Assembly (NCBI GenBank): GCA_946965045.2
Contig: OX337237.1
Span: 1,674,001-1,738,000, forward strand
DNA from: Epithemia pelagica
Taxonomy: Eukaryota; Protista; Bacillariophyta
Length of the DNA: 64,000 nucleotides
Direction of reading: 5' to 3'
Positions within the stretch are counted from its first letter, which is position 1, and every line of letters starts with the position of its first letter. Under the pieces are notes generated by a model. That model had not been told where the DNA came from. It was given only the letters and a program-made list of their open reading frames with translations, and did not search any database. A program made the translations under genes and the position numbers. Shown here in pieces: positions 1 to 64,000 of the stretch.

Positions 1-84
1 CAACCGACAAGATTAAGATCGAACCAACCGAGTACGTTCCTTTCGACCGATACCGTACGTCCAATTGGCTTATTACCACTACTA

Positions 85-2064
85 TCATCCCCAACTTTTC
101 GCCACGCGAGCCAACAGTTCTTGCCGTCGTCTCCGTTGCGCGTCTGGGTCATCACTGCAATCTTTCGCTTCAGCCGGACCCGGACCCTCCTTGCTATGTT
201 CTGAGGAGTGGTTGGAAATCTTCTTGAGGCCGTTTACTCCTTCCGTACTCTTCGACAACTGTGGTTGCTTCCACAAATGATGTGACGACGAATCCATAAC
301 CTTGTGCGAATCAAGTTGCGTCTTTTGTTGAAGTCTTCGGTTCGCGGCAGTGGCAGCTTCGGCATCGGCAATCACACGCTGTGTGATTGGGGTCTGCAAA
401 TCCGCTCCTTCCTTGATCGCGGCACCTTTGTTTGTGGACTTGAGCTTTCGACCCTGAGTCCAATCTGGTTTGGCCCACGTGTACTCCTTCGTCTTGTTTG
501 TCTTGGGGGTTGGTCTCAAAACGCCTGGGTTGGCAACATGGTTGATATCATTCGGCGTTCGGAATACAGTGGCTTTTGTGATGGGCTTCACAATATCTCC
601 ACCTTCTCTCAACTTGGCACCATTGACACTCAGTTTCAGCTTGCGTTGGCGCGTGTTGGACATCAGGCCACCTCCGATTTCACCACTCACAAAACGTCGC
701 AGGATCTCTTCCTTGTCAACTTCAACACCCTTGCCGCTGGCATTAGGAGAGGATGAACCGTCTTCGTTCGCTTCCTTTCCAACATGAGTGATGGGACCCG
801 CGAGATTTCCACCTTGTCGCACTTTCTCACCCTGCTCTGTTGGGGCCAACTGGTCACCCTGCGTCCAGGCCGGCTTCTGCCAGCTGTATACGCGATGCTC
901 ACCATCAAATTGTTCGGCGCGAACATAAGTTTTGGTAATGCCGGGTTTCTTGCTCTTGGCACCGTCTTTTTTGCAAACAATCTTCTGAGTTTCTGCTAGA
1001 GGGCTGGGAACATTTGTTTTCAAGATGGACTTGCCACGGCTTGTAGGAGACATGTGAGCAAGCGAGCCATTGAGGGAGGACGTTCCACCATCTGGACTGG
1101 TTGGCGGAGTACCCACTGGACTCGGTGGTGGACTCATGCTTGGTTGTCTGGTAGGCGCGGGCTTTGCAGTGTCTTTCGCAAATGGTTCTCCACCAGACTC
1201 TTGAGTGGTCTCAATCGCAGGTACCTGAGGGATTAGGCCAGCTTCTTGTTTCTTGGATTTTGTAGACGAAGAGGTTGTAGACGACGAAGAGGAGGATGAA
1301 GAGGATGACATTGAACCTTCTGATGACTCTGGCGGTGCCTGCTTCTTTCCTTCTCGCTTCTTTCTCCGAACTTCCTTATCAGCGGAATGTCTCTCCATGT
1401 CCTTTTTAGCAGCCTCTGGAATTTCAATTTCGCTTCCACCATCCATACCGTCATCCTCCATATCTAGAATAAAGTCAGCCTGATTGATTTCTGATGTTTC
1501 ATCGTCCAACGAAGGCTGTTTGTTGAGCTTAATTTCGTCCGGAAAGGGTATCTCCTGTAACATGGCTGGATTCCTGTCTTCACCATCCGTTCCATCGAGG
1601 TTCGGTGCCACGAGATCGGCCAAATCATAGGCGTCACTAAAATCAGAAGTGCCACTGTGCATGGATGACTCAAAACTACTGGCGGCGGACTCTTCATCAC
1701 CAGAAAGTAGTTCATCCATGCTGTCTTCACTCATATCATCTTCGGTTTCAAACACATAAAACACTTCTCCATCCACGATTTCCAAATAAAAGTCGGCATC
1801 TCCATCGTCTTCTACAATTTCAATTTCGTAGGCTTCTTCCTCCTCTTCTTCCAACTCGTATCCGTAGTGAAAGAAGCGGTCTTCGATTTCTGTGACTAGA
1901 ATTTCCTCTTGGAATTTGATTTTGCGGTTTTCTTTTTCGGCTGGAAGGATTTCAATGACCTGATCTCCTTCAGCTGGGACCAAGAATGGTCGTGGTTTCT
2001 TCAGTGGTTCATAGTAGAATGGCAGTGTCCGTAATTCTGCCAGAGGCCCGTCCGGTCCAGACAT
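85..2064 (-). CDS. Low-complexity acidic/Ser-rich protein with C-terminal KPxW...PIT repeats
   Basis: Long ORF (track 85..2079; first ATG at 2064). It has an acidic N-half, a Ser/Pro-rich middle, and 3-4 copies of W-x-K-P-x-W...L-x-x-T-x-x-G...D/N-L-x-x-P-I-T. Confidence 0.75.
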   Translation of the reverse strand: MSGPDGPLAELRTLPFYYEPLKKPRPFLVPAEGDQVIEILPAEKENRKIKFQEEILVTEIEDRFFHYGYELEEEEEEAYEIEIVEDDGDADFYLEIVDGEVFYVFETEDDMSEDSMDELLSGDEESAASSFESSMHSGTSDFSDAYDLADLVAPNLDGTDGEDRNPAMLQEIPFPDEIKLNKQPSLDDETSEINQADFILDMEDDGMDGGSEIEIPEAAKKDMERHSADKEVRRKKREGKKQAPPESSEGSMSSSSSSSSSSTTSSSTKSKKQEAGLIPQVPAIETTQESGGEPFAKDTAKPAPTRQPSMSPPPSPVGTPPTSPDGGTSSLNGSLAHMSPTSRGKSILKTNVPSPLAETQKIVCKKDGAKSKKPGITKTYVRAEQFDGEHRVYSWQKPAWTQGDQLAPTEQGEKVRQGGNLAGPITHVGKEANEDGSSSPNASGKGVEVDKEEILRRFVSGEIGGGLMSNTRQRKLKLSVNGAKLREGGDIVKPITKATVFRTPNDINHVANPGVLRPTPKTNKTKEYTWAKPDWTQGRKLKSTNKGAAIKEGADLQTPITQRVIADAEAATAANRRLQQKTQLDSHKVMDSSSHHLWKQPQLSKSTEGVNGLKKISNHSSEHSKEGPGPAEAKDCSDDPDAQRRRRQELLARVAKSWG

Positions 2065-3108
2065 TGCTCCAACAACCACGACAGTGTCTAGGTAGGTGTG
2101 TGTGTCTCGGTACGATCCTAGTCTTTCTTCTAGACACCGGGATCTCTCACAACTCTTCTCTTTCTCTCAAAACGAAAAAGACTTGCTTGCTGTTACTGTC
2201 TCTTTGTTGCTTATTGTTGTTGAGTGAATCCGGTACGAGCGAGAGGGAGAGAGACTTGTTGCAATAAGGGACTCTTCTCCTCTTCTGCTGCTTTGGGAGA
2301 CCTTTGTCCAGACACCCAACAAAAAAAGGAGTCTGTGTAGCAGAGAGTGAACACTATCTACTGCTTCGGGGGTTTTGGGGATCAAATTCGCTGCTGGGTG
2401 TTGCCGCGGAACTGTGTGAGTGGAAAGGGCGTTGTCTCTGGGTGTGTTGCCTCAAAGGGAGAATCCAAGTGTCTCCCTCCATGGGTTGGTACCCGCATTC
2501 ATGCGGGCATGGATGACTTGCGAGCTCGGGTGGTTACACCTAAGAGTTCTTCTCTTAATGCAATAATATTGCGGTCAAACTCAATGAAGGATCAAACCGA
2601 TGGAATTTTTATTCAAACCCAATCTCCGGGTCGAACTTGTGTTCTTGCGGGCATTACGTTCTTTTCTGTTCGGTTGGGACACTGACAGTCAGTGTCTGGC
2701 ACAGTCTTTTGTCGGAAACACCGCGGGTCGCGGCTCCGCGAAGACCGGCATGACTGGCCCAGATAGTTTCCTTGGTTCGGATGTGACATGGAACGGGGTG
2801 TACTGAATTTCCTATACTGTAAATGGGGAGAGTGGCATTCTGTGAGTTTGCGAAAGCCATGGGTAAAGCCGCATATCTGTTGGGAAAGTGGGAGTCTTGC
2901 TTGGAATTCTCGTCGACTTTTCCCTCCTTGTAATCTTTTTACACAAGCGACAAGGGGCAAGACACCTGTTTCCTATTTCGTGTGTGTGTGCGTAGAGTCT
3001 CGATTGGACACAAATCTTGGACTGACCTCCCCTTTCCAAACAAGTGGAACTCTTCTCACTCTCTCTCTCTCTCTTTTCCACACAAGTCATCCAATCAAGG
3101 CACAAACA

Positions 3109-3504
3109 ATGGACGACAACAGAGACTTTGCCTGGGAAAAGCCCGCGTGGGCTACCAAGGGACCTGGTTTGCGCAAAACGGGAAGAGGCGATCAAATGGT
3201 CAATGGAGGTGATCTGGCGGCTCCGATTACCGATTTGCCCCATATGGACAAGAACGGCCCCTTCCGAAAGCCTGGCTGGACCGGAGACGTGGATAAGATT
3301 GAAAAGCCTACCGAAGATTTGGCCAAGCCCATTACGTCCCTCCCTCACTCTGGCAACAACAAGAGCTTGGAGTTTGAAAAGCCCGATTGGACCAAGAAAC
3401 CAGTCTTGCACGCTTCCGACAAGGGAGAAGCACTGAAATCAGGCAAGGAAATTGCCCGGCCAATTGGTGGAATCAAACCTGTGGAGGATGACTATGATGA
3501 TTGA
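3109..3504 (+). CDS. 131-aa protein made of three KPxW...DLAxPIT repeats
   Basis: ATG at 3109 (caaacaATG) follows a CT-rich leader and is in frame with track ORF 2788..3504. Repeats: WEKPAW..LRKT..GDLAAPIT, FRKPGW..EDLAKPIT, FEKPDW..LHAS..EIARPI. Confidence 0.8.
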   Translation: MDDNRDFAWEKPAWATKGPGLRKTGRGDQMVNGGDLAAPITDLPHMDKNGPFRKPGWTGDVDKIEKPTEDLAKPITSLPHSGNNKSLEFEKPDWTKKPVLHASDKGEALKSGKEIARPIGGIKPVEDDYDD

Positions 3505-4066
3505 GGGATCCATGGCTCTGTGATTGCATCTTCCAACATTGGTTGTGGAGGATGCGCACTTTCAAAAAGAGGTGTGGTAGCGCCGCCATGGCAAAGCCCC
3601 CCTGATTTCATCCCACAGCGTCTCTCTGAGGATTGTTGACTGTTCGTTGTAAGCAAATTTTAGATCTATAAATGAGTTAGTAATATTATGGAGTGAATTA
3701 GTGAAAGAGGCGCCTTCCCAAACTATCCAAAGGGATCTTCTCTTCCAAAGGATTCGACGCGTGACAAGTGACGCAGGACGTCGTCCACGTGGTTCCATCT
3801 CCTTTGTATATCATCGTGGAACCAGAGGCTTTCATATTATCCTGTCGTAGGAATAGTTACGTTTCCTTTTAACCCGCCATTGCGACAGGCTTGAATGCAA
3901 TCATTATCGTCCTAGAACAGGCGTGTGTCATTCGTTAACTATCGTCTACTACTATTATCTACGGTTCGAATCCACACTCCAGACAAAGTTGCGAGAATAT
4001 AAACTACAATTCACACACACAAAGGATTCCTTCTGGTCTTTTTTGTTTCCTTCTGGTTTGGCAGGT

Positions 4067-6427
4067 TTAGTCACCATACCGTACCGGCATGCGAGGTGCC
4101 GAAATGGGTTTGGCCAAGTCCACACTCCCCTTTTTCAAGAGTTGTCCCTTTTCGGTCGACCGTAGTTTGCGGACGGCCCAACTGGGCTTGTTGGCATCAT
4201 CGTCATCCTCAACTTGCTCTTGGTCGTTTCCTGTATCGGTAGTTGTGGCGGGAGCGTCCGAGGACGACGTCCTTGTCGGTGTCCGAGGACCACCTGTCGA
4301 CGGTCTTCGACCACCACGAAGTGTGGACGAGGGTCTCTTTTGTTTGGGACCTTCAATGGTACTGGTGGCACTCCCATCGTCCAGAATGTGCGCGGCATTG
4401 GTTTCCACGGTCCCCATGTCATCGGACATGGCTTCTTGTTGGGCCAAGAATTGATTGAGTTTTTTCAAATCATTTTTGCTCGCCTTGATTTTTTTGCGCG
4501 TCTTCTTTTTGTTGTTGTTGGAGTCGCCCGAAGCACTGGTGCGAAAGGATCCTTCATCCGACGACGACCGCACCGGTTTGGACGGGGACGATCGCGACGA
4601 GGGAGACGAGGACGGTCCACCACTACTACTACTACTGGCACGATGACGTGAATACTTGGGGTATTTGGGTCCTCCTCCCGACAAGGACGTTGAGCGCTTG
4701 GGGGTCGTGGGGGACGACGGAGCTGGCGGAGCTGCTGCTGCCGGAGAAATGGGTGTCACGTTGTCGTCTCGGGACGACCGACGAGGCATGGGACTTTGAT
4801 CTCGGCCACTCTTGCTATGATTGGACAACCGGTCGCCCCATCGATCATCGCTTCCACTGGAACGACTGCTCCCCTGTCTCCGCAAGGGAATGGCATCATC
4901 GGAACTCGCATACCGCGAGACACCTCGCGGTCGCGACTTGGATCTTGGAAAGGATGACGAGGCTGTGTTGCTGCTAGTCTTTTTGTGGTGGGTCTCATCT
5001 GATGGATCATTGTTCTTGTTGAGGGTAAAGACCAATTGTCCTGTACCACCGGTAGGGAAGGACATGTAGCTGGTAGCACCATTCGCCAACAGAGGACTAC
5101 TGGTAGGACTACTTGTCATTTGGTTCAGAGATGCCGTGGTTTTGGGGGGTTCCTTGCGTGTCGTCTCACGGTGCCGTTCCACTGCTGTACTAGATCCTCG
5201 TGAGTTTGTATGGGTGGTCGCCTTGTCTTGTACCTCTTCTTGTGCTTTGTCGTTTGTCGCACCTGGTGGTGTCGACTTGGTTTGGGAGGAAGACACGACT
5301 GTGGTCGTTTCTTCCACAGTGCCCTGGCGTGCCGTCTCGGTCGGAGCCTTATTGCTCGCTCGAGTTGGAGTGGGTTGCTCCGTTCCGGAAGAAGAAGGAA
5401 CCAGACTGCTCGTGGTGGAGGTTGGAGTCACACTGTCGGAGGGGGACCGTTGCGGAGAGGTGGGAGCGGTATCGACGCGGTGACTTGTGGTGCTGCTGCT
5501 GCTGCCAGCCTCGGGTGGTTGTGGTTTGGTGGGCGTGGTGGGAGGTTCCAACGAGGAGGATTCGAGCGATCGCGTGGGGGTCAAGGTCGGACGCGTCCAC
5601 CGTCGTCGAGGAGGAGCTTCCTCACGACCATGAACCAAGGACACCAAGGACAAGTCGCGTTCTTCCTTTTTGCGATAGGGTCTTCGTTTTTCCGTCACCA
5701 TGGGCACAAATCCGGGAGCCTTGTTCCACGATCCACCCCCCATAAAATCACCGGGTCGTAAATTGGAAACATCTCCCGAACGGGTTGCCGTAGGTCGAGA
5801 GGCTCGCCATTTGGGTGTGGTCCGGGGCGATGCGGCTGTAGAAGAAGAAGAAGTGGAGTGTTCTCGAGCCGGCGGTGCCGGTGATTTCGGTGTCGCCTCG
5901 GTGTTGCCTTTCCCTGCAGTTTCAGATACGAGAGCAGATGCAGGCGTTTCGACAAAAGATTGGGAAGAAGGAACCACTTTGGATGATACTTCTTCTTCTT
6001 CTTGAGGAGCTGTGGTTTCTTCTTTTGGGGGAGGCTCCTCTTGTTCGGATTGCAGTCGTGCTTCTTTGAGTTGTCGAAGTTGTTTTTCCAAACGAGCAAT
6101 CTCATCATCAATCGTATCATCATCCTCTCCTACGGGAAGTTCCTCTGATCCATTGGTAAATTTGGAGAGCAAATCGGAGGACGACGAGGACCCGCCTTTT
6201 CCTTCCTTGGTAGTAGTAGTATGGTGGGGATACGACGTTATGTCCAAGGATTTTCGTCCCATGGGAGAAGAAATGCGGCCCGTCATGGCCAAAAATTCAT
6301 TGGTTTGATAATTGGAGCTTCCGACGACCGACATGAGTACGGCTCGCAATTCCTCGAACTGATTTCTCGTCGTATTCGTAGCTTGTCGACTGGACACCGA
6401 CGACAACGACAAGGAGGGGTGGTTCAT
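4067..6427 (-). CDS. Ser/Thr/Pro-rich disordered protein with a short coiled coil and one C-terminal KPSW...DLAKPIS repeat
   Basis: 803-codon ORF with first ATG at 6427. Coiled coil IDDEIARLEKQLRQLKEARL; C-terminus KPSWAVRKLRSTEKG..DLAKPIS. Confidence 0.75.
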   Translation of the reverse strand: MNHPSLSLSSVSSRQATNTTRNQFEELRAVLMSVVGSSNYQTNEFLAMTGRISSPMGRKSLDITSYPHHTTTTKEGKGGSSSSSDLLSKFTNGSEELPVGEDDDTIDDEIARLEKQLRQLKEARLQSEQEEPPPKEETTAPQEEEEVSSKVVPSSQSFVETPASALVSETAGKGNTEATPKSPAPPAREHSTSSSSTAASPRTTPKWRASRPTATRSGDVSNLRPGDFMGGGSWNKAPGFVPMVTEKRRPYRKKEERDLSLVSLVHGREEAPPRRRWTRPTLTPTRSLESSSLEPPTTPTKPQPPEAGSSSSTTSHRVDTAPTSPQRSPSDSVTPTSTTSSLVPSSSGTEQPTPTRASNKAPTETARQGTVEETTTVVSSSQTKSTPPGATNDKAQEEVQDKATTHTNSRGSSTAVERHRETTRKEPPKTTASLNQMTSSPTSSPLLANGATSYMSFPTGGTGQLVFTLNKNNDPSDETHHKKTSSNTASSSFPRSKSRPRGVSRYASSDDAIPLRRQGSSRSSGSDDRWGDRLSNHSKSGRDQSPMPRRSSRDDNVTPISPAAAAPPAPSSPTTPKRSTSLSGGGPKYPKYSRHRASSSSSGGPSSSPSSRSSPSKPVRSSSDEGSFRTSASGDSNNNKKKTRKKIKASKNDLKKLNQFLAQQEAMSDDMGTVETNAAHILDDGSATSTIEGPKQKRPSSTLRGGRRPSTGGPRTPTRTSSSDAPATTTDTGNDQEQVEDDDDANKPSWAVRKLRSTEKGQLLKKGSVDLAKPISAPRMPVRYGD

Positions 6428-7463
6428 GGTCTCATGATGATGGTGCAGTACGCGCACTCCGAGTTGAAGCGAGTTCAACGGAGTTATATGTACTCATACT
6501 GGTTCGTTTCCCATGGGAGTATGGAATGTTTCTGGTTGGTCCTCTTATTCTCCTGTATTTTGATTGGGAAAAACAGCCGAGTTCTACACAATAAGGTATA
6601 GTATTATTGGTAACGCACATAAATTGCCCTCGTTTTTTGAGAATTGCCCACATCTTGATTGCTTGTATCTCCTGTCCAGTCGGATCGGTTCCCTCATTTC
6701 TGGATGGCAACCATTAAATAATCAAGAATCGATTGGAATGCAGGACTGCTTCTCCGGTATTGCCCCAAGATATCCCCTTTCTTGGTCACTGACGGATTGA
6801 CTGTCGAAACTGAAAGGGAAACGACGACGGCGATTGGCATCAAGTTTCAATAGCTTTTCTCGTACTGTACTCGTACTCGTACGGACTACGGATATATCAC
6901 AGAAAAACAGAAACTCCTCCCTAACAAGACAAAACGGACAAGTGGAAAGTGGCAACGGCAATCTTGGACTTCTTGGAAAATTCTTCTCCTTGTACAATTA
7001 CCACCATATAAATAGGAGCGATAAGGAGGCAGAAAATAATGTCACCAGGAACAACTGTCGTGTGGGGAAAAAGAATCTGGACGGGATTTGAGTTCACCGC
7101 AACTTTCACTCCTATTTCGTTCCGGTTGTCCGCGGGACAAGACTTGTTGATAACGATGACGACAAGACTCACAAAAAGTGAGGCATTCAACTAGATAAGC
7201 CGGTGAGCAAGAACAAACAAATCTTTCTTTGGATCCAAGCTATATGTTAAATACTGGTCCCTTTGCTATCTTCGACCCGTGAGCTATCCTGTCCTGGAAC
7301 CGGTAGTTAAGCCATTCGCTCCTAAACCTAGAAGGCTCATCGTAAGGACTGGGCAAGTCTGTTTCATGAGAAATGCTCCTCTTAGCCCGAGTCGACATAA
7401 CAAATGTGTTGTAGGCAATGTGATGAAGATGATATCGTTAGGTTTCGTTTCATATCATCATCA

Positions 7464-10400
7464 TCATGTCATGGCAGCCCACTTGGCCGCATAGAGACTA
7501 TGTTGTGGCCCTCTACTCAAGAGTTCATTGTGACTTCCCGTTTCCACAACTACGCCATCTCGGAGGACCACAACGCGATCCGCCCACCGTCCCGTCGCCC
7601 AACGCGTCGAGGTGAGAATGGTGGCTGCCATGGAGGAACGCAAATTCCGAAACAGGGGTCCTTCGTCCGTCTCGGAAAAGGGAACGGTAGCATCATCCAA
7701 CAACAGGAGAGATCCCAATAAACTATTCTCCACGCGATCGTTCGTCGCCGCCGCACTCTCATTGTCGTACATGGTTTGACAAAGAACACGTGCCAGCAAC
7801 AGCTTGGACCATTCTACAGAGGAAAGAATGCAGTAATGCGGCCTCAAGGGAGAGGGCTCCAAGTCTTCTTCGTTGGCGGTCACCACCGTAGCAAGTTTGG
7901 ACGAAAGGCGAGGCAACAGACTCGAATCGAGACCTGTCATTTTCAAAGCCAGTGCCATACATCCACTACCCTTGGATCCGGTGGGTTGCGACGGACTTTG
8001 TAGGTGCAGTCCATCGCTTGGTTCCAGAATTTCTTCAATCGACAGCCCGGACAGTGCTCGTGAAAAATCGGCTACCGTCCGTACATCGTTGAGCATGAGC
8101 CCCACTCGTCTTCGCAAATGATTCGGATCCCATTTGGTCACATCCAAGCCGCCAAGTGAAATGGATCCACGAACATGAACGACCGTTTGAGCTTGTTTCG
8201 GTGGATGTACAATGGCTTCCGCCAAAGAAGCCATGAGTCTCGTCTTTCCCGACCCATCGTCACCCAGTACCACCACCACTTCACCGCTTCGGCAGGACAA
8301 GTTTGCCCCATGAACAGCCCATGCTCGACGTTTGGAATGAGCGGTCCACATGTCACGAACCACGATTCCCGCCGTTGGGGAAATGGAGGCTTGAAGCTGC
8401 AAGTTGGCCGGAGGAGCTGCGATTTGCTTGGCACGTTCGTCCACTGCCGACAGGAAACTAGACAGGAACGGAGCAATGGTCTTTTTGGATACGGACGCTT
8501 CCACAGCACGACCAATGGCTGACAAGAAGAGAGCCTGAAGGACAACCAGTACAGCAGCTACTTCACGAAGCGAATGCCATCGTACCAAGAGGTTTCCTTG
8601 TGAGACATCGTCCAATACGCCTGTAGCGGCAAACACCACAAGTGGTACACACAACAAAAGTCCTCCGAGAGTACCATAGAGTCCAATAAACAGAGGGGAT
8701 CGTTCGGAGGTAGCGGCTCGGCGAGGTACCACAACCGGCGTGGAGGTTCGCCACCGTTCTAGAAACTCGTCCAGCTCAAATCTCTTGGAAACCAACTGAA
8801 GTCTTGAAGCTGACGAACTGCCCAAGTTCCAAACATTGTCTGTTTGCTTCTCGTGAGAATACTGCACCGCATCTTCTTCTTCCGAAGCGGATGAAGTACC
8901 GACTGGTTTTCGTGACATTTCAAACCTGGGGATCAATGTAACCAAAACCATTGCAATAAGCAATGAAGATTCACCAGCATATCGAAATGGTTGCTGCAAA
9001 AGCAAGTTTAATTCCTCGGCAACCACCGATTTTGCAACTAGAAGGAGCTCCATTATATGTTTTCGGACAACACCCCATAGTGACTGCCACGGTATCGGCC
9101 ACGAACGCCAATCCTCAATGGAGACAATTTCGATGAACGTCTTTCCTGCGGCAATCAACAGTGGCTGCAAAAACGAAAGTGTTGTAACGACGAGAGATAC
9201 AACAAGACAGATAACGAATGTGCTCAAACGAGTGGCCTCAATCGTAGCAGCAGCTTGAGCTCTGGCTGTTGCAGCAACCTTCTGGACCACGTGTTTCTTG
9301 GTGGGGATGGACAAGACCAACCTCAGAAACAGAGATCCATACTCAGCTTCTCTTGACACCTGGTTGGCCACCGAAGATGAAATAGCTGAGTTCGCTCTCT
9401 CTAATAGAAGAACATTGGTGACAATGGCAAGGAAAGTTCCAGTTGCAGCGTATGGGAACCATCCATCAACGAGCTTTTCACCCATCAGCATCGCTCCCTC
9501 AATTGAAAATGATCCGGAGGGAACAGAAATCTGTGAGCTGATCTTGAAAAACTCACGGGCTGCTTGAAGACCAAATACTAGTGATGCCAGATCGAACAAA
9601 GCCCGGTTTCTTCCATGTACAACACATCTTTTCCGTTCAAAATCTTTCAAAAGCGTTGCGGTTTGCCATTCGTGACTTCTGCCCTTCAGTGCATCAACAG
9701 TGGACGTTATTCGGGGACTATCCTTCTCCTTCGAAGTCCCTGGGGATACATCGAAAACAGCCCGACTCCTTTTGCGTCTCCCGAAACCAAGAAAACTCAA
9801 CCCGCGTTCACTCTCTCCGTCTTCCGCACTCCACGCATCCATTGTCGCCGCGTAGTCTTGATAAGAGCTCTGACGCAACCTGAGAATATTCAAAGATGGA
9901 ATCCGAGGGAGGAGACCGACTAGTTTGCCAGTCCAGCCAGTGCTATCTTCGTCGTCGTCTTCAAAGGAATATCGTTTAGCAGCACTTGCTTTGTGTGTAT
10001 GCCCACCCTCTTGTTGCCGACTGCTGCTGCTTCCTGTACTTGGGGTAGGGGCCCCTGTGTTCTGAAGCATCGCCTGAACCTTTCTCCGGTGGTCATCCCT
10101 TATATTTGAGTCCACATTAGAGCTGAAAGTGTTTGAAGTCGGTGATTGGAAAGGTGGTGAAGGTTGGTGACCCTGAAACTGACCAGACGAATACGATGTT
10201 CTTGGATCTACATCATTGGGGTTCGGGACGGGGACTGAAGAAGCACCACCCGTTGCAAGAATCGGCCTTTTCGTCTTTCCGCTTGTCAGCTGATTCCAAT
10301 CAATCTTCTTTTCGGATTGAGTATCCTCGTTGTTGGTATCTACTGAAGACTTGTTGTCTTGTCTTTGCAGCTCGTCTTTCGCCTGTTGCTTACGCATCAA

Positions 10401-12182
10401 TTCGTGACGTGCTGTCAGACTTTGGTCCGGTGGAGTTTTCGTTTCCCTGCTCATAGAGGGTTTGTGCAGTGGTCGAACAGGAATACTAAAGTTTGTTTCT
10501 GTATGTGCATCGAGATCGTCGTCTACAGCTTGATGGCTGGGTCCAGAAGGCCTCACAGACGCCAACTGAGGCACAGCTTTGATTGCTGATGATGCCGTTT
10601 CGACCGTTGCACTGTACAGTTTGTTCACGCGTCCAGCGACTGACTCTTCCATGTCGGCCAAAGAATCCAGTCCTCCTTCGATCCTCCTCCACAGCCGAGT
10701 CCAGCGACGTGATGAGGGTTGTTGCTGAGGTGGTGGTTGTCTCTGTGGAAAACGAGCGACACCCTGAGGAACTGATCCCCACTGCTGCCGATGGTTTGGA
10801 TTTTGTTGCATGGGACGTTGAGGGCGATGCCCTGGTCGGCTGGTTTGTTGGTGGTGGTGTTGCGGGTAGACGTGGGGTCGGAAAACATCCTGTCTAGGCT
10901 GTGTTTGGCCGTCTTGCCGGGGACCCAGTGGATGCGTGTGCGAAGTTTGTGGATGTGCTCCTGCTGTACCAGTTGTGTATAGTCTCTGCTGAGTTGTTGG
11001 TCGATCTTGCTCTTTGAATTGAGGAGGAGGTGGCGGTTGGAATTCGTTGGTTTGTGGATTGATTCGTGAACCTTCCGTTTCAGCTGCGCGGGCATCACCG
11101 TCCCATGAACCACCATGTGAATGTGCAACAGTGCCTGGTGGGTCTGGCTTCCAAACGCCATGGTCCACTACGATCGGATTGATCACCGAGTCATTACTAG
11201 TTCCACCGGACAAAGACTTCTTGGTGATTGAGTTTTCCCATGCGGTCGCTGGAGAGGTGGATTCTGAATCTTTCCCATCAACTTGATGCTTCTGCGATAT
11301 CGCTTTTGGTTCCGTGAGATGCCCATGGATATTCTCCACGCTTGTTCCATCTCCAGAGTTCGAAGTTGGCGGCTGTTGGTGTCCATTCACGCTGTCAGCT
11401 CCGCTTGGAGCAATTCCCTCCAATCGATTAGAAGATTCATGGGGTCCTGTTCCCCCCTGTTCACCTGGAACTAGAACCTGAATCGGAGGTGGAGGCGGTG
11501 GTCTCCGATCAACTGGTTCGTCACCTATGGACCGATCCTCCTGCTTTGCACCCAACGAGGGTGAAGTGGTTCCTTGTTCGGTCCCAGACGAGAGAACTGT
11601 GTTTCGCTCTGAGCCCAATTCTGGTTTCGAACCACGGACATTGGTGAGATTTTTGTTTCTCCAATCATCTACGGAGAAGTTTTTGCCCAAAGCAATTGGG
11701 CTTGGATCTTTGGTTTTCGTTTGGAATGTTCTCGCATCGAATGGTGAACCGTTTGACAGGTCTGGTCTCGACTCACTGCTTCTCTGCAACGGTACTCGGA
11801 GGTTTTCCGACGTTGCTGCATGAACATGAGAATGCACTCGAGGAGGAGGTCGGACGAGAACGCCCGATTCGCCATCAGGAGCAGGTTTCAAAGGCCCTGG
11901 GTTCTCCTGCAAAGTTTTCAGTCCCAAAATGCTCTCCCCTGGACTCTGTATTGTAGCCGTCATGTCGTTGTTGATACCAGTCTGGAATGGTTCACTGTCT
12001 TTCTTGTCTCCAGTCTTGTTCGTTTCTGATGGGACAGTCGGATTATGCGGCCGTTGTACTTGAAGTGGAGGAGGAGGTTGGTGAACAACGCCTGGAGGAG
12101 ATGATGCGCCACTCTGCGCAGCAGGAAGTCTGCACCATTGGAATAGTAGGATTGCTCTTGCCAGGTGTGTTATGGTCGTCAT
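7464..12182 (-). CDS. Large ABC-ATPase-domain membrane protein with a long disordered N-terminus
   Basis: Intronless 1582-codon ORF (ATG 12182). Walker A GDDGSGKT, Walker B LLLLDD, typical tail ADRVVVLRDGVVVETGSHNELL, hydrophobic segments in the middle, possible N-terminal signal peptide. Confidence 0.8.
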   Translation of the reverse strand: MTTITHLARAILLFQWCRLPAAQSGASSPPGVVHQPPPPLQVQRPHNPTVPSETNKTGDKKDSEPFQTGINNDMTATIQSPGESILGLKTLQENPGPLKPAPDGESGVLVRPPPRVHSHVHAATSENLRVPLQRSSESRPDLSNGSPFDARTFQTKTKDPSPIALGKNFSVDDWRNKNLTNVRGSKPELGSERNTVLSSGTEQGTTSPSLGAKQEDRSIGDEPVDRRPPPPPPIQVLVPGEQGGTGPHESSNRLEGIAPSGADSVNGHQQPPTSNSGDGTSVENIHGHLTEPKAISQKHQVDGKDSESTSPATAWENSITKKSLSGGTSNDSVINPIVVDHGVWKPDPPGTVAHSHGGSWDGDARAAETEGSRINPQTNEFQPPPPPQFKEQDRPTTQQRLYTTGTAGAHPQTSHTHPLGPRQDGQTQPRQDVFRPHVYPQHHHQQTSRPGHRPQRPMQQNPNHRQQWGSVPQGVARFPQRQPPPQQQPSSRRWTRLWRRIEGGLDSLADMEESVAGRVNKLYSATVETASSAIKAVPQLASVRPSGPSHQAVDDDLDAHTETNFSIPVRPLHKPSMSRETKTPPDQSLTARHELMRKQQAKDELQRQDNKSSVDTNNEDTQSEKKIDWNQLTSGKTKRPILATGGASSVPVPNPNDVDPRTSYSSGQFQGHQPSPPFQSPTSNTFSSNVDSNIRDDHRRKVQAMLQNTGAPTPSTGSSSSRQQEGGHTHKASAAKRYSFEDDDEDSTGWTGKLVGLLPRIPSLNILRLRQSSYQDYAATMDAWSAEDGESERGLSFLGFGRRKRSRAVFDVSPGTSKEKDSPRITSTVDALKGRSHEWQTATLLKDFERKRCVVHGRNRALFDLASLVFGLQAAREFFKISSQISVPSGSFSIEGAMLMGEKLVDGWFPYAATGTFLAIVTNVLLLERANSAISSSVANQVSREAEYGSLFLRLVLSIPTKKHVVQKVAATARAQAAATIEATRLSTFVICLVVSLVVTTLSFLQPLLIAAGKTFIEIVSIEDWRSWPIPWQSLWGVVRKHIMELLLVAKSVVAEELNLLLQQPFRYAGESSLLIAMVLVTLIPRFEMSRKPVGTSSASEEEDAVQYSHEKQTDNVWNLGSSSASRLQLVSKRFELDEFLERWRTSTPVVVPRRAATSERSPLFIGLYGTLGGLLLCVPLVVFAATGVLDDVSQGNLLVRWHSLREVAAVLVVLQALFLSAIGRAVEASVSKKTIAPFLSSFLSAVDERAKQIAAPPANLQLQASISPTAGIVVRDMWTAHSKRRAWAVHGANLSCRSGEVVVVLGDDGSGKTRLMASLAEAIVHPPKQAQTVVHVRGSISLGGLDVTKWDPNHLRRRVGLMLNDVRTVADFSRALSGLSIEEILEPSDGLHLQSPSQPTGSKGSGCMALALKMTGLDSSLLPRLSSKLATVVTANEEDLEPSPLRPHYCILSSVEWSKLLLARVLCQTMYDNESAAATNDRVENSLLGSLLLLDDATVPFSETDEGPLFRNLRSSMAATILTSTRWATGRWADRVVVLRDGVVVETGSHNELLSRGPQHSLYAAKWAAMT

Positions 12183-12664
12183 TCTGGGCAACGGCTCTCG
12201 GATATTATGCAACTGTCATGTCGATCCACAGATGTCAAAAATGTTTGTGTGTTTGCAGTTGGCTCGTGAGATGGATGCACAGTGGGTATCTACGGCTTGC
12301 CACGTGGAAGATTGAGATTTCAACCCAGACGACGACCATGGTTTTTGTCGAAAGTACATTCGAAGAGGAACGCACCACAACGACGGATTGTACTCTTAAT
12401 CCAATTCCATGGTAAGTTACAAGATGGTGGACACTTCGATCGAGTACAATTCCAAGTCTCTTAATCAACCTAGCATAAAGGCATCTAAAGACATGTACGG
12501 CTCAAAGAGTTTATTGGTGTGATAAGGCAAGTTCTGGAAATGAAACAGGCATGGTTCTATATTGGAGAACTCGAGAGTCCACTGCTGTAAGGTATACTGG
12601 TCATCTTGAAGTGATTACTGCGTTCCATCGCATCGTTCAAAGCAACAATAGCATAACCAGTTGC

Positions 12665-13126
12665 TTACTCGCTAGCACCAGTAACCTCCACCTTGGCCAT
12701 CATCTCAGCAATCTTAGCTTCCAAACGTTCTTCTGCTTCGCTTTCCAACTTTTGGATTTCAGATTCGTAGTCCTTTTCTTCCCATCCTTCAGTGGGCTTC
12801 CATTCAGCCGACAAGCTAGTAGTTTGACTTACACCGAATCTGCAAGAACATGAACCAGGGATTAAATGACTGTGAGAAATCTTGTGGTCATTGCTCTATA
12901 CCACAAAGTTGGCATGTACGATAAGCGATTAAATGATCGAAGCGCACCAGAGAGTGCAACAAGAGACCAAAAACACAAGAACTCATACACGGGAACCTGT
13001 ATAACAGAGAACCATGCAAGGGGTCAACGGGCACTGCGACACGTAGCTCGAAACTGACCTCGCGGAAGGAGCGAACGCCGATGCTGATGCGAAAAGAGCA
13101 AAGAGGACAAGAACTTGCTTCATCAT
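12665..13126 (-). CDS. 80-aa plastid-targeted protein (2 exons), not in the ORF track
   Basis: Exons 13126..13059 and 12839..12665 with a GT-AG intron give MMKQVLVLFALFASASAFAPSARFGVSQTTSLSAEWKPTEGWEKKDYESEIQKLESEAEERLEAKIAEMMAKVEVTGASE. It has a signal peptide plus the diatom ASA-FAP motif. Confidence 0.85.
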
Positions 13127-14057
13127 GGTCTCAGATTATTTTCAACAGCGGCAATCAATTGAACAAGAGCAGTGTAAAAGACCCCAGTGCCCAGTTGCGC
13201 TCTTTGGTCCAAGGACACCACGTTGTACCGTAAGTGCGTAAGTCGTCGAGCGACGTGATTTCCCCAACGCGCGCATAGGTTTTGGAGCACCAATATCCAA
13301 GCACACAGTTCCATGCATCGCGCTTGGGATGAGGTCAAAAATGAAACGCATGCGAGACCACGCGTCTCGCGTAGTTGCATTTTAGGGTTGACCGATGCCC
13401 CAAATATGAAATATGAAAAGGGGGCCGTCTGGTCAAATTATGTGTATCATCGTTATACTAGTGTACGTTGAAAAAGTTGCAACACGTCACTGTGTGCACC
13501 CCTAAATTAATGTCGCATACGTCACACGTGGCGAGAAGAAGAGCAAGGTAGAAGTCGCGAAAGATACTTCCTTTCGTTCACCTTTCTCATCCTCCCTCCT
13601 GCCGAAGGTTCCTGCATTCCAACGTCGGGTCTACAAGTAAAACAGGAAAGGTAAGAGCCGTAAGAATGGTGGTGTTGATATCCGCGCTAAGGTGGAAGAT
13701 TCCGGCAGAAGTGCTTTGGCCGATTTGAGCAAGCACTTGATGGGACAAGAGATGTGAACCAACAGCGAACCCAGTTGTCATGAGGGACACACGGCGCTCA
13801 AATTTGCGACAGAGAGCGTCTTGGCGCTTGAATCTGATTTCACAGAGGGGCTTGTTGGACCTCCAATGGATCACGCCTGTCAGTGGCAGTCATGAGTCAA
13901 GCCCTCGTAGACAGCTTCTCTTACTATTGAGCGCGAAAGAAGTCTCGGCGTCCTTTTGAGTATGACTTGATAGAACTTTTGTGAACAAGTTCATAATTGG
14001 GACCGCATACATCATAATGCTTGAAACTTACACTCTTTTTGTGTTTCTTGTTTTCAG

Positions 14058-14696
14058 ATGGCTGCAATTTGGGCTCGTTACAACGCCATGTTGGAGGCTC
14101 AGCCTCTTTTGACCAAGGCGCTCACGTCGCTCACGGGATTCACAGTTGGTGATGTTCTCGCACAATCTTTTATCGAAGAAGGTGACAAACCATATGACAT
14201 TATGCGTACAGTCAGATTGGGTTCATTTGGTTTCTTGATTCATGGAACGACGGGTCATTACTTTTATGGATTCCTTGATTCCAAGCTTCCAGGAACAAAG
14301 CCATTGACTGTCGCAACAAAAGTGGCCATTGACCAGACCATTTGGAACCCCATCTTTGGATGCATGTTCTTTGGTTATCTGAATTTCATGGAAGGCAAGA
14401 CGGTTGACGAATACGTTAACAAGTTGAAGGCCGACTTGAAGACAGCTGTCATGGTATGTTTACAGGGGAAAGATTTGAATGATTTCATGGTGGGAATCTT
14501 CAGTACTAACAAAATTCAATTTGATTCGGTTCAATGATAGGGATCTTGGGCCGTGTGGGTGCCTGCTCATACTATCAATTTCGCTTTCATCCCATCCAGC
14601 CAACGTCTGCTTTACATCAATACCATTCAAATTGGATACAACGTTTTCCTTTCGTTTCTTGGAAACAAGAAGGTTGAAGAGAAGAAGGAAGAGTAA
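14058..14696 (+). CDS. Mpv17/PMP22 family membrane protein (2 coding exons)
   Basis: PLLTKALTS..GDVLAQ, RTVRLGSFG, KVAIDQTIWNP. After intron 14454..14540 comes GSWAVWVPAHTINFAFIP..LYIN. The ATG directly follows a CAG acceptor, so an upstream exon is likely. Confidence 0.9.
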
Positions 14697-15338
14697 GGAT
14701 GCGACGTCTCATGGAAAAACAGAGCCACGCTGAACAATTCGTTGTCCTCCATGTTGACGTTGGACGGTGTGATTAGATGTTGTTTTGAGTTCGAAGCTCG
14801 TCGTGGATGATGTACTTACGAGCTGACCATGTGAGATACGGCATGGACGGAAACACACAATAGGATCGTAACGTATATAAGGGAAGTGTGTACATTCTTT
14901 TAGAATTCAAAGCGTAACTAGCTAGTGTTCCAAATGAAATTCTTCACTTTTATTACCAATTATCGTTCGCTTGGATATCGACGAAGGTGAGAGTCGAATA
15001 TGAACCAGTGATAATATAATGAAACTGCTAGTAGAACGGGTATTATTCATGTTTTTCTAATTCTCATCGTGCAGATCGCTGCCCTCATTTTTCTCTCTGT
15101 CTATCGGCCTTGCGCAAAATTCTTTTTGAGCGTCAGAATTCGCAGTCACACGAAGCAATCTGATTCCAGGTGGAGTACGGTCCCCTTGCCATTCTAACAG
15201 ACAGACAACATACAAAGTGTCCCAAGGAGAATGAAGGCGGCATTCTTCGTGTATTAAATGGCATATTTCAAGTTCACAAGTGTCGCATGTATTCAATGTT
15301 CTTTGTGGGGAAGCATAACAGGAACAAAAACTGCAGAG

Positions 15339-17026
15339 TTATGAAGCAGCCTGTGGCTGACGCAAAATGTCTGCAAACGACCGCCCCCCTCCCCAAACAG
15401 GAGCTTTCACAGAAACCGATGCACTGGTGTCCGATGTGACCTCTTTCTGGACTTCCTTAATCTCGGTAACGGTGTCTGGGGATATTGGTTCCGATGGCTG
15501 GTTCTCTGGTTTGGACGCTTCACTTCGGCTTGGTTCGTCAGGCTTCACTGTTTTCAAAGCAGCTGCATATCCAATCTTCTTGGGTCCTGGTTCAGTGCTT
15601 GATGAAGTTGTTGTTGCTGTTGAGGCGGAATCGGAGCACATCTTCGACGATTTGAGCTCCGTATCTTCATCGTCTTCCACCAGCTTCTCGTCCTTATCGA
15701 CAATTATCTTGTCAGTTGCGTTCGTCATTTTCTCGCTCTTATCTTCTTGCATTGGAGCTGCGGTTTCCCACTCGACTCTGTTATCCAGAAGAGTGGGGAA
15801 ATTGTCTTCGCTGAGCGCTGGGGGTGGAGGGACAATGTTCTTCTTCTTGGAAGGCGTAGAGTTCGGTGAGGGGTTAGGAGATGAACCTTTCTTGTTGCCG
15901 TTGTTATTATTGTTGTTGCCGTTCTTCTTTTTCGATTTCGACTTCTTTTTTCTTCTATTTTGCTCAGAGGAATTGTACTTATTCATACCCATCTGCTGCA
16001 TCTTCTTTGGGTCCATTTGTAGTTCCGAAGAGGTCATCCAGGGTGCTGGATCAATCGGTACACTCGATGCGGCAACGGAGGTCTTTATACGAGCGTGGAC
16101 AGGATATCCGGCCAGCATCTCACTCCGCAGTTGTAGTAGTACGGCCATTACGTCAGATCGGCTTGCGGTATCAAGTTCAACAAACCTGTCATGTCAAAAA
16201 GAAAAATAATGTGAGGCAAACGAAATCGCAACACCGCAGCTGTAAGAGCCGCATTGTACACGTACCAACAGTTCGCTACATCAGGAGTAATACTGATTAC
16301 GCGAGGACAACCTTCATATTGAAACAACGCATGAATTTGTTCCGCGGTAACCTCGGGCGCAACGTCACGCATCACAATTGCATTTGCAAACTCGGAAGAA
16401 GACGAGGATGATAGTTGTGTGCTCAGATCAACAATAGGTTCATTGTTCACAGTTCCGATCGCGACAATGGTATTTGGTGAGGAAGACTTTTCGTCTTGAC
16501 TGTCCTCTTCCTTGCTGACAATTTGCTTCCCAGTCTTGGTATCAATGTTTGCAACACACAGTTTCGTGCTGTACTGCCTAGCAGCATCCTGGACAGCCTG
16601 CCTTCGGGTCGGCTCGTCCACGATTCCTGCAGAGGCAAGGAGAATTCCTTTCACTTTGGTGAAGTTGGCAAGGATTGACACCGGGATACAACCATCATTC
16701 AGGTTCCGCAGAGTTTGAACATATGTATCCTTGGATAAATTTTTCGCTGAAAGGTAGTACTCAAGTTGGCGAGCAAGCTGAGAAAGCATAAACGAAATTA
16801 CTTCTTGGTCAACGACATAACCCTCATGCATATTTTCAGACGATTTCTGAATTGTTGCAGGTTCCTTCGTTGAAGTACCTTCCATCTGAGGTTCTAGCGA
16901 TTCATCGGCTTTTCGATGATGTGTTGAGCTGTCACAATTCGAATCAGCCGATTTGCTCTTCACTTCCTCGTCCACCGCAGATGGATCTCTTGTAACTTGC
17001 TCGGAGGCACTGGTTATTTCCGACAT
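15339..17026 (-). CDS. La-related RNA-binding protein (La motif + RRM, LARP4-like), 2 exons
   Basis: La motif LARQLEYYLSAKNLSKDTY..IPVSILANFTKVK. The RRM is split by intron 16265..16186, joining ANCW to FVELD..HARIK in frame. Confidence 0.85.
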
Positions 17027-18159
17027 GTTGATGGAGGTTGCAATGGAAAACTCCTATCAAACAACAACAAACGGTGGGCCAATCAAACCTATGGGAGGTC
17101 GTCGTTGAGCTTGTTGAGTTTGCGAAACCTTTCCACACCCTTCAAATGCGACTACGTCGGTGTACATCGGATGTACCTTTCGTCACGTGAATCCCTCAGT
17201 TCAACTTAAGTCCTATCTGGTTCATCGATTTTATTCATCAAACTTTATTAAGACCAATCGTACTGCACAGATGAGTTGTGGGAATAGGTCACACCCTTTC
17301 CGTGACTGGAAAGGATCCAAGACCCGGGAAGTTTCAATGCCAAATGGATCCGCGACTGCGATTCAATATCTTCGTCAATCGTCAACTCGGAGGTGGAGTA
17401 CGTACCATCATGCAGACCAGCAGTGGCATCCACCTCCACCTCCACCCTCCACCACCACCATCACGTTGACTTGAGCCAGTCAAAAGTACAAATGCAGCAG
17501 AGTAATGAAGACTATTTAATAAACCGCACTTACGCGCATGGAACCGACAGGATTTCTTTACTGGCCAAAGCTTACTACATACATCCTTTGTCCTCTTTGT
17601 TCAACACGCCGCGATTATTGTTTTGTGAGGTGAAGGGAACGAAGAAATCTTCCCAGATCGATATGGGTTCTGTAGATGACTTGTTGGCTACGCTTGCTGC
17701 GCCTTTGGAAATAATGATGATGTGAGTCATAATGTTGTGATATAGGCCAGTTCGATTACGCCGAATGCCTACATGGTAGGAGTACAAGCATGTAGAAAGT
17801 CATTCGAGGGAAGGAAGAACTTAAACCACTAGAGTTTATTTAACCTATTGTCGAAGATTTACGTAGGACTTGATTGGTCAAGGAGAGGTTTGTGATGACA
17901 AGATCAGACTCTTTTGCGACGTGGTAGTGATAAATCTCACTTCATGGTTCATGGTCCACGTCTTGAGGCTTGACGCCCAAAAGCAAAAGGGACTTCGTCA
18001 GTTTTAATGCGACCAATCATCGCCGGGCACAACATTTCGTCAGATTTCCAATTTCCACCCATTTCTCCACCCATGACCCATGATGGCGTCACCTTGCCAA
18101 CAAACACCATAGACAATAGATGAAAATAAAAGGTACTCCTAACATAACAACTAGCAGAC

Positions 18160-19209
18160 ATGAACAGTGGAAGTGGAAGGCAGATTCATCAACGTTTCGT
18201 CCAAAACGTTGCTAGACTACTTCAGGAAAGCTGGGCCTTGACGAAACGGCTCCCTCAACTGGGAAACAGTAGTTGGCGAACCGAGTGTTTGGAATTAACA
18301 CAGAAACATGACAACCGATTAGCACTTCATATTTTAAAGCTGGACAAAGAGATTCATTTGATGCGCTATCATGGTGTATGGAACTACATGCAACAATATT
18401 ATCAACAAAGGAAATTGCAGCTTCAATCGGCACCTGCACTCCATTCCAACCACCTTTCTCAAGACATTCGACAACATTCCACAAAGGCATCATCACCACT
18501 TTCATCTCCTCAATCACAAACGTCCTCGTCGCCTCTGAAGCAGGGCAAGAAAGCCAAAATTCCTTTCGTTATTACAACATCCATGAAGCAAGCATTGGGA
18601 GACATGAACGAAGGTGGCTTGGGTTACACTGTGGATCAGATCAAGAAGCTTACACCTCTCAAGGCGACATTGTTGCTACAGCATCAAGTGGATCCGAAGG
18701 ACATGGAAAGTCGACTGCCACAATTAGTGTCGGATCACGAGAAGCAGGAGGAGGAGGAACAAAGACAACTGCAGGAACATCTGGAACTAGAACGACAGAA
18801 GTCTTTGCGCAAGACTGTACGTACGTCAACGACTGTTACGCATGAAAAAGTTGTGTGGTATCGGGTGGTTGAGGTGATGACGGAAAAATCAAAGGAATCT
18901 ATTCATGGAGAAACGACTGTTGTCGAAGAAGTGGTTGGTATGCACAAAACGTTGGAGCAAGCAGAGGAAGATCGCAGTTTGCGACAAGAACTGGCCCTTC
19001 GTAACGAACGTGAGTTCCCTCTTGCACCGAATCAACAACGAACATTCAAGGTCGTTTCTCCAGAACAACACGGAGCGAATAACCCTGGTGACGATCCTCA
19101 AACAGAAAACCAAAAGGAAAATGAGAACCAACATGAAACGAACGACGCCATTAGCCATCAACAAACAGAAAGCAAGGATCATACTGAGACGCGTTCCATT
19201 ACTGGTTGA
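18160..19209 (+). CDS. Hypothetical protein
   Basis: 349-aa ORF with ATG start, a coiled-coil segment and a structured-looking block IPFVITTSMKQAL..LGYTVDQIKKLTP. Confidence 0.6.
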   Translation: MNSGSGRQIHQRFVQNVARLLQESWALTKRLPQLGNSSWRTECLELTQKHDNRLALHILKLDKEIHLMRYHGVWNYMQQYYQQRKLQLQSAPALHSNHLSQDIRQHSTKASSPLSSPQSQTSSSPLKQGKKAKIPFVITTSMKQALGDMNEGGLGYTVDQIKKLTPLKATLLLQHQVDPKDMESRLPQLVSDHEKQEEEEQRQLQEHLELERQKSLRKTVRTSTTVTHEKVVWYRVVEVMTEKSKESIHGETTVVEEVVGMHKTLEQAEEDRSLRQELALRNEREFPLAPNQQRTFKVVSPEQHGANNPGDDPQTENQKENENQHETNDAISHQQTESKDHTETRSITG

Positions 19210-19443
19210 TATCTTTAGAGGCTCTCACAAACAGCAACAATTTTGCAAGTGAACGGAAACACTGGCGTTTTGCTGGTTAACCCTCACTTGCTAAACCTCA
19301 CATCTCCCAAATTCAGTTTGCTCCTTGATTGTTGGCATTCAATCCTCGATGATCTTCTTGCCGGCTGAAGTATTGTCTCTGATTTAGGTTTATGGCGAAA
19401 TGAGCGACGACGATTGTCCATACATAGTTTGCTGCATCTAGTT

Positions 19444-21764
19444 TCACTCATAGACATATTTCTTACTATGACGATCCTTCACATCTTCATCGGCCCGCCC
19501 GTCGATTTGTTCTCGGTAGGCAAATGCCTTGCTTGCAATCGCTCCACTGCGGAAATCGTCCAAGAATTGTGCCTTGTCCACCTTGCGTGATCTTCGAATA
19601 GTTTCTTCCCTGAGTTCCCGTGCCTTGCGTCGTTCGTTCAAGGCTTGTTGTACAATCTCACTGCCGCCGACACCCCATATTTCCATGGATTCAATCTCGA
19701 ACTGTTTGGCCGATGACGACGATGGACCGTTTCCAATACTGCTACTGCTGCGAATGCCCCCCGTTGGGTGACTGCTATTGCTGTGACTGGAAAAGGACGA
19801 TGACACATGATTCCGAGGAAGCAGTGATCCATTTTCAAAAGTCAAATCTTGACTGGCCGCCTGACATTCTTCCATGAGGTTTTCGGCTATGAACAATCGA
19901 GGTTGTTGCACCGTTCCACCAAAACCAATTCCATGTGCTTGTTGATCGTATCCTTTTGACCTCGCGTGAGAGTTGCAATACATGTAATTTTGGTCTCTTC
20001 CAGTGGGGCGATATACTGCCAAGGAATCGTACAGTTGAAACAAGAAGCAATCGGAATTACCATAGAAATCCTTTGTCTCTTTCCAGGTATGAGACGTAAA
20101 GGCACCGAATTCACCGCCCGATACGGATCTTATTAGCAACAGTGTGGGCCCACTGTAACCCAGCTAATGACGAAAAAGCGATGAGATAGCAAGGAAAGGA
20201 GAGAAAGAGAGATGAATGCGTGTAAGGATTGTGTTGAATCGACAACGAAGAATAGCTTTCTGGTCAACAACACAAACTGGGAGATCTAATACAAGACGCA
20301 AACAATGAAACTTACCAAAGCATTCAGGATGCGATTGAAGGACAGACCATCCGAGGCGGATGTATAGAGTCGAAAATAGGGCCCCATCAAAGCTGAGGAG
20401 GTGCACGCCAAGGCAAACAATCGCGGTCGATTGTCCAAAATGGAGGGCAATCGTTCTTCTTCTTCCTCATCCTCGTCGCCACTGACGGAAGGACGGTGAT
20501 TGGGAAATTCAAACGGTGTTCGTGTTGGTGGATGAGGCCGGCCCCAAAACAAGACATGAAACAAAAACGTGGGCAAAATGGCTGCAAAGAGAGGAGCCAC
20601 CACTTCGGACCATTCCACCACATCGGTCATTTCGATCGTGGCTGGGTCGTCATCCTTCCACCCAGCCTGGTTTTGCGTCAATATACCATGTCGATTGAGG
20701 CGAATCTTGGTCTTTTCCGTCAAGGAGTGTGCCATGGGAATCAACCCAGTCCGAAAGTCCGAGGAAGGTGCAAATTGTTTCAATAGGTCCTTGGATGCAA
20801 TGGTCAAGAGATCGATTTCGTCCTCTTCGTCTTTTCCATCATTCACTACATCCTCATATATGACGCTAGTGTTGTGATTCATATTCTGTATATTCTTCTT
20901 TTTTTCCAAGGCTTGAACAGCTTGTAAGAAGCCAGTGGCCAAGGCGAGTCGATAACCCATCTCCACAAGAGGTGCTGCTGGAATGGACCGATCTACGGAT
21001 TGTGGACTGGTCGACGTTGCTGTCGTAGTCGTCGATGACGGCTGTCGTTGTTGTTGTTGTTGTTGAAGGTGAACGGCATCAAACAAAACCTGCAAGGCAT
21101 GTTTGGATCCTCTTCGTGCCATATTGGCCATACCTTCAAACAAGTGTTCCAATCGAGCCTTACGCGTATACTCATCCACGGGTCCTGACCACGACGCTGG
21201 TTGTTGTTGTTGTGGTGGTGATGATGATGATGATTGCCCTGCCGGATTAGCCGTACTACTTGGACTGTCGCCGCTTCCATGATCTGTTGGTATGGTTGAA
21301 TACAGGGGGAGGTCTCCGGGTGCCTCACACGCAACTTGAAACAAGGAATTTCCCACATGCGTTCCATCCAAGATGAACTCTTCAACCATTTGAATCAGAG
21401 CACGACGTTCGTCTTGAGCTTTGGTTGAATTGGTGTTTGGCGAGGAGGATGCAGTGGTCGTGTCCTGCCTTGGTTGTTTTTGCTGTTTGCGATTTGGGGA
21501 AGAGCCATATCGTTCGGCCGCATACACATCTATGCCCATCATGCATTCGACGGCCCAATCCTGGAGGAACGAACGCGATGTGGTTGGTGCTGTGTTGCCA
21601 TTACTAGTCGTATCATTGTCGACAGCAGTGTAGGCGACCAACAATCGTTGGTAGGCACGATACAAGTGTCGCAATTCAGCATCGCCATAGGGGAATCGTT
21701 CACCCAACCATTTCAGGTCTGCTTGCTCATTGCTCAGGGCCGTCGAACTGGACGTCGTACCCAT
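19444..21764 (-). CDS. TLDc-domain protein (MEAK7/TLDC1-like), 2 exons
   Basis: Exons 21764..20316 and 20163..19444. TLDc motifs FRLYTSASDGLSFNR|LGYSGPTLLLIRS..FGAFT..W..FYGNSDCFLF..GIGFGG..EIESMEIWGVGG. The N-terminal MG suggests myristoylation. Confidence 0.88.
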
Positions 21765-22299
21765 GATGTTGAGAGATGAGAATTTTGACGTTACAGTCTT
21801 CCAAAACAATTCTGGATGTACTCCAATGCGAGCACAAGGATCAAGAGAAGAACACAACTCTTCCAGCACCATGTGCGAAATGGAAAATGGAATCGAAATG
21901 AAATCGGGAGTCGATTCTCCCGACCAATAAAAATGGATGTAAAAAAGTAAAAAATGAGCTCCATATTGGACAAAAAAAATGAAACACGATCTGTTTTGTG
22001 TTCAAATCTACGGAACCAAAAAAAGGACTTTTCGCCTATATTTATCGAAGTTAATGGCTCATTTTGGAAAATAAACTTTGATAATTCTCAGTTATAAGGA
22101 ATTTTCGCTTTTTTTGAGCAAACGTGATATGATTTTCGCGACCCACTTTTGCTTGCATCCCGGAACCACACACACACCTCTGCTTCTGCTTCCTCCATCC
22201 AAAAAATTATCAACCGCCAACGTCGTCCTTGGTGCAATCCCAGGTTTGTCTCTTTCATTTCCATCCTCGGTGGTGTGCAAGAAACAAACGCATTCAACC

Positions 22300-25200
22300 A
22301 TGGACAATTTAGACGATGACGACGAAGAGGTCGTCTACCGCAAAGATATTGTAAGCTTTTTGGATGATGACGATGAGGAAGAGGAAGAAGAAGAAGGCGA
22401 AGACGACGAGGAGGAAGAAGATGAGCTTTCGGATGTTTCCAACGGCGAGGAAGAAGAGGACGACGAGGATGAGGAAGAAGAGGAGGAAGACGAAGAAGAC
22501 GCGCGACTACAAGAGTTGTTGCTGGTAGATCACTATGATGAGGATAATTTGCCAGAATATGCCTGTCGTTATTGTGGAATTCACGATCCCTGCGCGGTGG
22601 CCAAATGTGTGGAAACCCAAAAGTGGCTTTGCAATGGTACGCAATCGGGAAACGGGTCTCACTTAGTTCATCATCTTGTGAAAAGTCGCAGTAACCAAGT
22701 ACAGCTTCATCCAGAATCACCTCTGGGAGATACAATCTTGGAATGCTACAATTGCTCGGCGCGAAACGTATTTGTTTTGGGATTTGTTCCAGCTGCCAGT
22801 GCTTCCAACTCTGTTGTGGTGTTGTTGTGTCGCGTGTGTGTCGAAACAGTACCCGCTCTTAAAGACATGGACTGGGACTTGTCTCAGTGGCATCCATTGA
22901 TCCAGGATCGGCAATTCTTGCCCTGGCTCTTGTCAGTTCCATCGGCCGCCTTGCAAGCTCGCGCTCGACAAGTGGGCGCGTCGCAAATGACGCGCCTCGA
23001 GGAATTATGGAAGCGTAAACCAACCGCTCAGTTTGCGGATTTGTTCAAGAAGCAGACCGATGGTGAAGGGGGAGAAGACGACGATGGACTGGAATTAGAA
23101 TTAACACCGACTCAGCAGCGATATGAAGATGGCTTTCACTATCAGAATATTTTGGCTCCCTTGGTCAAAATGGAAGCCGATTACGATCGTCAAATGAAGG
23201 AATCTCTCACCGAAGAGTCGATATCCGTTGAGTGGGATGTGAGTTTATCGGGGAAATGGGTTGCCAAATTCTCGTTCCATCGTATGACGGCTGAATCACG
23301 GGTCGTTGTTGGGGATGAATTGCGTCTCAAGTTGGGGCCCGGAGCTCAGTTCCTCAACCAGGGACAACCGTGGGAGGGAATCGGCTATGTCAAATCGATC
23401 TTGGATGGACAAGTGGAACTAGAACTGCGCAATAGTCACTCCACATCGTCGTCGAAAGATGGCAACGCCAAGAACAAAAATGGCACCAACAGCAATAACA
23501 ATGGAGGCAATATCCCTCAAAACATTGCCGATGATTACATTGTGGAATACATTTGGAAGTCGACCTCCTATGATCGAATGCAAAACGCCCTTAAAACTTT
23601 TGCTATTGATGATACATCGGTAACCGGATACATTTATCACAAAGTACTCGGACATTCCGTCGAAGAGCAGCGCATTGCTACCGCCAAAGTCCCCACGACT
23701 GAGGCCGAATTCTCTGTACCGGGCCTCCCGCCGCTCAATGAGTCACAACGCTTGGCGGTAGCCGCTGTCTTGCAACGCCCCCTATCCTTGATCCAAGGAC
23801 CACCCGGAACTGGGAAAACCGTCACCTCGGCCACACTGGTGTATCATTTGACCAAACAAAACATGGGACAAGTGCTGGTTACCGCACCCTCCAATGTGGC
23901 TGTGGATCAGTTGACCGAGAAAATTGCAGCCACGGGCTTGCGAGTGGTGCGATTGGCGAGTAAAACGCGGGAAGCGCAAAATGTCACATCGGTCGATCAC
24001 TTGTGTTTGCATGTCATGGTTCCGTTGGCTTCGGATGAGTTTCAGAAATTGCAGCGACTGAAGGACGATTTCGGAGAGTTGACGGAACGCGATGCTCGGA
24101 AATACCGAGCATTGCGAAACAAGACAGAACGCGAGATTCTGCAGGCGGCCGATGTCATTTGTTGTACATGTGTCGGTGCAGGTGACCCGCGCCTCAAGCA
24201 TTTGCGATTTCGCCAGGTGTTGATTGACGAAGCAACACAGGCTATTGAGGCGGAGGCGTTGATTCCCATTGCCATGGGGGCCAAACAAGTGGTGTTTGTG
24301 GGTGATCATTGCCAATTGGGACCAGTGGTCATGTACAAACCGGCTGCCAAAGCCGGTTTGACGCAGTCCATGTTTGAACGTTTGGTGTTGATTGGCAATC
24401 GACCCATTCGATTGCAGGTGCAATATCGTATGCATCCAGCCTTATCCGAATTTCCCTCTAATATGTTTTATGAAGGATCTTTGCAGAACGGTGTCACGGA
24501 AGCTGACCGTGAATTGCTCACCACACCAGGATACACGGGTAAGGAAGACTTCCCTTGGCCTGTCCCTGGTAAGCCGATGTTCTTTTATTCGATTCTCGGG
24601 ATGGAAGAAATTTCGGCTTCGGGTACTTCGTATTTGAACCGCACGGAAGCGTCCTATGTGGAAAAGATTGTTACGCATTTGTTGCGAATGGGTGTGACTC
24701 CGTCGCAGATTGGCGTGATTACGCCCTACGATGGACAGAAGAAATATGTCTTCGAACACATGCGTCGAGCTGGGCCTTTGGTGACCACACTTTATGAAAC
24801 TATTGAAGTAGCGTCCGTGGATGCTTTCCAGGGGCGGGAAAAGGATTTTATCTTGGTATCCTGTGTTCGTTCTTCGGAGTCACAAGGAATTGGTTTTCTG
24901 TCGGATCCGCGTCGTTTGAATGTGGCGTTGACACGCGCCCGATTGGGAATTATTCTTCTTGGAAATCCTCGTGTTTTGAGTAAAAACCCTTTGTGGGCAG
25001 CTCTCTTGTTGCATTTCAAAGAACACGAATGTTTGGTCGAAGGACCTCATTTGCAGAATTTGCAGGCGTGTGCACACATGACATTTCCTCGTCCAAAACG
25101 CGATCCCGCCCGCGACCCTCGTTATGCCTTTACAGCCTTGGCCCGCGGTGGATGGGATGTCGTGCGCTGGGATGAATCTGCTCATTACAATCATCATCAC

Positions 25201-25596
25201 AGTCGTGGCCGCAACAGCAACAACAATGCCGCCGGCTTTGGTCGATCTTCTGGTTCCGATTCTCGATTTGATCCGCGCTACAATGAAAACAACAACAGCA
25301 ACAACAATAACAACGTATATGGATCTAACACGAGTGGCGGTAGCAACTTGCCGATTCCGAGCTTTGCACCTCTCCCTACTTACAATGCTGGTGGAGGTGG
25401 TGCAGGTGATGACTTGAGTAGTGTTGGCGGAGACAGTGCCTACGACTCTCAGTACGGAAACAGCCGAGGAGGAAGTCTGTATTCCCAACAACAGCGTAAT
25501 CACAAGGATCACCGGAACCATCCTGCTTCCCTATCGGGATTCTATGTGGGCGGAGCTCCGGATGGAAGTTACTACAGCAGCAACAACGGAAAGTAG
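22300..25596 (+). CDS. UPF1: Regulator of nonsense transcripts 1 (SF1 RNA helicase)
   Basis: CH zinc domain (YACRYCGIHDP..LECYNC), QGPPGTGKT, DEATQ, GDHCQL, VDAFQGREKD, RRLNVALTRA. ATG at 22300. Confidence 0.97.
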   Translation: MDNLDDDDEEVVYRKDIVSFLDDDDEEEEEEEGEDDEEEEDELSDVSNGEEEEDDEDEEEEEEDEEDARLQELLLVDHYDEDNLPEYACRYCGIHDPCAVAKCVETQKWLCNGTQSGNGSHLVHHLVKSRSNQVQLHPESPLGDTILECYNCSARNVFVLGFVPAASASNSVVVLLCRVCVETVPALKDMDWDLSQWHPLIQDRQFLPWLLSVPSAALQARARQVGASQMTRLEELWKRKPTAQFADLFKKQTDGEGGEDDDGLELELTPTQQRYEDGFHYQNILAPLVKMEADYDRQMKESLTEESISVEWDVSLSGKWVAKFSFHRMTAESRVVVGDELRLKLGPGAQFLNQGQPWEGIGYVKSILDGQVELELRNSHSTSSSKDGNAKNKNGTNSNNNGGNIPQNIADDYIVEYIWKSTSYDRMQNALKTFAIDDTSVTGYIYHKVLGHSVEEQRIATAKVPTTEAEFSVPGLPPLNESQRLAVAAVLQRPLSLIQGPPGTGKTVTSATLVYHLTKQNMGQVLVTAPSNVAVDQLTEKIAATGLRVVRLASKTREAQNVTSVDHLCLHVMVPLASDEFQKLQRLKDDFGELTERDARKYRALRNKTEREILQAADVICCTCVGAGDPRLKHLRFRQVLIDEATQAIEAEALIPIAMGAKQVVFVGDHCQLGPVVMYKPAAKAGLTQSMFERLVLIGNRPIRLQVQYRMHPALSEFPSNMFYEGSLQNGVTEADRELLTTPGYTGKEDFPWPVPGKPMFFYSILGMEEISASGTSYLNRTEASYVEKIVTHLLRMGVTPSQIGVITPYDGQKKYVFEHMRRAGPLVTTLYETIEVASVDAFQGREKDFILVSCVRSSESQGIGFLSDPRRLNVALTRARLGIILLGNPRVLSKNPLWAALLLHFKEHECLVEGPHLQNLQACAHMTFPRPKRDPARDPRYAFTALARGGWDVVRWDESAHYNHHHSRGRNSNNNAAGFGRSSGSDSRFDPRYNENNNSNNNNNVYGSNTSGGSNLPIPSFAPLPTYNAGGGGAGDDLSSVGGDSAYDSQYGNSRGGSLYSQQQRNHKDHRNHPASLSGFYVGGAPDGSYYSSNNGK

Positions 25597-27313
25597 TAAC
25601 AATGCCATGCCAGGGAATAAGAATTTCTCGCATTTTCGCGATGGATCTACAATTCCCAAACAACCTACCATTTATATCATCACGCACACACACACTACCA
25701 CGAAGAAGAATTTCAAAAACACCATGACGTTTGACATGATCATGAGAAATGTGAGTGTGGAGAATGAGAATCAGGAAAGGTACTTGCGTCTAATGTGCAC
25801 CTGTACATGCGAAAAGAACGCAAACAGTGAAGAATAGTACCTTCTTGGTTCTGGGGTCATGAACTGCAAGGCCGAGTCTTCTTTTGAAAACTCTAGAATA
25901 CAGTCGTAGCCGATGCAATCTCCACGCGTCATGCCGTCAACGGAGCTCCGGTTGCAACAGACAACGCTCAGTTTCTTCAATATAGGTTCATCAAGATTGT
26001 CTTTGGAGAATACCTGTTGCTGAATGTTTTGCACTGACTGGGCTTCCCACGCACACATTCAACTTGTGGTTGTTTGTCGGGTCTTTATATGTTACATGAA
26101 TACAACCGAATAATCTTAGTAAATGTGAAAACTATCAACTTGTCAATCAGAACCAGCAGGTTTGGGTGTTGTTTCACCGTGGAAGTGTGGAGGTGGAGGC
26201 CCCCTTCTCTCGACATTTCAAAAGACTTCTCGCTGTGCGCTCGATTTGAACCTACGGTAGAGATGAAAATCGATAGTCGAGAAACAAGGTCGATATCCAG
26301 GATCTGAGAGTCAATCACAAATCAGAAAAGAAGGAATTCCGGCATAGCCAAGCGAGAGATATCTTTCGATGCTGTCAATGTGTGGATTCTAGATGCTGTG
26401 CAAACAAAAGGCATGGATCGCATTTGAGTTCATGCGAAACAATACCCCTCTCTCGCGGGAACGTGTTTCTTGTCCTGTTCTTTCTTGTGTAATAAATTGG
26501 TACGAGGCACTTTCCTCCTGCTTTGATGTGTTGCGTAATGGTACAGAAAATTGTGAGGGTCGCCCTCTCATCAAGAGTTCCCCCAAGGATCTACTCCTAC
26601 GAAATAACGTTTATGACAGATAGGCAATTCTAATAATTTCTCAGACACACATGTTTCGAGTTTCGAGACAAGCTCATCATTGCCTTGAAGGCATTTCGTA
26701 TGCATAAGAGCTCGTAATTGTATAGCCCCAGAAATCCAATTAGACGCGGAGTGTCAATGATATTTCGAGCGGTTATGGGGGTCATAGATGCTTTAGTTCT
26801 CTTCGAAGGGATCCTTTTGTCACTTTTTCAGAGGATGAAACAGAGGATGCACGATCCAGGGCATAACATCCTTTAGACCATAAAGTGCGGAGTGAAGCAA
26901 GAAAAATACCTTTTGAGGAACTATATCGTACCTTCACATTAATTCAAGCGATCGAGCCAAACTTTTGATGGGCGAAGCGTTGGATGATTTCATTACGCAC
27001 GAAGATCCAGGATTTTTTTGATCTGCGAACCGTCGAATGAGAAGATAAGCAGATTGGAGTTGCAACAATAAAGACACAAGATCCACAAAGATGACCAAGG
27101 CTACTAGCTCCTACGTCGAGCTACGGAATCCTAAGATACCAATGCCATTTTTTGTACCAGGACCTACGACGGGCCACACGGCGGCGAGTTTGCTTTAAAA
27201 AGATACCTTTGATTGGTATCACAAATCCATTTCTGGTCAAGATCAGAAGCAAATCTTGGCAGCTTCAGTGTTTGTTCCTCGATCGTTGCTCTTCGCGACG
27301 GTACAACCCCAAG

Positions 27314-30222
27314 ATGGTGCTCTTCAAGACTTCGACGTTCTTCCTCTTTTTTCTCCCTTGCTCCTTTCCCAAGCATTTGGTTTGGAGGTGACGGAATTCC
27401 GGTTGATCAATGCAGCTACCGACGAAGACTTGGGTCGCTTGGACGACGGTGCGGTGGTCAACATCAACGGGTATAACTCGCTTAGTGTCGAGGCCATAAC
27501 AAGTCCAGCATCCGTCGGATCTGTTCGCTTTGATCTCGACGGAACCACAAACTCGCAGACCGAGAATGTTGCTCCGTACGCTCTTCATGGCGACTCCCAA
27601 GGTAACTTTGCCGCTGAACCAGCCCTACAAGATCCGGGAACACACACCATCGCCGCCACCCCATTCCCTTTAGCTAACCGAGAAGGTTCAGCGGGAACTC
27701 CTCTCACCATTGAAATTGAGATTGTGGACTGGACGGAGCCCGTTCCCACCGTGTCTCCTCAACCAACCCCCGCTCCCGCGCCACTTCCGGTCGCAGACAC
27801 CGATGTTGAACCTTACCAAGCTTCTGCTGATGGTACACTCAATGGAGAACTCAAGGTCTGGCACAAAATCACCATTGGATTTAGAGGACCCTCTTCAAGT
27901 GAAACAGACAACCCGAATCCCTTCACATACTATCGTCTCGATGTCACCTTCACGAGCGACACGTCAGGAGCTGTGTTCGTTGTTCCCGGCTATTTTGCTG
28001 CCGATGGCAACGCTGCCAACAGTGGGGCAACCTCTGGCAATGTGTGGTTGGCGCACTTTGCACCAAGCGAGACTGGTACCTGGCAATGGATCGCTTCATT
28101 CAAAAAAGGGAATAACGTTGCCCAAAATGGAGGTTCTGACACAGCGGGATTTTTCGACGGTGCCAATGGTGATTTTTAAGTTGTTGCATCGGACAAAACG
28201 GGTCGAGACCATCGTGGCAAGGGTCGTCTCATGTATGTCGGCGAGCACCACCTTCAGTTCGCGGGGACAGGTGAATGGTTCCTCAAGGCTGGGGCAGACG
28301 CTCCAGAGAACTTCTTGGCCTACGATGACTACGACAACACCCCCAATATCGGGTCTCGACGCAAATCATGGTCGCCACACTTGGCCGACTACAACGAAAA
28401 CGACCGTGACCCAACCTTTGCCAATGGTAAAGGAAAGGCCATTATCGGGGCCATCAACTACCTGGCCAACAAAGGAATGAATGTTTTTAGCTTCTTGCCC
28501 ATGAACATTGCCGTTGATGACAAGAATGTCTTTCCGTACATCTCCGATGATTCGGATGACAGACTTCGTATTGATGTTTCCAAGACTGCTCAATGGGAGG
28601 TTCTTTTTGAACACGCGGACCACATTGGTATGTACCTCCATTTCAAAACACAGGAAACAGAGAACGACCAACTTTTAGATGGTGGTGCCCTGGGAAATGA
28701 GCGCAAGCTTTACTACCGTGAACTAGTTGCGCGTTTCGGTCACCATCTTGCTCTGAACTGGAACCTTGGTGAAGAGAACACGAACACGAATGCCCAGCGA
28801 AAGGAGTTTGCCGACTATTTCAAAGCCATTGACCCGTATCAGCATCTAGTCGTGATTCATTCCTATCCCAACCAGAAACAAGGAGTTTACGCACCGCTCT
28901 TGGGATATGCTACCTTCGATGGAGCTTCTCTTCAGTCCGGCAAGACCAGTGTGTTTGCAGATACGCTTGAATGGGTCACAAGATCTGCTGCAGCTGGTCG
29001 TAACTGGGTTGTTGCCAACGACGAGCAGGGAAGTGCTAACTCGGGTGTAGTCCCAGATGCCAACGATTTTAATCATGACATTGTTCGAAAGGACGTTTTG
29101 TGGGGAAACATTATGGCAGGTACGTAATGGTCTCTCCGTAATCTGCGTTGAAGTGCAACTTTTTCTGACCAGTCTTACAGGAGGAGCGGGTGTTGAGTAC
29201 TACTTTGGATATTCCTATGACCACAGCGACTTGACGTGCCAAGACTTACGAAGCCGCGACAACATGTGGACTCAGTCCAAATATGCCTTGGACTTTTTCA
29301 CGAATAATGGTATTCCTTTCTGGGGTAAGAGTGCTGTCAGATAAAAAGTGAAGGAAATTGCTGTTGTGGTCATGTCGCTTACTGATATGCGCGTTCCTTT
29401 CTAGAAATGTCGAACCAAAATGCCTTGTTGTCAAGTAACAGTGACAACTGGTGCCTGTCCACTGCCGACAAGAGCACCATTGTTGTTTACTTGATTGACG
29501 GAGGCACTGATACCATTGATCTTTCGACGATCGGATCAAACAATTACGTCTACACCGTCAAGTGGTACGACCCCTTGACGGGCGACGGCCTTCTCAATGG
29601 TTCTGTAACGAGCTTGACGGCCAATCCGAATCGAGGACTGGGGAACGCCCCGAGCAACCCCAACGGGTAGGATTGGGCCATTTTGTTGACCAGTCAAATT
29701 GCGGCACCCACTCCTCTCCCGACTCCCGCCCCGGTTGTTCCCAGTGCACCTCCCACTCGTAGCCCCACTCCAGCTCCAGTGGTGAGTCCGACGCTTCCTC
29801 CCGCACCTCCCACTGGTACTCCTACTCCAGCGCCAGTGGTGAATCCTCCCGCACCGGTGGTGACTGGATTTGCCATTTGGGATGCTCAAGACGACACCAA
29901 CTTGATTGCGGACATCCAAGACGGCGACACATACACACGTTCCCAATTGGGATCGTTCCAGCTCAACGTGGAAGCCATTACCAACCCTCCGGATGTCAGC
30001 GAATTCAGAGTCAAACTTGAAAGCAACGCGTTCCCTTCTCGTACCGAGTCGGTTACTCCCTACATGCTTTTTGGTGATAACAGCAACGGCAACATCTACC
30101 CTCCCGTAAACGGAAGTTGGCAAGTTGGACAGCAATACACGATCAAGGTAACCATCATCCAGAAGTCATCCGATCAGGCAATCAGTACCGCTGTCGAGAT
30201 TTCATTTTTCATTAGTGAGTAA
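27314..30222 (+). pseudogene. Bacterial-type DUF5060-like secreted protein (putative glycoside-hydrolase/collagen-binding architecture), disrupted
   Basis: ELKVWHKITIGF..NPFTYYRLDVTF..PGYFAADGNAA, GADAPENFLAY, WNLGEEN, WVVANDEQG, GAGVEYYFGY. Introns at 29120..29180 and 29325..29404. The ATG at 27314 is out of frame by 1 nt, and there are in-frame stops at 28177 (TAA) and 29668 (TAG). Confidence 0.75.
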
Positions 30223-30759
30223 AGTACACAAGGAAATCAAGAGGCCGCGTGATCCATAAAGCTCTCATTTCTCCACATATGAACAACCCAAAATATGAGC
30301 CTTACATCCATTCGGTAGCATTGATAACGAGAGATATAGTTCCATGAGTCGACACAACATCAAGCCCTCGTCGTACGTGGAGACTAGAGTGGTGTCCTAG
30401 CCCCGTCTTCTACGACGCCGTCGCCATCGTCAAGATTTTGTGTGCTAATGAAAGAACAATACACCCCATCGGTATATCCGTATGAAAACATCATTTAATG
30501 ATAATATGCAAAAAGATTTGAGCGTTGAGTTGTTGGAATCCCAGACGTCCGCCCTGACTACCCCCAGCGGGGGTGGATTTGATGGTGTAATTTTGTTTCA
30601 ACGAAATTAGTATCCGAAAGACCCCCGCTGGGGAATACGATCTGACGATGAGCAGACGTGTGGCAAACGTGAGATCTTTTTTTTCGTGATCTTTTTTGTG
30701 CGGGATGACGATGGGCTACGACTACGATGGGGTATACCTAATCCAGCCAGCCAGAAAGC

Positions 30760-33042
30760 ATGACGAAATCACTCGCCCGCAACATAAAAAAGAAGGCAAA
30801 GAAGAAGCAGAGAGCCTCCAGAGATAGCCAGCCATCTGTTCGAGAATCATGGGTGGATCGGTTGTCGTTTGTTCGAGTCAATGAGAAACCTCCGATTCCA
30901 CCCTCCTCCAGCGAACAAACCGAGGAACATGATTCACACCGCGACATGGCAAATGCCGACAACGAGAATGGGAACCAAACTAATGAGAATGATTGCAACG
31001 ATCAACAGCAGCAACAAGTGACTTTGGAACGATCTTTGAAACGCCCAGACGAATTTTCCATTGTTTCTTGGAATGTTTTGGCCGAGGCGTATTGCAGTCC
31101 ATCGTCGCATCAAAACTTGCCGGACCAGTATCAAGACGTTGTCTTTCACAAAGCTCGACGAAAGCTACGAATACTGCAAGTTTTGCGTCAGCTGGTTGGT
31201 TCTCTCTATGAGGAGGAAAACGAGTCACAACAACACAACAATACTGTGACTGGCGCCGATATTGTGTGCTTGCAAGAAGTGGATCGTGGTGAAATTGGGA
31301 AAGAACTTAGGTGTCTGGGATTCGAGGGGATCGAAACTCCTAGAGTATCGAATGGAGGAGCATGTGGATCACGCATCGATTCCTGTGTCGTTTATGCTCG
31401 GACGAGTACTTTCCGAATATGTGAGCATCGAATCTTGAGTTTGGATGATCTGGCGACCTACGATAGCAGCATGGCTGAAACAGATACCCACAATACGACT
31501 AACGGTTCATCCAAACCTGTATCGTCGAACCCCAATAGTAATTGGCAAGGCCTACAACATAGTTTCTTACGGCGGAATATGGCGCTCTTGGTTCGACTGG
31601 AGCACATTGCATCCGGGCAAACACTCCTAGTGGCCAATGCGCATCTATATTGGAATCCTGGTTTTGAATACGTCAAGCTACTGCAGACTCATTACATTTT
31701 GAAGCAAGCCAAGAAGTTCGCCTTTGCCAATGAGCCAGTGGTATTTGCTGGGGATTTGAATTCAAGACCCCGTGGATGTGCTCATTCGTATTTAACACAT
31801 GGACGAATCAACGGCAAGCTTGTAGCACCGTGGTATGCATATCACCACTACAACATTGATGTCGAAATTGATTATCAGGCGCAATTTGGGGATGCAAAAG
31901 AAAAGAACAAATCGAATGTTGGCGACAACGTATCGGATGGAAAGAATATCGTGGATATTGGCGACGACGTATCGAAAAAGCTGGGGAATAAACTTTCAAG
32001 CATCACTCTTAATGATGAGCAGCGAACTCTGGGTCCTGTGCGCTACCTTTTGGATGCAACTCTTAACAAACTTTGTCGTTGGTTTCGCATCATGGGGATT
32101 GATGCGGGTCTGGAAACGGAGGAGCAAGAGCGAATGCGCACCAAACAGGGAAAGTTTGTCGTGTTCGATCGTTGCCGGCAAGAGCAGCGAACGCTTATTA
32201 CTACATCCACGCGACTAATGGCCCGTAGAGAGTGCCCGGCTGGAACATATTGCATCAACCCATCGTTACTCGCTGATTTGGAAGTGGCCATGGTTCATGT
32301 GCTTCTCACTCATGGATACGTCTTGGACCCTGAAAATTTCCTCACACGTTGTGTAGTTTGCAATGGAGATATTTGCGAAGTACACGAGGCATCAGAAAAA
32401 TGCCGCATTTTGAAATCTTACGAAGCTCCGACCGATCATGTAGACGAAATGGAAGTCTACGAATGCAACGGATGTCAACAAGGTTACTGGTGGGATGATC
32501 GGCCAACCAGTTCGGCTTCACGTGTAAAATCCGCTGCCACCAATTTATTTGTTCAGTGCGTTCGGGCAGGAGTTCCCATCAAAGAGGGTTCCAGTCTAGG
32601 GATGTTTCAAGACCATGTCAACGTCAAAGAGGAACGTGACCGCGGGTGGGACTACAGCAAGGGGAATAAAGCAGCACATGATCTTCTCCAACAAAAATTA
32701 GATTTCGTTGATTGGCTCAAAGACGACAATTTAACGTGCCCATTCGAATTTCGAAGTGCCTATGCGTCTGACTCCTCTGGGGATGGAGTAAGTGACAGTG
32801 AGAGAATACCCTTTTCCAATGTCACATTTCATTTCGTCAGTACGTTGGATTATATCTTTTTTGAACCCACCCGACTCCATCTAGAGGCACGATTATATGT
32901 TCCAACATCGTTTACCGAGTTGAATGACGCCACCGGAATCGAACGCGGTGGACACTTACTGCCCAGTGACGTTTGGCCGTCCGACCATTTGGCCATCGGA
33001 GCAACATTTCGGTTCCCTCAAGTCCATAATCAGAACCAGTAA
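30760..33042 (+). CDS. EEP (CCR4/nocturnin/angel-like) nuclease with an inserted Mut7-C (PIN-like) domain
   Basis: EEP motifs SWNVLA, CLQEVD, NAHLYW, GDLNS, LDYIF, PSDH. The insert reads YLLDATLNKLCRWFRIMGIDA..RTLITTS..TRCVVCNG..CNGCQQGYWW. Confidence 0.85.
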   Translation: MTKSLARNIKKKAKKKQRASRDSQPSVRESWVDRLSFVRVNEKPPIPPSSSEQTEEHDSHRDMANADNENGNQTNENDCNDQQQQQVTLERSLKRPDEFSIVSWNVLAEAYCSPSSHQNLPDQYQDVVFHKARRKLRILQVLRQLVGSLYEEENESQQHNNTVTGADIVCLQEVDRGEIGKELRCLGFEGIETPRVSNGGACGSRIDSCVVYARTSTFRICEHRILSLDDLATYDSSMAETDTHNTTNGSSKPVSSNPNSNWQGLQHSFLRRNMALLVRLEHIASGQTLLVANAHLYWNPGFEYVKLLQTHYILKQAKKFAFANEPVVFAGDLNSRPRGCAHSYLTHGRINGKLVAPWYAYHHYNIDVEIDYQAQFGDAKEKNKSNVGDNVSDGKNIVDIGDDVSKKLGNKLSSITLNDEQRTLGPVRYLLDATLNKLCRWFRIMGIDAGLETEEQERMRTKQGKFVVFDRCRQEQRTLITTSTRLMARRECPAGTYCINPSLLADLEVAMVHVLLTHGYVLDPENFLTRCVVCNGDICEVHEASEKCRILKSYEAPTDHVDEMEVYECNGCQQGYWWDDRPTSSASRVKSAATNLFVQCVRAGVPIKEGSSLGMFQDHVNVKEERDRGWDYSKGNKAAHDLLQQKLDFVDWLKDDNLTCPFEFRSAYASDSSGDGVSDSERIPFSNVTFHFVSTLDYIFFEPTRLHLEARLYVPTSFTELNDATGIERGGHLLPSDVWPSDHLAIGATFRFPQVHNQNQ

Positions 33043-33371
33043 GATGGGGCTCAGAAAGCCTGTTGGAATATGGCTTTGGAGTGTTGGTTATGTACCCATC
33101 CCTGTCCAGTGTCATTGTAAGACTCTAGCTAGAGGGAGCATTTCCTTTTAAGAGTACTAGCCCTACCTTGCCACATGTGTTTTGTAAGCTCTCGCGTGAG
33201 ATTCAGATCCAGATTATTTCGCAGACATCTTCGCCTTCCCCTATAACCGCTAGGATTTCCATGTATTCATTTTTGTTCGCTGACGATTGACGATGGGGAG
33301 AAATGGCCTTCTCGAGTTTCAGACAAAACCACAACACATAGAAGCCTCACTGAGACCATCATGCAGCAATC

Positions 33372-34469
33372 ATGGACCTTCCAGTCAGAACGAGTACGGA
33401 AGAGAATGTTCGTAGTGGCATCTGCATGAGCTCGGGAAATGTACCTCATAGTCACGAAGCTACAGCGTCATACGCCAGTCACGCAGCTGCAGCCTACAGC
33501 AACCCTGACACTGGCAGCCTGGCCATGAACGCTAATCCTGGTTTCCCTTCATCTTTTTCATCACCCACATTGGAACAAAGAGGTTCCGACTTTTCAAACA
33601 ATGGTGGCGTGTTAGTGAACCTGGGACCACAATCATATGGGGATGCTCAACGAGGACCATCTGAAGCAGAGCCTACTAGCACGAGCGAATCCGAGCCTTC
33701 ATCAGGCTACTATAGCGCTCCTGCTGGACCTGGCAGCACTCCTTATTCGGCGTCTTTTGGAGGACCCTCAGGACCGTCCATGGGTTCTTCGATGCCAGCG
33801 CCATCTTCAGGGTACTATAGCGCTCCTGCTGGACATGGCAGCACTCCGTATTCGGCGTCTTTTGGAGGACCATCAGGACCATACATGGGTTCTGCGATGC
33901 CAGCGCCATCTTCAGGGTACTATAGCGCTCCTGCTGGACCTGGCAGCACTCCTTATTCGGCGTCTTTTGGAGGACCCTCAGGACCGTCCATGGGTTCTTC
34001 GATGCCAGCGCCATCTTCAGGGTACTATAGCGCTCCTGCTGGACATGGCAGCACTCCGTATTCGGCGTCTTTTGGAGGACCATCAGGACCATACATGGGT
34101 TCTGCGATGCCAGCGCCATCTTCAGGGTACTATAGCGCTCCTGCTGGACATGGCAGCACTCCTTATTCGGCGTCTTATGGAGGACCCGCTTTGCCATCAG
34201 CACCCTACATGGGTGCTGCGATGCCAGCACCATACGGAATGCCCACAACTGGTCCATATGCTCGACTCGCGACAGATGCTCTGGCGGAACCAGGGCCAGA
34301 TTCTCCAGATTGCTTAAAGGGTACTACAGCCGACGGCTACATCGTCGACTGTTACAATATATGCTGCCTGCCTCCCACACCCTCTCTGTTCGAAATGGCG
34401 AAAAGAAGGAAAGAGTTGAAGAAACAACGAGAAGAACAAAAATTGATGGAAGAAGAGGAGGAACAGTAG
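33372..34469 (+). CDS. Ser/Gly/Pro/Tyr-rich tandem-repeat protein
   Basis: 365-aa ORF with 5 copies of a 35-aa unit, then a Cys cluster and a charged tail. Repeat DNA also keeps other frames open, so the coding status is less certain. Confidence 0.5.
   Translation: MDLPVRTSTEENVRSGICMSSGNVPHSHEATASYASHAAAAYSNPDTGSLAMNANPGFPSSFSSPTLEQRGSDFSNNGGVLVNLGPQSYGDAQRGPSEAEPTSTSESEPSSGYYSAPAGPGSTPYSASFGGPSGPSMGSSMPAPSSGYYSAPAGHGSTPYSASFGGPSGPYMGSAMPAPSSGYYSAPAGPGSTPYSASFGGPSGPSMGSSMPAPSSGYYSAPAGHGSTPYSASFGGPSGPYMGSAMPAPSSGYYSAPAGHGSTPYSASYGGPALPSAPYMGAAMPAPYGMPTTGPYARLATDALAEPGPDSPDCLKGTTADGYIVDCYNICCLPPTPSLFEMAKRRKELKKQREEQKLMEEEEEQ
33696..34232. repeat. 105-bp tandem repeat, about 5 copies
   Basis: tatagcgctc recurs at 33711, 33816, 33921, 34026 and 34131. 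Confidence 0.95.
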
Positions 34470-34485
34470 CATTACCATGCAGAGG

Positions 34486-34700
34486 ACTCTCCCCCGACGA
34501 GCCTTTCTTCGATCGTTTCCTCCCCGTGGTTTGTTTTGCCACCAAATACGTAAAGGCTCCCATGGCGCTACTCGTAACATACTTGAACTCTCCACCGATG
34601 AGCCTTTCTTCGATCGTTTCCTCCCCGCGACTTGTTTTGCCACCAAATACGGTACATAAAGGCTCCCATGGCGCTACTCGTAACTCGTAACATACTTGAA
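34486..34700. repeat. 101-bp tandem duplication
   Basis: actctcc(c/a)ccga(c/t)gagcctttcttcgatcg... starts at 34486 and again at 34587; the second copy carries small insertions. Confidence 0.9.
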
Positions 34701-34967
34701 TAATCCTACCTAGGTTGGTACCAGGAAAAAGCATGTCTACAAGTAAATGTTTTCGTGGTCATCGAGTCATTAGAGGTACTACCTACTCATCTCATCCCCG
34801 TTCTTCAAATTCCTTGGAGTAGCTAGGAGTACCTACAATAGGTACGGAGTACGGATACTTCTCTGTTGTAGCTAAGGCGGAGTTTCACGGGTGACGAAAA
34901 TCAAGGCAAAAATCAACTTTCGACTTTCGATGTTGGGCCAACAGGTAATGAATAGGTTATGAGCAAC

Positions 34968-35051
34968 CTCGAAAGTTGAATGCTGATCTTGGCAGTGGCC
35001 CACTTTTTCAAAAAAGTGGGCCACTACGAAAATCAACATTCAACTTTCGAG
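34968..35051. repeat. 84-bp imperfect palindrome
   Basis: Perfect 14-bp core arms gtggcccacttttt/aaaaagtgggccac. The outer arms are ctcgaaagttgaatg and cattcaactttcgag. Confidence 0.9.
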
Positions 35052-35351
35052 ATTTGTTGTGGTCCGAGCTCCTGATCTGCGAAAACAACGCCTTTTTTCT
35101 CTTGCTAGATGGAACCGTGTGCGTCCAGCAACGAACCTACCAGCAACAAGGTTCCCCGTCGCAACACCGGGAGGACCACTTACGGGGTCCGGAAAAATGG
35201 TCGTCTGTGTGTGGCCGGAGGGCTGTTCGTTCCCCCGCGTCGAAATGGCGCCAGGGCAGTCGGTCGAGTATCCGGCCGTGGGGGACCCCGCGGTCGCGGG
35301 TCCTGCCCACGGTTACGGTGCCGCGGCAGCTGAAATAGATGTTCCCAGTTC

Positions 35352-37221
35352 CTAAGAATGCATTGCGGTTGTAACTACCGCCTTTACCCATCTGTCAAAT
35401 ACAGAGTCAGAGAAAACCTTTTCCCTCAAAACCACATCGTATGCACTTTTCACCATCGAAATGTCGTATTGTGCCCCAGGGGCGTTGTCGATTTCCATAG
35501 CGCCATGAGAAGCAGGAACAGGCTGCAATGGTTCCACGAGCTTCATATCGTCGTAATCAATGAGGCGGATCCGGTTGTCTTGTGTTGACCGAATAACGTT
35601 CTGTGGACGAAAATCAGTGTAGACAAGTCCATGGCTTGCCAACGATACCAAAGCATTTGCGAGGTCGCTGCTATCGTCGTCACTCATCTCTTCGTCGTCT
35701 CGCACCGTAGGACCTGCCACGAAATCCATCTTAACGGCAACCTGACAAGGGATCCAGAAACCGATGAGTGCGGTGCGTGAAAGGGGAAATGCTAGGGTGC
35801 AACACACGTTATCTCAATTGACTCACCTGGTATTCACCGTAAAGAAGAGTAGCTGATAACAATGCATGGGGCAGATTTTTACCTGCATTGTCAAGAAGAC
35901 CACGATAACGTTCGTAGACGCAAAAAATCCTCCGCCAATTATCTCCTCGAGCAACCCCATGCGCAGGGCAGAGATCCTTGCTGAACAGATCATAACGAAT
36001 AACTTTAAAAAAAGAGTCGTCCGTCCCCGCTGGTTCCAGAGTCCACTGTACTTTCTTTCCCACCACTTCGCAACATTTCAGTTGCGTATTCTTGAGATCC
36101 ACAACCGCCGTTTGTTCGTCTGCGTTATCTAGGATCTGTATGTATTCTTGGTACATTTCAGTACCAACGCTGCAGCCTCCTCCGTAGATCGAAAATAGGA
36201 GCACTCCCACCATTTCATAAGAAAAGACACAAACCACAGAACATGCAGATGACAAGAAACCGAGTCCCCATGGAGGTCTTTCGTAGAATCGCCACGACTG
36301 CGCTCCTTCTGCTTCGCGAAAATAGCTGGACTGAAAGTGACCGATGGACGTTTGCACGAGCTCTTCAATGGCCTGGCTTTGATATGTTTTCCATTCATCA
36401 CTCTTCGCTGGATGTCCCTCTAATCGGATTCCAGCAGACAACTCAGGCCTGGAATCAGGATCGGCGACGACGAGTTTAAGCTTCGGCCCATAATTTTCTG
36501 GTAAAACAGTTTTGGCACTGCCGTTGGCCGCCTTGGCTACCATAGAAGAAGGATGGCCAATAAGGGCCATAGGGTACGAACCATCGGTGAGAAATCCACC
36601 GAGATCAGTAATCCCTGACCGACGACAGAAGTTCATCAGTTCTGTCCCGCTTTTGAGAGGTTCAACCGATAGGGGTCTTTTGAAAAGCGAAAAATCCACT
36701 ATCAGTCCTTGTGTTACGCTCGATTCCGGGTCACTAAGCTTGACCTGTGAAATACTTTTGCCTTCCTTTTTCAGTGTCAAGCTTTCAACTCGTTCGACGA
36801 TGTTTGGCCCATTGTCTCCCATGTACTCATCCGGAATCGGAGCTTTAAGAATTTGGTGAAAACGCTCAAGGCATTCAAAAGCATACGGTGCGATGTCGCT
36901 GCGTCTACGCAATGGCTGGAGATAGTCTCTCATTCTTTCAAGACCAAAGTTCTTCAAGGATAAATACCTTCGGCATCCCGTTCCTTTCAACAACGTCAAC
37001 AGGTCATCGACAAGTTTGACATCGTGGGCATCATCGCAATCAAAACGGAGTAACTCAAGAACCTCTCTTTTCTCTACGTTTTTTCGTCGAACGAGAAGAG
37101 ACTTTAGCAGGACGAAGTTAATATCATCGTCCTCCATCTCGCCTGCAATCGATATCGTATCCGTACTTCTCTGTTGTAGGTTTGGTGGCGGTATGGACCA
37201 CGTCCCCACTCCCACTCCCAC
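35352..37221 (-). CDS. Atypical protein-kinase-like gene (2 exons) with an uncharacterised N-terminal region
   Basis: An intron (GTGAGT donor near 35829, TTGTCAG acceptor near 35748) joins LLYGEYQ to VAVKMDFV. Kinase-like motifs are LVYTDFRPQNV and IRLIDYD. The first ATG is MEDDDINF near 37137. Confidence 0.65.
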
Positions 37222-37299
37222 AGCATATCCAGGATGCAGAATGTCCGTTGGCGCCCGTCGTCCGTCGTGCCTTTCTGTTGTGTGGCCAACTGCCCCCCC

Positions 37300-37554
37300 T
37301 TACTGTGCTTAAGCTAATTTGGCGATTGCTGACAAGAAGATGAATGAACTGACACATGACTGACTCAGAGACCAAGAATCAAAGGACCAAGCCCAACCAG
37401 ATTCGTACGTATGTTGAATCAAGAAGATCTATCACCTTTGGTGATTTGGTTGGGATCGAATGTTGATCGGGTCACTGTCTTTCAGGTTGATTGTTGGTTG
37501 AGGTGCTATACGTTGCAGGTATTGTATCTCTCCTTGTGATCATCTGTTTTTGTT
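37300..37554 (+). repeat. Repeat A1 (255 bp)
   Basis: Identical by eye to 46110-46364. Confidence 0.95.
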
Positions 37555-37624
37555 CAGGTTGATTGTTGGTTGAGGTGCTATACGTTGCAGGTATTGTATC
37601 TCTCCTTGTGATCATCTGTTTTTG
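37481..37624 (+). repeat. 72-bp tandem duplication at the A1 end
   Basis: ttcaggttgattgttgg...tttttg occurs at 37481 and 37553; A2 has only one copy. Confidence 0.95.
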
Positions 37625-37657
37625 TTGCTTTTGTCGTTGCGCCCCGCCACTGCTCCC

Positions 37658-40495
37658 ATGTCTTCGTCCGGTTTCTCTGCTCGTGCGTCGCTTTATCGCG
37701 ATTTGCGTTCTGGTTCGCGTCCGCGTTCCGATTCCCCGGTGTCTTTTCCGCCTCCTGCTCCACCTGTGGGTCCGTCTCCTTCGGGCTCGCTTGCGGTGGC
37801 TTTCTCGGACTTAGGCTTGGGAGTGGGCGTTTCGACTGTGCAGGACTCGTCTGGGCTGGCCCCTGGCGCTCGCGCTGGTGGGTCTGCCTCGGATATGGGG
37901 GGGGATTTTGTGTCTATCCCTCCGGGCCGTTCTTTTGGTGACCAGTTCCTCGCGGACACTGGCGCCATCACGGACCCGGGGGCTAGTGTCGAGAGTCGCG
38001 AGTCTTTCTCCTACGGCGGAGGACTCTCTGACTCTGAGTTGCTCGCAGCGACTTTGCGTGCGGAAGCGCGTTATCCCGGTGATACGCGTGAGACTGCGGC
38101 TGCATTGAAGTCGGAGTCTGATCGCGAGCAATCGTCTTTGTTTCAGTCGATTGCTAAGCCGTCAACTGTGCGGGACAAGAGCCTGTTTGTGGACTACGGG
38201 ATTGCGAACTCCGCTACGGAGTCGCGTGGCGTCAAGTTTCAGTCGGACGTCAAGTCCAAACTAACGAATGGTGAGCCCCTCAATTCTAACCCGAGTGTTG
38301 TTGAGTTGCAGAATTCGGTTTCTTTAGTAGCGATAGATTTACAGACTGAAGTTTATTGTGGTGCGGTTGTGGGAGTAGCTGGAAAGTTTTGTTTGCACCC
38401 TGTGGGCAAATGCCCGAAGAAATCGCATCGCAAGGCCCCTTCGTTCCTTGGAAGTTTGAGCGAACAAGGGTTGAAGGAGTGCCTTTTCATTTGTGTCCCT
38501 GTTCCCAAGGGGAGCGCTCAGGGCACGCCGCCGACGTTGGCTTTTCAGGACCCGTTTCTTGATTCGAGTCGTCTCTCCCGTTCCAAGGTGCAAGAGATGA
38601 CGCAAACCCACAAGCCTGTCTGGCTGTGGTCATCCATGTTTGCTATGTTGAGTGGAGAGGTTCAAGGGAAGAATGTGGCCTCAATGTCCGGAGCCGGAGG
38701 ATCGTTTCCTGGCACGCCGTTGCGTCATCGGACTCTGGATCAGATTCAGGAAGATGCGACCCAGACGGCTTTTACGCCAGCTCGTCACCTGGAACTGGAA
38801 GACGTAGAGATACCATCTCCCGTGAGTGAAGGAAACGAACTTGAAGATGTAGACAGTAAGTTGGATGACACCACTTTCAAAGATCGAGTGGCTCACAACA
38901 CACTGGCCACGTCGCAAGTGCATCGAGCCATGGCGGGGGAACTTACTACCATGCGCTCTCGTCAAGTTGAGCAAAACCAAGTGCTTAACATGTTGGTTGA
39001 CAAGGTCAACGTCCTTAGTGGCCTCTTGGGAGCTCCACCGGATGACTCTGCAGCCACCACCGTCTGGCAAGCCATCAGTGAGTGGCAAGACCAAGAAGAA
39101 AAGAAAATCAATCCGGCGCTGCTCGACGCGATTCGCGAGACACAGTCTCTGCATGGGGCCAGTCTCCAACGCATGTACGAGTCGATTAACGCGTTGAGCT
39201 CGAAGATGCAAGATATGAAAACTGAGGCCCTCCACTCGTCAAGAAAGGAAGTCGTGGCATTGATCACGGCCGAAGTCAACAAGGCCATTTGGGCCGAATT
39301 ATCCAAGGCGTCTCCCACGTTGAAGGTTGCTGAGAAATTCTTTCTTCGCGGTGGATTGTCGGATTTCGAGCACCATATTCGAAAGACGACTGCGGATGCC
39401 GTCGCGGCCGCTGGGGGCAACAATGGGCAATCGTCACTGTTTAATTTGACTCAGCCAGAATTGGAAGATGTGAAAAAGCTTATTGCCAAGTTGCAAGAAG
39501 AAGGAGAACAGAATAAAATGAGGTTGATCGATTTGGAAGCGCGTACCGAAAGTTACTCTGTTGAAGTAGAGGGCTTTCAGTTCGCTTCATTGTCTCAAGT
39601 CACTGCTTTTGTGTCGTCCCATGGAATCGCTCCTGGTGTCTTAAAGTTCTGCGACGCCATCAGCCTTATGGAAAAATCGACCACGGGCTCTCAAAGCTAT
39701 GCCGAAAATGTGGACGCTCATTACCGCGGGCAACGCTCCAACATGGAGTCTCCAAGTGATCAAAAGGGTGTTTATTCGTTCCAACTGGTAGCGCCGACTG
39801 CGCTAGCCGGAACACCAGACCAAGCTCGGGTCAATCCAAGGAAGCTGTCCAAAATGGAGACATATCAAAAATTTAAGGGCTCAGGAGCCCGTGACGCAGG
39901 TGCAGCCAATACCATTCGAAAGATGATTGCGGATAAATGCCCTGCGTTGTTAGCGGAAGTTGAGAACTCGACGATGTCTCGAGACGCCAAAGTCATCGCA
40001 CGTTTTCTTCTCTCCGAATCCCGAAGTTTTCTCGACTCGTTGTTTATTTTCATGAAGGACCAGGTCGAGGACTATGGCTCGGACACCAACTTGTCCGAGG
40101 TCAGACGTTGGGACCTGGTCCAAAACATCACTCGAATCGTTTTCGAGGTCATCAGTCAGCCCCGAAGAACCTGTAGCGAGATCACTCTGAATCAGGCTAC
40201 ATCCCCGGAACGCGCACCGGAGCTTCTTTGGGCGGTGCTTCAAGCACATCGCTTGCAAAAGGAGTTTTTAGACCACAATTTTAAAAACCACCCAAAAGTT
40301 GGACCGATGCTGACACACTTCCTGCTCGATGTGGTCAGCTTCCACGACGACGTCAATCCCATTGTGGATGATGTGAAGAAGGCGCTGAATGATGCACAAC
40401 AAGCGAAGAGGAAGGTTGACGCAGTAGAAAGCCAGGTAAAGAATTTGCAATCGCGACTGCCGTCCAAGAAAACCAAACCGAATGAACAACAATGA
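37658..40495 (+). CDS. Gag-like ORF1 of element 1
   Basis: ATG at 37658. Cys/His knuckle CGAVVGVAGKFCLHPVGKCPKKSH, coiled coils, and a C-terminal FKNHP motif shared with element 2 ORF1. Confidence 0.75.
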   Translation: MSSSGFSARASLYRDLRSGSRPRSDSPVSFPPPAPPVGPSPSGSLAVAFSDLGLGVGVSTVQDSSGLAPGARAGGSASDMGGDFVSIPPGRSFGDQFLADTGAITDPGASVESRESFSYGGGLSDSELLAATLRAEARYPGDTRETAAALKSESDREQSSLFQSIAKPSTVRDKSLFVDYGIANSATESRGVKFQSDVKSKLTNGEPLNSNPSVVELQNSVSLVAIDLQTEVYCGAVVGVAGKFCLHPVGKCPKKSHRKAPSFLGSLSEQGLKECLFICVPVPKGSAQGTPPTLAFQDPFLDSSRLSRSKVQEMTQTHKPVWLWSSMFAMLSGEVQGKNVASMSGAGGSFPGTPLRHRTLDQIQEDATQTAFTPARHLELEDVEIPSPVSEGNELEDVDSKLDDTTFKDRVAHNTLATSQVHRAMAGELTTMRSRQVEQNQVLNMLVDKVNVLSGLLGAPPDDSAATTVWQAISEWQDQEEKKINPALLDAIRETQSLHGASLQRMYESINALSSKMQDMKTEALHSSRKEVVALITAEVNKAIWAELSKASPTLKVAEKFFLRGGLSDFEHHIRKTTADAVAAAGGNNGQSSLFNLTQPELEDVKKLIAKLQEEGEQNKMRLIDLEARTESYSVEVEGFQFASLSQVTAFVSSHGIAPGVLKFCDAISLMEKSTTGSQSYAENVDAHYRGQRSNMESPSDQKGVYSFQLVAPTALAGTPDQARVNPRKLSKMETYQKFKGSGARDAGAANTIRKMIADKCPALLAEVENSTMSRDAKVIARFLLSESRSFLDSLFIFMKDQVEDYGSDTNLSEVRRWDLVQNITRIVFEVISQPRRTCSEITLNQATSPERAPELLWAVLQAHRLQKEFLDHNFKNHPKVGPMLTHFLLDVVSFHDDVNPIVDDVKKALNDAQQAKRKVDAVESQVKNLQSRLPSKKTKPNEQQ

Positions 40496-43400
40496 GAAGT
40501 ACAGCGCCCATCCAAAAGATTAAAAAGGGAATCAAACACACAGGAGGAAAATCCTCTCACGGCTCTTCAAATTCAACGCAGTGAAAGCAGCAACGCCGAA
40601 ACTTACTCCTCGTGGATTCGACGCACAGTATCTTTAACACCGGGAGAGATGAGTTTGGGAGTGGTGTCAGATGGCATGCCTGCGTGGCTGTTTCTGTCTG
40701 ACAATTTGACAAACAGCAAACTCAAGTGGTTAATGTTGCCTGACAACCAACAACACTGGGAGAATTTGATACCGGTTGGACTTGAAGTTCATTGGTTGAC
40801 AGCAAGCGAAGAAAGTGAATGGAACCTGCGGTCTTTGGAAGAAGCGCTGGGACGATGCCCTGCAACCGACGTGTTGGTGTTTGAAGGGAAATACAGACCA
40901 CCCAGGGCAAGCTCCAACTTTTGGGACCGAGAAACAAGGTTGATTGTATCACAGCGGACACCAAGAGGCAAAGCACCGCCTGGATGGGACACCTCGTCTC
41001 GAGCTCTCAGTCACCATGAATTAGGGGGTGTGACCAATTGGAAGAGTTATTTTCATGTCTGGATGCGGTCGGCCGAATCATAATGCGACCCGAAGGAATT
41101 TTGGAACTCGGACTTATTGCATGGGGCCAATAGTTCTTTCGGGGATCTTATCGACAAGACAAAAACGGGAAAGCGAGTGCACCCTGATCGGGAAGAGGTT
41201 TCGATTCCCGGAACGGTGGATTGTGCTACAGTTCAAAGAAAACGAAGAAAGTTGTGGGTCTTACCCACAGTGTTTGGAGTCAACGCTGCCACCAGAAGGA
41301 AGTTGCTGGTTACAGAGGCTACTGCGTGCCTTGATGTGCCGGTCTCTTTGATCAAAGAATTGAATGAACCCACTCGGGAGGTTATTGTTCGTGAATTGTC
41401 CGGGCCTATCAAAGTGGCAGCGACAGTAGGAGCATGCATCGTCGAGTGGGCGAGAAAGAGTCGTAGACAAGAGAGAACAACGGAAGCAGGAGCAGCGTCT
41501 CCACAAAAAGAAGAAACAGAACTCATCCCTGATGAACCAAACGGTCGAGAAGCAAGATCGGTCTACCATCGAGATAGAATGCGAGGGTACCAACGATCTG
41601 CAAGTGAAGGCCAGGGCACTACCGCGGAGAAGGCAGTCAAACATGACAAAGCCGCCGTTCCGGTAGAATTATGGGACGATCGGGTTCGATATTTGTTGGG
41701 TCTGTCCAAATTGACGGATCGCCATCTGCGAGCTTTCGCGTTGTTACGACGAGCGATGTTGCAGCGATGGAGGCGCAACGTTGTTCGCTCGTGGGTTGAT
41801 TGGTGGAACAAATATAATCATAGAATAAAACATAATGAACCGCGATGGTGGAAGCTTTTGCAAGAGCGAGGTCGCCAAGCTTGTCGTCAAGCGATGCAGG
41901 CCGATTTTTGGAGTTGGCCAAATGGGTCAGGTGTATTCTTTTGGCGGTGGCCACAAGAATACATGCGTGATGTTGCCTTGGGAGTACCTCCTCTGTGGAC
42001 AGGTGTACCTCGGCAAGTGTTGGAACGACAACAAGGCCTTGGCGATGAAGAAATGATAAACAAAATAAAAGAGAAATTGGACGATGTTCGCCAGAAGAAA
42101 TATGTCAGCGAAGGAACCTGGAAGGCAACCATGAACTACTTTGCGGTGCCGAAAGGAGAGACGGACATAAGAATGGTGTATGATGGAACCAAGAGCGGTC
42201 TTAACGATTGCTTATACGCACCTTGGTTTCCTCTCCCAGATGCCGACGTCTTGATCCGTACCTTGGACGATTCCTACTGGTGTGTAGATAACGACTATGG
42301 AGAAATGTTCTTAAATTTCTGGATCCATCCGGAACTACAAGAGTTCAGCGGAATGGATCTCACACCACTATTTGGGGAAACCGATTCGGGGGAACTTCAT
42401 ATTGAGGGGTGGCTCCGTTGTCCTATGGGGCAGAGTCCGTCTCCTTTCAACACGGTACAGCAGACGCGGCGACTCAAGCGCGTTATGTTGGGTGACCCGA
42501 GTGACGAAGAAAACGTGTTTCGATGGAAGAAAGTACGATTGAATCTACCCGGAACGATGAGCTACCAACCCGGAATTCCCTGGATAGCCAAGTACAGATC
42601 CACGGGAGAGTTGGCAGCCGATGCCCATGATTATGTGGACGATCTACGAGGAACTGGTCCCACAGCCGAAGATGCCTGGCAAGTAAGTTCTAAGATTGCC
42701 AAAACAGCGTCGTTTCACGGCGTACAAGATGCGGCACGTAAACGACGAGAGCAGACACAGAGTCCGGGAGCATGGGCTGGAGTAGTCTGTGGTACCAGTC
42801 CTCGTCGTCCCTTCAAAGCTGTGACCCAAGAAAAATGGGACAAGACGAAGGGAGAAATAAAACGTCTACGCGATGAAGTGGACAACCTGGAGATGGCCGC
42901 TCCTAAAAACACTGTTAACAGCAAAGTCCTTGAACAGGTTGCAGGGTTTTTAAATCACATCGGCCGAGCTTATGGAACTCTACGGCTCTACCTCAATGGA
43001 GTATATGCATCCTTGAACAGTTGGAGGCCTGATCGAGACCACGAGGGATGGAAGATCGGCTCTGACACATTGCATTTGGAAGAGCCCTTGGGCCTGAAGA
43101 CGCCAGCCCGAGTTCGAATGGTGCCCCGAATGCGATTTGATGTCGAAGCTCTGGAGTTGTTGACCAGCAGCTCTACCCCTCCTCAGAGATTGTTGAGGCC
43201 TGACAAACAAGGCGCCGTTGCCCGGTATTACTTTGGTGATGCCTCGGGAGCTGGCTTTGGCATGTCAGGGTGGACACCGGGTGAAGACCAAATCGAGGTA
43301 GATTTCGGATCTTGGGATGCCAAAGCAATGGATTGGACTTCTTCCAACTTTCGTGAATTGGCCAACATTGTAATGAAGATCGAGCAAATGGCAAAAGAAG

Positions 43401-44227
43401 GCCGTCTGAATGCGTTGACGGAAACCTTCATTTTTACCGACAACATGCACGCGGAGTCGGCATTTTATAGAGGGACTGCGAAGTCTCCCGAAGTGTTGCA
43501 CCTCATGCTCCGGTTGCATCGAGTCCTGATGAGAGGAGAGGCGTTCATTCATGTCGTTTGGGTGGCTGGGAAAAGGATGATATCCCAAGGCACCGATGGA
43601 CTCTCCCGATCTGATTTGACAAGCGGAGTCATGCGAGGTGAAAGCATGTTGAACTTTGTTCCGCTTCATCAGTCAGCTCATCAACGTCAACCCAAAGTAC
43701 TCTCGTCCTTGTTGCGCACCATAATCGACGACACCGACGATGTACGCGTCTTGAATCCTGAGGACTGGTTCACCCAACCAGCCGAAAGGGATGGCATATT
43801 TGTGTGGATGCCTCCGCCGTGTATTGCCGATGTGGCAGTCTTCATGATGGCGGAGGCATGGCATCTTCGTCCGTGGAATACCCATGTTTTCATTGCACCG
43901 TCATTGATGAGTGGAACGTGGAGGAGGATGTTGTCCAAGACGGCGGATATGTTTTGTGTTCTGCCGTTTAATAATGAATTCTGGCCCAAAGATTTGGAAC
44001 ACGAACCTCTAACGTTTGCGTTCGTATTCCCCCTTTTGAACAGAAATCCTTGGCGAGTTAAGTTCTCGGAGCTTCTCCGCGATGAACGAAATGTCTTGCG
44101 TCAGATGCACCGGAAGTCTCTCCCACACGCGAGGGATTATCTGCGCAAACTTTGGCTATGCGCGCGGGCACTGGAAGCCATGCCTGGGGGCGTATCACGC
44201 TCATTGCTATGTAGTACCGGGAACTGA
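40496..44227 (+). CDS. Pol of element 1 (MTase-like, Trp-rich, RT, RNase H, Dam-like), with one internal TAA
   Basis: Same frame as gag. RT motifs DNDYGEMF, MGQSPSPF, YVDD (42632); RNase H GDASG, NFREL, FTDN, DGLSR; WMPPP block. Track ORFs 40649..41083 and 41117..44227 are one frame split by the TAA at 41081. Confidence 0.9.
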
Positions 44228-45620
44228 CCCCTTTCCTAGAGACCTCCAACCTAGACAAATGGAAATGGATGCATTTGGAAACATGGTGCCCGAAGCTGAG
44301 GGATGGGAGACTACAGCTACTGAAAAGAAGGCTCTGTCTGAATGGTTTTGTCAAGCTCGCCCGGGAGATCATCTAATGACTCCGTTCCAGTGTGAATTAT
44401 GTCACTTTAGAAATATTTACAAGCGTGATCCGGTACCGACGAGCGAAGAAGACAAGTGGTCGCTCAAGTGCATGATACGAGCGAACCTCGATGCCTTTTG
44501 GGCGCGACGTTCGAGCACAGTGCAAGGTAATACAAGGGAAATGGCGAGATCAATGCGCATTCTCGCCACACTCCGGATTCCATCTCCAACGACTGTTCAC
44601 CGGCGAGGACCTTACCCGATTGAAGACACTCTTGGAATGGTACCAGCGATGGTTTCGCTGCAACGGTCGCTAGACAAAGGAAGAAATTCAAAGACGATCC
44701 AGTGGGACACAATGAGAGGAGTACGATCCTCTTTCTCAAACTTTGTTCATACAACACTCACCGGGAGCAAAGGAGCTGTGTTGAGTGATGGGAAACGCTC
44801 GACCAGGATTACCGATAGTGTGGCAAACTCCCTCTGGTTCAAGCGCTTTATGGATGGATGCCATGAGCGCATGGGAGATGTCAAGATACAAGATGCCGCG
44901 CTGACAATTGATGTGTTATTGGAGCTCGAGAGATGTTTGGAGGAAGAATTTCAACGAATGGACTCAAACAGTACCATGGAAGTCCGATTCGAAGTGATCA
45001 CTCTCGGCGCGGCTTTGGTCCTGGGATTCTCAAGTGCTCTGCGTGGCGAAGAACTGGGTCATATCCGGCTTATGGAAAGTCGAGAACTGACCGCAAGGGG
45101 ATTGAATCATCCGAGGTACCCTCATGTCCTCTTAGCCCTTGAAGGAAGGTTCAAGGGATTGATTGCGAGACAAAGGCATAAGATTCCGCTAGCACCAGTG
45201 TCTCAGTCAGGAATTCCGAACGAAAAATGGTTATTGCGATTGGTTGAGCTTTATGATGATCTAAATATCAGACATGGACCTCTGTTTCGTGCCACCCCAC
45301 GGGGAGATAAATCAATCACCATTCAACAACTGGATTTGTGGCTGAGTGAGACCTTGATGGCAGTACAAAAGCAGAGGCCAGATTTGTTGGGAACGGAATT
45401 GGAATCTCTGGCTACTTACAGCTTTCGGAGATCCTTGAGAAGAGGTTCCACCACCCAAGCGAGAAATCAGAAGGTTCCAAAAGACGTCATTGTCATCAAT
45501 AACCGGTGGAGGTCTCAGGACCAGGCTCGAGGACGCTTCGCACAAGCCGACATGATCGATCTGTATACTGATGTGGTAGCAGCTTTGGCCACACTACTTC
45601 AATACTCAACCGCATTATGA
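44082..45620 (+). CDS. Tyrosine recombinase of element 1 with an N-terminal Cys-rich region
   Basis: ALRGEE (Arg at 45042), RSLRRG, NRW, and a terminal DLY (Tyr at 45564). It overlaps the pol 3' end in another frame. Confidence 0.88.
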   Translation: MNEMSCVRCTGSLSHTRGIICANFGYARGHWKPCLGAYHAHCYVVPGTDPFPRDLQPRQMEMDAFGNMVPEAEGWETTATEKKALSEWFCQARPGDHLMTPFQCELCHFRNIYKRDPVPTSEEDKWSLKCMIRANLDAFWARRSSTVQGNTREMARSMRILATLRIPSPTTVHRRGPYPIEDTLGMVPAMVSLQRSLDKGRNSKTIQWDTMRGVRSSFSNFVHTTLTGSKGAVLSDGKRSTRITDSVANSLWFKRFMDGCHERMGDVKIQDAALTIDVLLELERCLEEEFQRMDSNSTMEVRFEVITLGAALVLGFSSALRGEELGHIRLMESRELTARGLNHPRYPHVLLALEGRFKGLIARQRHKIPLAPVSQSGIPNEKWLLRLVELYDDLNIRHGPLFRATPRGDKSITIQQLDLWLSETLMAVQKQRPDLLGTELESLATYSFRRSLRRGSTTQARNQKVPKDVIVINNRWRSQDQARGRFAQADMIDLYTDVVAALATLLQYSTAL

Positions 45621-45678
45621 AAGAAGGAGAAAAGATTTGCTGAGAAGAATTTTATCAAGACGATACGGGGGGGGGGGA

Positions 45679-46109
45679 AAGGAGTGTACTCGTACACTCT
45701 GTCGTTTGCAAACCCACTGTTGGAGGATGACGGGGTTCGGAGTTATTGGGGTTCTGGTTTGCTTGCACTCTGGCAGGTGCTTGCAAAGTGGACAGTGATA
45801 GCGGAGGTTCGCCCCGCGTGCTGACTCGTGATTCGTCTCGAGGACCACCGGCTTCGGGACTCAGAATTTTCTACAGGGGGCGAGAGCAAGACCAATCTTG
45901 ACAGCGATTGGTTTGCGTCGATTTTGATGGCTGTTGCACTATGATGTGACTACCCATCGCTCCATTGGGAAGGAGTTCCCCTTACCTTAGCACAATATAA
46001 TCTAGGATTGTATGTGACACATCCCAACGTCTAACATCAAGACCTATTGCCACACTGGTTGAAGAGTTGGAAGAAGTTTTGGACATTCATCGGAGAGGAG
46101 TCAAGTGCC
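45679..46109 (+). repeat. Repeat B1 (431 bp)
   Basis: Matches 46389-46629 plus 55371-55560 with 2 mismatches seen (45710/46420 and 46087/55538). Confidence 0.95.
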
Positions 46110-46364
46110 TTACTGTGCTTAAGCTAATTTGGCGATTGCTGACAAGAAGATGAATGAACTGACACATGACTGACTCAGAGACCAAGAATCAAAGGACCAA
46201 GCCCAACCAGATTCGTACGTATGTTGAATCAAGAAGATCTATCACCTTTGGTGATTTGGTTGGGATCGAATGTTGATCGGGTCACTGTCTTTCAGGTTGA
46301 TTGTTGGTTGAGGTGCTATACGTTGCAGGTATTGTATCTCTCCTTGTGATCATCTGTTTTTGTT
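46110..46364 (+). repeat. Repeat A2
   Basis: Copy of 37300-37554, directly abutting B1. Confidence 0.95.
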
Positions 46365-46388
46365 TTCCACCCTCCCGCCCTGCGTTAT

Positions 46389-46629
46389 AAGGAGTGTACT
46401 CGTACACTCTGTCGTTTGCGAACCCACTGTTGGAGGATGACGGGGTTCGGAGTTATTGGGGTTCTGGTTTGCTTGCACTCTGGCAGGTGCTTGCAAAGTG
46501 GACAGTGATAGCGGAGGTTCGCCCCGCGTGCTGACTCGTGATTCGTCTCGAGGACCACCGGCTTCGGGACTCAGAATTTTCTACAGGGGGCGAGAGCAAG
46601 ACCAATCTTGACAGCGATTGGTTTGCGTC
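46389..46629 (+). repeat. Repeat B2, left part (241 bp)
   Basis: Copy of 45679-45919, ending at gtttgcgtc. Confidence 0.95.
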
Positions 46630-47147
46630 TCAATGTACACCCAAGTTAAGATGGGACCAAGGAACATGGTCAGGCCACGTCATGAAGGCTGAGCATTGGC
46701 GTTGGAGTGCAAGTCGGGCGGTCCACCCAAAAGAAGAGCCGGCCTCGCTGTCACACAAAGAATGAGGCAGAACGGGCGTGCAACTCGGAAGAGGAAATTC
46801 CAAAAAGAACATGTGCATCCCATCTACTGCGACAAAGCCTCTTCCATTCCATATCTCAAAGTGGACTGCCTCCAAATAGAGGATCGTCCGATTCAAGAGG
46901 CATGGGCACTCTTGAATCAAACAACAATGCGCCAACAATGGATCCCTAATGGAGCGCGACATGCGATCCATGACAAACAAGCAAAGACGCAGCAAACAAA
47001 ACAAGAGGGACACGGAGAGCTCACTCTTTGGGTTTTCTACGGTTCGTCGGCGAAGGTCTGATCCCCTTTGGCGCCGTTCTTGATTTCTAAAGAGTTGAAA
47101 CTCCAACTTTCTCTGCTCACTTCGCTCTCTTACTTACTCCTTCTACC

Positions 47148-49604
47148 ATGTCGGTTCCTCCTCCTCCTCCTCCTGCACAGGATGCTGATACGCTCCTCTC
47201 TGCGCTCGTTGCTTCGGCCTCCGTGGCTAACACCCCTGCGGCTGGGGCCGCCCGTCCTTCTACGGCGGCTCTGGGGGGGGATCGCGGTCAAATCTCCTTT
47301 GCTGCTGACCCTCCCACGGATGAGATGATGGTTCAAGGCACGGAAACCGCATTGTTTCCTGAGAGCACCATGGACCCTACTGTCCTTGGACGCTCTACCG
47401 GTGGTAGTAAGTTTGGTGTCGTGGCACTTTGCGCAAGCGAATGTGCAGACAAGTTGTTGTGTTTGGATCTCAAGCGCGGCGGGGCAACCTTTTGCATCGA
47501 CCCCAAGTGCGCTAAAGCCGGGGACCATGGAACTGGTCTAGCTCCCGTCGACTTGGGACCCTCAGGAGGATTGTTCATTACCAAGAACCCTGCCTCTGCC
47601 TTTTGCACTCCGGTTATCTCGTTGAGTGAGATCTCTCAGGAGACACTGGACCAAGTCCAGCATGAAAAACACACTATGGAAGAATGGACGAAGAAATTCG
47701 TTGCTATGAAACGTCTTAATCAAGTTAAGAAAGAAGGTCACCTGGATGCCAGTCTGAAGGAAACGGAGCATAAAATCTCCAAGGCTGACTCCCTCCGTAC
47801 CCCGTTTACACTCAAGAAAGCTACCTCTACCTCCACCTCCTTCGTCGTTGAGAATTTCTCTCCTCACCACAAGATTTTGGACGGGGATCTACAGGATGTG
47901 ATTCGGAAGATTACGGTTGACTCCTCCTTGGTTCCGATAACTCTTCGCGAAATCGAAGACTCGGTGATGGAAGCAGGAGAAGTGATCCAGACTTTGTCCT
48001 TGGAACAACAAGCCATTTCGCGTCAAAACAGCACAGCCGTTGAAGCTCTAGGAATCAAATTTGATAAACTGTCCATGGAAATTGGACCTCGAGAGGACTT
48101 GCCGGACGAGTACCAAGCCCCGACCCTCTGGGGAATCATCTCTTCGATGATTCGTTCCATTCAAGAATCCTCTCCCTTGACGACTGAATCTCACCAACGT
48201 GCTGTGGATAGTCGCCTTGCCGCGGTTGAGTCCTCTGTTGCTACTTTCTTCTCAACCATCCAAGGCCAAGTCTCTTCGAAGTTGTCCTCGACCCAAGTTG
48301 AGACTCGTAACTCGGTAGACAAGCTTCGAAACCAATTCGTGCAAGGCTTCAAAGGAATCCTCGATCGCTTGTCGGCCCTTGAATCCAACACGACGCTCAC
48401 CAACCGTATCTTGACCATTGAAAACAAGATGTCGTCCCATGAAATTTTGCTTAGCCAACTGGGAACCTCCCCGCAGATGTTTGGTGCAACACAGACGACA
48501 TCCAACACAGGATCACCAGCCCTTCAAAACAAAGTCACTGCTCTTGAAGGGGAAATCGCGAATTTGAGGGCCCTCTTGGGAGATGCCAATTTGGAAATGC
48601 AACGTCTCAAGGGCAAGGTCGACACTTCCACCATCAAGTTCGGAAATCTCGGCGTAGCAACGGTTGATGACTGCAAAGCCTGGGTGGCCCTCAAGTTCGG
48701 GTCAAGAGCGTACGGTCTTTTGTTTGATCTCAACTTGGTGCTTGAATGGTGTGCCCCGCAGGAGAATGGGGATGTTTTATCCATGCTGACTACCATGGAA
48801 AAACGACACAAGATGCAGATCGCGACAACAAATGAAGCTCGAGCGATTTATGCGATGAAGAATGAATTTCCCCAGCTCTTGTACAAAGATTTCCCTGGCA
48901 CCGGGCGGGACCCTTCGTTTCTCACTGCGATGAAAGAGTACTCGGATTGGGAGTCGCCCGAGACGGGAGTTCGTGACCGAATCCTGAATCGTCTAGGCAA
49001 CATGAATTCTATGTTCGGAGAACAAATTGCCACAACGATGGCCAATGAACCTGAAGCCCGTTCCTTAGCTTTATCTATGCTATCTGTTTCGGTGGGTTGT
49101 TGCCGTGAATTGGTAACCTATTTTGATGAAACCATGAATGAACTCACTATCAAGTCGAAGTTTACTACCCGCAAGGCCTTCAGTTTGGTTACCCAAGTGG
49201 TCAGGCGCTTCTTCATGGACTTATACAAGGTTAGGGCTCAAGTCTACTCGTCCCTTTCGACCACTGATAGTGCTGGCCAGTGCGCATGGATACTCTACGG
49301 CGTTCTTCGTACCCACGATGTTATGAGCGATTACGTTGAAGCTCGTTTCAAGAACCATCCGTCCGTTTCAAGCGAATACATTCGCTTCCTTTCCACCAAC
49401 TCGGGCTTCGAGTCCCTCAAGACGCTAGAAGATCAAGTGGAATCCTTGAAGCGTACCTCTGCTCAGTTGGTCAAAGATGTTACCTCGGCCAAGAAAGCTT
49501 CCGACACGGCCAGCAGCACTGTGGACAGTGTCAAAAAGGATGTGAACGAATTGAAGAAACAAGCCCAGCGTCGTGGTGGATCTACCAACGGTGACAAGAA
49601 GTGA
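47148..49604 (+). CDS. Gag-like ORF1 of element 2
   Basis: 818 aa. Knuckle CLDLKRGGATFCIDPKCAKAGDH, coiled coils, FKNHPSV. Confidence 0.78.
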   Translation: MSVPPPPPPAQDADTLLSALVASASVANTPAAGAARPSTAALGGDRGQISFAADPPTDEMMVQGTETALFPESTMDPTVLGRSTGGSKFGVVALCASECADKLLCLDLKRGGATFCIDPKCAKAGDHGTGLAPVDLGPSGGLFITKNPASAFCTPVISLSEISQETLDQVQHEKHTMEEWTKKFVAMKRLNQVKKEGHLDASLKETEHKISKADSLRTPFTLKKATSTSTSFVVENFSPHHKILDGDLQDVIRKITVDSSLVPITLREIEDSVMEAGEVIQTLSLEQQAISRQNSTAVEALGIKFDKLSMEIGPREDLPDEYQAPTLWGIISSMIRSIQESSPLTTESHQRAVDSRLAAVESSVATFFSTIQGQVSSKLSSTQVETRNSVDKLRNQFVQGFKGILDRLSALESNTTLTNRILTIENKMSSHEILLSQLGTSPQMFGATQTTSNTGSPALQNKVTALEGEIANLRALLGDANLEMQRLKGKVDTSTIKFGNLGVATVDDCKAWVALKFGSRAYGLLFDLNLVLEWCAPQENGDVLSMLTTMEKRHKMQIATTNEARAIYAMKNEFPQLLYKDFPGTGRDPSFLTAMKEYSDWESPETGVRDRILNRLGNMNSMFGEQIATTMANEPEARSLALSMLSVSVGCCRELVTYFDETMNELTIKSKFTTRKAFSLVTQVVRRFFMDLYKVRAQVYSSLSTTDSAGQCAWILYGVLRTHDVMSDYVEARFKNHPSVSSEYIRFLSTNSGFESLKTLEDQVESLKRTSAQLVKDVTSAKKASDTASSTVDSVKKDVNELKKQAQRRGGSTNGDKK

Positions 49605-52600
49605 CGGTGTGCCGCGCCTAAACTAGATGAAAACGTTTCGTATGTTGACTCTGGTTTAGACGCTGGTAGTATTGCATCATCTTTAAGCAGTCTGGGACCT
49701 GGCTCTCCTGGTGGTGTTGGTGCCAAACGTCCAGCCTCACCACCCCCTAGCATTGTCGTTTCGGTCAAACGCTCCAGGCATCGTCCTACTGATCGCGGAT
49801 CACGGATCTTCCGAAGTGATTTGTCGTGTCTTATCCTTGGTCAAACATCCCTTTCGTGGGGACTTGGTCTCAGTCTCGGGGACTGGCACGGCATTTACAT
49901 GTTGGCTGCTGAGTATGAAGCACGACGAGAGAACCCCTTTTGGCGTGCCGTTTTGCTTCATTTTGGGGATAAGCTCCACTTAGTCCCAAGCATCGATGTT
50001 GTTCTGGGACGAGGGATCATTTCGGTTGTACTGTTGGAAGGCGATCCTGATTACCTCGCGTCTTCCTTGCTTTTCGTCCCTCCGAGTTGGCCTGTTTTAT
50101 TGTTGCTTCCTTCGGGATGGAGTCGCCCCACCCTTCCTCAAGTCCAATGGTTGTCGGTCACCCATCGTCAATGTGGTGGTGTCACGACCGCTTGTGTCCA
50201 CGTTGGGCGTCGTGGTATACCTCCGTTGTTTTTCCATGTCACCACGCGGCGCACGCTGGGTTCGATCATCTCGCATTCAATCCGTCCTTCCCCGTGTGGG
50301 GCGCCCACTATCCCTGATCCTTATTACTCCTGTGACGATCAGTTGCACACCCGTGCTCTTTTCAAGTCTATTCGGTTGTCCACACACTTTTCAAAGACGG
50401 GTTGGGGTTGTCGTCCGCTTACTGATGAAGAAATTGGAACGGCGTTCGATTTACCGCTTTGGGTCATCAATGATTCCATTGCTTTTCGTTGGTGGTTCTC
50501 CCACATGATTCATCCGCGAGTTACTCCCATCAAGATCCCAGCTTTAGTGTTGAATTCCGCTTTACCACACTTGGACCCTGTTCTGATTCACCACACTAGT
50601 ACCGCCGGCAACAAACATGGTGGACCCTCATCCCCGTTTCGTCCCTGCAAACGCGGCCGTTGGTTGACCCCTCTTTCGGAAACTGTCCAAGATGGCGTCC
50701 TGGGTACCACCTTTTCCTTCTTGCCCGCTTTTCTCCCTCATGACGCGTGGCTCGACGATTCCAAGATTGCGGATATTGCGGTTAAGGCAGACGACGCCCT
50801 GGCCCCTTTTTGGATTTGGGATGGGCGGATTCGGGGCATCTACCCTTGGATCACAGATTCGGCGCTTTCAGGCTTCCGCTTGTTGGCTTTGCTTTGGTGG
50901 CGTCGCTCCTTGGTGCAGAGTTTCTTGGCTTATTTACGCTTGCGGTTTGGTGCGAATTGGCCAGCCTTAGTGGCCTCTTCACCACTCCAGGGGGGGGAGG
51001 AGTCTTTCAATTTCGATTCGTTTCCCGTCCTGCTAGCCGCTGGCCGCTGTGTTTTGTCCCAACTTCTTCGTTCCACCTGGTGGGACTGGGATGCGGGTTC
51101 TTCGTTGATTTTTTGGCGCTGGAACGGCCTCTCCCAACAAGCAGATGCCTGGTTTGGCACTCCCATCCATGTCACCGATGCTCTTCCTTCTTATCATCGG
51201 CGTCAGCGTGCTCCTCCTGCGGAAATGCTCCCTCAAGTTTCCAAGAAATTATCGACCGTGCTCGAGCGTGGTTATTTGGACGGTGTCTCTCCTCCCTCCA
51301 GCATGACCGACTATTTCGCTGTTCCAAAAGGCGACAATGACATTCGGATGGTCTATAATGGCACAAGCTGCGGGTTGAATAAGTCTCTGTGGGCACCGAA
51401 TTTTTGGTTACCAACGTCTGAGTCGGCTCTACGACTATTGACCACCGATTCCTACTGTGGGGACATGGATTTGGGGGAAATGTTTTTGAATTTCCCCATG
51501 GACGTACACCTTCGACCCTTTGCTGGTGTAGACATGAATCCTGTCCAGTCACACCTCACCCCAGAAGCTACAGCCCTCTCTCCTGAATCTGGTAGGGTGC
51601 GGTGGAATCGTTTATTTATGGGTATGCTTCCGAGTCCGTTCCACGCCGCCCGCCAATACTACCTGGCTGAGGAAATAGCAAAAGGAGCATCACAGGATCC
51701 AACCAATCCGTGTGGTTTTGATTCAATTCGCTTCAACATCCCTGGCTCCGCCGATTACACCCCAACTTTGCCTTGGGTCATGAAGTGGAGCTCTAGACTC
51801 GACAACATTACGGGAGATGTAGTTACCTACATGGACGACTTGCGAACGGTCGGTTCCTCAGCCGAACATGCATGGCAGGTGGCACGCCAACTGGGGGCTA
51901 GATTGCAATATCTAGGAATTCAAGACGCACCTCGAAAGCGGAGACCACCTTCCAAAACTCCCGGCGCATGGGCTGGCAGTGTACACCATATCTCAGCCAC
52001 GACCATATCAAAAACCCTCACCCAAAAGAAATGGGACAAGGGCAAGAAACTCCTGGAAAAATACGTGGATGCATATACCAAGAGTGACTCTCCCACGTTC
52101 GATCACAAGCAAATGCAACGAGACGTGGGCTTCTTCGTTCATCAAGCGCTGACCTACAATTCGCTAATGCCCTTCTTAAAGGGATTCTATTTGACTATGA
52201 ATGTTTGGAGACCCGGGCGCAATGGCGAGGGATGGAAGCTGTCAACAAGGGAGTGGCTTTCCCAGTTACAAGAAAAGTTTGGGGACGAAGAAATCAACAC
52301 CATTTGTGGTTTCTTAGACACAGATGAAGATGAAGACTCGCATGCAGAATCAACCAACAAAGAAAAGGACATTCCACCAGCACGGGTCAAGGCAGTTCCG
52401 AGGCTGCGAACCGATGTACGAGCCATTGCGGTCATGCTAGGTTCAGAGGATCCTCCCAAGGTCCAAGTCAGGTCGGACACCATCTTTGTTGCATTATTCG
52501 GATGTGGCGATGCTTCGGGATGTGGATTCGGGGCAGCCTTCCAACTCCCTCAAAAGAAACTGTCGTATAGAGTGGGAGCATGGGGAAAGGACATCGTGGT

Positions 52601-53531
52601 AGGTGAATCTTCCAACTGGAAGGAGTTTACCAACTGTGTAGAGTCGCTGGAGGAAGAAGCGTCCTTGGGCCATTTGGACAACACAGAAGTCTTCTTCTTC
52701 ACAGACAACTCAACCGTCGAACGTTGTTTCTACAAGGGCTCATCATCAAGCCCAAAACTGCTAGAACTAGTGATCCGTCTACGACGACTAGAGATGCGCC
52801 ATGCAATACGGCTGCATATCTCCCACGTATCAGGAAAGAGGATGATCGCTGTGGGAGTGGATGGCATTTCTAGAGGGCAATTGAACGAGGGAGTCATGGC
52901 TGGGACTCCCATGTTATCCTATATTCCTCTTCACAAGACCCCATTCCAGATGTCCGAGAATCTGTTCGAATGGGTTCGTTCTTGGTTGGGACCCAAAGCA
53001 GAAGCACTAACCCCCATGGACTGGTTCACAACAGGCCACGACATCCGGGGATGGTCCCTCCCAACAGAACATAACAAACTGTCCCTGCCTATCCTTCGGC
53101 CAGGACATTTTGTGTGGGCTCCGCCTCCAGGAGCAGCTGATGTGGCTCTCGAGGAATTGAGAAAAGCGCGTCACAAAAGACAATCTTCCATGCATGTTTT
53201 TCTTTGTCAACGTCTGCTTACTCCGAAATGGTATAAGCAGTTACACAAGGCATGCGATTTGGTTATGGAGATCCCTGCTGGAACTTCTTTTTGGCCTGAA
53301 GGAAATTATGAACCTCTCATCGTTGGTCTTGTTTTTCCTTTTATTAGGGCACAGCCGTGGCAATTGCGGGGCACCCCAAAAATGTTCTCAATGGACCGCC
53401 AATTGCGCAAATTGTGGAAAGAAGATCCAGTGGGTGGAAGGGATCTTCTGCGGAAATTTTGCGTTCAGTGTTGGAAAATGCAGTCCATGTCGAAACGCAT
53501 GGTGCGCAAGTTGTTATTCTTCGAACGATGA
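49605..53531 (+). CDS. Pol of element 2 (MTase-like, Trp-rich, RT, RNase H, Dam-like), intact
   Basis: Open frame directly after the gag TGA. Motifs DMDLGEMF, MGMLPSPF, YMDD, GDASG, NWKEF, FTDN, DGISR, WAPPP. Confidence 0.92.
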   Translation, partial: RCAAPKLDENVSYVDSGLDAGSIASSLSSLGPGSPGGVGAKRPASPPPSIVVSVKRSRHRPTDRGSRIFRSDLSCLILGQTSLSWGLGLSLGDWHGIYMLAAEYEARRENPFWRAVLLHFGDKLHLVPSIDVVLGRGIISVVLLEGDPDYLASSLLFVPPSWPVLLLLPSGWSRPTLPQVQWLSVTHRQCGGVTTACVHVGRRGIPPLFFHVTTRRTLGSIISHSIRPSPCGAPTIPDPYYSCDDQLHTRALFKSIRLSTHFSKTGWGCRPLTDEEIGTAFDLPLWVINDSIAFRWWFSHMIHPRVTPIKIPALVLNSALPHLDPVLIHHTSTAGNKHGGPSSPFRPCKRGRWLTPLSETVQDGVLGTTFSFLPAFLPHDAWLDDSKIADIAVKADDALAPFWIWDGRIRGIYPWITDSALSGFRLLALLWWRRSLVQSFLAYLRLRFGANWPALVASSPLQGGEESFNFDSFPVLLAAGRCVLSQLLRSTWWDWDAGSSLIFWRWNGLSQQADAWFGTPIHVTDALPSYHRRQRAPPAEMLPQVSKKLSTVLERGYLDGVSPPSSMTDYFAVPKGDNDIRMVYNGTSCGLNKSLWAPNFWLPTSESALRLLTTDSYCGDMDLGEMFLNFPMDVHLRPFAGVDMNPVQSHLTPEATALSPESGRVRWNRLFMGMLPSPFHAARQYYLAEEIAKGASQDPTNPCGFDSIRFNIPGSADYTPTLPWVMKWSSRLDNITGDVVTYMDDLRTVGSSAEHAWQVARQLGARLQYLGIQDAPRKRRPPSKTPGAWAGSVHHISATTISKTLTQKKWDKGKKLLEKYVDAYTKSDSPTFDHKQMQRDVGFFVHQALTYNSLMPFLKGFYLTMNVWRPGRNGEGWKLSTREWLSQLQEKFGDEEINTICGFLDTDEDEDSHAESTNKEKDIPPARVKAVPRLRTDVRAIAVMLGSEDPPKVQVRSDTIFVALFGCGDASGCGFGAAFQLPQKKLSYRVGAWGKDIVVGESSNWKEFTNCVESLEEEASLGHLDNTEVFFFTDNSTVERCFYKGSSSSPKLLELVIRLRRLEMRHAIRLHISHVSGKRMIAVGVDGISRGQLNEGVMAGTPMLSYIPLHKTPFQMSENLFEWVRSWLGPKAEALTPMDWFTTGHDIRGWSLPTEHNKLSLPILRPGHFVWAPPPGAADVALEELRKARHKRQSSMHVFLCQRLLTPKWYKQLHKACDLVMEIPAGTSFWPEGNYEPLIVGLVFPFIRAQPWQLRGTPKMFSMDRQLRKLWKEDPVGGRDLLRKFCVQCWKMQSMSKRMVRKLLFFER

Positions 53532-54918
53532 GGGTCGGTTCTTTGTGGCTTCCAGGAACTTGATGGTGGAAGAGTCGGACGCGGACCGGATCGTAGCAGC
53601 CACTTGGAGAGCGCGTACAAAGGACCGACGAGAAGATTATAGTCATGCACGAGCGGGTGATCACTTGATGACCCCTTTCGAGTGTGATTGGTGCATCTTT
53701 CGAAAGTTGAGAGGTGAGGAACCGGACCCGAAAAGCGTGCAAGACAAGTACTTGATGGTGTGTGTGAGACGCATGAATCTCGATGCATTTTGGAGTCGGG
53801 CAACAAGCACGGTTGCGCAAAACACTAGAAATGCCAAAAAGATGATTGAGAAGTCAATGAAAGTGGGAATCCCTTATGGACCGTTCATGAGCCATGGCCC
53901 GTTCCCGAGTTACGATCATTGTGGGTACCAAGTGGCATATTTGATGTTGGACAGTTCGTTGGACGAAGGAAAGTATCATACGGATAGAAAGCAATTTGAC
54001 ACCATCCGGAAATTTCGATCGGTGTACTCCAATCACGTGAGAGCAACACCGGCCACTTTGGTTGATAATCGACCCCTGGTTTTGACGGACAATAATGGGA
54101 AAGCCTTCTCTCGGTTGGGCCAAGACGAGAGCGGATCATTATGGTTTTCAAGATTTGTTGAAGGTTGTCGCCGACGGATGGGCCAAGACTGGCGCCCGGA
54201 CCAAGCAATATCTAGCGAGTTGGTTGTTGCGTTGCTGGGTTCCTTGGAAGAAGAATTGAGGCACGCAAACAATGTGACGGACCCATTTGTGACGGTTATG
54301 GCGGGAACCTTTTATGCTGTGTCTTTCGCTTTGTCCTTGAGAGGGCCGGAGGGGCTGCTCCTTGATTTAGGAGCCATGACTCGATATGCAGATCTTTACA
54401 AGGACCGGGATTGCGTGGTGGTTTGTCTTTGGGGCCAATTCAAAGGCGAGCATTCTGAACGGGCTCATCTCCTCCCCTGCTGCAATGTAACAGGGAGTGG
54501 AATCAAAGTTCGCCAATGGTTGAACAGAGCAATGGTCTTGTCTCGAGACATTGGACGAACGACCGGGCCGTTGATGATGGATCGAAAGGGTGTACCCATC
54601 GCGCCACGAATGCTGGATGACATCCTGCATCGACATTTGTGCAAACTTTTCGACAACGATAAAAACCTTTTTCCTCTGACTGTCATCAAAGGGGAAGAGG
54701 ACATCGTCACAAAATACTTTGTGTTCCGATCTTTCAGACGGGGTTGGAATACAAGAGCAAAAGAGGTGGGCGTCGAGCAGCCAGACCTTGAAACTGTCAA
54801 CCGATGGAGAATAAAGGAGAGAGCAGGAGCCAATAAACCAGGCGGGGCCATTGACCACATGTATGCAGACCTGTCGATGCTTGTGGGGCCGTTTCTCCGG
54901 TACAGTTCTGCAATGTGA
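53194..54918 (+). CDS. Tyrosine recombinase of element 2 with an N-terminal Cys-rich region
   Basis: SLRGPE, RSFRRG, NRW, terminal HMY. It overlaps the pol 3' end; the true start is uncertain. Confidence 0.88.
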   Translation: MFFFVNVCLLRNGISSYTRHAIWLWRSLLELLFGLKEIMNLSSLVLFFLLLGHSRGNCGAPQKCSQWTANCANCGKKIQWVEGIFCGNFAFSVGKCSPCRNAWCASCYSSNDEGRFFVASRNLMVEESDADRIVAATWRARTKDRREDYSHARAGDHLMTPFECDWCIFRKLRGEEPDPKSVQDKYLMVCVRRMNLDAFWSRATSTVAQNTRNAKKMIEKSMKVGIPYGPFMSHGPFPSYDHCGYQVAYLMLDSSLDEGKYHTDRKQFDTIRKFRSVYSNHVRATPATLVDNRPLVLTDNNGKAFSRLGQDESGSLWFSRFVEGCRRRMGQDWRPDQAISSELVVALLGSLEEELRHANNVTDPFVTVMAGTFYAVSFALSLRGPEGLLLDLGAMTRYADLYKDRDCVVVCLWGQFKGEHSERAHLLPCCNVTGSGIKVRQWLNRAMVLSRDIGRTTGPLMMDRKGVPIAPRMLDDILHRHLCKLFDNDKNLFPLTVIKGEEDIVTKYFVFRSFRRGWNTRAKEVGVEQPDLETVNRWRIKERAGANKPGGAIDHMYADLSMLVGPFLRYSSAM

Positions 54919-55370
54919 CGACCAAACCAAGATTCTCGGTGGAGGGGGTTTCTGGAACTGGCAAGTTGCGTTGAGGCTGACATGGCAAGGCCTCTTCGGT
55001 TCTTGTCCATTAGAGAGAGAGTTTGAGCCGATTGCGTCCCCTGTCCGTTTCCGCCTTTGCGATTGCATGGTGCAACCTGATCGCGTTGGTGGGCCACAAG
55101 CGGATCCAACAGGAGTCTTGATTTGGGTCTTTCTTTTTGTTCTTTTGGGCCGGTTCCCCTGTCTGAGCATTATGCCAGATCGGACCCTGAGTGGTGAAGG
55201 ATTACCCTTCCCCCCACAACACAACCTAAACTAGAGTTTACGGTTGCGAGAATCTAATGAGATAAGTTTATGATTTGATTCTGCTGTTTGTCTTTGTGTT
55301 TGCGCGAGAGAAAGGGATCCTGAGGTTGGATGGCGACATGGTGGGTGCTGAGCAGGGTTTGCGAGTGCCC

Positions 55371-55560
55371 GATTTTGATGGCTGTTGCACTATGATGTGA
55401 CTACCCATCGCTCCATTGGGAAGGAGTTCCCCTTACCTTAGCACAATATAATCTAGGATTGTATGTGACACATCCCAACGTCTAACATCAAGACCTATTG
55501 CCACACTGGTTGAAGAGTTGGAAGAAGTTTTGGACATACATCGGAGAGGAGTCAAGTGCC
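55371..55560 (+). repeat. Repeat B2, right part (190 bp)
   Basis: Copy of 45920-46109 with one mismatch. Confidence 0.95.
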
Positions 55561-56002
55561 AATGTTCGCGCTTCGCGCGCGCGCTCATCGCTTGTCTCCC
55601 TCGCAGAAACAGAAGGACATGGTTTTCCCAGCCATTCCTTTCCAGTCAGTGTATCTCAGACACGTTCGGAATCCTGAGCGTTTTCAATCATCTATGGAAA
55701 GACAAACTGGATCTCCCCGATCAATCAAACTGACTAAGAAGAGAAGCGAAGACGTCATGAGAGCGCTAAGGAGCAAGGTTGTGTCCATCTTCAAGATCTT
55801 GCCACTTCTCTTTTCTTGGCGCCGATCGGATATTATTACGAACGACGAATTGTGAACCTTTCGTGACTCTGCCGTGGACTGTTGATTGTCCAAGTGTTTG
55901 ACAACTTCGTTGCGCTTCGTAGCTGTGCGATCCCTTCTCACCCATCAACAAGCACACTTGAGTTGATATCTCATACAACAATCTCATTTATACCAATCGC
56001 AA

Positions 56003-56674
56003 ATGATTCGACTTGGGCATTTCGTAGTACGTCGGAGCGCTGGAGCTAGAAGACGTATTCAACTAAGATCCTCCGCTGTTGCGCCGCAAAGCGCGCTTTC
56101 GGCGAAAACCGACGACGTTTCAATAAGATGGAAGGCGTCCTCTGCTGCTCAGAAGGAGGTACCAGATTCGCAAAGCGTTTCATCCAAACATTTGCATTTG
56201 GTGACCTGCGCAATCGAAAGAATGTTGGACGAAAAGGCAGCCAACTCAGGATCTGTTTCCGCGGATAATCCTTCGGCTGTGGATGAAAAATCTGAACTTG
56301 TCGAGAAAGCATGGAGGGCATTCGAGGTAAGAGAAAAAGTAAAAGTCACTGATTGTTCTGTGCTCAAGCAGGGAGAGAACTCACAGCCTCTATATTTGAT
56401 TATCAATGAATAACAGAACAATTTAGCGAACGCCACATCTTGTGTGTCGGATGTGTCCGACAATGAAACTCCAGAGGAGTGGGAAGCTGAAGTTGATACA
56501 GCTGAACAAGCAATCACACAGGCACAAGCATCTTTTCTGGATGTATTGGAATTATCACGGGAAGTGCAGGTATCGCTTTCACCGGATCGTGAGGAGAGAG
56601 CGACTTGTATCCGTAAACTTCGCTACAGACTGGACGATCTTTTGGAAGAACAACAACAGAAACCAGCAGCCTGA
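56003..56674 (+). CDS. Hypothetical protein, possibly mitochondrion-targeted (2 exons)
   Basis: Phase-0 intron 56327..56416 joins track ORFs 56003 and 56444. The N-terminus is rich in Arg, Ser and Ala. Confidence 0.65.
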
Positions 56675-57063
56675 TAGTCCATTGAAGAATGTTATTTCTT
56701 CTAGCTTACGACGGGGACGATACTTTTGTTGAATGTGAATGTCAAGAGTTGTATCACTTGTGTTTGTTGACTTTTCCCATTTTGTATCAATTGCATATCT
56801 GAACTTTGGAAACACCATTTTCTGTATTTTGCAGCTACCGGTTAGAAGCTTTTAGGAGTAAGTTTTCCTCATTAGTCTAATGGAACTGACTTCAACATAC
56901 TTTTGATAGGGCTATCATAGGACACACTCGAGGATGCAACAGATTCATACCATGTGGTATAGACAGTGAAGAAAACATAATCTCTACTGGGAGTAACTTA
57001 CAGGCCGGCAGGATCGCATCACAGTCTTCCTACATCTCAGACTACGAGAAAAGATAGTGTTGA

Positions 57064-58305
57064 TCACTTCCGTACAACCTGGAGGGCAAGCAATGCGGTG
57101 ACCACCAGGGCAGTGTAGAGGTTTATTGGGTGACCGTACCAGGTCCTTTCTTGACGCTTCTTGACCGCTTCTGCCATAGCAGCTGACGGATGGTGGAACT
57201 GCTCAAACAGCCGAACTAGATTTCGTTCCAGCATGGCTACAGTGACTTTCCCCACCATGGGGACATACACAACTCCTGGAATTTTTAGAAGACTTTCTTC
57301 ATCGACATTTTTATAGCTTGCAACGTTGACGACAGTTGTGTTGGGTTGAATCCACTCGGAAGGTAAAACATATGACTTTGTCGGGACACCCGTAATAACA
57401 ATGGACGACTGGGAAGCACGCAAAGATGATAGGTATCAGAAATCGGACAAAATATCATCACTTTTTCCACGGTCTGATGCAGAGTAAAGATTGACCTACC
57501 TTGCGAACGCATGATTCAGGAGTTTCATTCTCACAGACGCGAAGTCTTCCCCCGGAGAAAACATATATGGAGTTGATGTCAATGGAGTAGACTTCGGCAC
57601 CGTCATTCGATATCATGGCAGCCAAAGGGCGGCCCACAATCTCGGAGCGATTGATCACCGTGACAATCTTCCCTTCCATTTGTCGACCAATCTTTTTCCT
57701 GTCACAGCATCCAGGACACTGTTCAAGGATCTTCATGACGGAAAGAGAAGTACATGGCAGAAGGCATTTTTGTGTATTTGCTGGATAATCCAAAAATCGA
57801 ACATTGCGATAAAGATTGGTTCGGTAGGTGTGACACAGGCCCTCTACATCGCACTTGAAGCTGATGGAGTCTCTAAGGAAATCATCATGGCTCTCCCCTG
57901 AGAACGACTCGATCTGGCCAAAGATTGGATAATACACAATGATTCCGTGAACACGAGGATCGTCGTTTGCATCCATGAGAGCATTCTCCACGTCGATCGG
58001 GTCCTCCAGGGTACGCAGTTCGTACCGAAGGCCATCGGCCTTACAGGCTCGAGCTGTCCATTCAGCGTATTTCTTGGCCGCTGGGTCTTTGTTGGCTAGC
58101 AACCCAACCAAAAGTGGAGCATCTACAAAAAGTAAAAAGTTGCTTTTAGACCATGTCACATGTCACGCTTAGTTCCTTGTGATATCAATTTACCTATGCC
58201 TTGTCTCTTCAGTTCGGTTACTTTCTGCTTGATTTCATCACGAAATGGCTTGGCCACGACGCTTGCATCGATCTTAACCCCTTTGCTCGTATCAGCCACT
58301 ATCAT
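57064..58305 (-). CDS. MTD1: Methylenetetrahydrofolate dehydrogenase (FolD family, NAD-dependent MTD1-like), 3 exons
   Basis: Exons 58305..58194, 58122..57500, 57408..57064. Motifs VHGIIVYYPIF, CDVEGL, LLPCT, VINRSEIVGRPLA, VGKVTVAMLERN. Confidence 0.88.
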
Positions 58306-58560
58306 CTTGTCACAAACAGGAACATGCTCATTCGCCGTGATCACGTCCACTGGCCACGACGAGAGGGTATCTTTTCGAAAGGTGCGGTCGCAGAACTGTG
58401 ATGGGAATCTTTCTTGGGGTCCATGCCCAACTCAGCACCCACCGGATAACCCTACGGTTCACGGTCGAGACTAAGGTACAAAAATCGAAACATGAATCTC
58501 GTTAGCAACTTTACTATCTGAATGAAGGGCTTGTGTATAATGGTAAAAAGGGAGCATTGG

Positions 58561-59865
58561 TTAGTAGCCCAAGGTTGGGTCCACTGGGTTAAGAACTTCT
58601 TCACCGCATAGGAATCGCGGAAGATTTTCCGTCACAAAGAACTCTGTTGCTTCATGCATGAATGTAGCTGTTTGGTCCATGTTGTGCGGGCTAATGAGTA
58701 TATTAGGGAGACTCCAAAGGGGGGAATCTTGGGGCAACGGTTCAGTGTCAAACACGTCCAACGCTGCTCCCTTTAGACAATTACCCGTCGGTGTCGTCGG
58801 TTGAAGATACGTATGAAGAGCTGTTTCATCAACCACTGCTCCTCGACCCAAGTTAATAAAGACCGAATTGGGTTTGGCGGACGCAAATGCAGCCTCGTTG
58901 ATCATTCCTCGTGTTTCAGGGGTTGAAGGTGCGGCACACACAATGTAGTCTGATTCGCCAAACAGTTTATGCAAACTGGATGTGGAACTGTCGTATACTT
59001 TATCGCACAACGGATCATCCTGCGAAAGTGAAGGGTTGCGACGAAGAGCAACGATTTCCATTCCATAAGCCTTTGCCAGAATGGCGCAAGCTCGGCCAAT
59101 ATCTCCATAGCCCACAATTCCCATTGTTTTTCCACGAAGCTCTTCAACCGAGTACTTCTCCCAATTCTTGTCCTTTTGTTGACGCAACAGACGAGGAAGG
59201 TCTTTCGCAAAATAACTGCATGCAAACATTACGTACTCAGCCAGAGAACTGCTAAACTGTCCCTTTGCATTGGTAACTTTCATCTTCCGAGAAGAAGCAA
59301 TTTTGCCAAAGTCTTCATTCTCAACAAAGTCAATTCCTGCAGATCGACAGTGAACCCATTGAATGGAAGGGAACGCCTTTAATACTTGAGGTAAGACGGA
59401 AGCGGCCCTTGGACAGCTAGGACTCACAAATAAAACATTTGGTTCGGAAGATTGAAAGGAGTCAAAGTCCTCCACAGAAGATCCGACAGCCAGCAACGAT
59501 GCGCCCGGTGGTAGCTTTCCGCCATGGAGAGCCGAGTTGGCGTCATCTTGTGAGGCAGAAAGTGACAATATCCGGGCCTCTTGCTTAATAAAATCAGGAG
59601 ATGACTCAACAAGAGAAAGATACTTTCCTCCTTCTCCAGAATTCTCTTCCCGGTTCCAAAATAGATTGTGGCGTTGTTTGAGTGAGTGTAAGGGTGCTGT
59701 GGCGCTCTTATTCGCAGACATGTTGTCGTTGTATCCGGATTGCCGAAGTACTCGAGCGGTGTGAAGGAAGGCAGGGTAGGAGCGATGTCTCAGTCGAGGG
59801 ATCTGTCCACGGCTGAGATGAAGACTCCAAATGTAACAAGCCGATCGTAGAATGGAACCCATCAC
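58561..59865 (-). CDS. D-isomer-specific 2-hydroxyacid dehydrogenase
   Basis: GIVGYGDIG, INLGRGAVVDE, GAALDVFDTEPLP, ISPHN. Confidence 0.93.
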   Translation of the reverse strand: MMGSILRSACYIWSLHLSRGQIPRLRHRSYPAFLHTARVLRQSGYNDNMSANKSATAPLHSLKQRHNLFWNREENSGEGGKYLSLVESSPDFIKQEARILSLSASQDDANSALHGGKLPPGASLLAVGSSVEDFDSFQSSEPNVLFVSPSCPRAASVLPQVLKAFPSIQWVHCRSAGIDFVENEDFGKIASSRKMKVTNAKGQFSSSLAEYVMFACSYFAKDLPRLLRQQKDKNWEKYSVEELRGKTMGIVGYGDIGRACAILAKAYGMEIVALRRNPSLSQDDPLCDKVYDSSTSSLHKLFGESDYIVCAAPSTPETRGMINEAAFASAKPNSVFINLGRGAVVDETALHTYLQPTTPTGNCLKGAALDVFDTEPLPQDSPLWSLPNILISPHNMDQTATFMHEATEFFVTENLPRFLCGEEVLNPVDPTLGY

Positions 59866-60235
59866 CCATCAGTATCAGTGCCTCTTGAAAATCGCAGAAT
59901 CCCTCCAATAAAGGGGGGATGTATGATTTCCTCCCCCAAATGTTCTTTTTCAAATCGGGTGGATTTTCGTCCTCCTTCGCGGGAACACGAGGGCGCAAGT
60001 CTTGCCCCCGCTTCAAGGTTTCCCGCTCGCAGCAAGCGACCGCACGATGGCGGGAAGACATGCCCTGATCGGAGGTCAACATTTTTGTGTGATGCTGATG
60101 CTGCATCATTTCCATTCTGTTGCAATTCCTCCATCTATTTCGATCTATTGCGCAATATAGTGCTCAGATCGTACACTTCGAGACCTTCATCAACCAACAA
60201 ACATCACACAACGAATCCCCTTTCCTCATTTGATC

Positions 60236-61084
60236 ATGGCGCTCGTCAATGTTGTCAATATGGTACGATTACGGTTTCATCTGAAGCAATCAACGGTTCT
60301 ACAAGTTGGTCTCAACTCAAAACTCTCATTCTATCTCCTTCTCCTAGGTTGTTTTGGACAATCCTTGCAATTTTGAAAACCCATTTCAATTTGAGATAAC
60401 ATTTGAATGCCTTCAGGAACTTGAAGATGGTACGTGATGGAAATCAATACATATAGGTCTCTTTCCAAGCACGAACTTATCATTTACATTCTGTGTCGGT
60501 CGGCAGATTTGGAATGGAAAGTTCTGTACGTTGGTTCAGCACACGACGCCGGAAAGGATCAAGTACTTGATGAAATCTTGGTCGGCCCGGTTCCAGTGGG
60601 AATTAATAAGTTTGTCCTGCAGGCGGATTCTCCCTCACCACAGCAATTGCCACCCGATGAGATTCTGGGTGTCACAGTGGTCCTTGTAACATGCAGTTAC
60701 AAAGAAAGGGAGTTTGTCAGAGTCGGATACTATGTGAACAACGAATTACTTGGCCATGATCCAGAGACCCCGCCTCCAGTCTACCCGCAATTGGATCTAT
60801 CTCAGGTACAACGGCAAATTTTGGCTGACAAACCACGCGTGACAAAGTTTCCAATTCAATGGGACGATACCAACAATGTGTCTAATAACAACAACATAGC
60901 AGTTCAATCCAACGATGTCACCATGGGAGTATCCAATGACGAGAACGCTCACAATCAATATACAATTTCAGCGGGGGGTATGAGTGCGGAAGCGAAAATG
61001 GCAGCTGCAATGGATACTTCTTTGCGAGGGACACTTGCATCTCAGAACAGCAATGGAGGAGACAATGCCATGTCCATGGACTAG
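60236..61084 (+). CDS. ASF1: Histone chaperone ASF1 (3 exons)
   Basis: Exons 60236..60262, 60348..60429, 60507..61084. Translation MALVNVVNM|VVLDNP..FEITFECL..|DLEWK..YVGSA..DQVLDEILVGPVPVG..EFVRVGYYVNN. Confidence 0.96.
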
Positions 61085-61383
61085 ACATAGGAAGTGGTCC
61101 CCGTCGACTCGAGATCTTGTGTATAGTAGTCCTATGACCATGCTAGTTGTCGTCTGATTCAAAAAAGAGGGGTGATGGATGATGAGAAGACAAATGACGA
61201 TCTATTTATCTGCAGCGTTCGGTGCCATGGTACAAATAAGGAGCATTGATAGCTTTTTTGTATCAACACGTGAATTAATTATAGCAGGGTTTTGGGAGCG
61301 CAGAATCAATCAATAGCCATTGCCATGTGTTAAAAAAGTCTCTTGTGTCGGACTGGGCGTGGGGCCTAACAACGATGGAATCT

Positions 61384-62553
61384 TCATGCAGCAGTGCTGC
61401 AGAGAAAACACCCACCGTAGTCACCAGGGGCCTCATCATATGGTTCGGCTTTGACTCTGTCGTATGCAGGTCTTTGACTGTTCATGGATGGGTTCGTTAG
61501 AATTGGTTTCAGCTTGAGCTTGCTGCGTTTCCGATCGTCGCTATCACCTTCTTCACTCTTGTTACTTGCCGTACTGGACAAGGTCGACCGTAGATCAATA
61601 GTGACGGCATCATATGCCTCGTTAATAGCGGCGAACGAGAACTCCAACCACTCTCTAAGATCCTCTTTGCTTATTTTCGACAACTGTTGACGTGGTTTCT
61701 CCGGTACTGACTTTCCAGCTCCAAAAGCTCTTCCATGCGCACTGTTCCTTCGACGAACACCAAAAATCTTAGCTTTCTGCTGCAAGCCTTGATCGTTGTT
61801 ACTACTTCTAGAGTTCTGTTGCGATGGCTCAAACACTTTGACGGCCGGAGAAGTTCGCACCGCCAGAAGTTCCTTGGCTGTATCTATACAAATCGTTTTT
61901 GTTCTCTTACTTCTCTTGGGCGGCATCGGTTTGCGTTGGGGAAGAATTATCTTTTGTCCAGGATTGTTGTTTGTTTCGGCATTGGGTCTGATATGCTGGT
62001 CGACGCCCAGAGCTTCTTGTTCATTTCTCAATGTTGGATTGTGTCCTGTCCGCGATTGTCGTCGTCGCATTGGGGAATCACTCGAGTTCCGATCACTCGA
62101 GTTCCGATCTCTCTGGTCCTTGGAGGCTTTTCTACGAATCGCGGAGTTCTTGTTGCCTCCACTGAGTCTTCGAGCGAACTTGCCGGGTGTTTTTGTACGA
62201 GATGGCGATGAACGTACCGGTGGGTGATTCTCCATCGATTGCGACCTTACGTAGTCTATTTCATCTTGGCTTTTCTCCAGTCCGATCACGCGAGTGAGAC
62301 CTTTTCCGGAATATCGGGAAATCATGGGGTAGTCTGAACTGTGCCTGTCGTGTTCACTAGACCCTAACCTATAGTGTGGTTGCTGCATTTCTTGTTTTTC
62401 AAACGTGAGCCACCGGCCACGAAGAGTTGCTTGGCTAGCCTCTGCATCGCCAGTGTCTATCAGTCCAATGGGGAGACTTTTCTGATTTACATCACTCACC
62501 CGTGACCGTGAACTCTGCTTACCCGATGGATTGCTCTGCCATAGCGACTTCAT
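61384..62553 (-). CDS. Hypothetical basic low-complexity protein
   Basis: 389-aa ORF with ATG start; no domain recognised. Confidence 0.55.
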   Translation of the reverse strand: MKSLWQSNPSGKQSSRSRVSDVNQKSLPIGLIDTGDAEASQATLRGRWLTFEKQEMQQPHYRLGSSEHDRHSSDYPMISRYSGKGLTRVIGLEKSQDEIDYVRSQSMENHPPVRSSPSRTKTPGKFARRLSGGNKNSAIRRKASKDQRDRNSSDRNSSDSPMRRRQSRTGHNPTLRNEQEALGVDQHIRPNAETNNNPGQKIILPQRKPMPPKRSKRTKTICIDTAKELLAVRTSPAVKVFEPSQQNSRSSNNDQGLQQKAKIFGVRRRNSAHGRAFGAGKSVPEKPRQQLSKISKEDLREWLEFSFAAINEAYDAVTIDLRSTLSSTASNKSEEGDSDDRKRSKLKLKPILTNPSMNSQRPAYDRVKAEPYDEAPGDYGGCFLCSTAA

Positions 62554-63591
62554 GATGGGATGAACAATGGAAAATGATGAAAAGAGAAAATGAAATCTAG
62601 TAATATTTTGGACTTTGGACTCCCTATGGCTCTACACTTATGTAGTATTTTTGTCGTCATCCCGGAGCTACTACTTGACCTAATTTATGTCACTTACATT
62701 GGAATCTCTTATGTGTTTCGCTCTCCGTCGCTATTGGCGACGACACAGACTAACAATATGAGAAGCGTGAGATCGTTTTGTGCGCTTTGCTAAAAGTATG
62801 TGGTCGGCGTGCGTCCTGCTGTTGCGTCATTCAAATACTATTGGCTTTCCTTCCGTGCTGTGTTATGTAGAGGATGCGTTGAACGGGCCATGGAATAGCG
62901 AGGATGCCGAGATCCAACACGCCACGAAATAGATGGGCACGAGGACGAAGCATCCCCCATATCCCATCCCGCTCCGTTCACACGGTTCCTTTTGGTGTAG
63001 CTCCAACTCTGAAGCAGTATATTTTCCCCGATGAGGATAGAGAGTCACCTGAAATGTCTCTTACCTCACCATGTGCGTCATGATTTGTCTGCACAACTAG
63101 AGTAAGAATGACTACATTGAGAGTATCAACTATCAACGCCTTCTTTCGGGCACCTGGCAGTGGCAGTGGCAGTGGCAGAGTGTGGGTGTGGATTATGGAT
63201 TACAAGTAACAAGTTACAAGTATCATTTTTTACCACATCGCTTTGTCGCGTGGTCGTCTCAACTCTCAACTCTCAAAAACAACAACGAGCGCACGAGGGC
63301 GCCGCGCCAGCGCAACATAAGCTCTCTTCTTACCTCATTATGTAAACGCGCGCCTTTCCACGTTCAACGGATAGATCTTACAGGTACTTAAATGGATACT
63401 TCGTCTGCGCGCGGGGAGATTCGATCCTGAATGCTCACAAAATGGAAGAAGAAGAAGAGGAGACGTTTCTTCGTCAACTTCTGTTGTCTGAGTTTATTTT
63501 CCCGTCGATTTCATTCTTCTCGTTCATGTGCGCAAGTACGCGTGAGATTTGAAGGCCATCGACCGAAATTTGATCCTTTCCAAGAGCAGCC

Positions 63592-64000
63592 ATGAGCTCT
63601 CGCCGCTTGTCACTTGGAGGATCAGCTCTCCGCGAGATCTCAACAAACAGCTCTGCACGAAGACTGTCGCTCGGCGGTGCTCGTCGTTCAAACACTCCCC
63701 TAAAGGACAGGCGAGAAGCTCTTGAAGACTGGAGGCGCACTTCCCGCGGCAGAGATCCATCAAGTGATGCGGAAAATGTGAACAATGATGCGAAACGGCC
63801 CAGGACACAGGTTGACTGCCCTCCACTTCCACCCTCCACGGCACAAAAGCTCGCGGAGCCTGGAATGACGGCTCTGGAGCGCTACCGCCTCAAAAAGCAG
63901 CTCAAGCAGCAACAACAGGAGCACACTGCTCGACCACCCCGGAGCTCAGCTCATGAGGTAGGACAGACGACAACTTCTCGGTTGGTTTTGTCTGAGGACT
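63592..64000 (+). CDS. 5' part of a hypothetical protein running off the window
   Basis: The frame from ATG 63592 is open to the window end: MSSRRLSLGGSALREISTNSSARRLSLGG..ALERYRLKKQLKQQQQ. It is absent from the track because it has no stop. Confidence 0.65.
   Translation, partial: MSSRRLSLGGSALREISTNSSARRLSLGGARRSNTPLKDRREALEDWRRTSRGRDPSSDAENVNNDAKRPRTQVDCPPLPPSTAQKLAEPGMTALERYRLKKQLKQQQQEHTARPPRSSAHEVGQTTTSRLVLSED

Follow-up and report, generated by a model that had tools for sequence, protein, structure and literature searches.

A nested pair of putative tyrosine-recombinase retrotransposons from a large, deeply diverged family in the diatom Epithemia pelagica

The window analysed here comprises 64,000 nt of the genome of Epithemia pelagica (Bacillariophyta; GCA_946965045.2, contig OX337237.1, positions 1,674,001–1,738,000, forward strand), and all coordinates below are positions in this window. 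Examination of the region 37298–55560 revealed two cassettes of gag, pol (reverse transcriptase (RT) with RNase H) and tyrosine recombinase (YR) genes on the + strand. Both are complete and lie in one orientation, just where the original prediction had placed them. Element 1 (El1) occupies 37298–46629 and 55370–55560, and element 2 (El2) the stretch between, 46630–55369. For comparison, we used a second copy of El1 (L004) and a relative belonging to the El2 lineage (L089) from the same assembly.

El1 displays the layout A1-body-B1-A2-24 nt-B2, i.e., split direct repeats of the Ngaro type, with all of its features on the + strand. Its left terminus (TTACTGTGCTTAAG, starting at about 37300) belongs to the 257-nt repeat A1 (37298–37554). 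The last 74 nt of A1 are repeated once more in tandem (37553–37626), so that the whole segment covers 37298–37626; this 74-nt unit is single in A2 and in L004. ORF1 (gag-like, 945–957 aa; 37622–40495, first ATG at 37658) harbors a conserved C-x10-C-x6-C cluster and ends with a TGA at 40493–40495, its C-terminal 250 aa being homologous to the gag of El2. The pol gene (40496–44227) follows in the gag frame and consists of an N-terminal piece (40496–41083), a premature TAA (41084–41086), and a remainder (41087–44227) encoding a Trp-rich region, RT (YVDD) and RNase H (about 42041–43675), and a C-terminal tail (43661–44113). The piece at 40496–41080 matched positions 8–147 of the pol HMM (E 1e-17). 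Since L004 carries GAA instead of TAA and is open in this frame, the El1 copy in the window is defective. The YR ORF (44040–45620; ATGs at 44082 and 44259) is in the +1 frame relative to pol, overlaps its 3' end, and revealed the conserved residues R321, K358, R450-x-x-R453, W476, and Y495.

Downstream of the El1 genes, we identified the internal repeats B1 (431 nt, 45679–46109), in which the repeat blocks B and C are contiguous, and A2 (46108–46364), a repeat of A1. Repeat comparison then delimited the segment 46365–46629, composed of a 24-nt spacer (46365–46388) and the first 241 nt of B2 (46389–46629), while the last 191 nt of B2 were found at 55370–55560, with the right terminus ...GGAGTCAAGTGCC at 55560. 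The three repeat pairs (A, 37298–37554 and 46108–46364; B, 45679–45919 and 46389–46629; C, 45919–46109 and 55370–55560) are 99.5–100% identical. The near-identical terminal repeats of the original prediction thus exist, but all of them belong to El1 and none to El2. The B1/A2 join reads ...GGAGTCAAGTGCC/TTACTGTGCTTAAG..., the right end joined to the left end, and by its sequence is a copy of the circle junction.

El2 (8,740 bp, + strand, termini TCAATGTACACCC...GCGAGTGCCC) lies inside B2 of El1 and forms a single A-body-B unit with no A2-B2. Its gag-like ORF1 (818 aa, 47148–49604) ends with a TGA at 49602–49604 followed by a C, and a predicted hairpin starts 3 nt downstream. The pol gene (49605–53531), again in the gag frame, is open over 1,308 codons and encodes an N-terminal alpha/beta domain (49932–50588), a disordered spacer, a Trp-rich helical region (50733–51215), RT (YMDD) and RNase H (51216–52940), and a tail (52926–53420). 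The YR ORF (53161–54918) overlaps pol in the +1 frame, as in El1. The element was searched for repeats of any of three kinds (terminal, split, inverted) and for its end-to-end junction recurring internally, with no hits. Its relative L089 has the layout A1(484)-body-B1(427)-A2-55 nt-B2 and shares its termini with El2. Comparison with B1, which gives the sequence of the insertion site, showed that 0 bp were duplicated and 0 bp lost, the interrupted sequence being otherwise unchanged.

Comparison of the two elements revealed the strong divergence that had been claimed, with 34% identity over 941 aa for pol (E 5e-154), 31% for YR (E 2e-70), and only the C-terminus aligning for gag (21%, E 1e-8). 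A Trp-rich domain, an RT insert, and a Cys-rich YR with RxxR, all named beforehand, are indeed present in both and conserved throughout the family, along with YxDD and the RNase H motif DAS...TDN; the insert of about 30 aa is located between RT motifs B and C, and RxxR replaces HxxR. In 35 and 26 family members, respectively, the RT and RNase H signatures D...YxDD and D-E-D-D and the YR signature R-K-RxxR-W-Y were invariant. The YR consensus around the box is R-S-x-R-R-G, R450 being nearly invariant and R453 invariant. The elements measure 8.7–9.7 kb, ORF1 is unusually large (700–950 aa), and pol comprises about 1,250–1,300 aa, of which about 450 aa form the N-terminal domain, spacer, and Trp-rich region and about 160 aa the tail. 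The Cys-rich N-terminal extension of YR is encoded within the pol overlap. A CCHC knuckle was looked for in gag, and none was found. The two elements do not share every architectural oddity, as had been supposed: El2 lacks the A2-B2 redundancy, and the additional TAA occurs in El1 only.

Pfam searches with all seven ORFs revealed no match at E ≤ 0.01 and, at E ≤ 10, just RVT_1 in El2 pol (E 0.069) and a spurious A24_N_bact. Among the family members, RVT_1 was missed in 22 of 24 pols (best E 0.069) and PF00589 matched none of the 26 YRs, while one relative (P0266) has a precomputed PF00078 match. Profile searches with whole pol, RT-RNase H, YR, the tail, and the N-terminal domain against 177,635 PDB sequences yielded low-complexity or chance matches only, with no methyltransferase and, at E ≤ 10, no RT or recombinase. 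AlphaFold (AF2) models of pol and YR were searched with Foldseek. The pol model (pLDDT 78, pTM 0.71; disordered spacer at residues 257–321) matched RT and RNase H of CaMV, foamy virus, MLV, Ty3, and HIV with E-values of 1e-12 to 5.7e-15, and in BFVD it matched caulimovirids, retroviruses, and hepadnavirus P; the best 500 structural matches of the whole model were all RTs. The YR model (pLDDT 82) matched Cre, XerH, and lambda Int with a probability of 1.0. As stated before our analysis, there was no sign of a protease or integrase, neither RVP nor rve being matched by Pfam in the ORFs of the elements or in family pols.

Two domain assignments of the original prediction did not hold up. The "MTase-like" N-terminus of pol reduces to a likeness of 19 residues to motif IX of C5-methyltransferases (Dcm RRLTPRECARLMGF), with an hhalign probability of 2.4%; apart from this 19-column match, hhalign detected no similarity of the N-terminal domain to either Dam or Dcm. 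For the "Dam-like" tail, a domain of merely about 160 aa, the hhalign probability against E. coli Dam was 0.2%, and no methyltransferase Pfam match was detected in 24 pols or 35 tails. A cryptic protease or primer function in one of these two domains or in the Trp-rich region is conceivable.

The in-frame TGA predicted for both elements was confirmed at both gag-pol junctions (40493–40495 in El1, 49602–49604 in El2). We then surveyed 49 pol 5' boundaries from 80 metagenome loci and the genome copies. Gag was located directly upstream in the same frame with a single stop between the two genes at 34 of the 49 boundaries, and this stop was TGA in all but one case (33/34; TAG 1/34). The following base was C in 18 of 30 cases, with UGA-CUA recurring. 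At nine boundaries, pol was shifted to the -1 frame and there was a 30–45 nt overlap; six of these nine form one clade. By sequence comparison, the in-frame UGA is a conserved trait of the family, one sublineage using a putative -1 frameshift instead. A stable predicted hairpin starting 3 nt past the stop was found in the El2 lineage. The El1 lineage shows no conservation of structure past the stop (z about 0). Wherever a locus carried both genes, YR overlapped pol and lay in frame +1 to it. The junction resembles that of MLV-type gammaretroviruses (UAG with a downstream structure) in that gag and pol share one frame with a single, putatively leaky stop, and also in the hairpin of the El2 lineage. 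It differs from it in the stop, here UGA and often UGA-C or UGA-CUA, and in the lack of a conserved downstream structure in the El1 lineage; read-through is proposed here from sequence.

Taken together, the predicted RT-RNase H fold, the Cre-like recombinase fold, the split direct repeats, and the lack of a target-site duplication agree with the proposed identity as YR retrotransposons, and El1 and El2 are very probably autonomous-type members of one large, deeply diverged family. The order DIRS is said to comprise the tyrosine-recombinase retrotransposons, and the Ngaro superfamily reportedly belongs to it. Regarding the order, RT and RNase H are encoded (AF2 fold matches; invariant YxDD and D-E-D-D), a YR with a Cre-like fold takes the place of a DDE integrase or endonuclease (no rve or endonuclease match in Pfam), and there is no target-site duplication at the El2 site, with internal junction copies in the joins of El1, L004, and L089. 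Of the claims made beforehand, those on cassettes, UGA, motifs, and nesting stood, while those on methyltransferase-like and Dam-like domains were not supported.

Ngaro is among the closest known groups. Shared features are the ORF order gag, RT-RNase H, YR; direct repeats that are split as A1-[ORFs]-B1A2B2, the internal ones lying downstream of YR, present in El1, L004, and L089, not in the El2 copy of the window; and the absence of a methyltransferase, integrase, protease, or target-site duplication. The elements could thus be ordinary members of a catalogued superfamily, most likely Ngaro, or "DIRS" entries in Repbase or diatom TE libraries, the Pfam failures reflecting fast evolution within Ngaro. 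We regard this as a real possibility, if not the one we favour. The layout is exactly Ngaro-like, including the lack of a detectable methyltransferase (definitions in PMC4157794 and PMC8547959); a "DIRS" class appears in a TE annotation for Fragilariopsis cylindrus (bioRxiv 10.1101/2025.04.02.646770), a genome that has family members, one of which UniRef calls "Reverse transcriptase domain-containing protein"; and the PF00078 match of P0266 fits as well. However, the stramenopile Ngaros of Cafeteria burkhardae are about 6 kb long, are detected by PF00078, PF17919, and PF00589, and carry HxxR (PMC8547959). The elements described here measure 8.7–9.7 kb and have an RxxR motif in place of the canonical His-x-x-Arg box, a Cys-rich YR extension in the pol overlap, about 450 extra N-terminal and 160 extra C-terminal residues in pol, and a gag-pol junction with putative UGA read-through. 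The three Pfam models miss their RT, RNase H, and YR, apart from rare PF00078 matches such as that of P0266, and so do the PDB profile searches. Derivatives missing part of the repeat set occur in both, as solo AB repeats in Cafeteria (PMC8547959) and as the A-body-B unit of El2 here.

The size of the family bears on the same question. We detected at least 487 family loci in JGI metagenomes, and the RT-RNase H profile retrieved 1,695, 5,815, and 9,997 representatives at E ≤ 1e-30, 1e-10, and 1e-3, respectively, from a search space of 1.84 billion. By an inferred comparison, 9,997 matches lie far below the expected share of mainstream RT families, so the profile does not seem to reach these, which argues against ordinary Ngaro membership.

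PAT-like and DIRS1-like elements (PMC4157794) are likewise YR retrotransposons with gag, RT/RNase H, and a YR ORF overlapping pol, carry an extra domain after RNase H, and, in the PAT-like case, have split direct repeats. Their defining methyltransferase domain was not detected in the tail by Pfam, PDB profile, or hhalign against Dam, the internal repeats lie after YR here, and neither El1 nor El2 has the inverted terminal repeats or the internal complementary region of DIRS1. VIPER and TATE of kinetoplastids are, by description, also highly diverged YR retroelements of protists, and TATE forms tandem clusters (PMC6681497), comparable to the head-to-tail copies on metagenome contig L054. They occur in other hosts, however, and VIPER has no conserved terminal repeats (PMC6681497), unlike El1 and L089 with their clear split repeats. 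From LTR retrotransposons (Gypsy, Copia, Bel-Pao), the elements are distinguished by split repeats (A...B A B) instead of LTRs and by the lack of RVP and rve matches. We read the family as a deeply divergent, essentially undescribed YR retrotransposon lineage. Possibly, it represents a new superfamily-level lineage distinct from DIRS, PAT, Ngaro, and VIPER, in which the multidomain polymerase and the RxxR recombinase with its zinc-finger-like extension would stem from an independent union of retroelement and recombinase, and which may use non-canonical priming or circularisation.

Endogenous copies of an unrecognised reverse-transcribing diatom virus, with ORF1 as capsid and a pol that parallels hepadnavirus P and is possibly protein-primed, appear improbable. 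The domain order of pol with its disordered spacer, the hepadnavirus P and caulimovirid polymerases among the structural matches, the large ORF1, and the many near-identical contigs of 8–10 kb that recur across samples, some of them terminally redundant, would suit such a virus. Yet no envelope or movement-type ORF was found, the copies are chromosomal and show split repeats as well as junctions of the YR type, structural similarity is confined to the RT/RNase H core with hepadnaviruses not ranked first, no likeness to terminal proteins was detected in the N-terminal domain, and there is no sign of particles.

Returning to the YR retrotransposon reading, the history of the locus can be outlined. 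L004 is 98.9% identical to El1 and matches it in layout, except that its B2 is uninterrupted, so that El2 represents a precise insertion into B2, the last repeat of El1, and the nesting proposed originally is borne out. That El2 is instead part of a chimeric element with A and B of El1 upstream and C downstream, formed by template switching or ectopic recombination, was rejected as highly implausible: El2 does lack its own repeats and lies between repeat blocks of El1, but B and C directly adjoin each other in B1 as well as in both L004 repeats, the first and last bases of El2 coincide with the termini and the B1/A2 junction of L089 at an unrelated locus, and the interrupted sequence is otherwise unchanged. 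In the order of events that we propose, El1 integrated first, as A1-body-B1-A2-B2, and El2, from a lineage with about 34% pol identity, followed into B2. The single A-body-B unit of El2 may result from removal of A2 by B1 x B2 recombination or from integration of a monomeric circle, and the nonsense codon in El1 pol was acquired since. The identity of A1 and A2 in split-repeat elements is not reset by replication as that of LTRs is. The recent activity deduced from repeat identity is not supported on that ground. Recency is better argued from the second copy with its 98.9% identity, from ORFs that are intact, and from the insertion of El2 into El1.

Based on these data, a replication cycle can be proposed. 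As comparison of the junctions shows at the sequence level, the genomic RNA would be translated into gag-like ORF1 and, by leaky-UGA read-through or, in one sublineage, by a -1 frameshift, into a gag-pol fusion. Its pol part would comprise the N-terminal domain, disordered spacer, Trp-rich helical region, an RT of the retrovirus/caulimovirus type, RNase H, and the small C-terminal alpha/beta domain, and YR would be read from the +1-frame ORF, which always overlaps the 3' end of pol. By analogy to the DIRS/Ngaro model, the cDNA may be closed into a circle with the internal B1/A2 join as template for the junction of right and left end. YR would then recombine the circle junction with a loosely defined target, with pyrimidine-C just 5' of the crossover, leaving no target-site duplication. 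Speaking against this model, an intermediate of linear, single-stranded cDNA has been reported for DIRS-1 (PMC7192593). Since split repeats are absent from El2 and several metagenome loci (e.g., L012 and L013), terminal redundancy may not be obligatory. The terminal redundancy of contigs L008 and L035 and the head-to-tail copies of L054 are compatible with circles, tandem arrays, or split-repeat assembly.

With respect to its distribution, the family forms thousands of 50% clusters in marine and freshwater plankton data, while its named members come from diatoms only (Fragilariopsis and Epithemia); looking up clusters from ten more clades yielded no taxon name. Apart from the F. cylindrus protein named by UniRef, the database label is "hypothetical protein", since the family escapes the standard models of RT, RNase H, and integrase. 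In the searchable literature on diatom YR, DIRS, or Ngaro elements, we found generic TE-class listings and no dedicated description; the idea of an old, coherent, and poorly described family is supported. The prevailing view is that YR retrotransposons are rare and of patchy occurrence. A single lineage with thousands of clusters contrasts with this view, and several deep sublineages look active in a single diatom-type genome. Annotation of diatom repeats and genes as well as RT censuses of plankton probably under-count the family. Altogether, it offers comparative material for the replication of YR retroelements, with putative UGA read-through versus -1 frameshift and with repeat layouts that range from split sets to single units and tandem arrays, and a data point on whether the union of retroelement and recombinase arose more than once.

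Two sets of three ORFs were found on the + strand, the first belonging to El1, the outer tyrosine recombinase (YR) retrotransposon (window 37298-55560), and the second to El2, the element inserted in it (46630-55369). In El1, the gag-like ORF1 (37622-40495) terminates with a TGA and is followed in the same frame by pol (40496-41083, a TAA at 41084-41086, then 41087-44227) and by the YR ORF (44040/44082-45620), which overlaps pol in a different frame. The corresponding ORFs of El2 are ORF1 (47148-49604, terminal TGA), an open pol in the frame of ORF1 (49605-53531), and a YR ORF overlapping pol (53161/53194-54918). Pol revealed 34% identity between the elements over 941 aa (E 5e-154) and the YR ORF 31% (E 2e-70), while ORF1 could be aligned only in its last c. 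250 aa (21%, E 1e-8); by sequence comparison, the two sets are distant homologs. The El1 TAA interrupts the conserved N-terminal part of pol, the preceding segment matching pol HMM positions 8-147 (E 1e-17), and the equivalent codon in L004, a second El1 copy, is GAA, so that pol of the El1 copy in the window is broken. The outer ends originally proposed (37300-55560) are exactly those of El1, and both cassettes were recovered on the + strand.

None of the seven ORFs of El1 and El2 matched Pfam at E<=0.01, the sole hint being RVT_1 in El2 pol (E 0.069), and profiles built from 24-35 family members, searched against 177,635 PDB sequences at E<=10, yielded no RT, RNase H, or recombinase. Where these searches had failed, predicted structures settled the protein identities. 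The model of El2 pol (1,200 aa, pLDDT 77.9, pTM 0.71) matched, in a fold search, the cauliflower mosaic virus RT plus RNase H (E 5.7e-15) and also those of foamy virus, MLV, Ty3, and HIV, with matches spanning 540-690 columns; in BFVD, its matches were caulimovirids, retroviruses, and hepadnavirus P. The model of the El1 YR (pLDDT 81.8) was similar to Cre, XerH, and lambda integrase (probability 1.0). Judged by these models, pol is an RT with RNase H, and the third ORF encodes a tyrosine recombinase. Catalytic residues were invariant across the family, namely, in RT, the Asp of motif A together with Y(V/M)DD, the RNase H residues D (GDAS), E, D (TDN), and D, and R321, K358, R450-x-x-R453, W476, and Y495 of the recombinase (El1 numbering). 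The RxxR box noted before in place of the canonical HxxR is shared by the family members, and the proposed absence of protease and integrase was borne out by Pfam, no such model matching the El1/El2 ORFs or the family pols. A CCHC knuckle (CX2CX4HX4C) was not found in the gag-like ORFs, which share a family-wide conserved C-x10-C-x6-C cluster followed by His (window 38350-38430, i.e., aa 246-269 of El1 gag; aa 95-127 of El2 gag) that may represent a different zinc-binding module.

Three repeat blocks were detected in El1: A (37298-37554 and 46108-46364, 100% identity), B (45679-45919 and 46389-46629, 99.6%), and C (45919-46109 and 55370-55560, 99.5%). Since B adjoins C at 45919, the layout reads A1-ORFs-[BC]1-A2-24 nt-[B/8,740 bp/C]2. 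L004, located on another contig of assembly ERZ21939226 and 98.9% identical to El1 over 9.1 kb with all three ORFs open, displays A1-ORFs-BC-A2-24 nt-BC, the BC being uninterrupted. Thus, El1 belongs to the split-direct-repeat elements arranged as A1-[ORFs]-B1A2B2, and the intact second BC of L004 confirms the nesting, with El2 as a later insertion into the terminal repeat of El1. The B1/A2 join of El1 (...GGAGTCAAGTGCC followed by TTACTGTGCTTAAG...) consists of the right and the left terminus and corresponds to the 'circle junction' copy that is a hallmark of DIRS-order elements. No duplication flanked El1 in the window (left ...CTGCCCCCCC, right AATGTTCG...) or in L004 (left ...AACCTTCCTC, right TATGAGTA...), and the target of El2, which before insertion read GGTTTGCGTC^GATTTTG as in El1 B1, shows 0 nt duplicated and 0 lost. 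The last 74 nt of El1 A1 are tandemly duplicated right before gag (window 37481-37626), the unit being single in A2 and in L004.

A search of El2 for direct, split, and inverted repeats and for an internal junction copy found none, so the near-identical repeats of the original prediction exist, but all of them belong to El1. The closest relative of El2, L089 (ERZ21939226; pol 78% identical at the aa level, DNA c. 71%), possesses a complete layout, A1(484 nt)-body-B1(427)-A2-55 nt-B2, and its termini and B1/A2 join (...GCGAGTGCCC followed by TCAATGTACA...) are the same as the two El2 ends. Thus, El2 is a single unit with authentic ends, A-body-B, which may either have lost A2 through B1 x B2 recombination or have integrated in a monomeric form. 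Among other relatives, the 26.9-kb metagenome contig L054 harbors head-to-tail copies (357-13613, period 8,112 nt, 99.98% identical), and contigs L008 and L035 display terminal redundancy; these three contigs may reflect tandem arrays, circles, or the assembly of split repeats. No repeats were found in L012 and L013. L003, likewise from ERZ21939226, contains an El1-like element whose pol 3' end is interrupted by a Copia-type LTR element (13345-21206; RVT_2 ORF, 300-nt LTRs at 13345 and 20907); its remaining pol and YR continue from 21647.

The gag-pol junction was scanned in 80 related metagenome loci and the genome copies, in which sequence upstream of pol was available at 49 pol 5' boundaries. 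At 34 of these, gag lies directly 5' of pol in the same frame with one stop between, namely TGA in 33 cases and TAG in one, which makes the in-frame UGA noted before in the two elements a trait of the family. The following base is C in 18/30, and UGA-CUA is recurrent; UGA-C and UGA-CUA contexts are known to favor eukaryotic read-through. In nine loci (L052, L057, L064-L066, L076, L081, L082, and L084; six of these make up one clade of the RT-RH tree), pol is instead shifted to the -1 frame of gag, and the two ORFs overlap by 30-45 nt. The two junction types suggest that the family uses both classical retroviral gag-pol strategies. A long stable hairpin begins 3 nt past the gag UGA in El2 (49605-49675) and L089 (5713-5785), with z about -2 in both, and may act as a read-through stimulator in the El2 lineage; no comparable post-stop hairpin was seen in El1 and L004. 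In every locus carrying both, the YR ORF lies in the +1 frame relative to pol and overlaps its 3' end, and the conserved Cys-rich YR N-terminus is encoded inside this overlap.

According to the model, El2 pol comprises a disordered start (aa 1-37), an alpha/beta N-terminal domain (aa c. 40-255), a disordered spacer (aa 257-321), a helical Trp-rich region with the consensus ASWWxWDxGSxPFFWRWP (to aa c. 465), the RT (aa c. 466-830), whose motifs B and C are separated by an additional beta hairpin of c. 30 aa, RNase H (aa c. 855-1035), and an alpha/beta tail (aa c. 1040-1200). The methyltransferase (MTase) domains suggested for both ends of pol were not supported. For the tail, hhalign against E. 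coli Dam gave a probability of 0.2%, none of 35 tails matched Pfam MTase families, and a tail profile found no MTase in the PDB; moreover, a Dam-type enzyme would need more than its c. 160 aa. For the N-terminus, the sole signal was a 19-column hhalign match (probability 2.4%) of the conserved RRxLxxxExxxxxDxP to the Dcm motif RRLTPRECARLMGF, and a TPMT match in one of 33 N-terminal domains (E 0.03) was judged to be noise.

The window lies within the 2.06-Mb contig ctg1359l of ENA assembly ERZ21939226, which also holds L004, L089, and L003. The insertion site is gene-dense euchromatin and not a repeat island, with host genes for an ABC transporter (7464-12212, - strand), an intron-poor UPF1 helicase (22078-25596), an EEP + Mut7-C nuclease (30760-33042), a THF dehydrogenase/cyclohydrolase (57458-58159, - strand), and a 2-hydroxyacid dehydrogenase (58561-59865, - strand). 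No further pieces of El1 or El2 were found elsewhere within the window. Direct-repeat pairs of 65-82 nt units, 101-105 nt apart and 92-98% identical (34000/34105 and 34486/34587), occupy 34000-34651, in and just past an ORF without Pfam match (33372-34469), and host ORFs flank a near-perfect 44-nt palindrome (34965-35054) with 89% complementarity and a loop of 2 nt.

Based on published structural criteria (PMC4157794; PMC6681497; PMC8547959), the El1-type element belongs to the YR retrotransposons (DIRS order) and has the Ngaro layout, sharing with Ngaro the order gag, RT/RH, YR, internal repeats past YR, the A1-[ORFs]-B1A2B2 arrangement, and the lack of an MTase. A DIRS1-like element was ruled out by the absence of inverted repeats and a PAT-like one since no MTase was detected. 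Stramenopile Ngaros of Cafeteria are c. 6 kb, are recognized by PF00078, PF17919, and PF00589, and carry HxxR (PMC8547959), whereas the family elements measure 8.7-9.7 kb, are missed by these three models, and carry RxxR. Compared to described Ngaros, family pols also have c. 600 additional residues in domains without assigned function, and the YR has a zinc-finger-like extension. In the literature open to searching, no paper describing the family was found; a TE annotation of F. cylindrus includes a 'DIRS' class (bioRxiv 10.1101/2025.04.02.646770), so that some copies may already be flagged by automated pipelines. Altogether, the original interpretation, in which a nested pair of YR retrotransposons represents an old family with little prior description, was largely right, apart from the El1-only repeats, the single-unit El2, the broken El1 pol, and the MTases. 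That the family would form a new superfamily under proper phylogenies is a fair possibility, although less likely than not.

Searches with pol and YR resulted in hundreds of matches, named 'hypothetical protein' only and with a precomputed Pfam domain in just one; in UniRef, one F. cylindrus member is a 'Reverse transcriptase domain-containing protein'. The only named hosts were the diatoms Epithemia clementina and Fragilariopsis cylindrus, and L001, the metagenomic element that clusters with F. cylindrus, has the same layout, gag(770)-pol(1238)-YR(453). JGI metagenomes hold at least 487 family loci, and among 1.84 billion 50%-identity representatives, the numbers of proteins detected by the RT-RH profile were 1,695 (E<=1e-30), 5,815 (E<=1e-10), and 9,997 (E<=1e-3). 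A third pol clade (P0019-P0032), c. 40% identical to El1, was located on ENA contigs of 0.4-2 Mb, and for at least two of its proteins the contig equals in size one that bears El1-like genes. In a midpoint-rooted FastTree of 167 sequences, with near-identical rows and fragments left out, El1 and El2 fell into distant clades. The host genome probably harbors at least three deep lineages of this family.

Follow-up and report, generated by a model that had tools for sequence, protein, structure and literature searches.

Two retroelements lying within a 64,000-nt stretch of DNA (the whole of which is referred to as the window) carry at the start of Pol a segment that resembles a C5-cytosine methyltransferase stripped of its catalytic motifs, which raises the question of whether these segments are indeed related, whether they retain such a fold, and what a domain of this kind may do in a retrotransposon. 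The first-pass annotation of this locus had proposed the relationship on the basis of collinear conserved blocks, all of which are present, in frame and collinear in both segments: DVLVFEG (40868), SHHELGGVT (41009), FGDLI (41138), RKLLVTE (41297) and GPIKVA (41402) in element 1, and SVVLLEG (50022), THRQCGGVT (50160), LGSII (50256), RPLTDEE (50412) and TPIKIP (50523) in element 2. Direct pairwise likeness of the two segments is no better than chance (Smith-Waterman score of 37 versus 33 +/- 5 for shuffles, with 209 out of 1000 shuffles reaching 37), and an hhalign comparison of small profiles of the element 1 and element 2 segments returned a probability of 2%. A profile of 124 relatives, from which 6 element-1-like sequences had been removed, recovers element 1 at E 8e-7 (the best of 500 shuffles being 0.15), while hhalign of the family profile against element 1 gives 96.7% in local and 98.2% in global mode. 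Judged from these sequence profiles, the two segments are homologous by way of the family to which they belong, rather than by pairwise comparison.

The two elements form a single composite insertion, in which element 2 (46630..55369) is nested inside the terminal repeat B2 of element 1, an arrangement overlooked in the first-pass annotation (all features given here are on the + strand, in window positions). Repeat comparison across the window yields for element 1 the order A1, ORF1, pol, ORF3, B1, A2, B2. Repeat A1 (37298..37554; 257 nt) is identical to A2 (46108..46364), and a partial duplication of 72 nt, detected by the same comparison, continues from it to 37626; B1 (45679..46109) measures about 430 nt; and element 2 divides B2 into a 5' part (46389..46629) and a 3' part (55370..55560; 191 nt), the latter representing the right end of the composite insertion. 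Terminal repeats belonging to element 2 were looked for and none were found. The empty site is recovered as a contig in which 37297 abuts 55559, in three of three runs (two samples from one study), and the sole sequence common to both ends of the insertion is a CC core of 2 nt, as expected for insertion by a recombinase. The A-ORFs-B-A-B layout is known for Ngaro elements from the published descriptions (PMC3783388, PMC8547959), and the corresponding split direct repeats of Ngaro-type YR retrotransposons, A1-ORFs-B1-A2-B2, are present in element 1. Both elements are best explained as tyrosine-recombinase-type (Ngaro-like) retrotransposons that form part of a large family. The window itself is eukaryotic, and its host genes, such as that for a UPF1-like helicase (22075-25596), were read by eye.

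Each element contains three ORFs. In element 1, ORF1 (37574..40495, first ATG 37658) is gag-like as inferred from its position, and its TGA stop (40493-40495) is in frame with the pol frame (40496..44227), which encompasses a linker, the pseudo-DNMT domain, a conserved pre-RT region, RT (YVDD), RNase H-like motifs and a C-terminal Dam-like region with a degenerate xPP motif, the labels downstream of RT being motifs judged by eye. ORF3 (44040..45620) is tyrosine-recombinase-like by its motifs (R, RSxRRG, RW, Y) and position, and has no match in Pfam, PHROGs or PDB sequences. In element 2, ORF1 (47091..49604, first ATG 47148) has a C-terminal part similar to ORF1 of element 1 and ends in a TGA (49602-49604) followed by CGG, again in frame with pol (49605..53531; 1308 open codons, RT YMDD), and its tyrosine-recombinase-like ORF3 (53161..54918) is 34% identical to that of element 1. 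The ORF3 residues R, RSxRRG, RW and Y are thus retained in both elements without a library match. RT is recognised by Pfam RVT_1 weakly and below the cut-off (E 0.078 for element 2, 0.018 and 0.03 for relatives), RNase H in pol is recognised by motif only, and the Dam-like region looks degenerate, NPP being present in 1 of 29 proteins. A search for RNA structure downstream of the ORF1 stop gave no more than a hairpin of z -1.55 in element 2 (13 of 200 shuffles as good) and nothing in element 1.

The pseudo-C5-methyltransferase domain occupies the start of pol in element 1 (40649..41455), where it is interrupted by a TAA codon (41081..41083), whereas the frame is intact in element 2 (49791..50570). 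The domain of element 2 has strand 1 from 49821 and displays as landmarks the Gly at the motif IV position (50040), H-x3-GG-x-T (50163-50186), the motif IX Arg (50412) and Glu (50430), and the motif X Pro (50526). The TAA had escaped the first-pass annotation. A sister copy or allele, present at about equal depth, reads GAA at 41081-41083 in three of three runs (one study, two samples), and in the close relatives P0008-P0010 the frame of the domain is free of stops, so that the nonsense codon is specific to, and represents damage of, this copy of element 1, the family as such not being broken. The element 1 copy present here cannot produce the whole domain. Considering that the first ATG of element 2 pol (49899) is located downstream of strand 1 and helix A of the domain, and that no ATG precedes these, production of the whole fold requires readthrough, a non-ATG start or a splice.

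The family to which both segments belong comprises at least 558 clusters at 50% identity (10-sequence profile, E <= 0.001, 1.84 billion searched), one named member of which comes from the diatom Epithemia clementina; it is the only one of 30 clusters checked that bore an organism name, and on this basis the host of the window is probably a diatom. Family figures on motifs rest on the best 150 of these 558 matches, and the other 408 could include PC-bearing members; the alignment comprises those 130 of 159 proteins with at least 170 domain residues (29 being dropped), near-duplicates of element 2 included. In all 53 matches with at least 120 residues downstream, the domain precedes the rest of Pol, Pol being first in none, and at most about 110 residues are found upstream of the domain. 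Pairwise identities of the domain and of downstream Pol are correlated across 40 proteins (rho 0.80; 0 of 999 permutations), and for 25 of these 40 the nearest neighbour is the same for both, a co-variation which points to a single old capture followed by joint inheritance. Among relatives of element 1 the domain is 57-60% identical, as compared to 20-28% for the next linker and 91-92% for RT; among those of element 2 it is no better kept than the linker (56-67% versus 47-72%). The domain is therefore the fixed first domain of Pol and, in the element-1 group, is conserved well above the adjacent linker, while evolving faster than RT. Sequence libraries do not reveal its identity: Pfam PF00145 matches 0 of 148 relatives and neither window segment, PHROGs gives no match to the domain, PDB sequences queried by one protein or by profiles A2 and A3 return chance matches only, and the ESM Atlas holds no usable match to the domain. 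A further homolog search with profile A3 added 5 proteins only, and a metagenome locus search yielded 0 relatives among 87 pattern matches.

Identification of the fold was obtained from predicted structures. AlphaFold2, run with no templates, returned confident models for the domain of element 2 (pLDDT 93.7, pTM 0.90; 125 alignment rows) and for that of element 1 with X placed at the stop (pLDDT 89.1, pTM 0.88; 68 rows), these two models sharing many alignment rows and not being independent. When compared by VIA-align with 48,161 chains, the element 2 model has M.HhaI (10mh) as best match (Z 14.4, rmsd 4.0, 238 aligned), and all 19 chains with Z of at least 8 are C5-methyltransferase folds, the first unrelated chain scoring 7.3; for element 1, ranks 1-19 are C5-methyltransferase folds, with the same best match (Z 17.3, rmsd 3.6, 252 aligned) and the first unrelated chain at 8.5. 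Foldseek places C5-methyltransferase folds at ranks 1-9 for element 2 and in every listed row for element 1, and its named top matches in BFVD are likewise of the C5-methyltransferase type. On these predicted models the structural match extends from the large domain over the small, target-recognition-like lobe to motifs IX and X, and since the motif IX/X part is absent from other class I methyltransferases, the fold is of the C5 type rather than a generic Rossmann fold. The earlier proposal, which depended on a Rossmann-type methyltransferase fold, is thus sustained by both models over nearly their whole length, the predicted fold being that of a C5-type class I methyltransferase.

Sequence profiles contribute less to this identification. 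Comparison with 13 Dcm/HhaI-type and 39 DNMT3-like phage or bacterial enzymes aligned little beyond motif IX (E 0.015-0.08), and these profile-profile tests for a donor were non-significant, E 0.015 being set against block-shuffled controls that reach 0.0096, and E 0.044-0.077 against a column-shuffled best of 0.15. As so little is aligned beyond motif IX, homology to C5 enzymes rests on predicted structure. Of the motif blocks compared by sliding, 3 of 8 had their top score at the expected motif with the DNMT3-like set and 2 of 8 with the Dcm/HhaI set; the motif IX block has the best-scoring offset in both sets (z 4.7 and 4.9), while the register of motif I in the same test resembles DNMT3-like FDG enzymes. 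As regards the donor by structure score, HhaI, MpeI and DNMT3A fall within 1 Z of each other for element 2, and for element 1 DNMT3 lies about 4 Z below HhaI.

The active site is missing from this fold. Motif IV Pro-Cys was found in 0 of 125 family members and an ENV-like motif VI (Glu-Asn-Val) in 0 of 130 (both from the best 150 of 558 matches), so that the relatives retaining PC or ENV for which the first-pass annotation had suggested a search did not emerge. An FxGxG-like motif I occurs once in 81 proteins, and out of place, the consensus reading F-E-x-x-P-x-W, while the RxR of motif VIII occurs in 3 of 132, one Arg being retained in 44%. The motif IV Gly runs straight into a helix, and the span from this Gly to the end of strand 5 has a median of 22 residues (15-26, n=60) versus 41 in comparison enzymes that keep PC and ENV (33 of 40 and 12 of 13 measurable), indicating that the catalytic loop is gone through deletion of about 19 residues, with motif windows and map derived from secondary structure and alignment and not from superposed coordinates. 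C5 cytosine methylation requires a covalent Cys nucleophile, and since Pro-Cys is missing this chemistry is excluded; the domain falls outside the active C5-cytosine DNA methyltransferase family. The claim that the domain is dead consequently holds in a stronger form than first stated, no examined member having PC or ENV and the catalytic loop being deleted. Taken with the predicted structures, the domain of both elements has very probably retained the C5-methyltransferase fold and lost C5 catalysis.

What has been kept is a set of near-invariant residues (W23, G84, H125, G129, G130, T132, R154, R208, L210, E214, P222 and P246), including motif IX R-x-L-T-x-x-E (R208 93%, L210 92%, E214 96%), together with the conserved arginines R2, R112, R154 and R165. 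Several of the invariant residues, such as the Arg and Glu of motif IX, sit at what we take to be structural positions of C5 methyltransferases, and are for that reason evidence for a kept fold, not for a function. Net charge has a median of +3 and is positive in 45 of 60 (comparison enzymes, +4 and +5). The conserved arginines and this mildly basic charge are compatible with nucleic-acid binding and do not demonstrate it. A zinc site composed of H125, H158, C169 and H178 was considered and rejected on the grounds that element 1 keeps H125 alone.

Among the readings of this pattern we tentatively prefer, at somewhat less than even confidence, that the pseudo-DNMT domain is a non-enzymatic module which holds the element's own nucleic acid, making it a putative binding domain. 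According to this reading, a single capture of a C5 methyltransferase by an ancestor would have been followed by early loss of the active site, with selection maintaining the domain ever since. YR elements, as described in PMC3783388, encode no protease, so that the domain should remain on RT and would share its site of action. The cleft that separates the small lobe from the large domain might grip cDNA or an RNA-DNA intermediate while strands are transferred, circles are formed or the intermediate is passed on to the recombinase. Readthrough of the TGA that ends ORF1 would supply the domain in small amounts. Being fixed to Pol and produced at the level of Pol, it would most simply have a cis role on the replication intermediate. 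Against binding is the fact that the net charge is mildly positive, amounting to +1 in element 1. The deleted loop provides part of the DNA contacts in M.HhaI.

An unlikely, if plausible, alternative is an anti-silencing decoy or methylation sensor, where the dead fold binds CpG or the host methyltransferase in the manner of DNMT3L, so that new copies stay unmethylated or insertion is steered. Its plausibility derives from the fact that diatoms silence transposons through DNMT5a-dependent CG methylation (according to PMC9998398), and a family member comes, as mentioned, from a diatom. Under this alternative a widespread diatom YR clade would possess a fixed pseudo-enzyme that binds the CpG of cDNA or the host methyltransferase and that shields fresh copies from DNMT5-type silencing or reads the methylation of targets, which, if true, would mean that the element encodes an inert imitation of the very enzyme that silences it. 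Basic NLS-like clusters downstream of the domain in 23 of 81 proteins (6.1 expected) suggest nuclear entry, but such entry also fits a module holding nucleic acid in cis. The elements show no CpG loss, as a decoy would have it, but their CpG observed/expected ratios (0.95 and 0.84, versus 0.93 in the flanks) give no sign either way. Furthermore, a decoy would be available at the low level of Pol only, the domain never having been found apart from Pol in the 53 testable matches.

Somewhat more doubtful is a protein scaffold acting without nucleic-acid binding, by which Pol would dimerise or would dock on Gag or the recombinase. The best-kept residues resemble a structural core, and the domain sits between ORF1 and RT in the probable readthrough product, both of which agree with such a role; two lobes, one of them target-recognition-like, and conserved arginines nevertheless exceed what a scaffold needs. 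A new chemistry, in which the nearly invariant His125 and the Ser-Gly-Ser that occupies the place of motif IV would form part of another enzyme acting on RNA or DNA, appears improbable. The levels of conservation in the family alignment (H125 97%, T132 92%, G84 95%, S83 71%) speak in its favour, but in both window elements S83 gives way to Glu and S85 to Asp or Lys, the Gly of the cofactor loop is Pro in 80% of members and is conserved in neither window copy, and H125 and T132 map to the loop joining strands 6 and 7, where the corresponding positions of C5 enzymes are presumably structural.

It is very improbable that the domain is a functionless relic carried along by the elements. The stop in the element 1 domain, the residue changes caused by 7 of the 12 differences between this copy and its sister inside the domain, and the faster change of the domain relative to RT would all be expected of a relic, yet the full-length predicted fold and the invariant residues persist at a median pairwise identity of 24% among family members, the neighbouring linker decays much faster in the element-1 group, and the stop is restricted to one copy. 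A still-active C5 cytosine methyltransferase of the SymbioDIRS-Dnmt3 kind, for which the whole predicted fold and an active example from the same order of elements (PMC5890265) might be invoked, is scarcely credible in view of the absent PC and ENV, the deleted catalytic loop and a mechanism that requires the Cys.

The domain may be compared with several known systems. Its predicted full fold is like that of C5-cytosine DNA methyltransferases (M.HhaI 10mh, M.MpeI, Dcm, DNMT2, DNMT3A/B, DNMT5 and DNMT1), with a seven-stranded large domain, a small lobe, motif IX/X and R-x-L-T-x-x-E, but it is 6-14% identical to these, with motifs I, IV, VI and VIII degenerate and with the shortened catalytic loop described above. 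DNMT3L and DNMT3B3 are catalytically dead DNMT paralogues, and as such pseudo-enzymes on the C5-methyltransferase fold; they align over 133-155 residues only (Z 6.7-6.9), and in contrast to them the small lobe and motifs IX and X are retained in the present domain, which has instead lost the catalytic loop, is encoded by an element and is fused to RT.

The closest published counterpart is SymbioDIRS-Dnmt3 of Symbiodinium (de Mendoza et al. 2018, PMC5890265), likewise a YR element with the A-ORFs-B-A-B layout and with a C5-methyltransferase domain in the Pol frame that is co-inherited with RT. Its domains are recognisable DNMT3 orthologues, two of which methylated CG in yeast (PMC5890265), whereas the domain described here is invisible to Pfam, is devoid of the catalytic motifs in all members examined and of the catalytic loop, and is found in diatom-type elements; 'diatom' and 'stramenopile' have 0 occurrences in the main text of that paper. 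The legend of its Figure 2b indicates that DNMT conservation varies, and its supplements may contain degenerate domains. Ngaro elements (PMC3783388, PMC8547959, PMC12477816) likewise have three ORFs, with the RT, RNase H and YR-like ORF3 to which the motifs seen here point, and occur in stramenopiles, but an N-terminal methyltransferase-like domain is not named in the passages describing them ('methyltransferase' occurring 0 times in the text of PMC8547959), and the C-terminal Dam-like region present here is a trait of DIRS and not of Ngaro according to PMC3783388. Passages of PMC12344493 and PMC12477816 likewise contain no mention of a pseudo-DNMT domain in a YR Pol. DAM-TEs/EpiLTRs (bioRxiv 10.64898/2026.05.21.726589) are retroelements with adenine- and cytosine-methyltransferase-type domains, as is the case here; the EpiLTRs of that preprint, described from Cymbomonas and Euglena, are LTR elements that combine an NPP-type DAM with a domain related to DNMT4 which was identified through profile searching, while in the present elements both methyltransferase-like regions look degenerate. 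In a literature survey judged mostly by titles and the openings of abstracts, a catalytically dead DNMT fold in the Pol of a YR element was not found.

Published retroelement DNMTs were detected by profile search and have been regarded as enzymes whose task is methylation of the new copy. A fold that is kept without its chemistry in at least 558 clusters suggests that a C5-methyltransferase domain can be worth retaining for a purpose other than methylation, which bears on why other YR elements retain active DNMT and Dam-like domains. Captures of this kind probably outnumber those on record, given that Pfam fails to see the domain. With about 250 residues and a confident model, the domain is small enough to be amenable to binding tests.

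ORF1, the putatively gag-like reading frame, ends in both Ngaro-like retrotransposons with a TGA codon (40493-40495 in element 1 and 49602-49604 in element 2) that is in frame with pol, such that ORF1, the TGA and pol constitute a single frame in the two elements alike. In element 2 this stop is found in the context TGA-CGG and is followed 3' by a weak hairpin (z -1.55), and no ATG is present upstream of the first strand of the pseudo-C5-methyltransferase domain with which Pol starts. The residues directly past the ORF1 stop of element 1 display 45% identity to its close relative P0008, and no difference at this stop is listed between element 1 and its sister copy (a second copy or allele). 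Stop-codon readthrough is the likely fate of the TGA in both elements.

Across the family, the linker past the pseudo-methyltransferase domain contains NLS-like basic clusters within its first 50 residues in 23 of 81 proteins, versus 6.1 expected from shuffles. The C-terminus of Pol contains a region (43800-44000 in element 1, 53100-53330 in element 2) labelled Dam-like from its position and a W-x-PPP motif, for which no library match was obtained, and in which an Asn precedes the PP in only one of 29 proteins. Both methyltransferase-like regions of Pol may be non-catalytic. The end of pol is overlapped in a different frame by the start of ORF3 (44040-44250 and 53161-53560, respectively), whose N-terminus carries in both elements a Cys-rich stretch, possibly a zinc finger.

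Element 2 (46630-55369), for which no terminal repeats of its own were found, is located inside B2, the last terminal repeat of element 1. Summed contig depth in runs X2 and X3 was ~600-900 for element 2 and ~100-130 for element 1 and the right flank, a hint, though not a measure, of a higher copy number of element 2. A joint 47111-54947, retrieved in two of three runs, may represent an internally deleted derivative.

The joint 37297/55559, recovered in all three runs, reveals that the entire 18-kb composite insertion is missing from another haplotype or strain; the insertion is therefore polymorphic and probably recent. Its start corresponds to the stop-to-stop boundary of a host ORF (35809-37299, minus strand). 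The window also contains a tandem array of 105-nt period (33695-34219), unrelated to either element.

Follow-up and report, generated by a model that had tools for sequence, protein, structure and literature searches.

Candidate programmed UGA readthrough at the gag-pol junction of a PAT-like tyrosine-recombinase retrotransposon in a diatom

Introduction

A UGA-CGG context with a stem that follows after a spacer of 8-9 nt is an established design for stop-codon readthrough (PMC3159437). Such type II sites, known from alphaviruses and from the replicases of tobraviruses and furoviruses, have a stem of 10-14 bp and a variable loop. They occur in RNA viruses, where readthrough has been tested and the CGG or CUA is conserved (PMC3159437), whereas in the diatom family described here readthrough is predicted from the sequence and the CGG is not conserved. 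The gammaretrovirus MuLV also makes Gag-Pol by readthrough (PMC3159437, PMC2194720). Its pseudoknot, set off by a spacer of 8 nt, is similar to what we predict in a large clade related to our element, but MuLV has a UAG, a protease and a DDE integrase, whereas the copy studied here has a UGA and a simple stem-loop. Tca2, a Ty1/copia element of Candida albicans, resembles our element in having gag and pol in frame around a UGA, with a predicted 3' structure. It differs in being an LTR element, for which family-wide evidence from frame and covariation was not used, and no readthrough was measured in a Saccharomyces cerevisiae reporter carrying its junction alone, which includes a putative pseudoknot (PMC2194720, available text).

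In tyrosine-recombinase retrotransposons, the expression of Pol and the control of the Gag:Pol ratio are barely described, and our literature search found no report of readthrough for these elements. The PAT group of DIRS elements has A1-B1-A2-B2 repeats, a reverse transcriptase (RT) followed by RNase H and then an MT-like domain, and a separate, overlapping recombinase ORF; our element appears to share this plan and has in addition a predicted N-terminal C5-methyltransferase fold, while the available PAT text describes no in-frame gag-stop-pol arrangement (PMC4157794). SymbioDIRS-Dnmt3 of Symbiodinium is similar in its A-coding-B-A-B repeats, its cytosine methyltransferase domain in Pol and its separate recombinase ORF, but its domains are reported to be able to methylate, whereas our element has no visible Pro-Cys; the words "diatom" and "readthrough" do not occur in the available text (PMC5890265). 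Ngaro elements share the split direct repeats, the order gag, RT-RNase H, recombinase, and an occurrence in a stramenopile, but are defined as devoid of the MT domain that our element appears to have (PMC3783388, PMC8547959). In the available Ngaro texts, "readthrough" is not used for the junction (PMC8547959) and "stop" occurs 0 times (PMC3783388).

Results

The gag-pol junction and its stem-loop

The window, i.e. the whole stretch of 64,000 nucleotides analysed, holds a tyrosine-recombinase retrotransposon (element 2; Table 1) that sits within the B2 repeat of a second one (element 1). As noted in a preliminary description, gag ends in AAG-AAG-TGA-CGG and pol continues its frame: the gag frame (47091-49604) and the pol frame (49605-53531) are one frame, whose sole stop is this TGA. 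The label "gag" for the first ORF rests on position. The first in-frame ATG past the stop is codon 99 (49899), and the conserved first Pol domain starts about 57 codons past the stop, so that this ATG lies about 41 residues inside the domain, again as described; the figure of 72 codons given earlier fits neither distance, which leaves the claim unaffected. A weak search with the C-terminal half of Gag found no related protein in the range of 1433-4090 aa, and among the best 120 homologues of Pol the maximum length is 1507 aa.

Table 1. Features of element 2, its gag-pol junction and the neighbouring element (window positions).
Feature	Position	Strand	Remarks
Element 1 gag TGA	40493..40495	+	then GAA; in frame with element 1 pol
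Tyrosine-recombinase retrotransposon (element 2)	46630..55369	+	basis: repeat pattern D2/D3
A repeat, inferred	46630..47111	+	double contig depth and joint 47111 to 54947
Gag-like ORF, 818 aa	47148..49604	+	ends in TGA; homologous with the relatives' first ORF
Nucleotide-conservation island	49590..49691	+	common to two other subfamilies, same organism
TGA stop, candidate readthrough codon	49602..49604	+	AAG AAG before, CGG after
Pol ORF, 1308 codons	49605..53531	+	in frame with gag; first ATG 49899
Spacer, 9 nt	49605..49613	+	can lengthen the stem with 49664-49675 when ribosome-free
Stem 5' arm	49614..49627	+	sole listed change at 49622, in one of the two subfamilies
Variable loop	49628..49649	+	10 listed changes in 22 nt; in frame, gap-free in subfamilies
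Stem 3' arm	49650..49663	+	no listed change
N-terminal Pol domain, predicted C5-cytosine methyltransferase fold	49776..50576	+	structure model
Reverse transcriptase core, divergent	51426..51929	+	RVT_1 E 0.078
RNase H	52473..52883	+	fold match Z 9.6, rmsd 3.2, 122 aligned; Foldseek E 3e-4
C-terminal Pol domain, resembles adenine-N6 methyltransferases (DIRS/PAT MT domain)	52923..53441	+	predicted fold
Tyrosine recombinase ORF	53161..54918	+	overlaps pol in another frame
B repeat, inferred	54947..55369	+	contig depth and joint 47111 to 54947

The two arms of the stem, which starts 9 nt past the stop, form 13 of 14 possible pairs, one of them a G-U, in agreement with the preliminary description. 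RNA folding, which that description had proposed as a check, found the stem more stable than its shuffles: z is -4.67 for 49611-49666 (0 of 200 shuffles equally stable) and -3.60 for 49605-49675, and the stem window ranks first of the 514 fixed 70-nt windows across the coding region of the element. Wider windows around the junction gave no significance (z -1.42 and -1.59), and no pseudoknot was predicted in the window copy (score 23, threshold 24). Another fold-percentile test (window at the 5.9th percentile; 7 of 29 clusters in the top tenth) was discarded because it gave zero energy for known stems.

Two other subfamilies, found in contigs of three runs from one study, resemble the window solely across the stop and the stem (matching pieces 49590-49621, 49592-49675 and 49592-49691; flanks unlike), with the changes concentrated in the loop. 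In one subfamily, 10 of the 22 loop positions are changed against 0 of the 18 arm positions. The change at 49622 would break one stem pair unless offset at an unlisted position. No compensatory change was seen in the window stem, and within the window's clade the stems proved unalignable with MAFFT. The 11-mer 49617-49627 recurs at 55225-55235; we take this as chance, since relatives often have such matches of 9-12 nt, and these are not tied to the 3' end.

The junction in related elements

The relatives compared are the best 80 of 433 metagenome loci; they are related by descent and many come from few assemblies. The junction is missing in 16 of the 80, and the following counts rest on the other 64. 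A single in-frame stop separates gag from pol in 57 of them (55 TGA, 2 TAG), as between the two coding regions of type II sites; pol lies in the -1 frame in 4, 3 are otherwise arranged or broken, and a continuous gag-pol ORF occurs in none. By clusters (80% RT identity, window elements counted), the in-frame gag-stop-pol arrangement is present in 29/33. L071, L072, L073 and L076, in which Gag or the first domain could not be called by profile, stand outside the cluster statistics; their ORF layout gives an in-frame TGA in three and an out-of-frame TAA in one. Alignment A5 omits L017.

Three lines of evidence indicate that both the frame and the identity of the stop are conserved. First, TGA is the gag stop in 28/29 clusters, versus 15/28 for the recombinase stop and 16/31 for the pol stop, and on an RT tree of 46 tips the gag stop changes once and the recombinase stop 12 times. 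Second, the frame and the TGA are retained down to about 40% RT identity. Third, the stop-to-domain spacers (87-426 nt) contain 0 in-frame stops, versus 94 and 156 in the other two frames. The preliminary description had named loss of the frame or of the stem as evidence against its proposal; what we found instead is a frame and a TGA kept family-wide, and a stem that forms a conservation island in close subfamilies.

The sequence context of the stop behaves differently. The UGA-CGG/CUA context of alphavirus type, on which the preliminary description had relied, stands for the window copy but not as a signal of the family, CGG following the stop in just 1 of the 57 in-frame relatives and CUA in none; the +4 base is C in just 10 of 29 clusters. 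In windows cut after the structures were seen, z-scores are optimistic. In fixed windows, z of the 3' stem is below -2 in 6 of 29 clusters, which is equally frequent for a window spanning the stop, and -3 is reached by 3 of 6 in the window's own clade. A simple 3' stem was not found behind the gag stop of element 1, and TAG out of frame after the stop is not enriched across clusters. The window stem corresponds to the conserved stem located 7-9 nt 3' of the stop in type II sites, while the form of the downstream structure differs from clade to clade.

Within one clade, stop-to-hairpin distances equal 1 modulo 3 in 42/42 loci, with 10 lengths from 40 to 70 nt, which argues that the first codons past the stop are under frame constraint. 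The hairpin covaries (two-sided changes in 5 of 6 pairs; 99% paired). For a pseudoknot stem, 34/42 loci match, versus 23% of swapped pairs; on the other side, the pseudoknot scan also scored 23/35 at the control offset +93. From these comparisons, this clade carries a covarying hairpin and, probably, a pseudoknot in place of the window-type stem. As to the four -1-frame relatives, they have slippery-like sites, one of them A_AAA_AAG, and a stem 0-3 nt past the gag stop, which suggests that the Gag-Pol fusion is the constant.

Domains and classification of the element

Public contigs from the same three runs contain a joint (46628 to 55370) that marks the empty site and supports the insertion of element 2. 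Split direct repeats A1-B1-A2-B2 are present in element 1 and in four relatives (L032, L037, L038, L069); for element 2 we infer them from contig depth and a joint (Table 1), the window copy having no terminal A2-B2 and its self-repeat search giving none. A DIRS1-like organisation (inverted terminal repeats with an internal complementary region) was ruled out, as long inverted repeats are absent from the window element and from the 39 loci of 8 kb or more.

The MTase-like character attributed earlier to the first Pol domain is backed by a predicted C5-cytosine methyltransferase fold (pLDDT 92), the top Foldseek matches being DNMT2, M.HaeIII, M.HhaI and DNMT3A (E 3e-6 to 5e-5). An alignment of 24 sequences of this domain has no conserved column for the catalytic Pro-Cys. 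The divergent RT core is better recognised in the relatives P0015 and P0033 (RVT_1 E 1e-5). The fold of the C-terminal domain matches PCIF1, Dam, T4Dam and DpnM at Z 5.2-7.7, the values being middling for PCIF1 (Z 7.7, rmsd 3.2, 116 aligned) and E. coli Dam (Z 6.4, rmsd 3.0, 98 aligned), and there is no Pfam Dam match. In the recombinase ORF, the residues R, K, R, W and Y are invariant in 26/26. It has no direct Pfam match and no PDB sequence match; its Atlas neighbours (0.94-0.95) carry Phage_integrase on 18-29% of members, and also ALOG. PDB sequence searches with the Pol, domain and recombinase profiles returned nothing. With RT and RNase H in Pol, and a tyrosine recombinase ORF instead of a DDE integrase, the element is a tyrosine-recombinase retrotransposon. 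The MT-like fold predicted after RNase H, with its middling Z, argues tentatively against Ngaro and for a PAT-like element.

Discussion

We propose that programmed UGA readthrough produces a 2127-aa Gag-Pol protein, a reading to which we assign a probability of roughly 0.8. Ribosomes would read through the UGA at a low rate between the in-frame gag and pol, yielding mostly Gag (818 aa) and some Gag-Pol fusion. As in alphaviruses and MuLV, the stem, starting 9 nt 3' of the UGA, would aid readthrough through an action at the mRNA entry channel. The process would set the Gag:Pol ratio and bring Pol into particles. The preliminary description had proposed such a UGA recoding, and the kept frame, TGA and stem speak for it.

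The most serious alternative, which we regard as unlikely, is that Pol is made without decoding the UGA. Near the junction, translation would reinitiate or begin at a non-AUG codon, or a weak internal promoter would act, and the stem would serve that process. The Tca2 result is a partial precedent for it, the spacer has an in-frame ATG in 12 of 29 clusters, and the 3' context is weak or absent in many relatives. However, such a route needs neither a shared gag frame nor a frame open from the first codon past the stop, neither indels of 3n in the first 70 nt nor a fixed TGA, and in the remaining 17 of 29 clusters no in-frame ATG precedes the first domain. Also counting against readthrough, an upstream start is predicted for some close Pol relatives.

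It is quite improbable that a short intron excises the stop, with spliced RNA giving Gag-Pol and unspliced RNA giving Gag. A GT...AG excision of 49591-49626 would keep the frame, relative L002 has GTAAG, CTAAC and TTTAG across 57 nt, and several members of the window's clade have YTAG in the same phase after the stop. Yet the window excision would span 36 nt, which is very short for an intron; only 2 of 29 clusters, the window not among them, could accommodate an in-frame GTRAG...YAG intron of at least 50 nt; and donors are not enriched ahead of the stop. Moreover, splicing would release the stop-to-acceptor distance from the 3n rule, and the rule holds.

We see very little likelihood that the stop is altered on the RNA, by A-to-I editing that turns UGA or UAG into a Trp codon, or decoded as selenocysteine, even though the in-frame junctions have TGA or TAG and never TAA, and the stop can lie in the stem base in the window and in one subclade. 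Selenocysteine is excluded at the TAG variants L028 and L032, neither a SECIS nor any other Rfam family reached threshold in 37000-56000, diatoms are not known to have ADAR-type editing, and the -1-frame lineages point to ribosomal recoding. Lastly, although stems can have other roles and this copy, devoid of A2-B2, may be inactive, the family comparison (no continuous gag-pol ORF in 64 junctions, frame and TGA kept to about 40% RT identity) largely refutes the notion of an in-frame stop that arose by accident in this copy, through nonsense mutation in a single gag-pol ORF or chance phase, next to a stem serving packaging or reverse transcription.

Beyond UGA readthrough in the window copy, we lean, by a narrow balance, towards a wider proposal: in a large group of diatom PAT-like retrotransposons, three interchangeable devices would operate at one junction, namely a UGA with a long stem-loop, a UGA with a MuLV-like pseudoknot plus hairpin that does not need the +4 C, and -1 frameshifting. 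Pol, with a dead cytosine-methyltransferase fold at its front, would be made only as a Gag-Pol fusion.

If true, this would be the first readthrough described in tyrosine-recombinase retrotransposons, extending programmed readthrough to diatoms and to a retroelement order for which our literature search found no such report, and the family would be a natural source of many new RNA structures that stimulate readthrough, seemingly with no need for the usual +4 C. The mechanism proposed is precise enough to be tested, and the family supplies dozens of natural variants. It would also follow that automatic annotation truncates Pol at the internal ATG within its first domain.

No relative of the element was found in the viral contigs and prokaryote genomes scanned. 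A host gene compared with the Atlas gave no placement. As for the host gene adjoining the element (57461-58126), the named matches among its best 120 homologues are diatoms, in line with the diatom origin assumed in the preliminary description.

The gag-pol junction of element 2

From a combination of ORF analysis, RNA folding and comparison with metagenomic relatives, we propose that the junction between gag and pol in element 2, one of two tyrosine-recombinase retrotransposons in the window, is a real and conserved candidate recoding site, with putative stimulatory structures that are diverse. The simplest reading, to which we give a probability of roughly 80%, is that a near-cognate tRNA would occasionally decode the gag UGA, that an RNA structure placed at the ribosome's entry channel when the UGA is in the A site would promote this decoding, and that the products would be Gag and a small share of a 2127-aa Gag-Pol. 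As stated in the preliminary description, gag ends AAG AAG TGA, followed by CGG. The first ATG past the stop (49899) lies about 41 residues into the first conserved Pol domain. The pol frame is open for 1308 codons beyond the TGA, up to 53531. Element 1, whose recombinase is 31% identical to that of element 2, also has an in-frame gag-TGA-pol arrangement; its gag ends TGA-GAA, and no strong stem was found behind this TGA. A later in-frame TAA (41081-41083) probably disables this copy of element 1.

Features of the two elements and of related junctions. Coordinates without prefix refer to the window; L plus number designates related metagenome loci.
Feature	Position	Remark
Element 1	37298-46629 and 55370-55560	full A1-B1-A2-B2 split direct repeats, interrupted by element 2
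Element 2	46630-55369	occupies the gap in the last B repeat of element 1
gag-like ORF, element 2	ATG 47148 to stop 49602-49604	818 aa
Recombinase ORF, element 2	53161-54918	frame other than that of pol
Probable pseudoknot and covarying hairpin	L038:2641-2735, L007:3059-3153, L029:2784-2878, 39 other loci	behind gag UGA
Candidate -1 frameshift sites	L068:2144-2335, L069:2146-2492, L077:2346-2435, L078:2579-2630	pol in -1 frame

Conservation of the junction and alternative explanations

The Pol search yielded 320 homologues, and an alignment of 58 of these was used to retrieve the 80 best among 433 loci in metagenomes. Sixty loci could be scored with Gag and first-Pol-domain profiles and four more from their ORF layout; 16 of the 80 were without junction. 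The gag stop is the sole stop ahead of an in-frame Pol in 54 of the 60 scored loci (52 TGA, 2 TAG); in two others (L023, L060, with sister loci in frame) the stop is TGA and the frame is offset by one base at a later point, and four have pol in the -1 frame. The ORF layouts gave three in-frame TGA and one out-of-frame TAA, so that the open frame across the stop noticed initially recurs in 57 loci (54 by profile, 3 by layout). Grouping at 80% RT identity, with the window elements included, yields 33 clusters, of which 29 are in frame, and the nearest RT relatives of the window among the loci are 48% identical. One locus (L071:349-6537) has a TAA gag stop and a Pol split across two frames, and fits neither layout.

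To tell selection from shared descent, the gag stop was compared with the other stops of the elements. By cluster, TGA is the gag stop in 28/29, the recombinase stop in 15/28 and the pol stop in 16/31. On the RT tree (46 tips), the gag stop changed once, and the recombinase stop and the base following the gag stop changed 12 times each. An in-frame ATG is absent from the spacer (gag stop to first Pol domain) in 17/29 clusters and present in 12/29. From the following two lines of evidence, the codons directly past the gag stop behave, at the sequence level, as translated. First, the spacers (87-426 nt) contain no stop in frame, versus 94 and 156 in the other frames. Second, in the largest clade (42 loci, covering every member that has a junction), the spacing between the stop and a conserved hairpin takes ten values of 40-70 nt, all equal to 1 modulo 3.

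Production of Pol by reinitiation or from an internal promoter is the main rival. It has a real precedent in Tca2, where a reporter test of the junction in yeast detected no readthrough, yet Pol is made from gag-pol RNA (available text of PMC2194720 and PMC7175516); however, it leaves the conservation of both frame and stop unexplained. RNA editing or selenocysteine insertion at the stop would fit the absence of TAA at in-frame junctions, but the TAG variants, the -1 lineages and the lack of a SECIS match in 37000-56000 count against these readings. Splicing around the gag stop is conceivable, given a 36-nt GT...AG stretch in the window and one of 57 nt in L002, the latter with good signals. 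However, an in-frame intron with a strong donor fits only 2/29 clusters and would not keep the spacing in multiples of three.

Putative stimulatory structures

The stem proposed behind the element 2 stop was recovered, with 13/14 positions paired and a 9-nt spacer. Its folding z-score is -4.67 for 49611-49666 and -3.60 for 49605-49675, and only -1.4 to -1.6 in wider windows; the 70-nt window directly behind the stop ranks first among 514 fixed windows of the element 2 coding region. A 501-nt test stretch was compared with the contigs of a single study (three runs), in which two other subfamilies matched it only from 49590/49592 to 49675/49691, both flanks being unlike. Of the listed changes, which leave out those about 30 nt or less from the piece ends (where the subfamily TGA falls), ten are in the loop and a single one, from one of the subfamilies, is in the 5' arm; the 3' arm has none, and there are no gaps. 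In the subfamily with both arms readable, differences affect 0/18 arm versus 10/22 loop positions (Fisher p 0.0008). No compensatory change was seen among the changes listed for the two subfamilies.

The 3' stem of the preliminary description gives the best-ranked fold in element 2, and its arms are largely kept in close subfamilies, but the form of the downstream structure differs between clades. Nor does the CGG context hold as a conserved signal: it occurs in 1/57 in-frame relatives (L073), and CUA in 0/57. Over the 29 clusters the +4 base is C in 10, G in 9, T in 9 and A in 1, and z is below -2 in six, both for the folding window 3' of the stop and for the one spanning it. The window's own RT clade has TGA-C in 6/8 loci and a fixed-window z of -3 or lower in 3/6 distinct members. 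An AAACTAG-like motif (K-L-G/D in frame; 49620-49626 in the window) recurs in this clade, although the stems there do not align at the sequence level, and lies 15-40 nt past the stop in L002, L026, L049, L058 and L062; it may act at the protein level, belong to an RNA structure or be a cryptic acceptor.

The large clade has its own design, namely a short stem 7-12 nt past the stop with a loop able to pair downstream, and then a 6-bp hairpin. Over 36 sequences, pairing in this hairpin is 99%, and 5/6 of its pairs have changes on both sides. The loop pairing is matched at 5 or 6 of 6 positions in 34/42 loci, versus 23% for swapped subgroups. A blind pseudoknot scan scored 30/35 directly past the stop; five control offsets gave between 3 and 9 and shuffles 13%, but control offset +93 gave 23/35. 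Because of this last score, the predicted pseudoknot behind the gag UGA is only probable, and a second conserved structure may exist further into the spacer (about 93-183 nt past the stop, e.g. L038-L052). Most loci with the probable pseudoknot and covarying hairpin have no C at +4.

At the four -1 loci, which sit on two separate RT-tree branches, we infer frameshifting from homopolymer slippery-like runs ahead of the gag stop (A_AAA_AAG in L068) and a stem 0-3 nt past it (z -1.6 to -2.6).

Gag-pol readthrough is known in MuLV and at type II sites (available text of PMC3159437); a known mechanism would thus be extended to a new host group. Searches of open-access literature gave no report of readthrough at this junction for DIRS, PAT and Ngaro elements or for diatoms, and the available text of PMC8547959 and PMC8226300 is silent on it where these elements are concerned. 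The in-frame stop may be noted in supplements, subscription papers or Repbase entries.

Classification and surroundings of the elements

The front of the element 2 Pol (49776-50576) is predicted to adopt a C5-cytosine methyltransferase fold (pLDDT 92), with DNMT2, M.HaeIII, M.HhaI and DNMT3A as best structural matches. This domain is conserved across the family, and no conserved Pro-Cys was seen in it in the family alignment; it could be a dead DNMT with a role in binding. Pol also has RT and RNase H, and a C-terminal domain whose predicted structure resembles adenine methyltransferases at middling Z. Judged against the published definitions, PAT is a better fit than Ngaro, given the split direct repeats, the methyltransferase-like domain and the lack of inverted termini. 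The group definition of PAT matches the first two features (available text of PMC4157794), whereas Ngaro is described without a methyltransferase domain (available text of PMC3783388), the one in element 2 being assigned at middling Z. The nearest known DNMT-bearing relative in design is SymbioDIRS-Dnmt3 (available text of PMC5890265).

The pol and recombinase ORFs overlap by 370 nt (53161-53420 region), and the first ATG of the recombinase ORF differs widely in position from relative to relative. A look for a single guessed donor motif there gave no signal that the relatives share. The N-terminal region of Gag has a Cys/His-rich stretch (47430-47520), a possible zinc-binding motif.

The two elements are nested, element 2 lying within element 1: the final B repeat of element 1 breaks off at 46629 and continues from 55370, and public contigs contain the empty-site joint (46628 to 55370) without element 2. 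All named matches among the best 120 homologues of a neighbouring host gene are diatoms. Element 1 carries a 72-nt tandem duplication (37481-37626), and upstream of it lie short tandem repeats with a period of 105-114 nt (34000-35054) and a 44-bp inverted repeat (34965-35054).
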